DNA of 64,000 bases from Okamejei kenojei (Eukaryota): assembly GCA_035221665.1 (NCBI GenBank), contig CM069160.1:4092001-4156000 (forward strand), given 5' to 3'. The notes under the pieces were generated by a model. The model ran no database searches, was not told the origin of the DNA, and saw nothing but the letters and a program-made list of their open reading frames with translations. A program made the translations under genes and the position numbers. How positions within the stretch are numbered: the stretch's first letter is position 1; every line of letters starts with the position of its first letter. Positions 1 to 64,000 of this stretch are shown piece after piece.

Positions 1-2885
1 CTGTGGCAAGGATGCGGTCCAAAGGAACTTCCATCATCGTAGCCGCCGATGTAGATGCAGTCCTGGTGGAGTGAGATTTGAAAACATTAGTATCCACCCC
101 CGCTGCATCTAATACCACCCTTAACCATCTGGATATGGTTTGCACTGTGACCTTATAGTGAGGACGTTTATGGGTTATGAGTAAAGCTCTCTCCGTGCCC
201 CTAAGAGTCCTGGTGAATTCTATATATTGCAAAATATGTGTCACAATGCAGAGCCGACTATCTGCAGGATAGGCCAGAAACTCTAATTTTGGGCCAGAGG
301 AACCGGGTCGGTCTTGTTTGAGTAACCCCTGTATTAGAAAGGTTATCTTGCCATTTGTGACATACATGGCGTCCATATTTAGCTTGGGTAAGGTCTGGAC
401 CCGTTGTGCTGATACAAGTGCCATTATCATTACCATCTTGTATGTTAGTTTGTCCAGAGTGAGCCCCGATATGGATCTCCATCCTCGTAACATAGTTAAT
501 ACTATGCCTATGTCCCATGTATGAGTGTATCTGGGCCTGGGGAGATTGGAGTTAAATATAACCCTCATTAGTTTAGATACTAGTGGGTGTGATCCTATAG
601 CCCGGTGATCACTCCCTCCGCCCAGATAATTAGAAAGGGCACTCCTTGCACAATTAATGGCACTATAACTCAATCCTTCATTGAAATGAAGGGTGGCCAG
701 AAACTCCAGCACTGCAGTGATGGTGGCTGAGTCATATGTAGTGTTCGCCCTGATGCAGAACATTTCCCATTTCCTGACATATGTCAGGTACTGTTTCCTC
801 GTGGACTCCCTGCACGACGCTGAGATGGCATTGATCGTCCTGTCGGAGAGTCCGTATCCCAGGAATGGCCTGTTCATTATCTGCAAATCACCAAGTTCAT
901 GCGGTCATGGGACGGATGACTTTCCCCTGTCACGGGATGTACAAATAAACTCGGCCGTTTGTTGATCCGGATGCAGGGTTCTGAGGCCATCTTTTGTACT
1001 GCTGGGAACCATGGTTGGGTAGGCCAGTCGGGAACAACCAAAATACCCGTTGCGTAGTCTTGATTAATTTTCTGTAAGACCCGACTGATGAGGCAGAAGG
1101 GGGGAAATGCATAGCAAAACAAATCCCCCCAATGCAGCGAGAAAGCGTCATTGCTGCTGCCCCGGGTCTGGTTCCAAAGCAACATATGTTGGAGTTGGTG
1201 ATTAAGTCTGGATGCAAAAAGGTCGATATCTGGTGTCCCATACCATTCTATAATATCTGTAAACACTTTCCGATCCAACATCCATTCAATGTTGTCGCTG
1301 AATTTACGTGATCTGGTGTCTGCCATGGTATTTAGCTTACCTGGAAGGTAAGTGGCTGAGATCCAAATCTCTCTTTCCAGACACCAGTGCCAGATATTAT
1401 TAGCCAATTCATCACATGATATCGACTTTATACCACCCATATGATGAATATAGGCCACCACTGTGGTATTATCAATTTGTAACCGTACATGCAATTGGTG
1501 CATATCTGAGCAGCTGGCCCTGAGTCCATGAAATGCTCCCAGCATTTATAAATAATTAATCCCTACTGCTTTAAACAGGGTTAATTATTGTGCACTCCAT
1601 CTGCCACCACAACTTGTTGTGGTATTAGTTGCTCCCCAACCTTTAGCACTGGCATCAGTTTGTAATGTAACCGAGGGGTTGATGATAGTGATGGGGTTAA
1701 AACAATGCTGAGCATTTTCTATCCACCATTTTAATTCTGATTTTGCTTTCCCTGGTAGTTTCATAGGCCTATCGAAATGGCCTGCATGATTTTTGAGAGC
1801 TGAAATTTTTGCTCTTTGCAGATTTTGATAATGGAGAGGTCCAAATTTTACTGCTGGGAATGCAGCCACTAATTTCCCAAATACTCTGGCTATTTGACGA
1901 ATGGATGGTTCCCTGCCGCCAGTGAGACTTTTGCATGCTACCATCAAGTCTGTCACTTTGTGTGGTGGCAAGGGGATAGACATTTGAACAGAGTCAATAG
2001 TGAACCCCAAATAATCCATGGTAGTGGAGGGTTCGAATTTTGATTTACCTGGATGTATGATAAATCCCAGCTTTTGAAAAAGATGTTTGTGGCTGATACT
2101 GCCAAAGTAGCCATATCCAAATTCTCACCTACAATGAGAATATCATCAAGGTATGCCATGACGATATAGTTATGTTCCCTTAAGTATGGTGAAGCTGGTT
2201 TTAATAATTTAATGAACAGCCTGGGTGCTGATGACAACCCATTGGGTAAGGCCTTATACTGCCATAGCTGTCCCACCCAGACAAATTTCAGGTATTTACG
2301 ATGATCCTTGTGTATTGGTACTGAATAGTATGCATCTTTGAGATCGATGCAAGCTATGTAGTACCTATCAGATATCAGCTGTTTGGCTGTGACAAACGTG
2401 TCCATTTTGTAATGGGCATACTGAATGGAAGTATTTAGTTCGGTCAAATCTATAATGATGCGGCAACCGCCATCTGTTTTATATTTAGTAAAGATATCAG
2501 ATCCAAACTCTTGAGATTCTCTGATTGTCTTTACCCCTTTGATGTTTAATCTCAACAGTTCAGCATGGACTGCTGTTCTCTCTTTTTGTGAAAGTATGAA
2601 CTTCTGGCTATGCGTATGCTGAACTGGGATGGGCAGTTCGTATACAAATTCAAGTTTGGAACCCTGAATACTCCCCAGTATGTAAGGATCAGAGGTAAAA
2701 GTGCTCCACACATGATGTAACAAGTACAACCGTCCACCAATTTTTGATGAACCTAAACATGCAATGTTTTTGAGGCAACCAGACCCACCTATCTCCATGG
2801 TTACCGCCGGTCTTGTGTGGGTTGTCTCTGCCCTTGTTTCTTCTGGTGTTGCTTCGTTGTGGGGTTGGCACATTTTCCATGAAGG
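1..2885 (-). mobile_element. DIRS-type tyrosine-recombinase retrotransposon, degenerate (gag end, RT, RNase H, MT-like domain, YR; runs off the window start)
   Basis: ORF 1953-2873 has RT motifs IDLKDAYY, LPNGLSSAPRLF, YLDD; 1585-2019 has QTDAS (RNase H); 877-1545 has DNTT, DLFAS and YAFPPF; the YR region at 1-~850 is homologous to 30735-31721. Several frameshifts. Confidence 0.92.
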
Positions 2886-2952
2886 CCGGGCTGGGAGGAA
2901 GGAAGGGAGGGAGGGAGGGAGAGAGGGAGGGAGGGATGGAGGGATGGAGGGG

Positions 2953-3341
2953 NNNNNNNNNNNNNNNNNNNNNNNNNNNNNNNNNNNNNNNNNNNNNNNN
3001 NNNNNNNNNNNNNNNNNNNNNNNNNNNNNNNNNNNNNNNNNNNNNNNNNNNNNNNNNNNNNNNNNNNNNNNNNNNNNNNNNNNNNNNNNNNNNNNNNNNN
3101 NNNNNNNNNNNNNNNNNNNNNNNNNNNNNNNNNNNNNNNNNNNNNNNNNNNNNNNNNNNNNNNNNNNNNNNNNNNNNNNNNNNNNNNNNNNNNNNNNNNN
3201 NNNNNNNNNNNNNNNNNNNNNNNNNNNNNNNNNNNNNNNNNNNNNNNNNNNNNNNNNNNNNNNNNNNNNNNNNNNNNNNNNNNNNNNNNNNNNNNNNNNN
3301 NNNNNNNNNNNNNNNNNNNNNNNNNNNNNNNNNNNNNNNNN
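2953..3341. other. Assembly gap (N run), preceded by a GGA/GGGA-rich simple repeat
   Basis: Run of N. Confidence 0.99.
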
Positions 3342-5252
3342 AAATGGATTATGAAAGAAAACTGGCAGGAAACATAAAAACTCACTGCAAACGTTTTTAT
3401 CGATATGTGAAGCGCAAAAGATTAGTTAAAACAAATGTAGGTCCCTTGCAGTCAGAAACGGGTGAATTGATCACTGGGAACAAGGACATGGCAGACCAAT
3501 TGAATAACTACTTTGGTTCTGTCTTCATTAAGGAAGACATAAATAATTTGCCGGAAATAGCAGGGGATCGCGGGTCAAATGAGATGGAGGAAATGAGTGA
3601 AATCCAGGTTAGCCAGAAAGTGGTGTTCAGTAAATTGAATGGATTAAAGGCCGATAAATCCCCAGGGCCAGATAGGCTGCATCCCTGTGTCCTTAAGGAA
3701 GTAGCCTCAGAAACAGCGGATGCCTTAGTGATAATTTTTCAAAATCTCTTTAGATTCTGGAGTAGTTCCTGAGGATTGGAGGGTAGCTAATGTAACCCCA
3801 CTTCTTAAAAAGGGAGGGAGAGAGAAAACGGGGAATTACAGACCAGTTAGTCTAACATCGGTAGTGGGGAAACTGCTAGAGTCAGTTATTAAAGATGGGA
3901 TAGCAGCGCATTTGGAAAGTGGTGAAATCATTGGAGAACGTCAGCATGGATTTACGAAAGGTAAATCATGTCTGACGAATCTTATTGAATTTTTTGAGAA
4001 TGTAATTGGTAGAGTGGATAAGGGAGAAGCAGTGAATGTGTTATATCTGGACTTACAGGAGGCTTTCGACAAATTCCCACACAAGAGATTGGTATACAAA
4101 CTTGAAGCACACGGTATTGGTGGTTCAGTATTGATGTGGATAGAGAACTGGCTGGCAGACAGGAAGCAAAGAGTAGGAGTGAACGGGTCCTTTTCAGGAT
4201 GGCAGGCAGTGACTAGTGGGGTGCCGCAACGCTCAGTGCTGGGACCCCAGTTATTTACAATATATATTAATGATTTCGACGAGGGGATTAAATGCAACAT
4301 CTCGAAGTTTGCGGATGACATGAAGCTGGGGGGGGGGGGCAGTCTTAGCTGTGAGGAGGATGCTAGGAGGCTGCAAGATGACTTGGATAGACTGGGTGAG
4401 TGGTCAAATGCATGGCAGATGCAGTATAATGTGGATAAATGTGAGGTTATCCACTTTGGTGGCAAAAACACGAAGGTAGACTATTATTTGAATGGCGACC
4501 GATTAGGAACGGGAGATATAACGAGACCTGGGTGTCATGGTACACCAGTCATTGAAAGTAGGTATGCAGGTGCAGCAAGCTGTGAAGACAGCGAGTGGTA
4601 TGTTGGCATTCATAGCAAAAGGATTTGCGTACAAGTGCAGGGAGGTTCTACTGCAGTTGTACAGGGTCTTGGTGAGGCCACACCTGGAGTATTGCGTACC
4701 GTTTTGGTCTCCTAATCTGAGGAAAGACATTCTTGCCATAGAGTGAGTACAGAAAAGGTTCACCAGACTGATCCCTGGGATGGCACGACTTCCATATGAA
4801 GAAAGACTGGATAGACTCGGCTTGTACTCGCTGGAATTTAGAAGATTGGGGGGTGATCTCATAGAGACTTACACAATTCTTAAGGGGTTGGATAAGCTTG
4901 ATGCAGGAAGATTGTTCCCGATGTTGGGGAATTCCAGGACAAGGGGTCACAGTTTAAGGATAAGGGGAAAGTCTTTTAGGACTGAGATGAGAAAATCGAT
5001 TTTCACACAGAGAGTGGTGCATCTGTGGAATTCTCTGCCACAGAAGGTAGTTGAGGCCAGTTCGTGGGCCCTATTTATGAGGGGGATGGATCTGGCCCTT
5101 GTGGCTGAAGGGATCAGGGGGGTATGGAGAGAAGACAGGTACAGGATACTGAGTTGGATGATCAGCCATGATCATATTGAATGGCGGTGCAGGCTCGAAG
5201 GGCCGAATGGCCTGCTCCTGCACCTAATTTCTATGTTTCTATGTTTCTATGT
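3342..5252 (+). mobile_element. CR1-clade LINE, 3' part of ORF2 (RT) plus 3' tail
   Basis: KSPGPD, QHGFTKGKSCLTNL, GVPQ.SVLGP, FADD motifs; ends in (TTTCTATG)n; close paralog of 50390-52257. Confidence 0.93.
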
Positions 5253-5471
5253 TTCCTTCCTTCCTTCCTTCCTTCTTTCCTTACGCGAAATGTGAGGGGG
5301 GCGCGATTTAACCGGAATCCAGTTGGCATCGTTCTAGCTCAGATCAAAATTTCTATCTGGAATGAGCTGCATATCCCTGAAGACTAGGAGCAATCTACGC
5401 TCGATCTACGCTCGAACAGCTGCATGTTATACCAATTGCGCAATGTTCGTGTCTCTGGACGATTCTTTGAG

Positions 5472-5477
5472 TATAAA
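5472..5477 (+). promoter_or_regulatory. Candidate TATA box of GPCR gene 1
   Basis: TATAAA ~70 nt upstream of the ATG at 5545; similar spacing in GPCR gene 2. Confidence 0.4.
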
Positions 5478-5544
5478 GACGGCAATTTTAAGTAAGAGAA
5501 CCCGAGTCCTGTTGGTGACCAAGTAACGTTGCTGCTGTACGAAA

Positions 5545-5614
5545 ATGGGACAACCGGTAATTATACAGATAGAAAATATATTCTATCCCGCTCTTGCCAT
5601 TGTTGGTGTTCCTG
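5545..5614 (+). CDS. Exon 1 of GPR139/GPR142-like GPCR gene 1 (MGQPVIIQIENIFYPALAIVGVP)
   Basis: ATG, 70-nt coding exon, G|gtaagc phase-1 donor; joins in frame to the acceptor at 9060 giving GVPANLLAIVI (TM1). Confidence 0.85.
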
Positions 5615-5819
5615 GTAAGCAGCTAATATCAGTCTTCATGTTTTTTTTTTAATTTTCTATTCCATTTTTGTGCGAAAAGATCACCGATGTACAGCGTTGT
5701 ATAAATAGTTCACGGACGCGGTATCCACGTTGATTGTTTCGGCAGCTATCATGAGCAAAAATATGTGCTTAGCATTTGTCTGGTCAAAGTAAGTGTATCG
5801 TACCTTGTGATCAAGCTTT

Positions 5820-6050
5820 AACTCTGTGCGGAGTTTGTACGTTCTCCCCGTGACCGCTTGGGTTTCCTCTGGGCGCTCCGATTTCCTCCCACACTCCTAA
5901 TACGTATAGGTGTGTAGGTCAATTGGCTTGGTATACATGTAAATTGTTTCAAGTGTGTATGTGGGGTAGGGTTAGTGTGCGGGGATCGTTGGTCGACGCG
6001 GACTCGGTGGGCCGAAGGGATGATTCTGTACTGCATCTCTAAACTAAACA
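5820..6050 (+). mobile_element. tRNA-derived SINE (HE1-like) fragment
   Basis: gtgcggagtttgtacgttctccccgtgacc...gggccgaaggg...ctaaactaaa; recurs about 10 times in the window (e.g. 15670-15980, 23975-24290, 25865-26160, 55050-55240, 58080-58460, 61460-61760, 62720-63005). Confidence 0.75.
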
Positions 6051-8459
6051 TAACATAACCTTTAAAGTACCATTTTCGGAAGTGGTTCAGCTGGAGGAAT
6101 GCCGTGTTTTCTGAGAAATAACAACATTAAAAAAAAAGAATAATGCAAAACACTGATCGAAGGTACGAATCTGGCCAATAATGCAGACGCAAACTTCTAG
6201 CGCATGGGTAAAAAATGGGATGTCAAAGTGAAGAAGAATCCCAAAGTGAAACGTCGCCTGTCAGTTTACTTTCACTAATGCTGCCTGGCCCGCTGAATTA
6301 CTCCAGCAGGTTTTATTTTACTCAGTTTCCCAGCATCAGCAGTGCCTATTGTTTCGTCCAACATTCGCGTCTCGGACTAATCTGAATCCAAGTCACATCT
6401 CGCTCTGGTTACCTGCTGTGAATGTATTTATCCACTATGCCTGGAAGCCGCGGGAAAGTCAGGACGATATATTATCCTCCCCGCACTACATACAAAATCA
6501 TTGCGACCATTACTAACACCAGGCTTTTTATGTTTCGAAGATAGACACAAAAAGCTGAAGTAACTTAGCGGGACAGGCAGCATCACTGGGTAGAAGGAAT
6601 GGGTGACGTTTCGGGTTGAGACCCTTCTTCAGACGGATCTCCAGGTTGCCGAACACTTCCTTTTTTCCGACACATGACTGTTTGTTTACTTCTGGATTGC
6701 CATTGGAAAACAATGTAAGGAACGGTATATTCATGTGAAATGGAAACGTGCTTGTAATATTTGTTGGAATATTCAGCGTTTGTAGCAGCAGAATATGTAG
6801 GAGTGAGCCAATTGATTGATGTATCTGAAGGTCAGCACAGCGGAGCAGCTGGTAGAGCCATTGCCTCACATTGGCAGAGAGCACGGTTCAATTCTGAATT
6901 GGGATGCTGTCTGTGTGGAGTTTGCATCTTCTCGCAGTGACCGCACGGTTTCCTCCAGCTGCTCTGGTTTCCTCCCACATCGTGAAGACGTGCCAGTTTG
7001 GAGCTTCATTAGCTTCTGTAAATTGCTCCCAGCATGTATGGAATGGATGTGAAAGTGTGATAACATAGAAATAGAAGTGTAATACATAGAAGTGGGATAA
7101 CATGAAGGGAATAGATGAAGGATAGATGCGTATAGTCTTTTACCCAGAGTAAGGGAACCAAGAACCAGAGGACGTATGTTTAATATGAGAGGAGACTGAT
7201 TTAATAGGGACACGAGGAGCGACATGTGTTCATACAGAGCAAGGCACATATATGGAATGAGCTGCCAGAGGGGTAACTGAGGAAGGTACAAGAACGACAT
7301 TTAAAAGACACCTGAATACGCGGATGGATAGGATATGTTTTGGGGATATGGGTCGAAAGTAGGCAGGTGGGTCTTATAGATTGGGCATCCTGCTCGGCAT
7401 TGGCAAGTTGCGCCGAAGGGCCTGCTTACATGCTGTACTTAAGAAAAAGTAATTATTCGTATTTGCACCATCACAGTGTTAGCAACAAAGTTGATCCCAG
7501 GCCAAAATACCTCAGGGCACGGATAAACGCGGGAATTTATTACCGAGATAACGATTACACAATTGTACGCCTTAGACCTATCCTCGTCTCATTTATTGTG
7601 TTTCTTCAGTAAGGTATCACATGAGCAAAATGACGCTGCGTTTATTTAAAAGCTTTGGATTCGAAGGGAATCAAACACTTTTTTTGCAGGAAGGTTAAAC
7701 TAGGTTAAATTGTCCTTTACGAAATCCAGTGAGCCTCTCCTTCGTATTTTCCGTCAACAATGCACAACACAATGCAATGTCAAATTACAGGCAAGGTTGA
7801 ACAAACGGGACACCTGCAACCGTGACTTTCATTCTGTACAGCCATTGAACATCCCCATATCCTTCACCTTCCGAGGGAACCCGATCCCTTCCGGTCCCCT
7901 TCATGGGTTGCCATAAAGAACTCTTCAACAGGGCTGAATAAATACACACAATACTGGAGTAACTCAGCGGGACCGGCAGCATTTCTGGATGGGTGACTTT
8001 GCGGGTCTAGAACATTCTTCTTCAAAAGGGTGACTAGTTTTCAATGGGTGTGCGAACTCCGTAGCCGACTTAAATTACTAAAGATCTCTGTTGCTCTGGT
8101 CGAGAATCAGTCTAACCCGCGTGCGTGCATGGGATCTTGAGTAAGAAGATCCCATGGTGATGGATTCTACAGGGTTAATTGATGAGGCTTCGGTGAACAT
8201 GTGACGGGCTGTTGCCAGTGTGATTTAGCTTCCTATATATTAGGATAAACTCTTACTTTGGGTCGGAAACGGCAAGTCTTTACCAGTACCACTATGACAA
8301 AATAAATCGTTTTCAACTAATGGGAATATAAATGCAACTTGAGTTAAGAATTAATTCAGTTTTTAATATTAATGAATATCAACAGAATTGTGATGGAAAG
8401 GAAGTCCAGTGACAGTGGAAAGAACAATCAGACGGAGATATTTCAACGTTTTGGTTTAA

Positions 8460-9020
8460 GTTTAGTTTGTTGTCACATGTACCGAGGTACAGAGTACAGC
8501 TTGTGTTACGTGCTTATCAGTCAGCAGAAAGCCAATATATGATTACCATCGATGCATTATCAGTGTATATACATGGTAAGGGAATAACGTTCAGTGCAAG
8601 GTAAAGCCAGCAAAGTCCGATCCAGGATAGTCCGAGGGTCACCAAAGAGGTGGGTAGTAATTTTGTACTGCTCTCTGGTTGTAGTAGGATAATTCAATTG
8701 CCTGATAACAGCTGGGAAGAAACTGTCTCTAAATCTGGTGGCGTACCTTTTATCTCTTCTATACCCTTTGCCTGATGGGAGAGGGGAGAAGAGGTAGTGG
8801 CCAGCGTGGGACTCGTCCTTGATTATGCTGCTAGCCTTGTGGAGGAAGCGTGAGGTATGGATTGAGTCAATAAAAGGGAGGTTAGTTTGTGTGATGGTCT
8901 GGGTTATGTCCACAATTTGCTGCAATGTCTTACCGTCTTAGATGGAGCTGTTCCAAAACCAAGCTGTGATGCATCCTGATAAAATGCGTTCTATGGTGCA
9001 TCTGTAGAAGTTGATGCGAG
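8460..9020 (-). mobile_element. Rex1/Babar- or L2-like LINE 3' fragment in the GPCR1 intron
   Basis: ORF 8560-8925 ...KASSIIKDESHAGHYLFSPLPSGKGYR...RFRDSFFP; related fragments at 32500-33015, 45880-46780, 63130-63695. Confidence 0.7.
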
Positions 9021-9059
9021 TTAGTGGAAATTAACTTTCTTTAATCTTTTTATTTGTAG

Positions 9060-9965
9060 CAAATTTGCTGGCAATTGTAATTTTCTCCCGTGGAAACTGC
9101 GGACTCTCGAAATGCATCACTCGTTACTTGGTGGGCATGGCTGTGGGCGATTTCATGGTCCTGATAACTGAAGTGATCCTCTATGAGATTGTCAACGGCT
9201 ACTTCCCATTCTCGATATTCAATCACACCCCATTCTGCAGATGGAACCTTGTGGTCCACATTTATTTCCATCGACTGCTCGGTTTGGATAACTGTGGCCT
9301 TCACTTTGATCGGTTCACTGCTATATGTCATCAGTCCTTGCGGACAAGTATTGCACTGAAAAGACGGCAGCTGTGGTGATAATGGTGTGTTTCCTTAAGC
9401 GTTTTGCAGAATGCGCCATTTTACTTTATATACGAACCGCGAGAAATAATTGACAATATAGAGTGGTCCTGTTATGTAAAGTCAACGTTTTATACGTTAT
9501 CCATCTGGGTTGTATTCTTGTGGATGGGAAACCGTGTTAACAACTATTTTCCCTTTTGTGTTAATTTTGTTGCTCAACTCATTCAACAATCAGGCACATT
9601 ATCCTGGCAAATAGAGTGAGGCGAGTGGACTCCGAGCAAACAAACAATCTGAGAAGCACACTGATGCCGAGATGGAGAACAGAAGGAAATCAATAATTTT
9701 GCTTCTCGCTATTTCTGGCAGCTTTATTTTGTTGTGGATGGTTATTTTTATATATTACATATATGTGCAATTTACTGACACACAGTTTTTAGAAGCAAGT
9801 TACAACGACCCATTCACCATAATGGAACAAACTGGATATATGCTGCGGTGTTTGAGTTGTTGCACAAACACTATTATTTATGCAGTGTCCCAGAAGAAAT
9901 TTAGAGAGGAAGTTAAGAATATGGTTAAAGCTCCTTTCATTCTCATTACGAATGCAATCAAATAG
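9060..9965 (+). pseudogene. Exon 2 of GPR139-like GPCR gene 1, frameshifted (pseudogene or assembly indels)
   Basis: tttgtag acceptor; SRGNCGLSKCITRYLVGMAVGD, TFDRFTAICH, RRKSIILLLAISGSF, SCCTNTIIYAVSQKKFREE spread over at least three frames; colinear with 42761-43662. Confidence 0.85.
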
Positions 9966-11129
9966 GTTTGACACAAAACCTGGAGTAACTCAGTGGGGCC
10001 GGCAATATATCTGGGGAGAATGAATGGGTAACGTTTTGGGTCGAGACCCTCTTTGACTGGCTTCATAAAATGCATTACTTTATCGAAAATAGACTTGAAT
10101 AACTTTCTGCTGGAGTAATTCATTGGGACAAGCAGCATCACTGGATAAAAGGAATATGTCACGACCTGAAAGGTCACCCATTCCTTCCATCCAGAGATGC
10201 TGCCTGTCCCGCTGAGTTACTCCAGCAATTTGTGTCTACCTTCGGTGTAAGCCAGCATCTACAGTTCCTTCCAACACATGAATAACTTCCTTGTTGTCCA
10301 CATGGACGTTATCCCAGTAGCTGTGTACATGGCACTCCTGAGAGTGAATATGGCTGACATATGTTATCATATCGACAAATGGTTTGAAACATTACAGAAC
10401 AACCCTGTACTAATAAAATATAGATTAGCACAGCATAGCAACATTACCCTCGGCCTATGACTTCACTGCTGATCATGACATCCAGTTAAACTAATGTCCT
10501 CTACTTGCGCATAACCCATGTTTCTTCCATTCGCTGTATGTCTATGCACTATTCAAACGTCTCACAAACACCACTATAATATGTGATTCCATCACTAGCA
10601 CAACCAGCATGTTCCAGGCACCCACCAATATCAGTGGAAAAACCACACAAAGATGTTTAAACGATGCCCCTCTCACCTTAAAAACCTAGTCCTTTAATAT
10701 TTGACATATCCACCTTTGGGAAAAGTTGAAACAAATAAGCAATATATAATTAATGATGGAAATCAATTAATGCTAGGATCGGGGAAGGAAGATGGGGTTA
10801 GTTTCCTGAATTGTGTATATTGTGAGTCTGTTGGTATCTAAAATTATATTTGGGGAAACACACAGATATTCTTTTCAACAAGCAACATTTTTATTTTCAC
10901 CTGTACTTCACCGGACTAGTGCATGTGACACTACATCAAATTGACTTGAACTTTCAGACATAACTAATGTCAATTTTGTAATGCATTTCCACCTCACCTC
11001 CTGAAATATAAATTGAATTTAAAAGTGACGTGTCTTTACTTTCATTGAAAACTGACAATGTGGAAAATCATTCCCTGTAATAAAGTAGCTGTTCTAATAT
11101 AAAATTGATGGCTTTATGGACAAGTTTAC

Positions 11130-12640
11130 GAATGATATGAAGAACGGTGGAGGGGCAAGTAGCGTTGACAAATCAGGGACATGGACAGGTTGGGAGAGTG
11201 GGCAAAGAGGTTGCAAATGTACCACAGTCTAGCAATGTGTTTAGAAATCACTTTGGTAAATATAATTAAGGATAAAACAATGTTCAAAATGGTATGAGGA
11301 TTCAGAAACCGGAGGTGCAAATGGACTTGAGAGTGCAGGTGCATAATTCCTAAAAGCGTAATTTGCAGCCTGAACTGGTAGCAAGGAAGGCAATGTTTTC
11401 ATTCATTTTGAGAGGTCTCGAATATAAAAGTAAGACTCTCTGAGGTGATGGTCAGACCAAATTTGCATTGATATGAGCAGTTTTAGGTCCATATCTGAGG
11501 AAAGAAGTGTTGTTGTTAGAGAAAGTCCAGAGGAAGTTTACATCATTGATCCTTGGGATGATTCGGTTAACATATGAGGAGTGTTTGCTGAGTCTATGTA
11601 TTCACTGTAGTTTAGAAGGATGAGGTGGGATTTCATTGAAACCAACTGAATAATGAAAGACCTAGATAGAGTGGATGTGGAGAAGATACTTCCACGAGTG
11701 GAAATTTCTCGGACCAAAGGGCCCAGCCTCAAAATAAAATGACATACTTTTAGAATGAAAATGCGAAGGGAATTATTTCAGCCAAAGTCTGCAGAGGGCT
11801 GCAATATTGCTGATGTCATGGACCGAGAGGAACACTGTCCATATACAAGCATGATGCAGATCAGCTACAGAAATGGGCAGAGAAAATTGTAGATGGATTT
11901 GAATCTGAGCAAGTATGATGTGTTGTTGTTTGGGAGGTCAAATATAAGTGGAAATTGATGTAGCAGCATTGATGTATGGAGGGACCATGGAAGCCAATTC
12001 CATAACTCTCTGAAAGTGGCCCTACAAGTAGTGGAGTGGTAAAGAAGGTAAATGCTATGCTTGTCTTCACTGCTAAGGACACTGAGTTGAAGAGTCAGGA
12101 AGTCATGGTTCAACTTCATTGGACTTTGATAAGGCAGCTTTGGAGTATCATGTGACATTCTGATCGCCCCATGACAGGAAGAATTTGGAGGCTTTCGAAA
12201 ATATGCATAGGAGGTTCACCAGAATGATAATTGGGAGGCATTAGCTACAGGGAGAGGTGGACAGACTTGGATTGTTTTCTCTGAAATGGTGGACAGAGCA
12301 GGTAGATCAGGTAGAAATATATAAAATTAAGACAGACATAGATAATGTTGACAGAATCTATTTCCAGGATTAAATATCAAAGACTAAATGACATAGCTTT
12401 AAAGTGAGAGGGGAATAGTTTAAAGGAGATGTGTGGGGCAAGATTTTTACGTGGACGTTCATAAGTAACACCTGCCAGAGGAGGTGTTAGTGGCAGATAC
12501 CATTGTGACATTAAAGAGTACTTTGGAATAAACATGGATTATGCATGGAAGGGTGGGGATATGGATTGTGCAGGCAGAGAAGGGTTGGCATCAGCCCTGA
12601 CATTGAGCTGAACTGTGCTCCTGGGTACTGGTCCAGTTAT
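11130..12640 (+). mobile_element. Old degenerate CR1 LINE fragments (two segments)
   Basis: Diverged homology to the RT C-terminus and 3' end of 3342-5252. Confidence 0.7.
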
Positions 12641-13307
12641 GGTTGACTATCCATCCAGTTGCTGCCAGACCCACTGAGTTAACTGCAGCACTTTGTTCTC
12701 TTTTGATGAAGCACCATCTGCATTGTGTCTGCATCTAGAAATCTGTAATTTAATAACTCGGATTTCTACACAGGGGACATGGATAACAGCAACGTCATCA
12801 CGAGAAAGTCTTCTGCAATGTATAGTGTAAATGCTACGATTAATTGCTAACCTGCAGCCTCTATGATGTAGAATTTATGCTAACTTGGGGAGCTGAGACA
12901 TTAGCATTGTCTTTTAATTGATTCAAATTCGCATAGTGTTGAAATATGTTCAGGGCCGGCAATTTTATTTTCCTTACTTGTTTCAGGAAATTAAATACAT
13001 CGCATCTGTATCAAGGGATATATTTGAAGCATCTGCTGCATCTTTAAATTGTATACCAGAATCTCCCTTATGAATAACAACCTCTTTTTTGTTATTAACA
13101 CCATTGCTATATGATTTATGGATTTAGAAATAGCTACCCTGTATCGCTGTGATTTTTGTGCCCCGAGATTTTTTCCATCGATGAAAAAATTAAAACGTTT
13201 TGAGTGTTTAAAAAAAACTTGAGATCAGCTGATTGGTATTCCCGTCTGCACCACGATGAAGTTAACGCCCTTCCGCGGGGGCAGGACTATAAAACTCCGG
13301 GTCTGAG

Positions 13308-13400
13308 CGTATGTGTGTGTGAGTGTGTGTGTGATTGTGTACATTTGTGTCGTGGTGAGTCATCTATGTGTGTGAGTTGTGTGTGGTGTGTGTGTGGAGT

Positions 13401-13451
<51 letters not shown>

Positions 13452-13497
13452 TAGTGCGTGTGTGAGTATGTGTGTGAGTGTTTGTGTGAGTAGTGTT
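13308..13497. repeat. (GT)n microsatellite, imperfect
   Basis: Visible dinucleotide repeat. Confidence 0.95.
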
Positions 13498-14179
13498 TCA
13501 TGTTTTCCTCGATTACCGATGGAAGATAGGGCCAATTTCGAAGTCGATTGAATCCGAAGCTAGATTGCTCCAACCCAGTTTATGATGAAACACCCTATCC
13601 TTTACTGACAGGTAAGTTGCTCTCAACCACTCTGTTGAAAAGAAAGCACGCCATAAAATTCTGATGTAGGTTCTACAATCTAAAGCATTAACTAGACTCT
13701 CACACTATTGGAAACCATTCTCTCGAAATCACTCACTCGTCTCTATGCCTATATACAGCACAGATTTTGAAGTTCTGGGAAAATTAACAGTAAAACATAG
13801 AAATGATCACTTTATTAGATAGTGATATATTAGTGGCAAAGAAGGTGTATGGTATATTTACCTGAATTACTCAAGGCATTGACTATAAGAGTTAGGAAGA
13901 CATGTTGGTGCTTTACAGGTCATCAGCCACCGTGTAGCACTGGGATATGGCAATGGTGAGTAGTTTAGTCCTGGCACAGCACAGTGTGACTGTACTTATA
14001 AGGGCAGATCACTGCATAACATACAATGCTGGAGAAACTCAACAAGTCAGCAGAATTGTGATGGAGGGAATGGACAGACAACGTTATTAGGTGGGACTAT
14101 TCATCACTTTGATTGTAGTATGGGGGAAGAAAGCTGGAAAAGAGAGGCGAGGCTGCAACTCTGCCGCCCATAAAAGAAA

Positions 14180-14650
14180 ACCAGAATAAGCCCTTGGTAT
14201 AAGCCTGGGCGATCGTTTCGCTGAACGCCTTCACTCATTCCGCCTGGACCAAGCTGATCTCCCGGTTCCCAAACACTTTAATTCCCCTTCCCTTTCCCAC
14301 ACTGACCTTTTTGACCTGGCCTGCCTCCTTTTGTCAGAGTCAAATGAGAGAAACAACATCTCATATTTCACTTGGGCAGCTTACAACCAGTGGTATGAGT
14401 ATTGAGTTCTCTAACTTCGTAACCCCTGCATTCCCTCTCCCTCCATCCCTCCCCCACCCAATACTAGCTTCAAAGGGCTTAAATCTCCACTGTACTCTGC
14501 TAACGCAAACTGACAAACAGCTAACAATGACCTATATTATTCGTTAGCATATCTTTCATGATTTGTTATTTATCTCTCTGGCATCACCGCTATATCTCTC
14601 GTTTCCCTTTCCCCAGTCTGAAGAAGGGACTCAACCCTGAAAATGTCACA
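14180..14650 (+). mobile_element. Penelope-like element 3' fragment (GIY-YIG end) followed by hammerhead-like pLTR
   Basis: ctgggcgatcgtttcgctgaacgcc...cactttaattcccc matches 40100-40330 in reverse; CTGAAGAAGGG..GAAA at 14618. Confidence 0.7.
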
Positions 14651-17600
14651 TTTCTTAGAAAAACATAGAAAAAAGGTGAATGATGAGGCTTCGCCCCCCA
14701 ACGAGCCAGCACCGCCATTCAAAATGATCAGCTGATCTTCGGCAATAACCCGCTTCTCCCCATCCTGACTCCACTAGTCCCTAGAGGAACAACTTTCTCT
14801 TAAATCAATCCAGAGATTTGGCCTCCACCGCCCTTTGTGGCACGGAATTACATAATTCACAACTCTCTGGGTAAAACGGTTTTTTCAGTCTGACCTCCCT
14901 TTATTCTGAGACTGTGGCCACTGGTCTCACCCAAATTGGGAACATTTTTCCTGTCATCATAGCTTGTCCAGTCCTTTTCTTTTATAAGATGCTAGTATGA
15001 CTGGTGTGTTACTCCATCTTTTCCTTTATTCGGCGTAAAACTACAGGTTGCAAAAGGGTGGTTAATAATAATTATGTATGGTGCAGTGAGACCTATTTGT
15101 CGACAATTGATGCGTAACTGATAGGAAGAAGCTTTTTGTAAAATTACATTGTGTCACTGCCCCTTAGCATCTTGCCTCTTGCGGTCAATGTTACAGTCAT
15201 CTGCCATTGCTGTCCTCAGATTTATTTTATTGTACAAATTGGAACAAAACAAAACTGATGCTGATCATCCCGAATGTCAATAATTCTTCCCTCCCCCACA
15301 GAGCTGCTCACCGCTGATTTCCCCTTCCAGCAATTATTAGAGGCATATAGACCGTCACAACTGATTTCCCCAGGTTGGAAATGCCCAACTTTAGTGGCCA
15401 GCGCTATAAAGTGAAAGGGGGGAAGGTTTAATGGAGAAGTGGGGGGCATGTTTCTTTATACAGTGTGGGGGCCAGGAACGCATTGTATGGGTGGGGGTAG
15501 TACAGATATGATAGTAGGATTTATGAGGCTTTCAGATAGGCACATTGAAATGCGGGTAATAGAGGGATATGTATCAAGTACAGGCAGATAAGATCAGTTT
15601 AAGTTGGCATCATGGTTGCCACAAACATTGTGGGCCAAAGAGCCATTTTTGTTATATTCTTCGTTTAGTTTACTTTTGTTTAGTTTTAGAGATACAGCGC
15701 TGAAACAGGCCCTTCATCCTACTGAGTCCGCGCCGACCAGCGATCCCCATTCACCAGCACCATCCGACACACGAGAGACAATTGACCATTGTTTTTACCG
15801 AAGAAAATTAACCTACAAACTCGTATGTCTTTGTGGAAAGAAATCAGGGCTCCCGGAGAAATCCCATGTGATCACGGGGAGAATGTACAAACTCCTTACT
15901 GACAGCATCCGTTGTCAGGATCGAACCCGGGTCTCTGGCGCTGTAAAGCAGCAGCTCCACTGCTGCGCGCTTGTGTCACCCCTAAATATGTTCAATATTC
16001 TATTACAGCATCTCCAATCTCTTATTAACAATCTCTCCCACAATGTCAACAAGATGAAGTTGAAGGAGCTAGTGATCGACTGCTGGAAGGAAGATGGTGT
16101 ACAAGCCCAAAGCTTCTGGGATGCACCGCAGTGGCAGTAGAACATTACCGCGGAACGCCCCACGGAACCCAACACGAATCGACCAGGCGGCTGCCGAGAA
16201 CATCCCGGCGGGCCACTGAAATCAAGGACAGACTCGGCAGCCGCCGAGAACAAAGATGGACTCGGCCGGTCGCCTGCAGCCACATGCGCCGGCAGGCTTG
16301 GTTCGCCGGTGTGAAGAGCAGCCCGGTGGAAGCTGCTGAGCTTGGCCCCGAAGCCCGCAGAGTCGAGGAGGAGGAAGCCACTGCCGCCAACGGACGCAAG
16401 GAGTGGGCAACTAAGAGAGGGACTGAGGTATTACCTCCAGCGCTTTCAAGGTTGGCCGAAGGAGTTGTCTCCCTGGACACAGAGCCATTTGGGCGAGGAG
16501 AGGGACGTTGGTTGGCGGGCTGAGCTGGTCGAGGGTGATGGAGGAGGTCCTCCAGTAGCCTGGGGTTGAACTGGGCTTACCTGGATCGGGGGCGCTGCAG
16601 TACATCCAACATATGGACGGGACGTGGGACTTCGGACTTTTTCTTTTTCTTTTGTAAACACTGTCATATTATGGCGACGGGTGCAAGAATGTCACTGTGC
16701 AGTGCATGAGTGACAATAAAGAACCATTGAAACATTGAATTCAGAATCTATATAACTTCAGATAAGCCAGATTTAGAATATTGTGTGCATTTCTGGTTGC
16801 CCAAATGCAGGATGACTTTGGAAGCATGGAATTGGTGCAGAGGTAGTATGCCAGAATGATGCACAGATTAGATATTAGCTAGAAAGAGAGGTTGGACAGA
16901 CCTGGGTTGAAATCGCTAGAATGCCACAGGTTGATAAAATTATATAACATTATGAGAGGCATAGATAGGATAGAGAGTCAGAACATTTTACACAGGGTGG
17001 AAATATAAAGTAATGGAGGGCATAGCTTTCAGGTGAGTGGGACATGGTGTAAAGTGCCATGTATTAATAGAAGGCTCAATGAGAGATTTTTGCGCTGATG
17101 TTGAGTATGCTACACTTTTACACCAATACACATCTTTAAACTGAGCTCATGTCTCTCCTCCCAGCTGAAAAAAAAAGATGCATGGTACTGCTTGGAATAA
17201 GGGAAATTCTTACACGTCCGTTGACCAATTGTTATTTCTTAAGCAATACCGGTAAAATCGACAAAAAACAGGCACAAAAAGCTGGGGTAACTCAACAGGT
17301 CAGACAACACTTCCGGGGAAAAGGAAATTGTGACGATTTGTGTCGAGACCCTTCCCGAAATGTCGCCTATTCCTTTTCCCCAGAGATGCTGCCTGACCCG
17401 CTGTGTTACTCCAGATTTTTGCATCTGCCGACAGCAAATTTGAACCTGCAGTTTCTTCCTACGCAGACTACGTGGTTTATCTAAAACTGCTGTTTGTGGA
17501 ATTGACTGCATTCTGAATTGTTAAATAGTAATACTTTGCGAAACATCTATTCGGCTGTAAGATGCTAAGTGAAATGTGATTTTGTATTTGTTGTCCTAAA

Positions 17601-17775
17601 AACACCAATATAATCCCTACCATAAAACCTGATCCTTAAACTGTATTCACTGGTAATTAGTGACCAGAACAAGTGGTCTCATTCCCATTGGATCTGGTTA
17701 TCAGGTTCGTGTACAAATGGACCAATAATTAGCTTCGCACCAGAGTTCTGTTAAAAACGTTCAAGAGATTAAGTT

Positions 17776-17862
17776 GGGTACACAAAAAGCTGGAGAAACT
17801 CAGCGGGTGCAGCAGCATCAAAGAGCGAAGGAGATAGGCGACGTTTCGGGTCGAGACCTTCT
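17776..17862 (-). mobile_element. Short pLTR-derived insertion with 10-bp target-site duplication
   Basis: AGATTAAGTT at 17766-17775 and 17863-17872 flanks an 87-bp copy of the dispersed repeat. Confidence 0.8.
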
Positions 17863-17926
17863 AGATTAAGTTACTGTTGCTGCGTTTACTCTGCTGGTTA
17901 AAGAGTGCTGTGGGCAGCTGTAAAAC

Positions 17927-17978
17927 ATGCTTCTTTTTACCTTACTGAACACTTACGGTTTGGCCACAGTCTCCTCTG
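17927..17978 (+). CDS. MHC class I-like gene, exon 1 (leader MLLFTLLNTYGLATVSS)
   Basis: aacATG, hydrophobic signal-peptide-like 17 aa, G|gtaagc phase-1 donor, in frame with the alpha1 exon. Confidence 0.75.
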
Positions 17979-18914
17979 GTAAGCAATGCTGCTTCTACTT
18001 GTGAACTTTGAGGAAACAACAAAACTGATTCTATGTTCTGTTGCACAGTCCCTGTGATTGCCCTGGGTTCATTGTCTTGGTTGTATAAATTGAATTATTG
18101 AATTGAATGTATTAATAATTTTGGGTAAAGGTCATTCCTGAGTTGTGAAGGCTCCAGTGATAAGTTATATATACTATGGTTACCTTGGCAATCCATTGAA
18201 GAGAAGAAATGAATACAGGTAAATAATGAATATAGAACATAGGACAATACAGCACAGGAGCAGGTCGTTCAGTCCTTTACTGCGAAGAAAGGTCTTGACC
18301 CGAAACGTCACCTATTCCTTTTCTCCAGAGATGCTGCCTGACCCGCCAAGTTACTCCAGCATTGTGTGTCTACCTTCGGCCCACAATGTCTGTACTGAAC
18401 AAAATAAACTAATCTCCTCTACCTGTATGTGATCCGTATCCGGCCATTCCCTGCCTATCTATGTACCTATCTAAAAGCTTCTGAAATGTAACTGTTATAT
18501 CTGCCACCACCACCCCCCACTGGCAGCGCATTACAGGTGTCGACCACCTTCCACATAAAACAACTTGCCCCGCTCATCTCCTTTGAACATTGCTTCCCCT
18601 GCATTAAAGTGATGTTCTCTGGTCTTCAACATTTCCACCCTGGGAAAACGGTTCTGACTGTCCACTCAGTCTGTGCCTCTCACCATTTTATGCACTTTCA
18701 TCAGGTCTCCCTATCACCTCCAGTATACAAGATAAAACAATCCATGTTTGTCCAATCTGTCCTTGCACTAATTCCTCAGACAGAATTCAGGTAAACCGAT
18801 GATGTGCACTTTCAATAAAGAAGCGACTTCTTCATTAGTAGGTGTCTCACCTCTCCACGATTTCCTCAGCTGGTGTTAGACACGCAAATTATGGTAAAAC
18901 TCAGGCTGCATTAA

Positions 18915-19190
18915 ACATAGAAACATACAAACATAGAAAATAGGTGCAGGAGGAGGCCATTCGGCCCTTCGAGCCAGCACCGCCATTCAATATGATCATG
19001 GCTGATCGTCCGCTATCAGTAACCCGTGCCTGCCTTCTCCCCATATCCCTTGACTCCACCAGACCCTAGAGCGCTATCCAACTCTCTCTTAAATCCTTCC
19101 AGTGATTTGGCCTCCACTGCCCTCTGTGGCAGGGAATTCCATAAACTCACAACTCTCTGGGTAAAAAAGTTTTTTCTCAGCTCATTCTTA
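18915..19190 (-). mobile_element. CR1 LINE 3' end
   Basis: (catagaaa)n tail plus conserved 3' UTR in reverse; similar copy at 35433-35828. Confidence 0.85.
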
Positions 19191-20439
19191 AATCTTTATT
19201 CTAAGAATGAACAATCAATGTTGTTTTAATGTTGTAGTTATCTTGTTCTATTTGCTGCATGCTTCCTCTCCTGCAGACCCACTCCATTACCCCACCAACA
19301 CTTCCCCAGAAGAGGATAATGACATTTAAGACGCTTGAGGATAGGCACGTGCATATGCAGGGAATTGAGGGATATGAATCATGTACACGCATGAAGAGTT
19401 TAGTTTAACTTGACATCATGATCGGCACAGACATTGTGGCTGAACTCCAGCCCACTACACCCTTAATGAACAAAAATCTATCAATCTCAATCTGGAAATT
19501 TTCATGTGGGCAACATATTAAACAGATCACAGAATCGAGAACCAGAGGACATAGGTTTAAATTGAGGGGGGAAAGATTTAATGGGAATCTGATGGGCAAT
19601 TTCTTCCCACACAATGGTTCCGTTCTAACTATTCTGACATTCGTCAAGGCTTGGAGATTACAAACCTGTAATCGGATGCTCGTCCTCAAAGTTTAATCAC
19701 ATTGTTATCAGATGAAAGTAAATATGATGGTGATTGCCGTGTTGAAATAATACCATATAATACAAAAATCCTTGGCTATGGAGTATTTTGGGAAGTTACA
19801 TGGATTTTATCATTACTGTATTCCACGCTTAGCATTCTTATGTTTCTCCTGGTAACACTGAAACAGACATTTCTGACTCTCGCTTTGGGGCCCCTTCTCA
19901 CCTGACTTAAACACATGGACTTTGACACTGTCTGGTGTGTTGCCTGTAATCTATATCACAGAACAAATATTGCGTGTTCATGTGGAAACAAGAAACTGCA
20001 CATGCTGGTTAATACACATAACATGCTGGAGTAATTAAGCAGGTCGGGCAGTATGTCTGGAGAACATGGATAGGTGATGTTTCAGTTTAGACATCAGCTT
20101 AGATGTGCAAGAAGGAACTGCAGATGCTGCTTTAAACGAAGATAGACACAAAAAGCTGGAGTAACTCAGCGGGATAGGCTGCATCTCTGGAGAGAAGAAA
20201 TGGGTGACGTTTTGGTTCGAGACGCTTCTTCAGACTGGTGATGCAGATGCTGGTTTACACCGAAGATAGACACAAAAAACTGGAGTAACAGCTAGTCAGG
20301 CAGCAAGGCTGGAGAAAAGTAATAGGTGGCGTTTCAGGTCAAGGCACTTTTTCGGATAGAGACGGGGGTGCATATCTGTCATTAATATGTCCTATGTACC
20401 TTTTCGTATCACTTGGTTCACTGTCTCCTGATTCTCAGT

Positions 20440-20470
20440 CTGAAGAAGGGTCTCGACCCGAAACGTCACC
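20440..20470 (+). ncRNA. Minimal hammerhead-ribozyme motif in pLTR-derived repeat (best copy)
   Basis: CTGAAGA A GGGTC-TC-GACCC GAAA CGTC acc: CUGAnGA core, stem II, GAAA, palindromic ACGU, GUC cleavage triplet. Confidence 0.7.
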
Positions 20471-20900
20471 TTTTCCTTTTCTCTGGAGATGCTGCCTGAC
20501 CCACTGAGTTACTCCTGTATGCTGTGTTGAGTTTCCGTTTAGACCTTGTTTATTATAGCCGCCTCCCAGACCAAGGCATATATTGACCCCCCCCCCTGAT
20601 AATCGGGACTCACCAGCAAGATCTCCTTTACACTTACTGCTCCAATTTACAGAATCTCAGTGTCCTCATAAATCAGAATTGTCCCATTCCATGCAAACAT
20701 TTCTTACCAGATGGGCGTTTCAGTGTTGTAGCCCATAGAGATGCTATCTATGAGGACATGGACTTAATCCTGATCTCGACTACAACTTGTGTGGCATGTT
20801 TATTATTTCCCTGAAACCATGCGTGCTTCCTCTGGTTATACCAGTTTCTCCCCACATCCCAAAGAGAGGTAAATTGGCCAGCGTGAATTGATCGTTCATA

Positions 20901-23141
20901 CAGTGCCCTCCATAATGTTTCGGACAAAGAACAATCATTTATTTATTTGCCCCTGTACTGCAGAATTTGATAGTTGTCATATAAAAACTCAAATGTGGTT
21001 AAAGTGCACTTTGTCAGATTTTAAAAAAGGCCATTCTTTTTCATGTTGGTTTCACCATGTAGAAATCACAGCAGTGTTTATACATAGTCCCCCCATTTTA
21101 GGGCACCATAATGTTTGGGACACAGCAATGTCATGTAAATGAAAGTAGTCATGTTTAGTATTTTGTTGCATATCCTTTGCATGCAATGACTGCTTGAAGT
21201 CGATGATTCATGGACATCACCAGTTGCTGCGGATCTTCTCTGGTGATGCTCTGCTAGGCCTGCATTGCAACCATCTTTAGCTTATGCTTCATTTGAGGGC
21301 TAGTACCCTTCAGTTTATTCTTCAGCATATAAAAGGCATGCTCAGTTTGGTTCAGATCGGGTGATTGACTTGGCCACTCACAATTTACATTGTTTTAGCT
21401 TAGAAAAGCTCTTTTGTTGGTTTAGCAATATGTTTCGGATCATTGTCTTGCTGTAGTATGTACCGCCGGCAAATATGTGTTTTGAGGCATTTGTTTGAAA
21501 TTGTGCAGATAGGATGTGTCTATACGCTTCAGAATTCATTATGCTTCTACCATCAGTAGCTGAATGTTCAACAAAGCTAAGTAAGCCAGTATCTTCAGCA
21601 GCCATACGTGCCCAGGCCACAACCGCACTACCGTGTTTCACAGGTGAGGTGGTGTACTTGGATCTTGGGCAGTTCCTTATCTCCTCAATATTTTTGTTCT
21701 TGCCATCACTATGATATGTTAATCTTCGTCTCATCTGTCCATAAGACCTTTTTCCAGAACTGTGGTTGCTCTTTAAAGTACTTCTTGGCAAACATTAACC
21801 GGGTCATCCTATTTTAGCGGCTAAAAAGTGGTTTGCATCTTGCAGTGTAGTGTCCGTATTTCTGTTCATGAAGTCTTCTGCGGACAGTGGTCATTGACGA
21901 ATCCACACTTGACTCGTGATGAGTGTTTTCTGATCTTCGGACAGGTGTTTGGGGATGTTTCTTTTTAACAGAGAGAATTCTTCTGTCATCAGCTGTGAAG
22001 GTGTTCCTTGGCCTGCCAGTCCCTTTGCGATTAGTAAGCTCACCATAGAACCATAGAAACATAGAAAATAGGTGCAGGAGGAGGCCATTTGTCCCTTCGA
22101 GCCAGCACCGCCATTCATTGTGATCAGGCTGATCGTCTCCTATCAATAACCCGTGCCTGCCTTCTCCCCACATCCCTTGACTCCACTAGCCCCTAGAGCT
22201 CTATCTAACTCTCTCTTAAATCCATCCAGTGACTTGGCCTCCACTGCCCTCTGTGGCAGGGAATTCCATGAATTCACAACTCTCTGGATGAAAACGTTTT
22301 TTCTCACCTCAGTCTTAAAAGACCTCCCCTTTATTCTGAGACTGTGTCCCCTGGTTCTGGACTCGCCCAACATTGGGAACATGTTTCCTGCATCTAGCTT
22401 GTCCAGTCCTTTTATAATTTAATATGTTTCTATAAGATCCCCCTCATCCTTCTAAACTCCAGTCAATGCAATCCTAGTCTTTTAAATCGTTCCTCATATG
22501 ACAGTTCCGCCATCCCAGGGATCAATCCCGTGAACCTGCGCTGCACTGCCTCAATTGCAAGGATACCCTTCCTCAAATTAGGAGACCAAAACTGTACACA
22601 CTACTCCAGATGTGGTCTCACCAGAGCCCTATACAACCAGAGAGCACCAGTGCTCTCTTTCTTCTTAATGATGTTCCAATTGGTTGATTTTGGTAAGCCT
22701 AACGTTTGGCTGATGTCTTGAACAGTTTTATTCTTGTTTCTCAGACTCATAATAGCTTCTTTGACTTTAATTGGCACAATTTTGATCCTCATGTTGATAA
22801 ACAGCAATACAAGTTTCCAAAGGTGTTGGAAAGACTAGGTGCTGAGCTCTCTGATACTCTGCATTAAGGAGGCATTTAAATACCCAAGAGCAATTATATA
22901 TACCTGTGAAGCCATGTGTCCCAAACATTATGGTGCCCCGAAATGGGGGGATTATGTATAAACACAGCTGTAATTTCTACATGGTGAAACCAAAATGTGC
23001 AAGAAATACCCTTTAATAAAATCTGACAATATGCACTTTGACCACATGCGATTTTTTTTCTATTACATATCTCAAATTGTGGAGTACAGAGGCAAATAAA
23101 TAAATGATGGGTCTTTGTCCCAAACATTATGGCGGGCACTC
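20901..23141 (-). mobile_element. Tc1/mariner transposon with IR/DR-type long TIRs and decayed DDE transposase
   Basis: TA flanks (20899-20900, 23142-23143); ~220-bp TIRs starting CAGTGCCC with internal direct repeat ccataatgttt(g/c)ggaca; transposase motifs GRPR, WTDETK, QQDNDPKH, WPSQSPDLN. Confidence 0.92.
22045..22638 (-). mobile_element. CR1 LINE 3' fragment nested inside the Tc1 transposase
   Basis: catagaaa tail; LYRALVRPHLE; splits the transposase between KKESTG and ELTNRKGTGRPR. Confidence 0.9.
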
Positions 23142-24467
23142 TATGTATTAGAATCTATGGAGGGGAGGTACTAATGGGAGAATGGAAAGTATTAAATTGG
23201 TTAGCGTACCACAAGTATAAATAGGTGTTTGATGGTTACCACGGATTTGGTGGGCTAAAGGGCCTTTTTATATGCTGTACCCAGAGGCCATAAGTTTAAA
23301 ATGAGGTGAGAAAGATATAATACGAACCTGAGGCGTAGCTTTGTTACACAAAGAGTGGTGGGTGTACTGAATGAACTGCCGGAGAAGGCAGTTCAGGCAG
23401 GTAATATCGCAACATTTAAGAAACATTTAATCAGGTACATGGATAGATAGGTTTTGAATGATATGGGCCTTCTCAGAGAGCTGTGGACCCCGCGTCAATT
23501 GATGTTTTCAGGTGGAGATTGACAGATTCTTGATCACTACGGGTGTCAAGGGTTATGGTGCGAAGGCGGGACAATGTGGTTGAGAGGGAGAGATAGAGCA
23601 GCCATGATTGAATGGCCGATGGGCTGAATGGCCTATTTATTCTCCTAGGTACTTAAGTACTGATGAAATACAGGCAGTGTAGATGGGGCATGTTGGTCGG
23701 TGTGGGCAAGTTGAGCCGTAGACCCTGATTCCCTGCTGTATGACTCTTTGACTTTACCTCCCTATGATTCTATAAAGTATCTTTGACATTGTCCATGTTC
23801 TTAATAAAATAAAATATTCTTCATATTTTGGAATATTGCAACTAGTAGACCATATCGACATGATAGACAATAATAGATCTTTGAAGATGGGAATCAATCC
23901 AATCGGATCATTCAATGCTTCGACCACAATTGGTGGAATAGGTATCAGAGCCCATCTTGCCTACTCTTGAAGATGGCTCAGTGGTACAGGGGTAGAATTG
24001 CTGCCTTACCGCCCTTACAGCACCAATGCCCAGGTTGGATCCTGACTACGGGTCCTGTCTGTACGGTGTTTGTACATTATCCACCTGACCGTGTAGGTTT
24101 TTCCCGAGATCTTCAATTCTTCCCACATACCAAAGAAGTACAGGTCTGTAGGTTAATTACCTTAGTGTAGAATGTAATTTTTTTCTTGTGTGTGTAGGAT
24201 AGTGTTAGAGTGTGGGGGTTGCTGGTCAGTGTGGGCTCAGTGGGCCGAAGGTCCTGTTTCCATGCTGTATCTCTATCTAAAACCTAAATAAACGGCTCCT
24301 GACCCACAATGTCATCCGATCATCTCCCCCCCCCCCCCCCTACAGATGCTGCCTTGTCCTTGTCACCCTCTTATACAAAGTTCTTGTATTGTTAGCAGTT
24401 TTAGCAACTTCTTTGAGCACTTTACAGTGATGACACAACCATACTTATTTTTGTTTATGCATTGCAG

Positions 24468-24728
24468 ATTTTCACCATCTTGCATTTTACTACCTGTTGA
24501 ACCATGGATTGAGTGAGTTGCCTGAGTATAGTATGGTGGCAATGTTGGATGACCTCCAGATCGCATATTTTGACAGCACACTAGATCGGGCTGTTCCCAG
24601 TCAACGATGGATGGCCCAGTCTTTCCCGCAGGATCACTGGGCTTCAATGACCATCACAGTGGCAGGTTTTCATGGGATTGTCCGAGGAAATGCTGAGATA
24701 GTTTACCAACAGCAACATGGTGTCTCGA
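24468..24728 (+). CDS. MHC class I-like gene, exon 2 (alpha1 domain)
   Basis: ttgcag acceptor, A|gtaagt donor, 261 nt phase 1-1; DFHHLAFYYLLNHGLSELPEYSMVAMLDDLQIAYFDS...AVPSQRWM...DHW. Confidence 0.92.
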
Positions 24729-25483
24729 GTAAGTGTCCTGACCAGACCTGGTGTAGACACCCAACATGTACTGGAGTATTCTGATAAACTTTGTTATTTA
24801 TGTAATTATTCCCTCAGTAATAATATTTTGTTAATCCAGCATCCCCTGAATATTGGCAACAATCCTCAGAGAGTATAGCAATCCCAGACAGTGCTACAGC
24901 CTTGATGTACTTCTCATCTGCATCGCGTTAACCTTCAGCCTGAGCTGTTGGCTCTGTACCATTGCCCATCTGACAATGCACTTCTTCCTCTGTTCTTTAT
25001 GTACGACAGTGCAGAAGTCTGAGTTCTACCCTTCTGACACAGCAGAACTGCTTTCGGCCATTCTGCTCACTGAATCCACACTGATCATCAATTGTGCTAA
25101 GATGGAGTAACAGCAAACTGCAGACGCTGCCAATCTGAATTAAAAACAAACAGGAGGAACTCAGTGAGTCAGGCAGCATTCTGTGGAAAAATAGGCAGAA
25201 AACATATGAGACCAGGACCATTTAGTGATGGAGTAGGGTGGAGAAAGTTGGGGAAAAAAGTAGTGTGTGTAGGATAGTGTTAATGTGCGGGGATCACTGG
25301 TCGTTGCGGACTTGGTGGGCTGAAGGGCCTCTTTCCGCGCAGTATCTTTAAACTAAAGCTGCTCCTGTGCTGTACAGCTCTATGTTGTGTTCTGTTCTGC
25401 CTGTTTGTACCACGCTGAGAACTGATTTGTTAATTGTCTCTCCTCCCCATCCCCTTCCCCCCAACCCAAATCATCCACCTCAG

Positions 25484-25765
25484 CCCCAGCTGTTTTCTTT
25501 GTCCAGGGTTTCTGCGGCTGTGAAGTGGACAGTGACAATTCCACTGATGGGTTTGTCAGACTGGGTTATGACGGGGAGGATGCCTGTGCTTTCGACAAGG
25601 ACAGAATGCGCTGGATTGCACTAAGTCCAGATTTCCAGGTGCTAGTAGATCGGTGGAATGTCAACACCTTCATGAACAAGTATTTCAAAGATCTCCTGGA
25701 GAAGGACTGTGTGAAGTGGCTGCTGATATATCTGGAGTGTGGACAAGAAGCACTACAGAGGAGAG
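25484..25765 (+). CDS. MHC class I-like gene, exon 3 (alpha2 domain)
   Basis: cctcag acceptor (alternative in-frame AG 6 nt downstream); QGFCGCE...GYDGED..FDKDRMRW...DRWN...EKDCVKWLLIYLECGQEALQRR; G|gtata donor. Confidence 0.92.
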
Positions 25766-27005
25766 GTATACGGCGTATGCACTCTGACTGGTAGGACCAA
25801 GGGGTATCCTCTAGATAGGTCAGGTGGGAAATATCCTGCACTTCAGGCTGTCACTTGAGCAATTGTTTAGTTTAGAGATACAGTTCGGCAACAGGCCCTT
25901 TGGCCCACCGAGACCGCACCGACCAGCGATGCCGCAAACTAACACTATCCTACACATAATAGGGCCAATTTGCATTTATACCAACCTAATTAACCTACAA
26001 ATGTGTACGTCTTTCGAGTGTGAGGGGAAACCAAAGATCTCGGATAAAACCCACGCAGGTCATAGGGAGAACGTACAAACTCTGTAAAGGCAAGCACCCG
26101 TAGTTAGTAACAAGCCCGCGTCTCTGGCGCTGTAAGGCAGTAGCTCGACCGCTTCGCCACTCTGTTCTTGGACGAGGTTATCAGTAAAGTCTGGCAACAT
26201 GACTCTTAGATGGATCCAGTGGGTTGGAAGTGCAAGTGAAAGATAAATATTGAACCAGTGTCCTCTATTCACAGTCACGTAGATATTCGGGAAATGGAGG
26301 GATATGTATCTTGGCCTTATGTTCAGCACCGACCTTGTGGCCTGAAGGGTCTGTTGCTGTGCTGATCAGAAACCGAATCAGATTCTCCATTTTCCTCTAT
26401 TACTCCTTAGGATGGTGACATCCAATTTCCAACAGTTCTGTGGTTGAAGAAATTCTTCCTCCCATTCCCTCTTGGAATATGTTATTATTCTTTCACAATA
26501 TATTATTATTGTGTTATTATTATTCAGCAGAGATTCATGAACAAGTAGAAGCAATCTTGTATACAGTATCAATCCCAATGGTGAGTTATACTCCTCCATT
26601 GGGCACTGCATTCCCCTTCCGCCTGCGCTGTCAGCTAAAGTCAGCAGCCAAGATAAAGAGCATGTCATTGATATGAAAACGAAATGTTTTGTTGTTTTGT
26701 TAGAAATGCAAAAAGAAAAGAGAAAAGGCTGGAAACTTTGTGCAAGATAGAACTGCAGATGATGGTTTACACCGAAGATAGAAGATGTTGGAGTAACTCA
26801 GTGGGTGAGGTAGCATCTCTGGGCATTCCTTCTCTCCAGACATGCTGCCTCATCTGCTGAGTTACTCCAGCATTCTGTGTCTGGGCTGGAAACTTTGTTC
26901 AGCTAGAGAAAAACTCTGATTGGGAAAGAGGTGAGTTGGAGTGATCTTACAATTCAAGGCTTTTCTTCATGTCTTCACTAATTCTGACGCTTCTTCTACT
27001 TGCAG

Positions 27006-27278
27006 AAACCCCTGAGGTGTTTATTGGGATTAAACGTGATGGGTCGCAATCACTGAGACTCTCCTGCCTTGTCACAGGTTTCTACCCACCGACCATCGAT
27101 GTAACGTGGCTGAAGGATGGTGAGGGGGTCCCCGGGTCTGAATCCAGTGATCTGTTGCCTAATTGGGATGGGACTTACCAGCTGAAGAATACAATTCAGC
27201 TGAGTGGAGAAGATGTGGCAACATTCTCCTGCTACATCGAACATGCAACTCTGCTGCAGGGAGTCAATGTTCCACAGG
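27006..27278 (+). CDS. MHC class I-like gene, exon 4 (alpha3, C1-set Ig domain)
   Basis: LSCLVTGFYPPTIDVTWLKDG...LPNWDGTYQ...FSCYIEH; ttgcag acceptor and G|gtaagt donor. Confidence 0.95.
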
Positions 27279-27490
27279 GTAAGTGGCAAGTCAATGAATC
27301 TGATCACTTGAGACCAGACACCTCCTGGACTGACATAACAGCGTCAACTCACACTCTTATCTAATCTGTGGATTTAGACTTTCCACTTTAGAGATATGGT
27401 GCAGGAACAGGCTCTTCAGCTCACTGAGTCCTTGCCGAACAGAGATCATCCCGTACATTTACACTATCCAACGCACTGGGACAATTTACA

Positions 27491-30400
27491 ATTTTACTTC
27501 GGAGTCACGTGAGTCGGGCCGACAGGTAAGCTTTACCGTGGCCGTGTGTCCTTTTTCTCTGTGGTCTGCTTGTTTTCCAGAAAGAATGAGCAAGACCAGA
27601 GGAAAGAAGTCTGCAGCTCGCCCCCGTTCGTCCTCCGTTGAGGAATGCTCTTTGGAGGGGGGCAAGAGGCGGCGGGTATAACTACCGTGCCGAGCCCAGC
27701 ACCGCTAGTGCTGCCTGAGCAGTGGGCTGGAGGTACCTGCAGCCAGAACCGGGCGGTAGTGTCCGACGATTCGGATGAAGATGCCTCACCGCTCAAGAGC
27801 GGCACAGGCAGCCGCCTAAGCCGCATGGAACGCTTATGGAGCAATTACTCCAGCGAGATCTGCTGAGAGAGCAGCAGCAGACTCGCCAAGGGAGCTCAGG
27901 CACTCCCGCAGTGCCTTTTACGGCACTGGCCATTGCTTCACCTTCTTTTGAAGGCAGCATTGGCGACCAGGTCTGGGCTGCTCAAGAAGAGGGGTCACTG
28001 GCTGAAGATATCGGGAGTACGCAGTGGTGTACAGGAACAGGAAAAGCTGCTGGGTGTGGTCAAACCGCTACGTGGCCATTCCACAAGCGGGTCGGCCATT
28101 AGAGCCGAAACTTGCAGCCAGCATTAACCACCTGTCCTCTAAACTCCTACAAGAACAGGTGGTCAATGAGGCTCTTCAACTATATACAGCCCCAGTAAAT
28201 TGTACATCTTTGAATGTACCTGCTGTCAATAGCCAAATTTGGGGACATTTGGGGCAGAACATCAGAAACCTGGAGTTGAAGCTCCAGAAGATCCTTAAAC
28301 TCCTGACTGCAGGAATAACATCTTATGCTCGGTCCATTGATGGTGCGGACATCTCCACAAATCAGCAAGACACATTAGCTCTGCTGTGCACCACTCAATA
28401 TGAAATAAATAATTTGCGAAAGGAGATTATCAAGCCTTGCCCTCAACCCTAAGTTTGCGGGACTTTGCAAAAACACCGGGGTCAGAACCTCCTATTCTGC
28501 TCTTTGGGAAAGACCTTCCCAAAAAAGGTGAAAGACCTGGAAGAAGAATCCAAGACCTTTGGTCTCGTGAGGGCAGGTTTGGGACCGAGCAGAACCCAAC
28601 AAACCCAGGCGGCAGTACCCCATGGCGTCCACCAGTCGTCGACCACACTATGGGACTGGTGAAAGCTCGGCGTCCGCAACCATTCCCCGTAAGCCTTTTT
28701 TAGGCCAGGGCCCAGAGCGGACCCCATGGAAAATGCGCCACCCCCCCAACAACATCGAGATCAACATCAACCCTCTACAGCCCAGCAGACGCCTCATCGC
28801 CCAGCGAAGAGGCAGAAGAAGCAACCAATAACCATGGAGGTAGGTGGCTCTGGTTCCTCTCAGCATATGTGCAGTAGGGGCTCTGTACTAACAGGGGGGA
28901 GATTGCACTTGTTTTGGATGCATGGGAATCCATCACTAATGACAAGTATATACTCAGCAGCGTTCATGGCTACAAAATTGACTTTGTCCATAAAAATTTT
29001 CCACCAGTTCAGCATATGCCCAAAAGGGTATTCACCCTCTCAGTCAAGGAGAAACAAGAGGGTCAAGCTGAACTGATGAGGTTACAAGCTAAAGGTGTCA
29101 TTGAAAGAACAAAACATGAACCTTTGGAATATTGGTCTAATATTTTCACTAAAATCAAAAAAGATGGTGGACGACGCATCATCATTGACTTAACTACTTT
29201 GAACAAGTCTGTCAGGTATATACATTTCAACCTGGATACTTTTGAAACAGCCAGACTATTGGTTTCTAGAGGTACTTTCTAGCAAGCATTGATTTAAAAG
29301 ATGACTACTACTCAGTACCCATACACAAGGAGCATCGAAAATATTTAAAATTTATCTGGATGAAACAGCTATGGCAATATAAAGCCTTAGCAAATGGGCT
29401 AACCTCTGCTCCAAGGTTGTTCACTAAAATCTTAAAAACCTGCCTTGGCATTATTGAGGAAACAAAAGCATATAGTCATGGCGTATTTAGACGACATTTT
29501 AATAGTAGGGAAAACCTTGGAGACAGCCATTCTGGCAGTAGCAGCCACCAAACGTTTGTTTGAAACTTTGGGGTTTGTCATACATCCAGATAAATCCAAT
29601 CTTACACCATCCACTGCCATGGACTATCTTGGATTTACTATAGATACTGTTCGCATGATTGTACTCTGCGAAGGGGAAAAGCATCAGAATTGGCGCTATC
29701 ATGCAACGAACTCATGAATAAAACATCAGCCAACCATACGGGAAGTAGCTAGAGTTATTGGCAAAATGAAGCAGCTTTTTCCAGCCGTACAATTTGGGCC
29801 TTTGCACTATCAAAATTTGCAAAGAGCTAAAGTGCATGCACTAAAGCAAAACTCAGGTCACTTTGACCGAGCTATGAGTTTAACTGCTGAATCCATTCCA
29901 GAGTTACAATGGTGGGCAAGGAACGTAAGACTCAGCTCCAGTCCCATAATGATCACCAACCCAATATTAACCATTCAAACGGATGCCAGTGCTTTGGGCT
30001 GGGGAGCAACTAACATGCAATCCAGCACAGGGGGGCAGATGGAATAAAATTTGAATCATCTTGCCTACAGACATGGGGTATCAACTATTTAGAAATGTTG
30101 CGTGCGTTTTATGGGTTAAAAGCATATTCATCTAATACGCATCATGCACATGTCCGGTTGCAACTAGATAATACCACGGTGGTGGCTTATATCAATCACA
30201 TGGATGTGTAAAGTCGATATCGTGTGACAATTTGGCCAACCTAATCTGGCAATGGTGTGTTAAAAGGCATATTTGGTTATCAGCAACTTACCTTACCAGG
30301 TAAGCAAAATACAGTGGCAGACACCAGGTCACGTAGATTTAATGATAACATCGAATGGATGTTAAATCCCAAAGTATTTGCTGAAATTACAAAGCAATAT

Positions 30401-32250
30401 GGCACACCAGATATCGATCTATTTGCATCCAGGCTGAATCACCAGGTACCAACGTATGTCGCTTGGGAACCAGACCCTGAGGCAGCAGCAGTTGATGCAT
30501 TCTCGCTGCATTGGGGGAAAATGTTCTTTTATGCTTTTCCTCCCTTCTGCCTCATCAGTCGGGTATTACGCAAGATTCAATTGGATTCCGCTTCAGGAAT
30601 CTTGATAATACCTGACTGGCCTACACAGCTATGGTTCCCAGTGGCTTTCGACATGCCTGTTGAGACACCGTTGGAATTCCCCAGCAGTCGACAGTTATTA
30701 ATCCACCCAGTGTCAGGCATTAGTCACCCGTGCCATGACAGAGTCAATCTCCTGGCTTGCAGATTCTAAAAAGACCTCTACTGGGCCTGGACTGTCTGAG
30801 GACGCCATCAACATGATGACCGCATCTCACCGGGAGTCCACCAGGAGACAATACCTGGCCAATATAAGAAAATGGGAACGGTATTGCTCCAAAACAGGAA
30901 CTACCTACACTACAGCTACAGCCACCAGTGTTGTGGAGTTTCTGGTTGGATTACATCGGGAAGGACTCAGCTACAGCGCCATTAATACAGCCAGGAGTGC
31001 GTTGTCAGCTTATTTGGTTCCAGCAGCAGGACAACTGACTTTGGGGTCCCATCCACTAGTGGTCAAAATCATGAGGGGCATTTTTAACACCAATTCCCCT
31101 AGGCCTAGGTACACTCAGATCTGGGATGTCAGCATAGTACTGACGTACCTTAGGGGATGGCCACCACCCAGGTCACTTACTCTGGAACAACTTACACTGA
31201 AATCAGTCATGCTCATGGCTCTAGTGTCAGCTCAAAGGGTACAGTCCCTCCACCTTCTGAGGCTGGACAGCATGACAGAGTCATTGGACTGTATCACATT
31301 TCACATTCAGGGACTGGTCAAAACAAACTAGACCAGGTACCACCCTCCAGTTATGGAGTTCCGGGCATATTCACCTGACCCACGGTTGTGTGCCAAGACC
31401 CATCTCGCCAACTACATAGACACAAAATATAACTTAAGAGGGAGAGAAAAAGCCTTATGGATAAGCCACAAGAAGCCTCATGGTCAGGTGACGAGCCAAA
31501 CCATTTCAAGGTGGCTCAAGCAGGTGCATAAGTCCGCGGGAGTCGATACTAATGTGTACAAATCTCATTCCACCAGGGCTGCATCTACGTCGGCGGCTAG
31601 GCGAATGGTGTGCCTATGGGCCATATTCTGGCCAGAGCAGGATGGTCCTCGGAAAGAACTTTCCAAAGGTTTTATAATAAGCCGCTGGCGGAGCCTGCTA
31701 CATTTGCAGACAGAATTTTAGAGTCTGCAGATAATATTTAATTTAAGCCCGGGGGAGCTCTCTGTTTTTTGTTGTTATTAATAAACCTTTTTTGTTCACA
31801 AACAGGTTATTGTTGATTGTATAACATGCTTCCTCCCTCTAAGGTCTTCAGGCAGTGAGTGAAGCATGAGCTGGTACACGGTTCGGATTCAACAGAGCTT
31901 TGAAGTCTTCACGTAGTCACTCACGTGACTCCGAATTAAAATAGTAAGATTAAATGAGAACTTACCAGTTCGAAGTTTGATCTGTATTTTATGAGGAGTT
32001 ACGATGAGGGATTACGTGCCCTCCGCTCCCACCCTCTATTATACAGATCAACTGGTAATTAAGTTCTTATTTTTTCTTTACTATATTTATTTCAATTGTT
32101 GTGTTTTTCTGTGAATCCACACCGCTGCTTTGAAGAAATGTCGCGCATGCGTGCTGGACGGGGTCTTCACGTAATCCCTCATCGTAACTCCTCATAAAAT
32201 ACAGATCAAACTTCGAACTGGTAAGTTCTCATTTAATCTTACTATTTTAC
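27491..32250 (+). mobile_element. Near-complete DIRS1-like retrotransposon (gag, RT/RNase H, MT-like, tyrosine recombinase, ICR, right terminus)
   Basis: gag-like from ATG 27586; RT YLDD (29445 ORF); QTDAS; DLFAS/YAFPPF; YR with SAQR and HSTR; ICR 31919-32018 complementary to both termini; ATTTTAC at both ends. Confidence 0.95.
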
Positions 32251-33132
32251 CTAAGCCAATTAACCTTTAAAGCCCGTATTTCTTTGGAATGTGGGAGGAA
32301 ACGGGAAACTCCCAGACAAAACTCACGCAGTCACTGGGAGAAACTAATTTTATGATAGTAGCTAGTTACACAAAAGGCTAGTAGTGATGCCATAACCGAC
32401 CCCATTATCCGTCTGAAGTAGCAGCACCTGTTCTGTAGCTGACTTATTTGTTCCAGCCAAGACCTCTGCAAAGATCACAAGATTAAGAGTTCAAGAGAGT
32501 TTATTGTTATGTTGTCAGATAGGACAATGAAATTCTTCCTTTGCTTCAGCACAAGAGAATATGGTAGGCATGAATATAGAACATATCAGTGTGTCTATAT
32601 ACCATTATATAAATTTATATACACATGAATAAATAATAGATAAAGTGCAACTAAAAAGAAAATGGGCTATTAATGTTCAGAGTTTTGTTTGAGTTGCGTT
32701 TAATAGCCTGATGGCTGTGGTGAAGAGGCTGTTTCTGAACCTTGACGTTGCAGTCTTCAGGCTCCTGTACCTTCTCCCTAAAGGTAGCAGGGAGATGAGT
32801 GTGTGGCCAGGATGATGTGGGTCCTTGGTGATGCTGACAGCCTTTTTGAGGCAGCGACTGCGATAGATCCCTCGATGGTAGGGAGGTCAGAGCCGATGAG
32901 GGACTGGGCAGTATTTAGTACTTTTTGTAGCATTTTTCGCTCCTGGGCACTCAAGTTGCTGAACCAAGCCACGATGCAACCGATCAGCATGCTCTCTATT
33001 GTGCACCTGTAGAAGTTAGAGAGAAGTTAGAGTCAGCTTGGCCCTTCACACCAGGGCGAAGCTGACATGGTTACAATTGCTGGTCAGTACGAATAGGCAG
33101 TAATGTTAATGTCTGAGTGTGCGCTCATGTGG

Positions 33133-33304
33133 NNNNNNNNNNNNNNNNNNNNNNNNNNNNNNNNNNNNNNNNNNNNNNNNNNNNNNNNNNNNNNNNNNNN
33201 NNNNNNNNNNNNNNNNNNNNNNNNNNNNNNNNNNNNNNNNNNNNNNNNNNNNNNNNNNNNNNNNNNNNNNNNNNNNNNNNNNNNNNNNNNNNNNNNNNNN
33301 NNNN
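33133..33304. other. Assembly gap (N run) within MHC intron 4
   Basis: Run of N. Confidence 0.99.
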
Positions 33305-33680
33305 CTCCGATACCATTGAACCATCAGCAGTTTAAAACCTTTGAAGTGTTATCAACTATAAATGGGTTAACTTTTATTTGTTATAATAACAATTGTCAAC
33401 ATAAGAAAATAGCCTTGTTGACCTCTACACTGCAAATAGTCATCTATTTATGACGTACATGATTGTTTAAATTCTTAATTAAATGCTGGAGATAAAATCA
33501 CAAAGCCACAATGCTAATATGAATTTTAAAGATTTTCATCGATTTTTTTAAACACATCTATCGTCTGGACAATTACATAAATCTAAAATATGAACAGTGC
33601 TAGTTTAATGTAGATAATAAAATAATTACAAAGTTGTTATTGATCAATAAATGTTTAAATTGCACTATATATGACTACAG

Positions 33681-33922
33681 AGAGGGCAGCGAAAGAAGAT
33701 ATAAAGATTAGGATCGTGACTGGAGCTGTAATCATTCCTCTTATTCTCGTTGGGATCATCATTGGAATTGTTTGCTGGATGAAGAGGAAAAGGAGAAAAA
33801 CTCTCAATGAACAGGGACCAGCTGACAACAGCAGAGACCAGGAGAGGACTGCATTGACCATGAAGCACAATCAGCTTCCTTTGGGATGCAGAGGAGGTCT
33901 ACCGGAACGATGCATGGATTAG
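33681..33922 (+). CDS. MHC class I-like gene, exon 5 (connecting peptide, TM, cytoplasmic tail)
   Basis: ctacag acceptor in phase 1 with exon 4; IVTGAVIIPLILVGIIIGIVCW followed by KRKRRK stop-transfer; AATAAA at 34483. Confidence 0.85.
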
Positions 33923-34619
33923 TGGGGTATTGGTGACAGGGAGAAGTTGGACAGACTTGGATTGTTTTCTCTGGAATGTCGGGGATTGAGGGGAGACCTG
34001 TCAGTAATATATAAAACTGTGAGGGGTAGAGATAGGGCAGACCATCAGACTTTTTACCCTGGAAGGAAATACCAAATAAGAGCAGGTATAGCTTTACAAT
34101 GAGTGCCAAAGTTTAAAAAAAGATGTGCAGGGCAAGTGTTTTACGCCAAGGGTGATGAGTGACTGGAATGTGCTGCCGGGGGTGGTGGTGAAAGCAGATA
34201 TGGTAGTGGCATTAAATAGACTTTTACATAGGCGCATGAATGTGCAAGGAATGGATGGATATGGATTATGTGCAAGGAGATAAGAATTGATCTTGGCATC
34301 ATGTTCAGCACAATCATTGTGGATCAAAGAGCCTGTTCTTGTGCTGTACTGTTCTATGTTCTATGCTCTTGATTCTATCAATGCTGACTGATGGCTTTAC
34401 ATTCAGCCATTCATTTTTTTAAGTGCTGTCTTAGTTGCAGTTACCCGGTGATTCCGAACTCATTCATTGCACCACATTTTGGAATAAAAGGTCGCCCATT
34501 TGATTGATTGATTGATTAATACTTTATTGTCACGTGCGTCAAGTCACAGTGAAATTATTCGTTTTGCAAAACATGCACAAGGTATCTAAAGTTACAAAGT
34601 AATCATTACAGTCCCCAAT

Positions 34620-35230
34620 GGTCCGTCTTTGTTCTCCGCAGCCCCTCCATGTTGGGTTCACCTGTGTTGTAAGCGCCCCCCTCCCAACCCCGGGCCCCTC
34701 TTTGTTGTCGGCAGCCGCTCCATGTTGGGTTTCTGTGTTAACCATGCCCTCTCAACCCGGGACCCTCTTTGTTCTCAGCAGCCCCTCCATGTTGGGTTCA
34801 CTTGTGTTATCGGCGCCCCTCCCCCAACCCCGGGTCGCTCTTTTGTACTCGGCAGCCCTTCCATGTTGGGTTCACCTGTGTTCTCAGCGCCCACCCCCCC
34901 CCCCCCAAAGCCCGGGACCCTCTTTGTTCTCGGCAGCCCCTCCATGTTGGGTTCACCTGTGTTATCGGCGCACCCCCCCCCCCCCCCAACCCCGGGACCC
35001 TCTTCATTCTGGACAGCTCCTCCATGTTGGGTTCTCCTGTGTTATCGGCGCCCCCGCCCCAACCCCGGGACCGTCTTTATTCTAGGCAGCTCCTGCATGT
35101 TGGGTTCACCTGTGTTCTCAGCGCCCCCCTCCCCCAAACACGGGACCCTCTTTGTTATCGGCAGCCCCTCCATGTTGGGTTCACCTGTGTTATCGGCGGC
35201 CCCCAACCCTGGGACCCTCTTTGTTCTCTT
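34620..35230. repeat. Minisatellite, ~70-bp unit, ~9 copies
   Basis: Unit ~ggcagcccctccatgttgggttcacctgtgttatcggcg(c)n aaccccgggaccctctttgttct. Confidence 0.9.
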
Positions 35231-38200
35231 CGTTTTCGGTAGACCTCTCATGTCGGGTCCCTTTTTAAAATAGATACGAAGAAGATTTATTTTTCAGGAG
35301 GTGTATGATTTGCCTGAACTTTCTATTGCAGCTGTGAAGACAAGGTGAATGACTATTTTCCAGGTTGAGATATTTGAGTTTTTAGATCAGAAATGTATCA
35401 AAGATTGCAAGTATTATGCGGTAAACTGATCAAATAGAAACACAGAAACACAGAAAATAGGTGCAGGAGTAGGCCATTCGGCCCTTCGAGCCTGCACCGC
35501 CATTCAATATGATCATGGCTGATCATCCTACTCAGTATCCCGTACCTGCCTTCGCTCCATACCCCCTGATCCCTTTAGCCACAAGGGCCACATCTAACTA
35601 CCTCTTAAATATAGCCAATGAACTGGCCTCGATTACCTTCTGTGGCAGAGAATTCCAGAGATTCACCACTCTCTGTGTGAAAAATGTTTTTCTCATCTCG
35701 GTCCTAAAAGACTTCCCCCTTATCCTTAAACTGTGACCCCTTGTCCTGGACATCCGCAACATCGGGAACAATCTTTCCTGCATCTAGCCTGTCCAACCCC
35801 TTAAGAATTTTGTAAGTATCTATAAGATTGGACATTGCAGTTATTGAATGATGCAGTCTGTTCAAGGGAGATTATAACTGATTACTAATCTTATTTTACA
35901 TAAAATATTAAGAAGTACATCTCAGGAAGAGGCCCTTTGGCCCACAATGTCTGTGGTGAACATGGTGAGATGCTGAACTTATCTCATCCAACTGCAACAT
36001 GATCCACATCCCCTTACTTCCTGCAGATCAAATTGTCAATCTAAAAGCCTCTCACATGTCATATACTTATCTTGCCGGAGATAGACATGAAAAGCTGGGG
36101 AGCTCACCGGATCAGACAGCATCTCTGGATACAAGGCATAGGTGACATTTCGGGTCGAGACCCTTCTTCAGACTGAGAACTGCTGTTTGACCCGCGTTTT
36201 GAGCCTATCTTCGGGTTACTCCAGCTTTTTGAGCCTATCTTCGGGTGAAACCAGCATCTGCAGTTCCTTCCTAGTTATTTTGCCACTTCTCTTTGTCACA
36301 TACTGTAACCTGCATTCCGTGTTCACATACCTGATGGTGTAGTGGAGAAGTAATTGCCTTTGCATGTAATGCTTCACTCAGTGCTTCAAGTATTTGATGG
36401 GCCAGTCAACAAGGATCTTTGTTTTCAATACGAACCACACTCTACACCACAGTTTAGATAATATTGCTTAGTTTAGTTGAGAAACCTTTGAGATGTGCAA
36501 GGAAACTGGAGCACCTGGAGAAATGCCACGTGGTCACATGGAGAACATGCAAATTCCACAGAAACAATATCCCAGTACCCTGCCATGTGAACACGGTAAG
36601 TATGGGGCCTGTGTTTTATTGACCCTACAGAGCACGGGGAACAATACTCATTATCAAAACTGTGGTATAATAGCTGTGTAAGTGTTTTATGTGCAACAGA
36701 CCGAGAATTTCATTGTATATCCACCAGTGTCATTTCTGAATTATGAGCGTTTAAAAAATACGTTTGATTGAGTTTGCAGGCATCCACCATTCTCTGGGTA
36801 ACATTGAAATAAGCATGTTCAGCCATTCTGAGAATAGGAGCGAATTGGCTCAGAGTGATAACAGAGCAAAATTATTAGTTTAGTTTAGTTTAGAGATAAA
36901 GGTTGGAACAAACCCTTCAGCCCACCGAGTCCTCACTGATTTCCGCAAACTAACATTGGTCCAGATGAAACCCGGCTGTGTGGCACTTAAGGCAGCAACT
37001 GCAGTGCTGCACCGCCATGTTGCCCTTATTGTTGTCGGGTGTGCAGCGAATGGAGGTATATTATGTGCAGGCTAATAAGAGTTGGTCTTGACATCATGTT
37101 CAACACAGACATTGTGGGCCAAAGGGCCTGTTCCAGTGCTGTGGAGGGGACCAGGGGACAGGGGAGGGACAATTTCTTGGCGGCCGCGCGCATGCGCACA
37201 ATCACACACACACGCCAGGCATCTGTAGCTTCAGCCGTGCTCGCTGTGAACGGTATTAGCTTGGGATTCTTCCAGTTTCCAGCCCCGCGACGTGGATGCT
37301 TCTACGACTGGGCCGGTACCGTTGGAATGCGTCAATAAGTGCAGATTTGTACCACAGATTTAAAAAAATACCGGGCATTATGCTGGACAACATAATATAG
37401 GACAGGACACTTTCAAGCTGCTTGAAAGTGCCATGAAGAAGGGTTTCGGACCGAAACGTCGCCTATTTCCTTCGCTCCATAGATGCTGCCGCACCCGCAG
37501 AGTTCCTCCAGCATTTTTGTCTACCTTCGATTTTCTAACATGTGCAGTTCCTTCTTGAACATGTCCTATATTATGTTGCCCAGCATGACGTCCAGTGTTT
37601 TTTTTAAATCTGTGGTAACTGTAGTATGGATACCGAGCTATTAAACCAAGAAATATATAAATGAACTGAATTATATGCAATCTAAAACTTTGTATTCTTG
37701 GATGTATTAAACATTTTTACCCCAATTGCCAGCTGTAAAAATAGATGGTGTCAATTAGTTAATAAAATTGCTTTCTAATCTGCAGAGAGCATTTGGTCTC
37801 TGTAATTGCTTGTTTTGTTGCCTTTGTAACTGTCATGCACGAAATTTTGTTTAAACTTGTTTGAATAAAAATAAAGGAAATTCGATTCAATTCAATGTAC
37901 AGGTGGAGGTTCCCTCTCTCTATTTGTCAAATGTATTTTAGATTCTCATGTGGCTCATGGGATACGGTTTATTGGTGAAACATTTAGCTTGTGCGTTTGC
38001 CAACATGTGGATAGCTCATCACTGAAGATTACGTCAATTATTGTCCTCTGGCAGTTTAGACACTACTTTGGAATTGGGCTTGGTGTTCTTGCTTGAGCGC
38101 TTATCCTGATGATATAGCACAATCACTATGTGTATTAATGGTAAATCATAATTGATATTAGCTCAATGTTACTGAGCATGTTCTCAAACCAGGAGACGTC

Positions 38201-39946
38201 AGGAACTGCAGATTCTGGCACTTTGAGCAAACCATTAACTGCTGGAGGAACTCAGCGGGTCAGGCAGCATTTCTGGAGAATGGAATAGGTTACATTTTAG
38301 GTCTGAAGAAGGCTCTCGACACAAATCGTCGCCTTTTCCCTTTCTTCGGAGATGCTGCCTGACCTGTTGAGTTACTCCAGCTTTCTGTGTCTATGAAAGA
38401 ACGTACTCTTTCCTTTCTACATTGTTCCACTCCAAATTAAAAACTAAACAAAAAATTGAACTGCATTGTATGTTTTCCTAATTATCAATCGATTGGGGCA
38501 TGGGACATAGGTTCTCACAAACATTGCAACAGCTGGTTAGGCTGTTAATGTTAAACAGCATTAGGAAAATAGCCGACCCGGAAAATAAAACCATTGCGGT
38601 TTGAGTTGATGAAAATATAACTGTTTACATCATTCAATGCGTGGGAAGGAACTGCAGATGCTGGTTTATACTGAAGACAGACACAAAATGTTGGAGTAAC
38701 TCAGCGGGCCAGGCAGCATCTCTGCAGATCAAATTGTCAATCTAAAAGCCTCTCACTTGTCAAACGAACAAACACTATCGGTGGAGTTTTTGTTTCAGAC
38801 CGTGTTTGTTCGTGAAAGTGATCACTAAAAAATGCAACCGAGTGTACCCTTCCTGAGTACCACGGTGCAGGCAGTATTGAAAGTAAATTATTCATCCAAA
38901 CTGCCGAAGATAGCGCTCTGAACACACGAAACGTGACCAATTCCTTCTCTCCAGAGATGCTGCCTGTCTCGCTCAGTGTGTGCAGCTATGTGGTTCTATC
39001 TTCTGTTTCTGGTGTCCCCGCTGAGTTTCTCCAGCATTTTCTCGGCGGGGACAAAACTGCTGGAGAAACTCAGCGGGGACAAAACTGCGGAAGTAACTCA
39101 GTGGGGACCCAGCTGTCCCGGCTGCGTTTCTCCAGCAGTATTGTCCCCGTTGAGTTTCTCCTGCAGTTTTGTCCCCGATGAGTTTCTCCTGCAATTTTGT
39201 CGACCTTCGATTTTCCAGCATCTGCAGTTCCTTCTTAAGCAGCATTTCATCAAGTTGAGATAAACATTAGATACTGCAATTGTTACTGGAAAATCATGCC
39301 ATAACAATATGATGCCGGATCTCGTGTTAAGTTAACTAGATCTAGAATGAGGTGAAATTGATAAAAATGAGACTGAATCTTACTGAATCTAACTTAAATA
39401 AGTGCAAGTCCCGGGTAAAGTCTTTTCTTCAGTAACATTCGTTTATGATATCACTGAATAAGAACGGACTGCTCGCACATGATATGGTGGATTTTCTGCA
39501 GTTTATTCCATGCAATAATATTCATACAAAATATGAAAAAGTGAAATGAGAAAAGATGAGAAAAGATCAGCACTTAAAATATACCTTTTGGAAAGGGGTA
39601 CCCGCACGAAAAATGAATGTAATGTTCTTTGTCTCTCCTTTTGTGATGAAATATTGTCTGGATGACTTCTCTTCAAACATCTCCGCATTGGCCCGTCAGA
39701 CATTTCGATGTTCGCAAAGGGTCTGAAGAAGGGTCTCGACCTGAATCATCGCCTATTCCTTATCTTCGGAAATCTACCTCCAAAGTTCAAATGATAATAG
39801 TGTCCGCATCTGACAGTTTTAAATGCTCCCGTTAATTTTAGTCAAAGGAACACGTTATACTTGAAGCAAGGTCAGTTCACACAATTATATTATAAGGATT
39901 AATGAATGGATATCGATGTTGCAGTTAACAATGGCAGTTAACACAT

Positions 39947-41215
39947 CTATGGAGCGAAGGTAATAACCAACGTTTCGACCGAAACCCTTCTTCAGACTAA
40001 TGTGTGGGGGGGGGGGGGGGGGGGGGAAGAATGGAGACAGGAAGAGGAGGAGCCCGAGGGCTGAGGGAGAGCTGAGAATGGGAGGAGACAGCAAGACCTA
40101 CCGGGAATTGGAGAAGTCAATGTTTATGGCGCTAGGGTGCAAACTGCCAAAGCGGAATATGAGATGCTGCTCCTCCAATTTCCGGTGGTGCTCACTCTGG
40201 CCATGGAGGAGGCCCAGGACAGAAAGGTTGGATTCGGAATGGGAGGAGGAGTTGAAGTGCTGAGACACAGGGTGATCAGGTTGGTTATTGCGGACCGAAC
40301 GGAGGTGTTCGGCGAAATGATCGCCAATGCCAACGCTTGGTCTCACTGATGTAGATCAGCTGACATCTAGAGCAGCGGATGCAATAGATGAGGTTTGAGG
40401 AGATGCAGGTGAACCTCTGTCGCACGTGGAATGACTGCTTGAGTCCTTGAATGGAGTAGAGGGTGGAGGTAAAGCGACAAGTGTAGCATCTCTTGCGGTT
40501 GCAAGTGAAAGTGCCTGGGGAGCCATGATCATATTGAATGGCCATGCAGGCTCGAAGGGCCGAATGGCCTACTTCTGCACCTATTTTCTATGTTTCTATG
40601 TTTCTATGGGAGGTGGTGGTGCGGGAGGGAAGGGAAGAATTGTCCAGGGAGTTCCGGAGGGAATGGCCTTTGCGGAAAGCAGACGGGGGGGAGATGGGAA
40701 GATGTGGCGTGTGGTGGGGTCACGTTGGAGGTGGCGAAACTGGCGGAGGACTATTTGTTGTATGTGACGGCTAGTGGGATGAAAGGTAAGGACCAGGGGG
40801 ACTCTGCCCTTGTTACGAGTGGGGGGGATGGGGAGAGAGAGCAGTGTTACGGGGTATTGACGAGACGCTTGTGCGAGGGGCACCCACGTTCCCTGAAGAA
40901 TGAGGACATTTCCGATGCCCTGGTGTAAAACACCTCATCCTGGGAGCGATGCGGCGTAGACGGATGAATTGGGAGTAGAGGATGGAGTCCTTACAGGAAG
41001 CAGGGTGGGAAGAAGTGTAGTCTAGCTAGCCATGGGAGTCAGTGGGTTTATAATGGATGTCGGTCAGAAGTCTATCACCTGCGATGGAGATAGTGAGGTC
41101 AAGGAATGGTAGGGAAGCGTCGGAAATGGTCCAGGTGTATTTGAGTGCCGGTTGGAAGTCAGTGGTGAAGCCGATGAAGTCAGTCAGTTGTGTGTGGGTG
41201 CAGGAGGTAGCACAA
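39947..41215 (-). mobile_element. Penelope-like element (RT C-terminus, GIY-YIG endonuclease, 3' pLTR), with a CR1 tail inserted at ~40521-40608
   Basis: RNKGRVPLVLTFHP, QRFTCISSNLIYCIRCSRCQLIYISETKR, FAEHLRSV...PVSQHFNS; hammerhead-like motif at 39969-39995. Confidence 0.88.
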
Positions 41216-42760
41216 CATTGCTGATTGCTTAAACCTCAGTTGCGGGTACAACGATTCGAGCGTTCGAGGCGTTTAACACTTAATTCCTCTGACTCACGAA
41301 AACGACGTAACACAATTATAATTAGTAAGAATGAAGGAATGGATATCGATGTAGCAATTAACGGTGACATAGACAGTTAACACATCGTTTTTGTGAGTCA
41401 GAGGAATGAAGTGATGATCGAACGACTCGACTCGAAACGAACGACTACTTATTAAACCCGACATACCTTACAAACCTTGTAATGTGGGGGGAGGGGGACC
41501 GTCCCCCATCTCTGAAAACATGAAGGGGGCACGTCCCGCCTGCACCCCCCCCCCCCCCCCCCGACCCCCGCCCGGGGATTTACACAAATGGATGAAACTA
41601 TAATTAAACTGCGCGTTCCATTGTTTGGAACCTTACACTGTCCGGTCATTCAATCTTCGCCTTTAAACCAACTGCACCATGTTTTAGGGTCGGAATACAA
41701 CGTGCTGAAGGATCTAGGTGGGTCAGGCAGCATCTGTGGGGGGAATTGACAGACTACGATTTCGGACGAGCCTCTCTTTCATACTGATTGGAGTAGGGGG
41801 AGAACGCTACAAAATGAGACGTGGGGCCGGAATAAAGCCTGGCGGGTAATGTGGATAGACACGAGGTGCTGCAGTAACTTGGCGGGTCAGGCAGCATCTC
41901 CAGCGACTCTGGAGAACAAGAGTTGGTGACCTTTCGGGACGTTTTTTTCTGAGGTACAAAGTGCTGGAGTAACTCAGCCGCAGCAGCTCCGAAGAAAAAT
42001 AACAGGTGACGTTTCTTTCAGTCTGAAGAAAAGTTCGGAACCGAAACGTCACATATGTTTTTTCTTCGGAGCTTTTGCCTGACCCGCTGAGTTACTCCAG
42101 CACTTTATGTCTATCTTCGTTAGAAACTAGCTTCTGCAGTTCCTCCCGACACCAGTATTGCGTGGATTCGGGTGAGGGGGAGGGTGCTTGGCAGATGGTT
42201 GAACACAATGAAAAGGGCTAAAGGTGAAAAGGAGACAACATTCTGTTGGGTGTGGAAAGAAGAGGAGTGAAATGTGAAGTCAGAGGGAGGGATGTCGATG
42301 GAAGGGGACATGCGGTGGGGGGAAGTGGGAAGAACGGGTGCCGTATCGGGTTAGCGGCACATGAAAGAGAGGGGGTTACTAGTTAAAATTGGGATATTCA
42401 ATCGTTATAAGGAAAGACACAAAATGCGGGAGTAACTCAGTGGGACAGGCAGCATCTCTGGAGAGAAGGAAAGGGTCACGTTTCCCATTCCTTCTCTCCA
42501 GAGATGCCGCCTGTCCCGCCGAGTTATTCCAGCATCTTGTGTCTATCTTCGGTTTGACCGCGCATCTGCGGTTCCTTGCTACACATCAATCTTCATACCG
42601 TGGTGTACTAGGCTAACCCAGCAGAATATGAGGTGCTGTTCCGCCAGTTTGTGTGTGGCCTCTCTCTTATGGCCAAGGACAGATGTCGGTATGGGAAAGG
42701 GAAGGGCAGATAAATGGCAGGTAATGCAAGAAATTAGGCAACAAGCTTCGATTCAAAGGT

Positions 42761-43662
42761 CTAATTTATTTTTAAAAACCGGACAATAATAATAAATGGA
42801 TATGCTATCACTTTCTTCGCTTCCTCTCGGAACCTCCTCTGGACAAGAGAATAAATACAAGTGTTTGTACAGGAACTCAAATACATTAGCAGAAGCGCTA
42901 TTCTAATCGCAAGATAAAGGGACCTCGGGGCGTTGACCGCAAAACTCTGCGTGACTTCGAAACACAAGTCGAGTATCATAACCGGAGTCCACAGCGCAGT
43001 GAAGCTCCCCGAGATGGCAAATAACAGAATGATTGAAGTCCTCCGGTTTCTGATCTCGGGATCACAGATATTACCGTCCCCGCGGCGCTTCAGGGCGCTG
43101 CGAATTCGACTGACCTGTACAATGTGCCCGACGGTCAGTGAATTTAACAGCAGTACCAGCGGCAGTGGCAGCAGTGGTACCAATAGTTTGGCGAACCATT
43201 TGTACGTCTTCCATGCGGGCGAAGAAGCATATTCTGCAACTGGATGGCAGCCCCATCGTATATCACCGGCAATATAGCTGGGCTCATACCGAAAATAAAC
43301 TGGAATATGGATCAAAAAGCTGCACAAACACACTGTCGTTAGAATCACTGCGGCGGTTCTCTCGGTGCAGTATTTTGATTTTAATTTCTGGCAACAAATG
43401 GCGAAGAAGCGGTCGACTGTGAATGACACTGTGGACCAGACGGAGAATTGTACGCAGGATATTTGTATAAAGGATGTAAGGCGACACGTACAGGTGTATG
43501 CCAGGAATGAATCCGGAAAATGATAGCCGAGGACGTTCCCGACGGTGACATTAAATATACAGACCATTGTGTCCGCGACTGCCATAGTTAGCATGTAACG
43601 GGTGACCACTTTGGAGAGGCCGCACATTCCCCGGGACAGGACCACGAGAGAGAGAACGTTTG
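42761..43662 (-). CDS. GPR139/GPR142-like GPCR gene 2, exon 2 (intact)
   Basis: Open frame with TM1-TM7: SRGMCGLSKVVTRYM, FTVDRFFAICC, SSCTNTCIYSLVQRRFREE; acceptor AG at 43664-43663. Confidence 0.93.
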
Positions 43663-44024
43663 CTGTAACAAGATGACAAGGCAGGTCATGACCAGAGAGA
43701 ACCCCCCAGCATCGAGAACGTGTCTCTGGTCACGGGAACGCTGGGAATAACCTAACCGGGAACATTGTAACTGGTGCAGTCAATATTGCAGGGCCGACAT
43801 CATTGGCTGTGTGAAGGGAACGATGTGGGATATTCAACAACAGGCCAATTGCCTTCATCGATCGGGCATTGGGTCTAAGAGTCAGGTTGTAGCTTCATAG
43901 CTACTTTCTACATCATTGGGGACCCTCGGACTATCTTTGATCAGACACACAACATCTCTGGAGAAAACCAATAGGCATTCCTTCCATTCATTTGCCCTAA
44001 ATGCCGTCTATATCTCTCGTTCCA

Positions 44025-44057
<33 letters not shown>

Positions 44058-44439
44058 ACTCTTAGTCTGAAGAAGGGTCTCGACCCGAAAGTGTCACCTA
44101 TTCCTCCACAGATGCTGCCTGACCCGCCGATTTACTTCAGCTTTTGAGTCTGTCTTCGGTTTAAACCAGCATCTGTAGCTACATATCTTTGATCGGACTT
44201 TACTGGACTTTATCTTGCACTAAACGTTATTCACGGTATTATCTGTGTCATGTATTTGTACACTGCGGATGGCTCGGTATTAATCTTGCATTGACATTCC
44301 GCTGACTGGTTAACACGCAAGAAAGGCTTCATTGTACCTCGCTACACGTGACAAGAAAGTAGACTAAAACTCAAAAGAGGAGATACTCCTGAATACAAAT
44401 AATCTGAAGTAAAGCGACGGTGGCAACAAAATAACTCAC

Positions 44440-44509
44440 CTGGGATACCGATAATTGCAAGAATCTGGTAGCAAATGATGGTCGCATCAGCCGCCTCTGT
44501 TCCCTGCAT
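44440..44509 (-). CDS. GPCR gene 2, exon 1 (MQGTEAADATIICYQILAIIGIP)
   Basis: 70-nt coding exon, G|gtgagt donor, same length and phase as gene 1 exon 1; TATAAA at 44595-44590; total ~323 aa. Confidence 0.85.
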
Positions 44510-44969
44510 TTTATGATGGATAGGAGCAAGATCTCAATATGGCAAAGGTCTACAGATGCCACACTGAAGCGATTCATGGTGCAGCCTGATTTATACATCA
44601 CCCTTCTCCACTGGGACCACAAATTACATTACAGTTCCTCACACTCCAACTCACAAACATCTCCAGTTATTTCCATTTGACTGATCAGTCGGGTCCGCGC
44701 TCGGTCATTGATCCGAGTGACTGCAATAAACAGGATTACTCTGGGCAGTTCCGGACTCACTACTGCGCTGCGTAGACCCGGAGCCCCGGGTTTATCAAAC
44801 CCCCTTTTCATACTTTACCCGCGTAAACACTAACTCTGTTCCACTGTGCCTGCCTCTGTTCATCACGTCCATTTGTATTATTTTAGTAAGCAGACCTGTT
44901 TTTCCGATCCTCTTGCTCAACATTCAAGGGGTGCTTGATTCAGGGTCAAGCGATGACTTCATAAGGTCA

Positions 44970-45600
44970 TGTCATCAGTGATAGGAGCAAAATAAGGCCA
45001 TCCGGCCCATCATGTCTATTCCGCCATTCAATCATGGGTTAGCTATCTCTTCCCCTCAACCCCATTCTCCTGCTTTTTCCCCATAACCCTTGACACCCGT
45101 ACTAATCAAGAATCTATATATCTCTGCTTCAAAAATATCCATTGACATGGCATCCACAGCCTTATGTGGCAATGAAATCCACAGATTCACCACCCTCTGA
45201 CTAAATACATTTGTCTCATCTCCTTTCCACAGGAACATCCTTAAATTCTGAGGCGATGACTTCCAGTCCTAGACTCTCCCACTGGTGGAAGTATCCCCAC
45301 CTCATCCACTCTATCCAAGCCTTTCACCATTCGGTTCATTTCAATGAAGTCCCCCCCCCCCCCCCCCCTTATTCTTCCAAACTCTAGCGAGTACAGGCCC
45401 AGTGCCATCAAACGCTCATCATAGGTTAACCCACTCATTCCTGTGATCATTCTTGTAACCCTCCTCTGGATTCTGTCCAGAGCCAGCGCATCATATATGG
45501 TGCCCTAAATTGCTCACAATTCTCCAAATGCGGCCCTTATAAAGCCTCGGCATTACATCCCTGTTTTTTTGCATCCTCGCCCTCTTGAAATAAGTCTTGA
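44970..45600 (-). mobile_element. CR1 LINE 3' fragment
   Basis: LGLYSLEF, FSQRVVNLW motifs; further fragments at 47375-47960 (+), 48150-48510 (-), 48870-49350 (+). Confidence 0.8.
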
Positions 45601-45969
45601 CTTCTTATTGACTTCCAAGGGCAGCAGGATAACATGATTTTATCCCGGCGTCACAGTTGAACCAAATTGATGCCCTCTACCAGTAAAATAACAGCCGACA
45701 AAGGTGCAATTCAGTTGTTCAGAAGCCAACAGAGGAAGGCAGTAATATTGTCATTAAAGGCTGTGTCATGGACAGAGAAATAAATGGTGTGGCAGGTTTA
45801 AATGAAATATGTGTGACTGGTTATAAAGGGGGGGGGGGGGGGTGGAATAGGACCAACCAAATTATATTCTCAAGATTCACCATAAAAAGCATCCTCTTGG
45901 TGTGCATCACCGTTGGGTTTCAAAACTGTGCTGCCCAAGACCAGAAGACATTGTGGAGAGTTGAGGATT

Positions 45970-46513
45970 CAGCCCAGCCCATCACACAGCCCAGCCCATC
46001 ACACAGCCCAGCCCATCACACAGCCCAGCCCATCACACAGCCCAGCCCATCACACAGACCAGTCCATCACACAGCCCAGACCAGTCCATCACACAGACCA
46101 GTCCATCACACAGCCCAACCCATCACACAGACCAGCCCATCACACAGCCCAGTCCATTACAGACCAGTCCATCACACAGCTCTGCCCAGTCCATCACACA
46201 GCCCAGCCCATCACACAGCCCAGCCCATCACACAGCCCAGCCCATCACACAGACCAGTCCATCACACAGCCCAGTCCATCACACAGCCCAGCCCATCACA
46301 CAGCCCAGTGCCCAGCCCATCACACAGCCCAGTCCATTACAGACCAGTCCATCACACAGCCCATCACACAGACCAGCCCATCACACAGACCAGCCCATCA
46401 CACAGACCAGCCCATCACACAGCCCAGTCCATCACACAGACCAGCCCATCACACAGACCAGTCCATCACACAGCCCAGCCCATCACACAGACCAGTCCAT
46501 CACACAGCCCAGC
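45970..46513. repeat. 17-bp minisatellite (CAGCCCAGCCCATCACA)n embedded in a LINE fragment
   Basis: About 30 variant units; both flanks are Rex1-like LINE sequence. Confidence 0.92.
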
Positions 46514-49355
46514 CGCGCCGCCATTAATTCCATCTACACTTCCCGCTGCTCTGGTAAAGGCCCACACACCCTGGTCATTACCTCTTCTCCTCTCTCCCAT
46601 CGCGCTGATGATATAAAAGCTTGAAACCACATACCATCTGATTCAAGAACCTGGCTGTTATCAGATTACTGAATGGTTCTCCTACAAGCTCAGGATATAG
46701 TTCAGTTCTTCCAATCTTCCTTGTTATACCCCTTGAAGCATTCATTTCCAATCTGCGCTTTATTTGTGGCTGTAACATTATATTCTGAATTCAGTTCGCT
46801 TTCTATTTTTGCATTGCTCGTTGTACGGATGTCGGGTACGATTATACTCGTGTAAAGTATGAATGGCATGGGCAATTTGTGAAACAGTATGTCGATACAT
46901 GAGATAATGGTAATCCACTACTAATACCAAGACTGCTCATTGTCGATAAAATATAACTGTTCCACCTCTGCACCATTTTTCTATCCTACACTCCATGTGT
47001 CTTAATTTCTTAGGGCACATAAATCTTCAAATCCCTTTATAGGAATAAACAAGGCCTGAATCTCCAGGGCCTTCCAGGGTAGAGAATTCTGAAGACTTTA
47101 TTTCTCTATCCGTTGCATCTTACAAGGAGAAAGGATTGTTTTCTTATCTTAGTCGTAAATGCCATGCCCAATTTTCTAACACTCTCTCTGACTGGGTCTA
47201 GACTACTCTGCCACAGGAAACATATACCCTACAAACAAACAAACGAGCACCTTCAAAAAGTTCCAAAGAGATCATGTCTTTTTTTTTTAATTGAAGGGAA
47301 TGTAGTGGTCTACTCAACCACTCCTCACTGACCTAACCCACCATTCATACAATCTTATAAATATTCAATTCATTTATTTCAAAAATGGCTAGAATACAAA
47401 ACAGGGATGTAATGTTGAGGCTCTATAAGGTGCTGGTCAAGCCGCATTTGGAATATTGTGAGCATTTTTGGGAACCATATCTGAGGAAGGAAGGATATGC
47501 TGGCTCTGGAGAGGGTCCAGAGGAGGTTTACAAGAATGATCCCAGGAATCAATGGGTTAACATGTGATGAGCGTTTGATGGCACTGAGGTATAGAATGGG
47601 GAACCTCGTTGGTACTTACAAAATAGTGAAAGGCGTGGATGGAGTGGCTCTGGAGAGGCAGTTTCCACTAGTGGGAGAGTCGTGGACTAGAGGTCATAGC
47701 CTCAGAATTAAAGAACATTCCTTTTGGAAGGAAATTAGGAAGAATTTATTTATTTAGAGCGTGGTGAATCTGTGGAATTCTTTGTCACAGAATGCTGTGG
47801 AGGCCAAGAAAAAAAAGGTAGATTCTTGATTAGTACGGGTGTCAGGGGTTATGGGGAGAAGGCAGGAAATGGATTAGGAGGGGGAGATACATCAAACATG
47901 ATTTAACGGCGGAGTAGACCTGATGGGCCGAATGGTCTAATTCTCCTCATATCACTGATGACCATATGACCTTATTCCTTCCCGTACATACACTGTTAGG
48001 TAAGAGATCAAACACTTATGGTTGTCACAGAGCACCAAATAAGGTAGGTAGGGTGGACAGATGGGAACAGTATGGAGGAGTGCGTGGTTGATGAAAGTGG
48101 GTGGAATTTCTCCATTATCAGGGTTCAGAACGGTCTTTCCATAAACAAGGGTAAGTATGATTCCCTATGCATCCATTATTTTTTAAACATTGTGATAATG
48201 CCGGCTTCAACTACCTCCTCTGGCTGCTCGTTCCACACACCCAACTCCCATTGTATGAAAATGTTACCCCTCTGGTTCCCATTAAATCTTTCCCCCCTCA
48301 CCTGAAACCTATATCCTCTGGTTCTCGATTCCCCAAGTCTGGGGAAGAGACTGTGAATCTACCCAATCAATTCCTCTCTTGATTGTGTGCTCTTTGAAAG
48401 GATTACCCCTCATCCTCCTGCGCTCCAAGGAAGAGAGTCCTAGCCTGCTCAACCGCTCCCTATAGCTCAGGTCCTCGAGTCCTGGCAGCCTCCTTGTAAA
48501 TCTTCTCTGCATCCTTCATCTTGCTCCAATGCAAGGCAACTTTCTTCCTCTACACGAGAAAAGTTTCACCATCACTGGAGATACAATGGAGAGAGTGAAA
48601 CTGGGGGAATAAAATCGGCAAATTATAGGAAGCAGTTGGGAGGAGATGAACAGAGAACACAGAAAAGTACAGCACAGAAACAAGCCCATCGACCCACAAT
48701 GTATGTGCCGAACGTGATGCCAACGTAAACTAATTTAATCTGCCTGCACGTGATCCATAGCCCTCCATTCTCCACATATCCATGTGCCTTGTTAAACGCT
48801 TTTTTTAATGTCTCTTTATTGCAGCTATCATATAGTTGAGATAGCTGTGTCTGTCATTGTTAGATTATCACATGGTCGGCTGCTCTGGAAGGTTATTATG
48901 CACGGGATCAAAGGAGAGGTAGCCGAATGAATAGAAAATTGGCTTCTAGCAAGCAAAGGGTAATGGTGGAAGGTTGCTGTGACTAGCTGTGTGACTCAGG
49001 ATTCAGTGCTGGGCCTGTTACTGTTTGTCTTGTATATCAATGATTTGGATGAGAACATACATGGCAAGATTACGAGTCGCAGGTCGACAAGGTGTGCAAA
49101 AAGGCTTTTGGTACATTGGCCTTCAACAGTCTGAGCATTTGAGTATAGAAATGAGGTCATGTTGCAGTTGTATAAGACGTTTGTGAGACCACATTTAGAG
49201 TACAGTGTTCAGTTCTATGTTGCAGGAAAGATGTTGTCAAGCTGGAAATGGTGCACAGATGACTTATGAGGATATTGCCAGGACAGAGAGGATTCACGAG
49301 GATGTTGCCACAACTAGAGGGTTTGACCAAGAGGGGGAGGTTGAGTAGGCCGGTT

Positions 49356-52300
49356 TTAGGTTAGTGACCTAAAATTTGAAAATCCAATATTCATACTTGA
49401 GCCACCTTTCAACATAATTGTAAAAGTGGCAAGAGCATTGTAAAAACAAGCCTGAAGGCTTTGTGTCTCAATGCGAAGAGCGCTCGTAATAAGGTGGATG
49501 AGTTGAATGTGCAGATAGCTATTAATAATTATGATATAGTTGGGATCATGGAGACTTAGCTCCAGGGTGACCAAGGCTGGGAGATGAACATCCAGGGATA
49601 TTCAATATTCAGGAGATATAGACAGAGATGAAAAGGAGGTGGGGTAGCGTTGCTGGTTAGAGAGGAGATTAACGCAATAGAAAGGAAGAACATTAGCTTG
49701 GAGGATGTGGAATCGATATGGGTGGAGCTGCGAAACACTAAGGGGCAGAAATCGCTAGTGGGTGTTGTGTACAGGCCACCTAACAGTAGTAGTGGTGTTG
49801 GGGATGGCATCAAACTGGAAATTAGAAATGCGTGCATCGAAGGTAAAACCGTTATACTGGGTGGCTTCAATCTACATATAGATTGGGTGAATCAAATTGG
49901 CAGGGGGGGGGGGGGGGGGTCTGAGGAAGTGGATTTATTGGAATGTATGCGGGATAGTTATCTAAACAAACATGTAGAGGAACCAATGAGAGAGCAGGCT
50001 ATTCTAGACTGGGTATTGAGTAATGAGGATGGGTTAGTTAGCAGCCTTGTTTTACGTGGCCCCTTGGGCAAGTGACCATCATATGGTTGAGTTCTTCATT
50101 TGGATGGAGAGTGACATTGTTAATTCAGAAACACGGGTCCTGAACTTAAAGAAAGGTAACTTTGAGGGTATGAGACGTGAATTGGCCAAGATAGACTGGC
50201 AATTGATTATTGAAAGGTTGACGGTGGAAATCAGGGAAGGTAGCGCATCCGTGGATAAAAAGGGAAATCAGGGATAGTATCAAAGCAAAAGATGAAGCGT
50301 ACAAATTAGCAGAAAAAGCAGCCTACCAGAGGACTGGGAGAAATTCAGAGACCAACAGAGGAGGACAAAGGGCTTAATTAGGAAAGGGAAAATGGATTAT
50401 GAAAGAAAACTGGCAGGAAACATAAAAACTGACTGCAAACGTTTTTATCGATATGTGAAGCGAAAAAGATGAGTTAAAACAAATGTAGGTCCCTTGCAGT
50501 CAGAAGTAGGTGAATTGATCATGGGGAACAAGGACATGACAGGTCAATTGAATAACTACTTTGGTTCTGTCTTAACTAAGGAAGACATAAATAATTTGCC
50601 GGAAATAGCATGGGATCGTGGGTCAAACGAGAAAATGGTTAGGTAAACTGAATGGATTAAACGCCGATAATTCCCCAGGGCCAGATAGGCTGCATCCCAG
50701 GATACTTAAGGAAGTAGCCCCAGAAATAGCAGATGCCTTAGTGATAATTTTTCAAAACTCTTTAGATTCTGGAGTAGTTCCTGAGGATTGGAGGGTAGCT
50801 AATATAATCCCACTTTTTAAAAAAAAAGGGGGGGGGAGAAAACGGGGAATTAGAGACCAGTTAGTCTAACATCGGTAGTGGGGAAACTGCTAGAGTCAGT
50901 TATTAAAGATGGGATAGCAGCGCATTTGGAAAGTGGTGAAATCATTGGACAAAGTCAGCATGGATTTACGAAGGGTAAATCATGTCTGACGAATCTTATT
51001 GAATTTTTTGAGGATGTAACTAGTAGAGTGGATAAGGGAGAAGCAGTAGATGTGTTATATCTGGACTTTCAGAAGGCTTTCGACAGAGTCCCACACAAGA
51101 GGTTAGTATACAAACTTAAAGCACACGGTATTGGTGGTTCAGTATTGATGTGGATAGAGAACTGGCTGGCAGACAGGAAGCAAAGAGTAGGAGTGAACGG
51201 GTCCTTTTCAGGATGGCAGGCAGTGACTAGTGGGGTGCCGCAAGGCTCAGTGCTGGGACCCCAGCTATTTACAATATATATTAATGATTTGGACGAGGGA
51301 ATTAATGCAACATCTCGAGGTTTGCGTATGACACGAAGCTGGGGGGCAGTGTTAGATGTGAGGAGGATGCTAGGAGGTTGCAAGATGACCTGGATAGACT
51401 GGGTGCATGGGCAAATGCATGGCAGATGCAGTATAATGTGGATAAATGTGAGGTTATCCACTTCGGTGGCAAAAATAGGAAAGTAGACTATTATTTGAAC
51501 GGTGACCAATTAGGAAAAGGGGAGATGCAACGAGACCTAGGTGTCATGGTACACCATTTATTGAAAGTAGGCATGCAGGTGCAGCAGGCTGTGAAGAAAC
51601 CGAATGGTATGTTGGCATTCATAGCAACAGGATTTGAGTACAAGAGCAGGGAGATTCTACTGCAGTTATACAGGGTCCTGGTGAGGCCACACCTGGAGTA
51701 TTGCGTACAATGTTGGTCTCCTAATCTGAGGAAAGACATTCTTGCCATAGAGGGAGTACAGAGAAGGTTCACCAGACTGATTCCTGGGATGGCAGGACTT
51801 CTATATGAAGAAATACTGGATAGACTCGGCCTGTACTCGCTGGAATATAGATGATTGAAGGGGGATCTCATAGAGACTTACAAAATTCTTAAGGAGTTGG
51901 GCAGGCTAGATGCAGGAAGATTGTTCCCGATGTTGGGGAAGTCCAGGACAAGGGGTCACAGATTAAGGATAAGGGGGAAGTCCTTTAGGACAAGATGAGA
52001 AAATCGTTTTTCACACAGAGAGTGGTGAATCTGTGGAATTCTCTGCCACAGAAGGTAGTTGAGGCCAGTTCGTTGGCCATATTTAAGAGGGAGTTGGATG
52101 TGGCCCTCGTGGCTAAAGGGATCAGGGGGTATGGAGAGAAGGCAGGTACAGGATACTGAGTTGGATGATCAGCCATGATCATATTGAATGGCGGTGCAGG
52201 CTCGAAGGGCCGAATGGCCTACTCCTGCACCTATTTTCTATGTTTCTATGTTTCTATACCATTGGGTTGCATGCTACCCAAGCATGCTACTCGATCAGCC

Positions 52301-52375
52301 ATGATCACAATGAATGGTGCTGCTGGCTCGAAGGGCCGAATGGCCTCCTCCTGCACCTATTTTCTATGGTTCTAA
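49356..52375 (+). mobile_element. CR1 LINE, most of ORF2 (APE endonuclease + RT), disrupted, with duplicated 3' tail
   Basis: GVVYRPP, LGGFN, ILDWVL, SDH (endonuclease); SPGPD, QHGF, GVPQGSVLGP (RT); two (TTTCTATG) tails at ~52240 and ~52360. Confidence 0.93.
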
Positions 52376-55300
52376 AGTATGTGGTGCTGTTCCTCCAGTT
52401 GTCTCACTCTGGCAATGGAGGTGGCCCCAAGACAGAAAGGTCAGTAGAGGAATGTGAAGGGATGTTAAAATTGTCAGTAGCTAGGAGCCCTAGCAGTTCA
52501 TAGTCATAGAGTGATATTGCATGGAAACAAGTTCTTCGGCCCATCTTGCCACACCGGCCAACATGTTCCAGCCACATTAGTCCTACTAGCCCACGTTTGG
52601 CACATATCCCTTCAAACCTGTGATATCCATGTATCTGTCTTAAAAGTTGGAATAGTCCCTGCCTCAACTACCTTCTCGGGTAGTCCTGGCAGGTGTTCGG
52701 TGAAACAGTTGCCTAGTCTACATTTGCTCTCGTTGATGCACCGGGCGCCACAGCGGGAACATCAGATGCAGTCTTTTGGCTTAGGCCCCTTCGGTCATGG
52801 CTGACCATGCATGTATCCAGGCTGCTATACCCTATATGGAGGATGTCTGTGCGTGACTTTGTTTAACGTGGGGAGACTGACACACAGACAGCCACCCCAC
52901 GGTCCTTGATAGATCTGAGTCAGGATCCAGTGGAATGGAGTCAAAGACAACTGGAGACCCTTTTCTGCTACAGCCTTCATCCGCCTTCCCAGCCGTTGTG
53001 ATGCTCCACTAACGTCAGCCAGATCAGTTGATAGTCTGTCGCCTGTGATGGAGAAGAAGAGATCAAGAAAGGAGAATGATGCTCAATGTTTCAATGGGAT
53101 CAATACTGTTTTCTTTGTCACATGTGCAACTACACATTTTTTTTGCATATATTACACATGCGGGCGCCACCATGTTGTGGCGCCATTATTGAATGTTCAA
53201 AGTCCGGTCGGTCCGTCCGCTCGTTGTACTGGAGCACTTACCACGAGCCAACATCCCTCTCCTCTCCTGGACATCTCTGTGTCCCAGGAACGGCTCCTGC
53301 AGCCGACCATTAAGGTGCTGGAGGCAATACCCCGGTTCACCCTTCTACCAGCCCACGCTCCTCACATGCAATGTCCCCAGCTCCCTCCCGGTTACGCCGT
53401 CCGATGAGCCTTTGGGCAGGGTACCTATCCTGCCTCAGACGTGTCTAAGGAACTGGATAAATAAGCCCCCTTCCACCACCCTGGTTTCACCAGTTCTACA
53501 GTTCACCTCAGATTCTTGAGGTCACACCTTCCCAGCCAACAATAGACCAACGAAGATTCAACCCTGCTTTAGGTTCTTTGTTGCTGACCCTGATTTGTTC
53601 TGGTCTTTTCTCTCCTCTGGCTCTCACCCCACCCCCTCCTTTCAGTCTGAGTCCCGACACGAAATGTCACCTATCCTTTTTCTCCAGTGATGCTGCCTGG
53701 CCAGCTGAGTTACTCCAGCACTTTGAGTCTATCTGTGGTATGAACCAGCATCTGCAGTTCCTTGTTTTTACAAGAACCAGCGGACATAGATTTAAGGTGA
53801 GAAGAGAAAGATTTAATAGGAACCTGAGGGGCAGGTTTTTCAGAAGATGTTGGGTATTTGGAACCAGCTGCCAGAGGGGGTGGTTGAGGCTGGTACTGTG
53901 ACATTTAAAAATACATTTGGACTGGGACGTGGATAGGAACAGATTAGAGGGATATGGGCTGAACGCGAACAGGTAGATGGGACATCTTGGTCAACATTGA
54001 CGAGATGTGCCGAAGGGCCTGTTTCAGTGCTTCAAATTCAAATTCAATGAAAATAAAATAAAACATATGTAGGAAAGGACTGCAGATGCTGGTTTAAACC
54101 GAAGATAGACACACAAATACGAGATGCTCAGTTTGAAGGTCTCGACCCGAAATGTCACCTATTCCTTTTCTCCAGAGATGCTGTCTGGCCCGCTGAGTTA
54201 CTCCAACTTTTTGTGTCTATCTTCGCTTTAAACCAACATCTGTAGTTCCTTCCTACACATTCTGTTTGCCTCTTTCACTGGCGCTGCAGCGCTGCCCGCC
54301 ACGGAACTCCCCCAGTAGCGACACTGTCGGCTGTGGCCGGTGGGGCAATACATTCAACTTCCAGAGAAAACAACAGCGGTCTCCATGCGGGCAGAATCAA
54401 AAGCTGCCAGTACCGAGTGAAACCTCGCCACAGATGAAGGCAACTTGAGGTGCGGTTTTGTAACGACTCGTACTGCAACCCCGAGCCCCACTCAGGTACG
54501 GCGCGACCCAACACATGTCGGGATATACAGCGGGTTCCGAAGCTGGAACTTGCAAGCTGTAAACATGGCGTGTACACAAGTCTTTAACTGAATACACGCC
54601 TTCCCATGAGAAGGAGTCAGTTGCATTAGAAGTAATCAGCTGCATTATACTAAATCCACACCCGAGCAGTTTGCATCTTCCAGCGAGAAAAGTTATTTTA
54701 TTTGCAATGTTCGAGTGAGTTCATTCAACCCTCGATATTTTTTTACACGCTCGAAGATCGTCTTTTTGCGATCAAACTGCAAAAATTGGGCCCCGGGCTG
54801 AAGTGAATCAAAGGCCTCTTGTAACTTTTTAACGACCTTGTGTAAAATGGCGCTTTAAATAGTAACTCAGGCGCACACTGTAAAGCCGTGTTTGAACATG
54901 TAGTCTGGGCTCGGACTGACCCGGGACACTCTAAGACAAAGTTATCTGGGAACTGGTAGAAAGCGGACCACACTCAATAAAACGATCATTATAGCAAGCC
55001 TGAATGGATACAGGCGCTGAACTTTTCAGATGACACTAATTGTGTTATAAGTTTAGAGAGCTATTTTTACAGAGGCCAATTAACCCACAAACGTAGCTTT
55101 CGGATATGGGAGAAAACCCACGCAGTCACAGCGAGAAAGTGTAAATGCTACATATACGGCACCCGAGGGCAGGCTCGAACCCGGGACCGTGGCGCTGTGA
55201 GGCAGCAGCTCTATCAGCTGTTCCACTATGCTGCCCTCACGGAGCAAACCGTCCAAACGTGTCTTCCCTGTAAACAGGTCACGACACTGTTCTGTTTCAG

Positions 55301-55582
55301 GCTTTTACATGTTACTCTGACGCATCAGGGACTGCCGAAAATAGACACAACAAGCTGGAGTAACTCAGCGGGACAGGCAGCATAACTGGAGTGAAGGAAT
55401 GAATGACGTGTCGGGTTGAGACCCTTCTTCAAATGCCGAGTTTAAAATTAACTTTCCTGATCAATGTCGTCCTTCACCCAATCGCATTCTCCACGTTCCT
55501 TCCGCATTCCATCTCCGCCATTTGAAACATGACTGGTTCATGCTTTTTCAGTTCTGTGCAACACTTCTTAAATGAGCAGGAT

Positions 55583-55848
55583 CCCCCCCCCCCCCCCCCC
55601 CCACCGCTAAACGCACACTATCTATCTGTGCCTCTCTCTCCCCTTCCCCCCCACCTTCTTCCTCCATTCCTCTCTCCCCCCTTACTCTATCGCCCTCTCC
55701 CCCTTCCCTATCCACTCCCCTATCCCCTCCTCTCCCCCTCCCCTCCTCTCCCCTCCCTCCTCCTCTCCCCTCCCTCAACGCCATCCTCTCCCTCTCCCCT
55801 CCTTCCTCTCCCCTCCATCCTCTCCCCCTCCACCCCCCACCCTCCTTC
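55583..55848. repeat. C/T-rich low-complexity tract
   Basis: Polypyrimidine simple sequence. Confidence 0.85.
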
Positions 55849-56996
55849 TACAGACTTATTCTGTCTCCTTGGATGAATAATTCCGAAGAAGGTTCCCAAC
55901 CCCAAAACATCACCTGTGCATGCTCTCCAGGGATGCTGTTATCCAAGGATCCTGCCTGATGCACTCAGTTACTCCAGCACTCATTATAAACCAACATCTG
56001 CAGTTCTTTGTTTCTAAATGCTGGACATCCTAAGCTGGCCAGGAAACAGCTATGGAGGGACGAACAGTGCTGTTCCTGTCTTGAGAAGTGTCTCGACCCG
56101 AAACGTCACCTATTCCTTTTCTCCAGAGATGCTGTCTGACCCGCTGAATTACTCCACCTTTTTGTGTCTGTCTTCTGATGTCTCAGACGTTTGTGTCAAA
56201 CACAGTGCTAGAGGAAAATGTACAGGTGATGTTTTGGGTCTGGATTTTTATTCATACAGAAAGAGTCAATTTCCTTCCACAAATGCTGCTTGGCCTGCTG
56301 AGTTCCTCTTGTACTTTGTGCTGTTGCTCAAGATTTTGACTTGTGCAGGGTGACCTTTCTGGTTGGCTCCAGCACGAACTGGACAGGCTGTTTATCTGAA
56401 ATTCCTGAATTTAACATTAACGCCTGAACACTGACATTTCCCAAGTTGAATGTTGACGTGCTGTTCCTCGAGTTTGTATTGTTGTTTGGAAGTGTGTGAA
56501 AGGCCAAAGATCAAGAATGAGGCGGAGAATTTAATTAACGGGCAATGACTTTAATCACAGTTGTAGGATAACTGAATTGTCAATTATTTGCCGAGTCCAG
56601 TATTAGCGTTTAAAACATTTATTCAGGTACAATGGTTATACGGTATCGGAGCGGAGCATTTAAAGATATGCAGACCTTAACTAAAAACTGAACATATCAT
56701 AACTAACAAAACAAAAATGACTTTGGAATTAGAAATACCGTAACCAGAGAACAGTCCTGGACTACTACCTACCTCATTGGAGATGCTCGCACTATCTTTG
56801 AACAGACCTTACTGGCTTTACCTTGCACTAAACATTATTTATTCCCCTATCGTGTATCTATACACTGCGAATGGTTCGATTGTAATCATGCATTATCATT
56901 CTGCTGGTTTGCACACAACAAGAGCTTTTCACTGTACCTCAGTACATGTGACAATAAACTACAGTGAACAATTAAACAACTAAAGACTGAACATAA

Positions 56997-57629
56997 CGGG
57001 CCTGTCCCACTTGGCGATTCCTTCGGCCACTGCCGGTATCAGTGACTGACTTATCAGGTCATCGAAAAATTTGCGGCGTGATGACGTATGATGCGGCGGT
57101 GATGTGGCGTGATGATGTATGATGCGGCGTGATGACGTATGATGCGGCGGTGACGTGGCGTGATGACGTATGATGCGGCGGTGACGTGGCGTGATGACGT
57201 ATGATGCGGCGTGATGATGTATGATGCGGCGTGATGACGTATGATGCGGCGGTGACGTGGCGTGATGACGTATGATGCGGCGGTGACGTGGCGTGATGAT
57301 GTATGATGCGGCGTGATGATGTATGATGCGGCGTGATGACGTATGATGCGGCGGTGACGTGGCGTGATGATGTATGATGGGGCGGTGACGTGGCGTGATG
57401 ATGTATGATGGGGCGGTGACGTGGCGTGATGACGTATGATGCGGCGGTGACGTGGCGTGATGATGTATGATGGGGCGTTGACGTGGCGTGATGACGTATG
57501 GCACACGGTGTTTTTTCAAGTGACTCAACTTTTTTTTGTCGCTGCTGGATTTTGAAATGTTCAAAATCTTTTGGCGATACTGATATGACGCCGGCAGTCG
57601 CCGAAAAATCGTCAAGTGGGACAGGCCCT
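56997..57629. mobile_element. PIF/Harbinger-like non-autonomous DNA transposon (MITE) with internal minisatellite
   Basis: ~38-bp TIRs GGGCCTGTCCCACTTG(G/A)CGATT...CTGCCGG; TAA on both flanks (56994-56996, 57630-57632). Confidence 0.82.
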
Positions 57630-59299
57630 TAACTAACAGATGAACGACACTGACCATTCGACTAAACACTTTCACACAGATCGCACTCTGAACACACAGC
57701 TGATAAAGCAGCTTCTTTATCTCTACAGGATAATTAGGATGTATCAAGTACCAACCTACGATGTGGCGCTAATTGCTCACAGTTTTGTCTGGGTTCTGAT
57801 CAGTTGTGACCTTGAGTTCACAAGCTAGTCCTTGTCTCTGTGTTCCGCAGACTTGTTTTCGAGCGGTTGATTTTTTTATATAAACTAACCCCAACAATTC
57901 TCTGCAAACCCTTTCAACCGTTCCCTATTGTTCCCTACCCCCCTCTATTTTTCCTGCAATTTAAGATAAGGTTTGATGTCTGCAATGTTCCATGAAGGAA
58001 GGTCTTTGTTCTGTAACATCAATTCTGTATTTAATTCTCAACGTTTACTGCCTGATCTGCGCATTAACAGCAATTTATTTAGCAGTTTAGTTTACAGATA
58101 CAGCGTGGGAACAGGCCCGCCGAGTACACGCCGACCAGTAATTACTCCTACACTACAGTGCAGAGGGTGGCACAGAAGTGCAGCGGTAGAGTTGCTGCCT
58201 TACAGCGCCAGAGACTCCAGTTCGACCTTGACTACAGGTGCTGTCTGCACGCAGTTTGTACAGTATGTTCTCCCTGTGATCGTGTGGGATTTTTCCCGGT
58301 GCTCCAGTTTCCTCCCGCATTCCAATGACATGCAGATTTGTAGTTTGATTGGCTTCTGTAGATCGACTCTAGAGTGCAGGATAGAACTAGTATGGATGAT
58401 TGCCGGTCCACATGGACACGGTGGGCCAGAGGGCTTGGTTCACGCTGTGTCACTAAACTAGAATATGGGCACAGTTAATGCAGGATTTGAAGGCCTGAGC
58501 TACAGGGAGAGATTAGGTTGGGTAGGACGTTATTCCTTGCAGTGCAGGGGGCTGAGGGGTATCTTTTATAGAGCTGTTTACAATGATGAGGGGGATAGAA
58601 ATTGTGAATGCACAGTTTTTTTGTTTCCCATGATAGGGAAATGAAGAAATAGGGACATCGGTTTAATGTGAGAGGGGATAGACAATAGCAGCCTGTGGGG
58701 AAATATTTTTACACCGAGGGTGGGACGTTCCAGGTGAAGTGATTGAGGCGGGTACAACAACAACATTCAGAAGGCATTTTAATAGTTGCATGGATAGAAA
58801 ACATTTGGAGGGATGTGGGTCAAATGCAAACAAATGGATCTAGCTTAGATGAGGCAGTTTATTGGGCTTGGGCAAGTTGGGGCACATGGCTTGTTTCCTT
58901 TGAAGTTAGGCACAAAATGCAGGAGTAACTGAGTGGGACAGCCAGCATCACTGGATAGAAGGAATAGGTGACATTTTGGGCCCTGAAGAAGGGTCTCCAC
59001 CCTAAACGTCACCCATTCTTTCTATCCAGAAATGGGCCTGTCCCATCAAGTCATGCCAGCATGTTGTGTCTATCTTTGGTGTAAACCAGCGTCTGCAATT
59101 CCTTCCTACACGTGGCATGTTTCCGTGCCATATGATTCTGACTCACTGATGATGAATGTCTAATTGTTAGAAATGCAGTGGAAATTAATTTCATTGAAAT
59201 TTGTCAGAACAGAGTATGTTATGCCACAGGGAAAACTTGAAGATTCAATTTTGTGGGAATTGGTTTATTGTTCAAAGTTTTGATCAGGTTAATGGTCCG

Positions 59300-60400
59300 G
59301 GTAAGTGACTGAAGTGGCCGTGAGCAAAACCTTTAGGAGCAGCAGCCACTGTTCTATGAAGATTAAAGTCGTCATGGAAAAGGACAGGGCAGGCCCACAT
59401 GCTAAAATTCTGATTTGGAGCAAAGCCAATTTTAATGGTATTAGACAGGAACTTACTAAAGCATGTTTTAGAGCAGATGGATCGAGGAGTGCAGGTACAA
59501 TGCTGGGTGGCACTGAGCTGTGAGGAGGATGCTATGAGGCTGCAGGGTGACTTGGATAGTTTGGGTGAGTGGGTAGATGCATGGCAGATGCAGTATAATG
59601 TGGTTAAATGTAAGGTTATTCACTTTGGTGACAAGAACAAGAAGGCAGATTATTATCTGAATGGTGTCAGATTAGGAAAAGGGGATGTGCAACGAGAACT
59701 GGTGTCCTTGTACATCAGTAATTGAAAGTAAGCATGTAGGTACAGCAGGCAGTGAAGAAAGCTAATGGCATGTTGGCCTTAATTGCAAGAGGATTTGAGT
59801 TTAGGAGCCAGAAGGTCATACTGCAGTTGTACAGGGCCCTGGTCAGATCGCACCTGGAGTATTGTGTGCAGCTTTGGTCTCCAAATTTCAGGAAGGGCAT
59901 TCTGGCCATTCGGGGATTACAGCATAGGTTCATCAGGTTAATTCCTGGGATGGCAGGACTGACATATGCTGAAAGAATAGAATGACTGGGCTTGTATCAC
60001 TGGAATTTCGAAGGATGAGTGTGGATCCTATAGAAACATTTAAAATTCTAAAGGGATTCGACAGGCTATTGGAGGAAACATGTTCCCGATGTTGGGGGAG
60101 TCCAGAACCAGGGGCACAGTTTAAGAATAAGGGGTAGGCCATTTAGGACTGAGATGAAAATCTTTTTCACCCAGAGAGTTGTGAATCTGTGGAATTCACT
60201 GCCACATAAGGCAGTGGAGGACAATTCACTGGATATTTTCAAGGGAGAGTTAGATTTAGCTCTTAGGCCTAACAAAATCAAGGGAATGGGGGAAAGAGCA
60301 GGAACGGGGTACTGATTTTGGATGATCAGCCATGATCATATTGAATGGCGGTGCTGGCTCGAAGGGCAGAATGGTCTACTCGTGCACCTGTTTTCTTTGT
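59300..60400 (+). mobile_element. CR1 LINE fragment, internally deleted
   Basis: WQMQYNV.KCKVIHFG, LYRALVRSHLEYCVQ, conserved 3' UTR. Confidence 0.88.
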
Positions 60401-61960
60401 TTACTTAGTTCCCTGTAGTATGTCTGAAGAACGGTCCCAACCTGAAACATCACCGATCCGTATTCTCCAAAGATGCTGATAACAAAGAATAATGGAATTT
60501 GATTTTTTCCAAAGATCGGCACAAACTGCTGGAGTAACACAGGGAGCCTGGGCAGCATCCATAGAGAATGTGGATAGGAAATGTTTTTAGTCAGAACCCT
60601 TCTTCGGACTGATTGTAGGGGTTGGGAAAGAAAGCAGGAAAAGAGGAGGGACAGGACACAGCATGTGTTCATCTATTACCGCCCATCGGGTTCCGACACA
60701 AAACGTCACCTATTCATATTCTACTGGGATGCTGCTTAACCCACTGAGTTACTCCAGCACTTTGTGTCTCTGTCCCAGAGAGTTACTCTGATTACTCCAA
60801 CATTTTCTGTGTTGACAATAGGATGTGTGCATACACAAAGATCATACAAAGACCAATGTTATAAACGGCCAGGTTACATGTTACAAGCCATTTCTGTGCA
60901 GCTGTAACACAATATTCTGCACTATGCTCAATTTTCTCTTCACAGTATCTATTGAACATGTTGGGCTTCATATATCTTTACTGGATACAGTTTTTCTATG
61001 TATATATTAAGATGCAGATCATTATCTTATACACTTCTGTAAGATGACCGCACATCCTCCTGCGCTCCAAGGAATAAAATCCTAGGCTGCCCATCCTCTC
61101 CCTATAGATTAGGTCCTCGAGCACTTGGATCATCCTATAATGGTAAATAAACCTTTTTTTCAGCTGTGTGTTCAAAGTGAATTCTGTGTGAATGTTTTTA
61201 GTTGAATCGCCCAGTTCAGTCTTTTAGTTATAATTAGATTTTATTAGTTATGATATGTTCAGTTTTTAGTTAAGGTCTGCAGCTATTTTAATGCTTTGCT
61301 TTGCTCCAGTACCAAATAACCATTTTGCTTGAATGAAAATTTTAAACGCTGATACTGGACTCAGGAAATCATTATGAATTCAGTGATGGGACAATGGGAT
61401 TTATCATCTTGTGTTGGAAGTGAAAGGCGGTGCCTCTGACAAGGCAGGAGCACTCTTTGGACTTTAGACGTTAGAGATACAGAGTGAAAACTGGCCATTT
61501 GGCCCACCGAGTCCTTGCCGACCAGTGATCACCCCGTACACTGGCACTACCCTACCCACTAGGGACAATTTACAATAAAGCCAATTAACCTACAAACCTG
61601 CACCTCTTTGGAATGTGCGAGGAAACCAGAGCACCCAGAGAAAACCCACGTGGTCACAGACAGAACGTGCAAACTCCGCACAGACTGCACCCGTAGGATC
61701 GAACTGGGTCTCTTGTGCTGTGAGGCAGCAACTCTACCGCTGTGTCACTGTGCCACCACTCCCTTCATGCTGGAGCTTTGGCCTAAGTTGAATGCTCTGA
61801 TCTCCAGAGGAACATTTGTACTGGGAGCAAATAGGACATGTACACCACAGGTTCCACCTAATCAACAATGAAACAACGCAGGAAGACACTACATTTAGAT
61901 GTTTATGTTTTACTCCACAGATTTTGACAGAAGTTTGCTGAGAAAGCTGGACCTTGGAGA

Positions 61961-62374
61961 ATGGCCTCCCTACCACCCCTTGGTAGACTCTTCAGCGAGG
62001 TGACCTGCTCCATCTGCCTGGATTTCTTCCAGGAGCCAGTGGCCCTGGAGTGCGACCACAACTTCTGCCGGCTGTGCATCTCACGGAGCTGGGAGAAGGG
62101 CGACGCCTTCTACTCCTGCCCCGAGTGCAGGGAGGTGTTCAAGGAGAAGAGGTTGAAGCCCAACCGCATGCTGGCCAACATTGTGGAGGGCGTGAGGGAG
62201 CTGAAGCTGGAGCCCCGCCAGGGACAGTCGGCCTTCTACTGCCAGCGGCACGAGGAGAGGCACAAGCTCTTCTGTCTGGAGTGCCAGGGTGTCATCTGCG
62301 TGGTTTGCTCTTGCTCCAGTGAGCACCAAGGCCACGTCATCATCCCCATCGAGGAGGCTTACATCCTATACAAA
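61961..62374 (+). CDS. TRIM-family E3 ligase, first coding exon (RING + B-box2); the rest lies beyond the window
   Basis: C3HC4 RING CSIC..CDHNFCRLC..CPEC, PNRMLANIVE, B-box CQRH..CLEC..CVVC..HQGH; acceptor ccacag at 61920, donor AAA|gtaagt. Confidence 0.93.
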
Positions 62375-63696
62375 GTAAGTTTCTTCAAAGCGTCAAACAG
62401 CATGGAGACAGGCCCTTTGGTCCTACATCTGAAGAAGGGTCTCAATCCGAAACATCACCCATTCCTTCTCTCCAGAGATGCTGCCTGTCCCGCTGAGTTA
62501 CTCCAGTTGTTTATGTTTCCCCTTTGTCCTATGTATCCATGCCAACCTATATAACCCATCTAAGCTCGTCTCATTTGCCCGTGTTTTGTATCTCTCAAAA
62601 CCTGTCCAACCATCTTTTAAATTGTGTTTTAGGTTTAGGTTTATTATTGTCACATGTGCCCAGGTACAGTGAAAAATATTGTTTTACATGCTGTCCAATC
62701 AAAATCAGATCAACGTTAGATATTAGAGATATAGCACGGAAACAGTGCTATATTTCACCCACCAAGTCTGTACCATCCAGCAATCACCCCTCACACTAAC
62801 ACTATCCTACAGACCAAGGATAATTTTATAAGTTACCAAAGCCAATTAACCTACTAACCTGTATGTCTTTGGCGTGTGGGAGGAAACTCACGCAGTCACA
62901 GGGAGAATGTACAGATTGTGTAGAGACAGCATCTGCAGTCATGATGGAACCTGGATCTCTGGGGCTGTAAGGCAGCAACCCTATCTCTACGCCACTGTGC
63001 TGCCCGCATAATACTCCACATAAATACACTCGTCAAACTCGGGTATAATATGTGGAGTGAAGGGAAAGATACAGAGGGCAGAGTATAGTTTTCCACATTG
63101 TAGCGCAACAGTTTCAGAGACAATGTCCAAGGTCTACAATGAGGTGGAGCAAAATCAAACTGTGCCCTGCCTCATGGAAGGGCCATTGAGAAGCCTGATA
63201 CCACATGGGAATAAACTTTGCTGAGTCGGGTAGTGTGTACTTTCAAGCTTCTGTATCTTCAACCCAACGAGGAGAAGAAGGAAAGAGGGGGGTGCAACAT
63301 TCTTTGATTATGTTGACTGCTTTCCCGAGGCAGCATGATGTGTGGATGGAGTCACTAGTGGGGAGCTTAGTCTTCATTTCTTTAGCAAGAGGGTGATGAA
63401 TCTGTGGAATTTATTGCCACAGACAGCTGTGGATGCCATCATTGGCTATTTTTAAAGCAGAGATTGATAGATTCATGATTGGTAAGTGCGTCCAAGGTCA
63501 CAGGCATGAGAATGAGGTTGAGAGGAAAAAATAGATCAGCCATGATTGAATGGCAGAGTAGACTTGATGGGCTCAATAACCTAATTCTGCTCCCATGTCT
63601 TATGGTCTGTGTGATGGAGCGGGCTGCTTTTTACAATTACTTGCAGTCATGGGCAGAGCTCTTCCCAAACCAAGCCATGATGCATCCCAACAGTAA

Positions 63697-64000
63697 GATT
63701 TATTTAGGGAACGGGAGTTCCCCTCTTCTATTATAGATGAGGCTCTCACTAGGGTCTCCTCGATATCCCACAGCTCTGCTCTTGCTTCCCCCCCCCCATT
63801 CGTAACAAGGACAGAGTCCCCCTTGTCGTCGCCTTCCACCCCACCAGCCGTCGCACTCAGCATATAATCCTCCGACATTTTCGACACCTCCAACAGGATC
63901 CCACCACTGGCCACATCTTCCCATCTCAACCCCATTATGCTTTCCACAGAGACCGTTCCCTCCGCAACTCTCTACTCAACTTGTCTACTCCCACCCAAAC
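63697..64000 (+). mobile_element. Penelope-like element fragment (runs off the window end)
   Basis: Encodes RNKDRVPLV..FHPTSRR..HIILRHFRHLQQDPTT.HIFPS, homologous to 40596-40883. Confidence 0.82.

Follow-up and report, generated by a model that had tools for sequence, protein, structure and literature searches.

Minimal hammerhead ribozymes have been described in the pLTRs of metazoan Penelope-like elements (PLEs), where PMC4209133 gives them core boxes, an extra base 9.1, a G10.1-C11.1 pair, a palindromic 15.2-16.2 and no loop 3. Helix I of these ribozymes is typically reported as 4 to 5 bp long, and as 2 bp in D. virilis. For vertebrates, the preprint of Li et al. (bioRxiv 2026.07.22.740005) names only Neptune and Poseidon as PLEs found. 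An anole PLE was reported to prime internally at two sites in vitro, with extension of both strands and an uncut template (PMC11167929). Here we analysed a window of 64,000 nucleotides from Okamejei kenojei, in which an abundant short repeat had been predicted to carry the minimal type I hammerhead of PLEs. This assignment was confirmed. The motif shares the core boxes, the extra base, the G10.1-C11.1 pair, the palindromic 15.2-16.2 and the lack of a loop 3 with the metazoan pLTR hammerheads, and its majority sequence contains the CUGANGA and GAAA boxes, base 9.1, a helix II with G10.1-C11.1, a palindromic helix III and NUH, as expected for a minimal PLE hammerhead.

All 15 sites of the original prediction are true members of the family; the minus-strand coordinates are off by a few bases. 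Profile searches detected more copies in the window than had been listed, 51 or 53 depending on the profile, and reversed-sequence controls on random samples gave no profile match. Across the genome of 2.757 Gb, 7,876 occurrences of an exact 34-mer were counted (control, 0), and a random sample of 118 10-kb stretches (1.179 Mb, about 0.04% of the genome) held 542 copies. Extrapolation from this sampling yields about 1.27 million copies, equal to 4.3% of the genome, in line with the proposed very high copy number; the million-plus copies so estimated would be mostly decayed. An Rfam scan at E<=5 gave 16 matches, none to a hammerhead family. These weak matches were mostly miRNA models lying on fold-back pairs, and annotators should beware of the false miRNA matches that such pairs produce. 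Searches of the open literature, outside Repbase, Dfam and subscription papers, turned up no account of the family from cartilaginous fish. The supplements of the preprint by Li et al. may list it. The features of the window are as follows.

6534..6634, minus strand: stub with a descriptor-intact hammerhead, without upstream UTR, short 3' end
10072..10280: head-to-head pair, first core strand missing from both arms
14205..14653, plus strand: GIY-YIG remnant (14205-14392), pyrimidine-rich UTR and degenerate hammerhead clipped at its 3' side
17246..17464: head-to-head pair, junction inside stem II
17927..17978, plus strand: predicted MHC class I leader exon (context outside the repeat, sequence prediction only)
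18277..18382, plus strand: stub with broken core (CTGCGAAGA), nearest sense neighbour of the 20440 copy within the predicted intron
19984..20362, minus strand: three antisense copies immediately upstream of the 20440 copy
20437..20540, plus strand: stub whose minimal hammerhead is intact (core 20440-20467, cut predicted 3' of 20467, helix I 2 bp), sense within the predicted intron 1 of the MHC class I gene
26738..26884: head-to-head pair lacking a hammerhead, immediately 5' of the MHC alpha-3 exon
36059..36272: head-to-head pair, minus arm meeting the descriptor with U-G in helix III, 11-nt flanking direct repeat
37434..37562, plus strand: long-ended stub without C3, stem II mismatch
38196..38394: head-to-head pair, degenerate plus arm at 38303
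39944..41050, minus strand: 5'-truncated PLE with RT thumb/linker/GIY-YIG remnant (EN 40110-40503) and short UTR, split by another repeat, hammerhead at 39998-39968
41956..42156: head-to-head pair, stem II broken in the plus arm at 42023
42409..42589: head-to-head pair truncated within the motif, the hairpin behind spurious miRNA matches
44064..44194, plus strand: copy with a short remnant of a poly-C UTR, helix III interrupted by an insertion
54066..54260: head-to-head pair, core deletion in the plus arm
58884..59113: head-to-head pair (minus arm, then plus), core G12 mutated, 12-nt flanking direct repeat with one mismatch
62426..62520, plus strand: stub in the intron 3' of a TRIM RING/B-box exon, helix III broken
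63743..63973, plus strand: another PLE coding remnant, 79% identity to the 40-kb copy

Two further CTGATGA...GAAA motifs, at 1085 (plus) and 30536 (minus), were rejected, as they lie antisense to the frames encoded by DIRS-like elements and fail the descriptor.

The proposed link to GIY-YIG sequences is real at both sites, the EN remnant at 40110-40503 being followed by the copy at 39998 (minus) and that at 14205-14392 by the copy at 14615 (plus). A sense repeat copy was found about 1.4 kb past the RT match in 19 of 20 long-ORF RT loci, and a copy follows within 450 nt at 75 of 90 EN C-terminal matches, a set that includes loci chosen for motif or RT and some loci twice. Locus L171 contains tandem repeat-RT-EN-repeat units of 3,962 and 3,969 nt (about 3.96 kb), with similar arrangements in L174, L175 and L179; in such units the repeat doubles as the 5' leader of the ORF that follows, whose main ATG lies at +167. 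The repeat is the approximately 133-nt terminal repeat of an autonomous PLE with RT and GIY-YIG domains. A 727-aa open frame in locus L122 matches RVT_1 (E 2e-6) and GIY-YIG (E 0.002), both under the Pfam cut-offs, and the GIY-YIG match of locus L012 exceeds its cut-off. The parent protein carries DKG and YIDD motifs, a CNRKKCNTC linker between RT and EN, and CxxC plus two His in EN. Judging from the linker and the host range, the parent element is likely of the Neptune type.

We then characterized the ends of the copies, which favour two 3' positions (about 100 or 133 nt), have a sharply defined 5' boundary and show TSDs. Among 344 copies reaching the 5' edge of the motif, 268 end there, with an end rate of about 8% per nt at the edge compared to 0.3-1.5% within the repeat and 0.4-0.8% across the UTR. 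Rather than falling on a single base, the boundary forms a ramp that extends from about -2 to +5. Upstream base composition was at background in 104 well-aligned solo stubs and strongly pyrimidine-rich in 57 UTR copies, classes that depend on a UTR library of a few dozen sequences by which old UTRs may be missed. About 52 of 100 young exact copies extend into the UTR, as counted by eye. Cleavage-defined 5' ends were rejected, since only 8 of 542 copies begin within positions 30-34, where the cut site lies. Neighbouring copies of the random sample were oriented head to head in 81 cases, tail to tail in 4 and in tandem in 20. One long and one short arm were present in 54 of 60 classifiable pairs (p=4e-11), the arms belonged to the same subfamily in all 33 typed pairs, and flanking repeats of at least 10 nt were present around 36 of the 81 pairs and around 30 of 134 solo copies, against a null of 2.9%. 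Head-to-head pairs are single insertion events, each consisting of one long and one short arm.

The original prediction had also proposed a non-autonomous retrozyme-like family. As a distinct entity, such a retrozyme- or SINE-like family would have its own short self-cleaved or circular RNA and be mobilised by the PLE. The tie to GIY-YIG elements was upheld but the distinctness was not, given that 19 of 20 long-ORF RT loci end in the repeat. Discrete short units flanked by TSDs would fit such a family, as would the derivation of animal retrozymes from pLTRs and their occurrence in one chondrichthyan, both reported in bioRxiv 2026.07.22.740005; a stub with an internal promoter could, moreover, be transcribed again. 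However, same-strand runs of full copies within 300 nt comprised 509 singles, 15 doubles and 1 triple, in a tally from 0.04% of the genome that leaves room for rare arrays elsewhere. Short and UTR-bearing copies did not differ in majority base in three subfamilies (a fourth has 9 differing columns, but only 3 UTR members). Furthermore, the cut site falls inside the copies and not at their 5' starts, and the hammerhead is minimal, not canonical. A separate short lineage is contradicted by the subfamily consensus that short and UTR-bearing copies have in common and by the absence of short tandem arrays from the sample, and we consider such a family very unlikely.

We consider it quite probable that the family represents the terminal repeat of an autonomous PLE, likely of the Neptune type, with stubs that likely arose by internal priming and run-off at the RNA 5' end. 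The element protein would prime reverse transcription at an internal position of its own RNA, about 100 or 133 nt in, and the cDNA would run off the RNA 5' end, likely at the A immediately 5' of the hammerhead core, with transcription presumed to start at the Initiator-like C-A(+1)GTC. Stubs would result when the 5' repeat copy is primed, and 5'-truncated copies bearing UTR and ORF when the downstream copy is. Both nicked target strands would be extended, and the cDNA ends would be joined via microhomology. The hammerhead would belong to the source element, uncut in the RNAs that got copied, and would be a neutrally decaying passenger in dispersed copies. The 5' boundary site reads as an Initiator-like C-A(+1)GTC, and position -1 was a G in 44 of the 100 copies listed first (expected, 27%; p=3e-4; by eye). 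Since ends pile up at an Initiator-like site preceded by more G than expected, the stubs likely copy a capped 5' end. The G excess at -1 was absent from the random sample (3 of 12). G is in excess at +1 too (46 of 100, or 32 of 85 after subtraction of junction overlaps and UTR mutants, p=0.075), and microhomology therefore accounts for part of the G excess. The ramp-like boundary, the young copies that run on into the UTR and the slightly better conservation of non-CpG core positions likewise count against this reading. In 8 alignments of sequencing-run contigs of presumed type, neither RNA starts or ends nor a clear splice joint was seen, and MHC exon joints did not appear.

The stubs could instead be ordinary 5'-truncated 3' ends, left by an RT that stalls or lets go at CAG because of a protein-bound pyrimidine tract, a splice acceptor or a structure upstream, with inverted arms formed by self-priming or fold-back. 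The boundary matches a pyrimidine tract plus CAG in every UTR class, several junctions overlap at CAG-N-CTG or stem II palindromes, and self-priming was proposed for head-to-head pLTRs in PMC3846280. In D. virilis Penelope, published work places the transcription start about 120 nt upstream and the end of an intron at helix I (PMC2377424, PMC4209133), which favours a stall and counts against a start site at the boundary. The CAG at this boundary resembles a 3' splice site as well, again counting against the start-site reading. A stall is nevertheless hard to reconcile with a stop site that is identical for UTRs of about 100 and 237 nt, with stubs lacking shared upstream exon sequence, with the excess of G at -1 and, weakly, with the absence of a GT..AG joint ending at the boundary among 15 of 59 joints listed. 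We regard it as unlikely and favour internal priming with run-off. In its most specific form, to which we give slightly less than an even chance, the roughly one million stubs would be cDNA of the capped first 100-133 nt, made by a dimeric protein through two internal primes, one per nicked strand, with run-off at the cap and a transcription start 3 nt before the hammerhead. If true, the genome would be an in vivo record confirming internal initiation, so far seen in vitro in one lizard element, and a vertebrate PLE start would be mapped 3 nt 5' of a hammerhead whose activation would remove the cap from its own mRNA.

We further examined the integrity of the hammerhead. Descriptor-intact motifs numbered 47 against 542 copies in 1.179 Mb (control, 0), giving an estimate of about 110,000 motifs passing the relaxed descriptor genome-wide. 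This descriptor was passed by 4 of 53 window copies, at 6632 (minus), 20440 (plus), 36171 (minus) and 39995 (minus), among which only 6632 and 20440 have canonical stems and ACGU/GUC. Helix I of the 47 intact motifs measures 0-1 bp in 13, 2 bp in 29 and 3-4 bp in 5, and hence at most 2 bp in 42. The core CpG (C11.1/G12) decays at the rate of tail CpGs, which amounts to neutral decay, and at non-CpG positions the core is conserved slightly better than the tail (0.928 versus 0.904, p=0.01), partly as a selection artefact. No compensatory stem covariation was detected, the variants being confined to the loop, wobble changes (A11.4 to G, A1.1 to G) and C/U at H17, in a test of low power because the subfamilies are nearly identical across the motif. 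The stem II variant GGGTTTCGGACC at 37433, named earlier as an example for a covariation test, is a mismatch. Energy folding of leader and motif gave no significant structure in any of 5 stretches (z -0.74 to 1.51); a stem pairing about +51-59 with +108-116 appeared, without covariation, when the alignment was folded and in 2 of the 3 folds of clusters. In a metagenome pattern scan, none of 40 loci matched the family profile; 10 of the 40 were an unrelated minimal-hammerhead repeat. The hammerhead of the source element is likely weak and would depend on a dimer or on protein.

The low proportion of intact motifs, the short helix I and the neutral decay of C11.1/G12 make the predicted self-cleavage in introns unlikely for most copies. 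The 20440 copy is in sense orientation, as claimed, and its hammerhead is intact; a predicted leader exon (17927-17978, MLLFTLLNTYGLATVSS, GTAAGC donor) lies on its 5' side and the MHC class I alpha-1 exon on its 3' side, so that the assignment to intron 1 is itself a sequence prediction. This copy has no intact neighbour. The 62429 copy is likewise sense, about 50 nt into the intron 3' of the TRIM RING/B-box exon, but it reads GAAACATC, and its helix III is therefore broken and its motif not intact. Some intact intronic copies might still cut host pre-mRNA, as trans dimers or with PLE protein, and thus alter genes such as this MHC class I gene; the extrapolated 110,000 intact motifs, the intact sense copy at 20440 and the cutting of the anole PLE hammerhead upon protein addition speak for this. 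Helix I is, however, 2 bp long, the hammerhead arms reach -3.9 kcal/mol compared to -5.5 when the monomer folds freely, and a dimer scored on helices II and III (helix I omitted) reaches -12.7 compared to -21.1 for the free cofold. In addition, the sense neighbours of 20440 in the intron are broken, CpG loss is as fast in the core as in the tail, and PLE minimal hammerheads have no monomer activity and low dimer activity. Such cleavage thus appears highly improbable, and the hammerhead of the repeats likely does not cut host RNA.

Like the metazoan pLTR hammerheads of PMC4209133, the motifs are mostly single, stem from truncated PLEs and occur in nearby opposite-strand pairs. Their helices II and I (4 and 2 bp) are shorter than those of S. 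mansoni (7-8 and 4-5 bp), and their estimated number, about 110,000, compares with about 4,000 in coelacanth and 9,000 in Xenopus obtained with different descriptors; shark or skate terms are absent from one supplement file of that paper. With EN+ PLEs (Neptune/Nematis), as described in PMC8557442 and PMC3846280, the family shares RT plus C-terminal GIY-YIG, a CX4CxxC linker, tandems, heavy 5' truncation, an adjacent inverted copy, a 30-40-bp tail at one end, TSDs, solo pLTRs and an Inr-like sequence in the pLTR. Neptune's CX2-5CxxC linker is also common to Nematis. Unlike in those elements, stubs predominate here, with a common 5' boundary at the edge of the hammerhead, TSDs measure 10-19 nt compared to 8-10 nt in rotifer, and the N-terminal region is long and Pro/Ser/Thr-rich. 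The anole Poseidon element PAc (PMC11167929) likewise has a hammerhead where pLTR and ORF meet, two 3' ends spaced by about 30 nt and an uncut RNA template. PAc belongs, however, to the Penelope/Poseidon clade, unlike the Neptune-type element proposed here, and its ORF starts in stem II with priming 111-118 nt into the ORF, whereas the main ATG here, at +167, lies beyond both ends. Non-LTR retrozymes (PMC7229834; bioRxiv 2026.07.22.740005) also have a type I hammerhead, a pLTR relationship and dispersed monomers, but their defining traits are repeats of 150-450 bp in tandem, hammerheads that are mostly canonical, and circular RNAs, in contrast to the singles and head-to-head pairs that make up the bulk of the copies here. 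Head-to-head pairs, one-sided tails and TSDs are already published features of PLEs. As both the motif and the insertion architecture are known for PLEs, this is not a new ribozyme system; less ordinary is the shared 5' stop at the Initiator-like motif edge in 268 of 344 copies. The value of the family lies in its scale, an estimated 4% of a vertebrate genome being a PLE terminal repeat, and in mechanism, since the integration cycle of PLEs, so far poorly understood, becomes testable through the fixed ends, the tails on one side and the long TSDs.

The repeat was quantified in the window and in the genome. A profile made from 10 copies in the window gave 51 matches across the 64 kb, and a second profile gave 53; all 15 sites named in the original prediction were among the profile matches and belong to the family. 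Across the genome of 2.757 Gb, the exact 34-mer was present 7,876 times (control, 0) and a 24-nt core 54,056 times or more. In a sample of 118 evenly chosen 10-kb stretches, 1.179 Mb in all, we counted 542 copies and none with the reversed control, a density of 460 copies per Mb (bootstrap 400-520). Extrapolation from this sample gives ~1.27 million copies genome-wide, or 4.3% of bases. At least 8 copies were present in 19% of the sampled stretches, and density in the window was about 2× the average. The repeat family is real and very abundant.

The predicted tie to GIY-YIG elements was borne out. Several of 30 loci chosen by exact motif continue on their upstream side into sequence coding for GIY-YIG. 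When the RT from one such locus served as a query, it gave 37,643 first-look candidates, of which 150 were scored. A sense repeat lay ~1.4 kb after the RT match in 19/20 loci selected for long open frames and, in a biased set of loci, within 450 nt after 75/90 endonuclease C-terminal matches; the UTR between endonuclease end and repeat measured ~100 or 237 nt. A search with the 5' region recovered copies where the repeat runs on into the next element. At L171, a tandem Penelope-like element (PLE) locus, the units measured 3,962 and 3,969 nt and the repeat made up the leader's initial 133 nt; the main ATG of this leader is at +167, and another ATG precedes it at +54 (numbered from the A of AGTCTGAAGA). 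Since the repeat follows the RT and endonuclease and leads into the next tandem unit, it is a pLTR end; that it represents a PLE terminal repeat bearing a minimal hammerhead is almost certain. The predicted protein combines DKG and YIDD with a CX4CxxC linker and a domain of the GIY-YIG family, and is of the Neptune or Nematis type by the criteria of PMC8557442.

Starting at +54 in the L171 leader (856-1030) is an upstream ORF of 41 codons, and a donor-like AAG|GTATGC stands immediately 5' of the main ATG; splicing or translational control is possible there. In the youngest subfamily, the short 3' end of the elements (L121-L140) is often TAACCCT, a sequence that occurs within the C-strand of vertebrate telomeres; other subfamilies do not conserve this end, and the resemblance is probably due to chance. 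At another insertion (L135, oriented 2760-3020), an exon directly upstream of the PLE resembles the C-terminus of an IL-17 cytokine.

As predicted, the motif agrees with the minimal PLE-type hammerhead of PMC4209133. The two core strands occupy +4 to +10 and +24 to +27, with base 9.1 at +11. Helix II consists of 4 bp capped by a CUCG or UUCG loop, and helix III is the ACGU palindrome, with cleavage predicted after +31. A relaxed descriptor matched 47 times in the 1.179 Mb, always within the repeat family (control, 0), which extrapolates to ~110,000 genome-wide; 4 window copies passed it. Of the 47, 29 had a 2-bp helix I, 13 one of 0-1 bp and 5 one of 3-4 bp. Energy estimates do not support the hammerhead as the preferred fold. 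Mean identity at non-CpG core positions was 0.928 versus 0.904 at base-matched tail positions (256 spanning copies, p=0.01), in a comparison where match selection favours positions near the 5' edge. The essential CpG C11.1/G12 showed identities of 0.70/0.73, and a tail CpG 0.77/0.75. Since the core CpG was kept no better than this tail CpG, the dispersed copies decay essentially neutrally. Outside the core, subfamilies differed by loop, wobble and H17 changes only, with no compensatory stem pairs seen among these variants; such core-sparing variation suggests constraint on the source elements. An unrelated minimal-hammerhead repeat with a 4-bp helix I was seen in metagenome contigs (L243, L247, L251-L253, L265, L270, L272, L276, L278), several copies being head-to-head with the joint just before the core, as in the skate repeat.

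The following features were annotated in the window.

17927-27290, +, MHC class I-like gene with a predicted leader exon and alpha-1, alpha-2 and alpha-3 exons (Pfam MHC_I, C1-set)
17927-17978, +, predicted MHC class I leader exon (sequence prediction)
61961-62374, +, exon of TRIM type encoding RING and B-box, close to the MHC class I gene
877-2700, -, degenerate DIRS-like element (RT, RNase H/methyltransferase-like, tyrosine recombinase)
28000-31720, +, degenerate DIRS-like element (same domains)
42761-43729, -, single-exon rhodopsin-family GPCR frame, open for 322 aa
9035-9965, +, single-exon rhodopsin-family GPCR frame, broken
34620-35270, minisatellite, ~75-nt units
45924-46600, minisatellite, ~17-nt units
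57049-57510, minisatellite, 20-31-nt units

Self-cleaving sense copies had been proposed in MHC and TRIM introns. The copy at 20440 indeed carries an intact motif and lies in sense within what is predicted to be intron 1 of the MHC class I gene. The neighbouring sense copy at 18280 is broken in the core, and the TRIM intron copy (62429) in helix III. Hammerhead activity in host introns is unlikely.

The ends of the 542 copies were then compared. The 3' ends clustered near +93/+104 and +126-134, the difference being an optional tail. At the 5' side, 194 copies started inside the repeat, 268 started at its edge with no UTR match and 76 reached into the UTR; the remaining 4, at stretch edges, were excluded. 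The per-nucleotide chance of ending was ~8% at the 5' edge, 0.3-1.5% inside the repeat and 0.4-0.8% upstream, and in 104 solo stubs (short copies with no upstream UTR) the match to the element was 0.89 at +5 and had dropped to the background level by -3. Among the first 100 young exact copies in the matches listed, ~44 lacked and 52 had the UTR, with 4 ambiguous (by eye). The edge reads YCAGTC, an Initiator-like sequence. Only 8/542 copies started at positions 30-34; cleaved RNA is therefore not the template. A run-off mechanism of stub formation is likely. On one contig (C1), G lay immediately upstream in 44/100 copies whose match ends at +1, and in 37/84 once junction overlaps and copies with UTR mutations were set aside (p=8e-4). 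An excess of upstream G is expected when the RT copies the cap, as in L1 work. The excess was absent from the random sample (3/12) and G is also frequent at +1, so the upstream G is no more than suggestive of cap copying.

A distinct, non-autonomous retrozyme-like lineage, as originally proposed, was not supported. Grouping same-strand full copies of the 1.179-Mb sample that lay within 300 nt of each other gave 509 singles, 15 doubles and one triple, and short and UTR-bearing copies shared their majority sequence in three subfamilies, the fourth having too few UTR members for comparison. In these respects the family departs from the retrozyme definitions of PMC7229834 and bioRxiv 2026.07.22.740005.

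Pairs within 50 nt in the 542-copy sample were head-to-head in 81 cases, tandem in 20 and tail-to-tail in 4. One long and one short arm were present in 54/60 classifiable pairs, both arms were of one subfamily in 33/33 typed pairs, and arm-to-arm identity was 82% versus 75% with shuffled partners (71 pairs). Direct repeats of 10-19 nt flanked 36/81 pairs and 30/134 solo stubs (null, 2.9%). Given the shared subfamily, the arm identity and the flanking repeats, each pair is a single insertion event. Internal priming at two sites with extension of both target strands, as described in PMC11167929, would explain the long/short asymmetry; self-priming is the published alternative. At 38984-39241, short pieces from the repeat's CCCGCTGAGTT segment form a palindromic array, which yields weak miRNA and CopA matches.

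Within limited literature coverage, we found neither a report of this repeat family in cartilaginous fish nor a description of copies starting in common at the edge of the hammerhead. The repeat is a newly found PLE terminal-repeat family of an already known kind of element. Its pairs and flanking repeats are features known from rotifer PLEs (PMC3846280) and also appear in PMC8557442, and for the anole element PMC11167929 likewise reports a template other than the cleaved RNA.

What the first reader, a model, noticed from the sequence alone, without database searches (positions are those of the whole stretch)
17927..33922. Intact non-classical MHC class I-like gene with a hydrophobic, non-peptide-type groove (possible lipid or small-ligand presenter)
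Seen: five phase-1 exons splice into a stop-free 369-aa heavy chain. By eye alignment to classical class I numbering, several peptide-anchoring residues are replaced: Y59 by H (DHW), Y123 by A (GEDACAF), T143 by L and Y159 by L (KDLLEKDC). W147 and Y171 are kept, and the N86 glycan site is absent. The helices and floor are hydrophobic (MTITVAGFHGIV, FFVQGF, FMNKYF). Established: such substitutions mark non-classical class I, and CD1 uses a hydrophobic groove for lipids. Inference: this is a chondrichthyan non-classical lineage, possibly CD1-like in function; I cannot assign it to a named lineage without a tree.
Basis: partly seen in the sequence, partly recalled or inferred. Interest (0 to 1): 0.8.

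Follow-up and report, generated by a model that had tools for sequence, protein, structure and literature searches.

The report
Skate nonclassical MHC-I, greasy groove
This is an intact, transcribed skate gene for an MHC class I-like protein whose binding groove is almost entirely greasy and has barely changed since sharks and rays split. It belongs to a distinct sister lineage of the shark "UGA" molecule reported to carry lipids, so it probably presents a hydrophobic non-peptide ligand.

Summary
The assembly gap lies inside intron 4 and no coding segment is missing.

Contigs from a public run begin exactly at the exon-2 acceptor and end exactly at the exon-4 donor, so the gene is spliced and expressed.

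Aligned with classical class I, only W147 and Y171 of the eight peptide-termini anchors are kept. F7 and R146 are conservative. H59, Q84, L143 and L159 are replacements.

At 44 groove-equivalent positions the protein has 33 hydrophobic and 2 charged residues. That is more hydrophobic than UGA, UFA-like or classical sequences.

One ortholog per species occurs in 12 sharks and rays (57-89% identity), auto-named "MR1-like" by NCBI. They form a 100/100 clade that mirrors the species tree.

The clade is sister to UGA (PDB 9CH4) and distinct from UFA (8GM8), classical class I and CD1. It lacks MR1's ligand lysine and any tyrosine sorting tail.

Best reading: a conserved presenter of hydrophobic, lipid-like ligands, which is inferred and not shown. 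I found no published name for the lineage.

The scan had already found UGA copies elsewhere in this genome; this gene is a different lineage.

The parts
17927..17978 (+). Exon 1: ATG and 17-aa leader (MLLFTLLNTYGLATVSS), phase-1 donor GT at 17979
   Evidence: The leader is conserved with the shark orthologs P0144 and P0146 (MLLVTLLNVYCVP.VSS).
24468..24728 (+). Exon 2: alpha1 domain (261 nt)
   Evidence: RNA-type contig X1 record 1 aligns from exactly 24468, with 21 unaligned letters before it.
25490..25765 (+). Exon 3: alpha2 domain (276 nt). It holds the invariant CGC motif, the NST sequon and the nearly invariant helix NKYFK.LLEKDCVKWL.
   Evidence: No RNA contig covers it.
27006..27278 (+). 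Exon 4: alpha3 C1-set Ig domain (273 nt)
   Evidence: X1 record 8 aligns 27005-27278 with 0 mismatches, ends exactly at the donor, and runs on for 38 letters that do not match the intron.
27279..33680 (+). Intron 4 (6.4 kb). It holds a DIRS-type retroelement (about 27491-32250, ORFs on the + strand) and the assembly gap 33133-33304.
   Evidence: earlier finding s1-880302.
33681..33922 (+). Exon 5: connecting peptide, transmembrane helix, basic stop-transfer stretch, 47-aa tail without tyrosine, then TAG
   Evidence: It is colinear with the C-termini of the orthologs, including NCBI's Leucoraja model P0001.

Best explanation
The locus is an intact, spliced and transcribed gene for a membrane-anchored nonclassical MHC class I heavy chain. 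It is the skate ortholog of a single- or low-copy lineage that all sampled sharks and rays have kept since they diverged. That lineage lies in the MHC class Ib cluster and is the sister of the UGA lineage.

Inferred mechanism:
- The chain pairs with beta-2-microglobulin.
- Its alpha1/alpha2 groove has lost the polar network that clamps peptide ends and is lined almost wholly by aliphatic and aromatic side chains.
- The groove holds a conserved hydrophobic non-peptide ligand, such as a lipid, a lipopeptide acyl chain or a similar molecule.
- The complex is displayed at the cell surface to a conserved receptor, probably a T-cell receptor of limited diversity.
- The tail has no tyrosine or dileucine signal. 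Loading would therefore occur in the secretory or surface-recycling route, as for CD1a, and not in late endosomes.

Shown here: gene structure, splicing at two exon boundaries, fold family, loss of anchors, groove composition, orthology and conservation.

Inferred only: beta-2-microglobulin pairing, the ligand, the receptor and the trafficking route.
For: Gene and expression:
- The gene model is intact.
- Contigs stop or start exactly at predicted exon boundaries and do not cover unique intron sequence.

Fold:
- Pfam finds MHC_I and C1-set.
- The AlphaFold model of the 89%-identical Leucoraja ortholog has pLDDT above 90 over alpha1/alpha2.
- Its best structural match is shark UGA 9CH4, Z 27.0, rmsd 2.0 A, 267 residues aligned.

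Anchors: the signature F7 H59 Q84 C99 A123 L143 R146 W147 L159 Y171 is invariant in 13 species. Classical sequences have Y Y R Y F T K W Y Y.

Groove composition:
- 33-34 of 44 groove-equivalent positions are hydrophobic and 2 are charged; mean Kyte-Doolittle +1.0 to +1.36.
- UGA scores 0.0 to +0.57 with 5-7 charged.
- Classical sequences score -0.5 to +0.17 with 5-9 charged.

Conservation:
- 57% of groove positions are invariant, against 39% of other alpha1/alpha2 positions and 29% of alpha3.
- Ray-shark identity is 0.74 in alpha2 and 0.57 in alpha3.
- Exposed residues of the alpha2 helix are also invariant.

Orthology and kinship:
- There is one hit per species.
- The clade has 100/100 support and a species-tree topology; it is sister to UGA at 95/94 and 91/87.
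- UGA and UFA are reported to bind lipids (PMC12562908).

Synteny: the sawfish ortholog LOC127585976 is marked MHC-Ib and sits beside TRIM39-like and GPR139 genes. The window also has a GPR139-like ORF and a TRIM ORF.
Against: - No ligand, cavity volume or beta-2-microglobulin pairing was measured. I could not read model coordinates, so bulky residues (F70, F152, Y155, F156, W167 equivalents) might fill the groove and leave no pocket.
- The AlphaFold model superposes as well on peptide-binding chicken BF2 (rmsd 2.0-2.2 A) as on UGA, and less well on CD1 and MR1 (about 3 A).
- By sequence, CD1 chains score below classical class I.
- The lipid claim for the sister lineage rests on a personal communication in a review.
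- The groove positions were mapped from classical numbering by conserved landmarks and by eye. They were not mapped from a solved structure of this lineage.
- RNA evidence is thin: depth is about 4, exon 3 is not covered, and the run's RNA status is a guess.
- The alpha1 contig differs at 6 of 231 bases from the window while alpha3 differs at 0 of 274. That could mean alpha1 polymorphism or a second copy.
Confidence: 0.6

Rival explanations
1. The groove is closed. The molecule presents nothing and works as a ligand or receptor in its own right, like HFE, FcRn or the NKG2D ligands. Its conserved surface would be read directly by an NK-type or other receptor.
For: - Many bulky aromatic residues sit at groove-facing positions.
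- Exposed helix residues are as conserved as buried ones.
- HFE, ZAG and FcRn are among the structural matches at Z 24-25.
Against: - Small residues occupy floor and wall positions where classical molecules have large ones: G97, C99, A123, A26, A34, G69 and G76 equivalents. That pattern suggests space and not filling.
- Groove positions are more conserved than the rest of alpha1/alpha2.
- The sister UGA is reported to carry ligands.
Confidence: 0.2
2. It binds a narrow set of very hydrophobic or lipid-modified peptides. Chicken YF1*7.1 and Mamu-B*098 do this with N-myristoylated peptides, using a classical-type groove geometry.
For: - The model superposes at 2.0 A on YF1*7.1 entries holding N-myristoylated and N-palmitoylated ligands (9EB3, 9EB4).
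- W147, Y171, R146 and F7 are retained or conservative, so part of the termini-binding frame survives.
Against: Four of eight termini anchors are replaced by residues that cannot make the usual hydrogen bonds (H59, Q84, L143, L159). Structural Z values within 1 are ties, so the YF1 match is not specific.
Confidence: 0.15
3. [quoted passage not shown]
For: After UGA, MR1 chains are the best PDB sequence matches: alpha2 exon 1.2e-16 and lineage profile 193 bits.
Against: - MR1's lead over frog and fish classical chains is only about 5 bits (193 against 188 and 185).
- In the printed alignment of the Hemiscyllium ortholog with MR1, the column of the residue I recall as MR1 Lys43 holds a non-basic residue. 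It is Ala in the window and varies across the lineage.
- The MR1 positions that I recall as basic pocket residues (Arg9 and Arg94, numbering from memory) are Tyr and Gln here.
- No tree with MR1 could be built, because no MR1 sequence was available by id.
Confidence: 0.05

Closest known systems
Shark/ray UGA nonclassical MHC class I (PDB 9CH4, 'Crystal structure of shark nonclassical MHC CLASS I, UGA')
   Same: - Sister clade in the tree (95/94 and 91/87).
- Best sequence match (277 bits with the lineage profile) and best structure match (Z 27.0).
- Shares A123, L159 and a hydrophobic residue at 143.
- Found in both sharks and rays, MHC-linked and low in copy number.
- UGA copies lie 578 and 708 kb further along this same genome.
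   Different: - Only 36-39% identical, and each lineage is its own 100% clade.
- UGA keeps Y7 and Y59 and has F, not C, at position 99.
- UGA's groove-equivalent positions carry 5-7 charged residues against 2 here.
- UGA has a YQNI tail (P0231); this lineage has no tyrosine in the tail.
Shark UFA nonclassical MHC class I (PDB 8GM8)
   Same: An elasmobranch MHC-Ib gene placed in the same class Ib cluster and described as CD1-like (PMC10751288). It has the same fold (Z 21.7).
   Different: It is 32% identical and scores below classical chains with the lineage profile (162 bits). UFA-like sequences (P0016, P0049) form a separate long branch. UFA has lost W133, W147 and Y171, which this lineage keeps.
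CD1 (lipid-presenting class I-like family of amniotes)
   Same: It works alike in principle: a beta-2-microglobulin-type class I fold with a hydrophobic groove that lacks peptide anchors. Like CD1a, this lineage has no tyrosine sorting motif.
   Different: There is no specific sequence kinship. CD1 chains do not reach the top 60 of the profile search, and the one CD1b in the tree is a long branch elsewhere. The model superposes on chicken CD1-1 at 3.0 A against 2.0 A for UGA.
MR1
   Same: Both show very high alpha1/alpha2 conservation across a large clade and sharing of the DHW motif at positions 58-60. MR1 is the best non-shark PDB sequence match.
   Different: This lineage has no lysine at the column of MR1's Schiff-base lysine and none of what I recall as MR1's basic pocket residues. 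The margin over classical chains is about 5 bits. The NCBI name is a best-hit label and not evidence of orthology.
Classical class I (UAA) of cartilaginous fish (PDB 6LUP)
   Same: Same exon-domain plan, both disulfide cysteine pairs, W133, W147, W167 and Y171.
   Different: About 32% identical. Six of eight termini anchors are changed, the N86 sequon is lost, and the gene falls outside the classical clade.

Membership tests
MHC class I heavy chain (fold and gene plan) | Leader / alpha1 / alpha2 / alpha3 / TM exons separated by phase-1 introns | tested here: met
   five exons, all GT-AG, all phase 1; the alpha2 exon has the canonical 276 nt.
MHC class I heavy chain (fold and gene plan) | MHC_I alpha1/alpha2 domain plus C1-set alpha3 domain, with the cysteine pairs 101-164 and 203-259 | tested here: met
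   Pfam; cysteines at model positions 115/178 and 217/272. The AlphaFold model of the ortholog matches class I chains at Z 25-27.
MHC class I heavy chain (fold and gene plan) | Association with beta-2-microglobulin | not testable with these tools
   No complex was modelled; this needs co-expression.
Classical class I (UAA) | Conserved peptide-termini anchors Y7, Y59, R/Y84, T143, K146, W147, Y159, Y171 | tested here: not met
   the window has F H Q L R W L Y. Two are identical, two conservative and four replaced. The pattern is invariant across 13 species.
Classical class I (UAA) | Groups with classical sequences in a tree | tested here: not met
   a separate 100/100 clade, sister to UGA.
Classical class I (UAA) | High allelic polymorphism in the groove | tested here: inconclusive
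   one transcript contig differs at 6 of 231 bases in alpha1 and 0 of 274 in alpha3. The positions were not listed, and this is a single sample.
UGA lineage | Falls inside the clade of 9CH4-like sequences at ortholog-level identity | tested here: not met
   The orectolobiform ortholog P0149 matches 9CH4 only distantly. The Leucoraja ortholog's model is 39% identical to 9CH4. UGA-type skate proteins (P0229, P0231) form the sister clade.
UGA lineage | Tyrosine-based YQNI cytoplasmic tail | tested here: not met
   One search shows YQNI in P0231. Searches show no tyrosine in the tail of this gene or its orthologs.
UFA lineage | Ortholog-level similarity to 8GM8 | tested here: not met
   32% identity, 162 bits (below classical chains), and a separate branch.
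UDA lineage | Eight of nine invariant peptide-termini residues retained. This is recalled from the abstract of Almeida et al., J Immunol 2020; the paper is not held. | tested here: inconclusive
   This lineage keeps only two of eight, which argues against UDA. However, the defining feature comes from my memory and no UDA reference sequence was at hand.
CD1 | Specific sequence kinship with CD1 chains | tested here: not met
   no CD1 chain among the 60 best PDB matches. CD1b is placed elsewhere on a long branch.
CD1 | Hydrophobic groove without peptide anchors | tested here: met
   by composition at 44 groove-equivalent positions mapped by landmarks. Cavity shape was not measured.
CD1 | Binds lipids | not testable with these tools
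   Needs ligand elution or a structure.
MR1 | Groove lysine (K43) that forms a Schiff base with the ligand | tested here: not met
   One search aligns the column of the residue I recall as MR1 Lys43 with a non-basic residue in the Hemiscyllium ortholog. It is Ala in the window and varies across the lineage.

The most novel reading that the evidence does not exclude
The invariant unpaired cysteine at the position-99 equivalent is a reactive groove residue. It sits in the CGC motif on the groove floor, next to the canonical Cys101. It would capture its ligand covalently by a disulfide or thioether, a thiol counterpart of MR1's Schiff-base lysine. Under this reading the lineage would be a third chemical mode of antigen capture by class I-like molecules, alongside peptide clamping and lipid burial.
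Probability: 0.08. Interest if true: 0.85.

Novelty: new variant of a known kind. Interest (0 to 1): 0.5.

Why it matters
Lipid presentation was long thought to begin with CD1 in amniotes. Shark UFA and UGA have recently pushed a CD1-like function back to the oldest jawed vertebrates.

This gene shows that sharks and rays also keep a separate lineage with several distinctive features:
- It has the most hydrophobic groove of those compared.
- Its groove is more strongly conserved than the rest of the molecule.
- It carries no endosomal sorting signal.
- It has an invariant groove cysteine.

If it binds ligand, elasmobranchs would have at least three specialised hydrophobic-ligand presenters with different trafficking, as mammals have CD1a-d. 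That would make the origin of non-peptide antigen presentation, and of any matching invariant T cells, testable in a skate.

Caveat: the specialists who described UFA and UGA have probably seen this lineage. The sawfish ortholog is marked MHC-Ib in their 2023 tables. I simply found no name or description in what I could read.

Tried and rejected
- Literature searches for the PDB codes 9CH4 and 8GM8 found nothing relevant. The entry titles came from fold search instead.
- The primary UDA and UEA papers (PMC7002201, PMC8454915) are not held, and no primary UFA/UGA paper is held. The lineage's published name, if any, could not be checked.
I therefore made no comparison with the Leucoraja locus, computed no dN/dS, and could not check whether the DIRS insertion is specific to this genome.
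Exons were searched one by one by reference. The 89%-identical Leucoraja protein P0001 stood in for folding. The joined model was built only inside local scripts from window.fa, for counting, alignment and trees.
Only one CD1b-like protein (P0225) was included, and it is a long branch.
- Orthology of the elephant-shark trio (P0173, P0182, P0188) was tested and left open: AU p = 0.40 with this lineage and p = 0.49 with this lineage plus UGA.
- Rejected: membership of UGA, UFA, the classical lineage, CD1 or MR1 (see the membership tests).
- Rejected: the acceptor at 25505-06, which gives a stop.
- Rejected: a hidden exon in the assembly gap, because the orthologs are colinear.
- Other class I exons in the window: none were found.
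Full report
**Gene model and the assembly gap.** I read the five proposed exons and spliced them in a local script from window.fa.
- The exons are 17927-17978, 24468-24728, 25490-25765, 27006-27278 and 33681-33922.
- Every intron is GT-AG and phase 1. The coding sequence is 1104 nt, giving 367 aa with no internal stop.
- The alpha2 exon has the canonical 276 nt.
- Exon 3 must use the acceptor at 25488-89. The AG at 25505-06 gives an immediate stop.
- The gap at 33133-33304 lies in intron 4, 376 nt before exon 5. No reading frame crosses it.
- The junction VNVPQ | ERAAKED is colinear with 12 orthologs with no residues missing. No exon is hidden in the gap.
- Physical continuity of the DNA across the gap cannot be proven. 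I did not fill it.

**How the searches were done.** Exons were searched one by one by reference. The joined model was used only in local scripts.

**Domains.** Pfam gives MHC_I for alpha2 (4.7e-16) and weakly for alpha1 (5.6e-5). It gives C1-set for alpha3 (8.5e-16). No other class I exon lies in the window.

**Expression.** One public run, guessed to be RNA, holds two informative contigs.
- One aligns from exactly 24468, the exon-2 acceptor, with 21 unaligned letters before it.
- The other covers 27005-27278 with no mismatch, stops exactly at the exon-4 donor, and continues for 38 letters that do not match the intron.
- That run covers no unique intron sequence. This is the signature of a spliced transcript.
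- Depth is low and exon 3 is not covered.
- The alpha1 contig differs from the window at 6 of 231 bases and the alpha3 contig at 0 of 274. I could not see which bases differ, so polymorphism or a second copy stays open.
- A second run is DNA of a related species, about 3% divergent, and covers introns too.

**Relatives.** A full-library search with the alpha1 exon found only one cluster above 50% identity. It is P0001, Leucoraja erinacea XP_055486430.1, with 92% identity in alpha1.
- Searching with P0001 found one protein per species in Pristis, Mobula, Hypanus, Pristiophorus, Heptranchias, Scyliorhinus, Stegostoma, Hemiscyllium, Mustelus, Cetorhinus and Chiloscyllium.
- Identity to P0001 is 54-72%. 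[quoted passage not shown]
- The next hits drop to 33-36%.
- Against the window's protein, identities are 89% for Leucoraja and 57-71% for the rest.
- The window therefore comes from a skate.
- Leucoraja also has a second, partial copy on another contig (P0155). "Low copy" is safer than "single copy".

**Tree.** I used IQ-TREE with LG+C20 on 270 columns of alpha1 to alpha3.
- These sequences plus the window form a 100/100 clade.
- Its inner topology follows the species tree: skates, sawfish and stingrays against squalomorph and galeomorph sharks. This is what orthologs kept since the shark-ray split would show.
- The clade is sister to a second clade (95/94, and 91/87 in the second tree) that holds Amblyraja, Leucoraja and Pristiophorus proteins.

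**Naming the neighbouring lineages.** Structure-search titles settled the names. I folded P0001 with a 70-sequence alignment (pLDDT 82 overall and above 90 in alpha1/alpha2).
- Its best match is 9CH4, "shark nonclassical MHC class I, UGA" (Z 27.0, rmsd 2.0 A, 39% identity).
- 8GM8 is "shark nonclassical MHC class I, UFA" (Z 21.7, 32% identity).
- The orectolobiform ortholog P0149 is only distantly similar to 9CH4. The 9CH4-like skate and sawshark proteins form the sister clade. The sister clade is therefore UGA, and this lineage is not.
- UFA-like sequences (P0016, P0049) are a separate long branch.

**What is published about UFA and UGA.**
- Verissimo et al. 2023 mention UFA as CD1-like, from unpublished data (PMC10751288).
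- A 2025 review reports, as a personal communication, that UFA and UGA bind lipids like CD1d (PMC12562908).
- I found no name for the present lineage.
- From my memory of the 2020 abstract, UDA keeps eight of nine peptide anchors. That would exclude UDA here. The paper is not held, so this is only a lead.

**Holocephalans.** The three elephant-shark genes could not be placed. AU tests do not reject them as sister to this lineage or to this lineage plus UGA.

**Anchor residues.** In a MAFFT alignment of 118 class I-type sequences:
- Classical sequences read Y7 Y59 W60 R84 N86 Y99 C101 F123 W133 T143 K146 W147 Y159 C164 W167 Y171.
- The window and all 12 orthologs read F H W Q [H/R/S/Q/G] C C A W L R W L C W Y.
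- Three orectolobiform sharks have L in place of W147.
- The only sequon is NST in the alpha2 loop.

**Groove composition and conservation.** I mapped 44 groove-facing positions of classical class I to the window by conserved landmarks. The mapping was by eye and not from a structure of this lineage.
- This lineage has 33-34 hydrophobic and 2 charged residues, with mean Kyte-Doolittle +1.0 to +1.36.
- UGA scores 0.0 to +0.57 with 5-7 charged residues.
- Classical sequences score -0.5 to +0.17 with 5-9 charged residues.
- Small residues sit at positions 26, 34, 69, 76, 97, 99 and 123.
- Differences among orthologs are swaps among I, V, L, M and F.
- Of the groove positions, 57% are invariant across 13 species. 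The figure is 39% for the rest of alpha1/alpha2 and 29% for alpha3.
- Ray-shark identity is 0.65, 0.74, 0.57 and 0.41 for alpha1, alpha2, alpha3 and the TM/tail.
- The helix segment NKYFK.LLEKDCVKWL is nearly invariant, including its exposed charged residues. This suggests a conserved receptor as well as a conserved ligand.

**CD1 and MR1.** A profile of the lineage against PDB ranks as follows:

| PDB target | Bits |
|---|---|
| UGA (9CH4) | 277 |
| MR1 | 193 |
| Frog classical chain | 188 |
| Fish classical chain | 185 |
| Shark UAA | 175 |
| UFA (8GM8) | 162 |
| CD1 chains | not among the best 60 |

- The "MR1-like" label is a best-hit name with a margin of about 5 bits.
- The column of what I recall as MR1's Schiff-base lysine holds Ala in the window and varies in the lineage.
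- By sequence this is not CD1. The likeness is in groove chemistry only.
- The tail has no tyrosine and no dileucine motif in any ortholog.

**Genomic context.**
- The window holds a 293-aa GPR139-like receptor ORF at 42761-43642 (-) and a TRIM RING/B-box ORF at 61961-62551 (+).
- In the sawfish MHC table, the ortholog LOC127585976 is marked MHC-Ib. It follows a GPR139 cluster and TRIM39-like genes, between B2M/BRD2 and COL11A2/RXRB.
- Earlier notes of this scan place UGA copies 578 and 708 kb beyond this window, and another nonclassical gene 235 kb before it.

**Reading.**
- Best reading (0.6): a conserved, membrane-anchored, nonclassical class I molecule that holds a hydrophobic non-peptide ligand and shows it to a conserved receptor. 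It would load outside late endosomes.
- Rival (0.2): a closed groove with a direct receptor-ligand role.
- Rival (0.15): acylated or very hydrophobic peptides, as in YF1*7.1.
- Rival (0.05): an MR1-type metabolite binder.
- The ligand, beta-2-microglobulin pairing, receptor and trafficking are all inferred.

**Limits.**
- Model coordinates could not be read, so no cavity was measured.

**Verdict.** The gene belongs to a distinct lineage beside UGA. It is annotated automatically in many species but, as far as I could read, it has not been described.

Noticed in passing
window 25510-25521 (alpha2 exon, FCGC) and the same column in P0001 and P0142-P0152: A CGC motif is invariant in all 13 species. 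The first cysteine sits at the position-99 equivalent on the groove floor and has no conserved partner. Batoids add a further cysteine at the 124 equivalent, and most species have one in YLECG.
   Followed up: partly
window 42761-43642 (-): A single-exon 293-aa rhodopsin-type receptor ORF (7tm_1, 1.9e-20). [quoted passage not shown] GPR139 genes form a cluster beside the ortholog in the sawfish MHC-Ib region.
   Followed up: partly
window 61961-62551 (+): An ORF with a RING finger and a B-box (TRIM-type first exon). TRIM39-like genes flank the sawfish ortholog.
   Followed up: no
window 27491-32250 (+), intron 4: A DIRS-type retroelement with long ORFs lies in the same orientation as the gene. 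Splicing from exon 4 still occurs.
   Followed up: no
window 24468-24698: A transcript-type contig of run X1 differs at 6 of 231 bases in alpha1, while the alpha3 contig of the same run is identical over 274 bases. This could be an allele or a paralog; the positions were not listed.
   Followed up: no
window 34618-35273 (+): Three overlapping long ORFs come from a proline-rich repeat (…PPCWVHLC…, …PSMLGSPVLSAP…) just downstream of the gene. It looks like a tandem or interspersed repeat, not a gene.
   Followed up: no
window 1953-2870 (-), 3864-4712 (+), 50878-51483 (+): Reverse-transcriptase ORF fragments of retroelements. A second assembly gap lies at 2953-3341.
   Followed up: no
P0155 (Leucoraja erinacea, a contig other than that of P0001): A second, partial copy of this lineage in the little skate. 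It holds half of alpha2 and all of alpha3 at about 90% identity, behind an unrelated N-terminus. It may be a pseudogene, a haplotig or a mis-model.
   Followed up: partly
P0144 (Pristiophorus japonicus ortholog), cytoplasmic tail: The tail is extended by several repeats of a Q-Q-R-L/P-A-E-T-x-R-D-like unit. Shorter versions of the motif (QGPAE.S.D) are shared by the other orthologs.
   Followed up: no
P0226-P0230 (Leucoraja erinacea): NCBI isoforms 'uncharacterized protein LOC129716032' fuse a UGA-type class I gene with the neighbouring GPR139 gene. This pulled a GPCR into a class I protein cluster and is probably a read-through mis-model.
   Followed up: no
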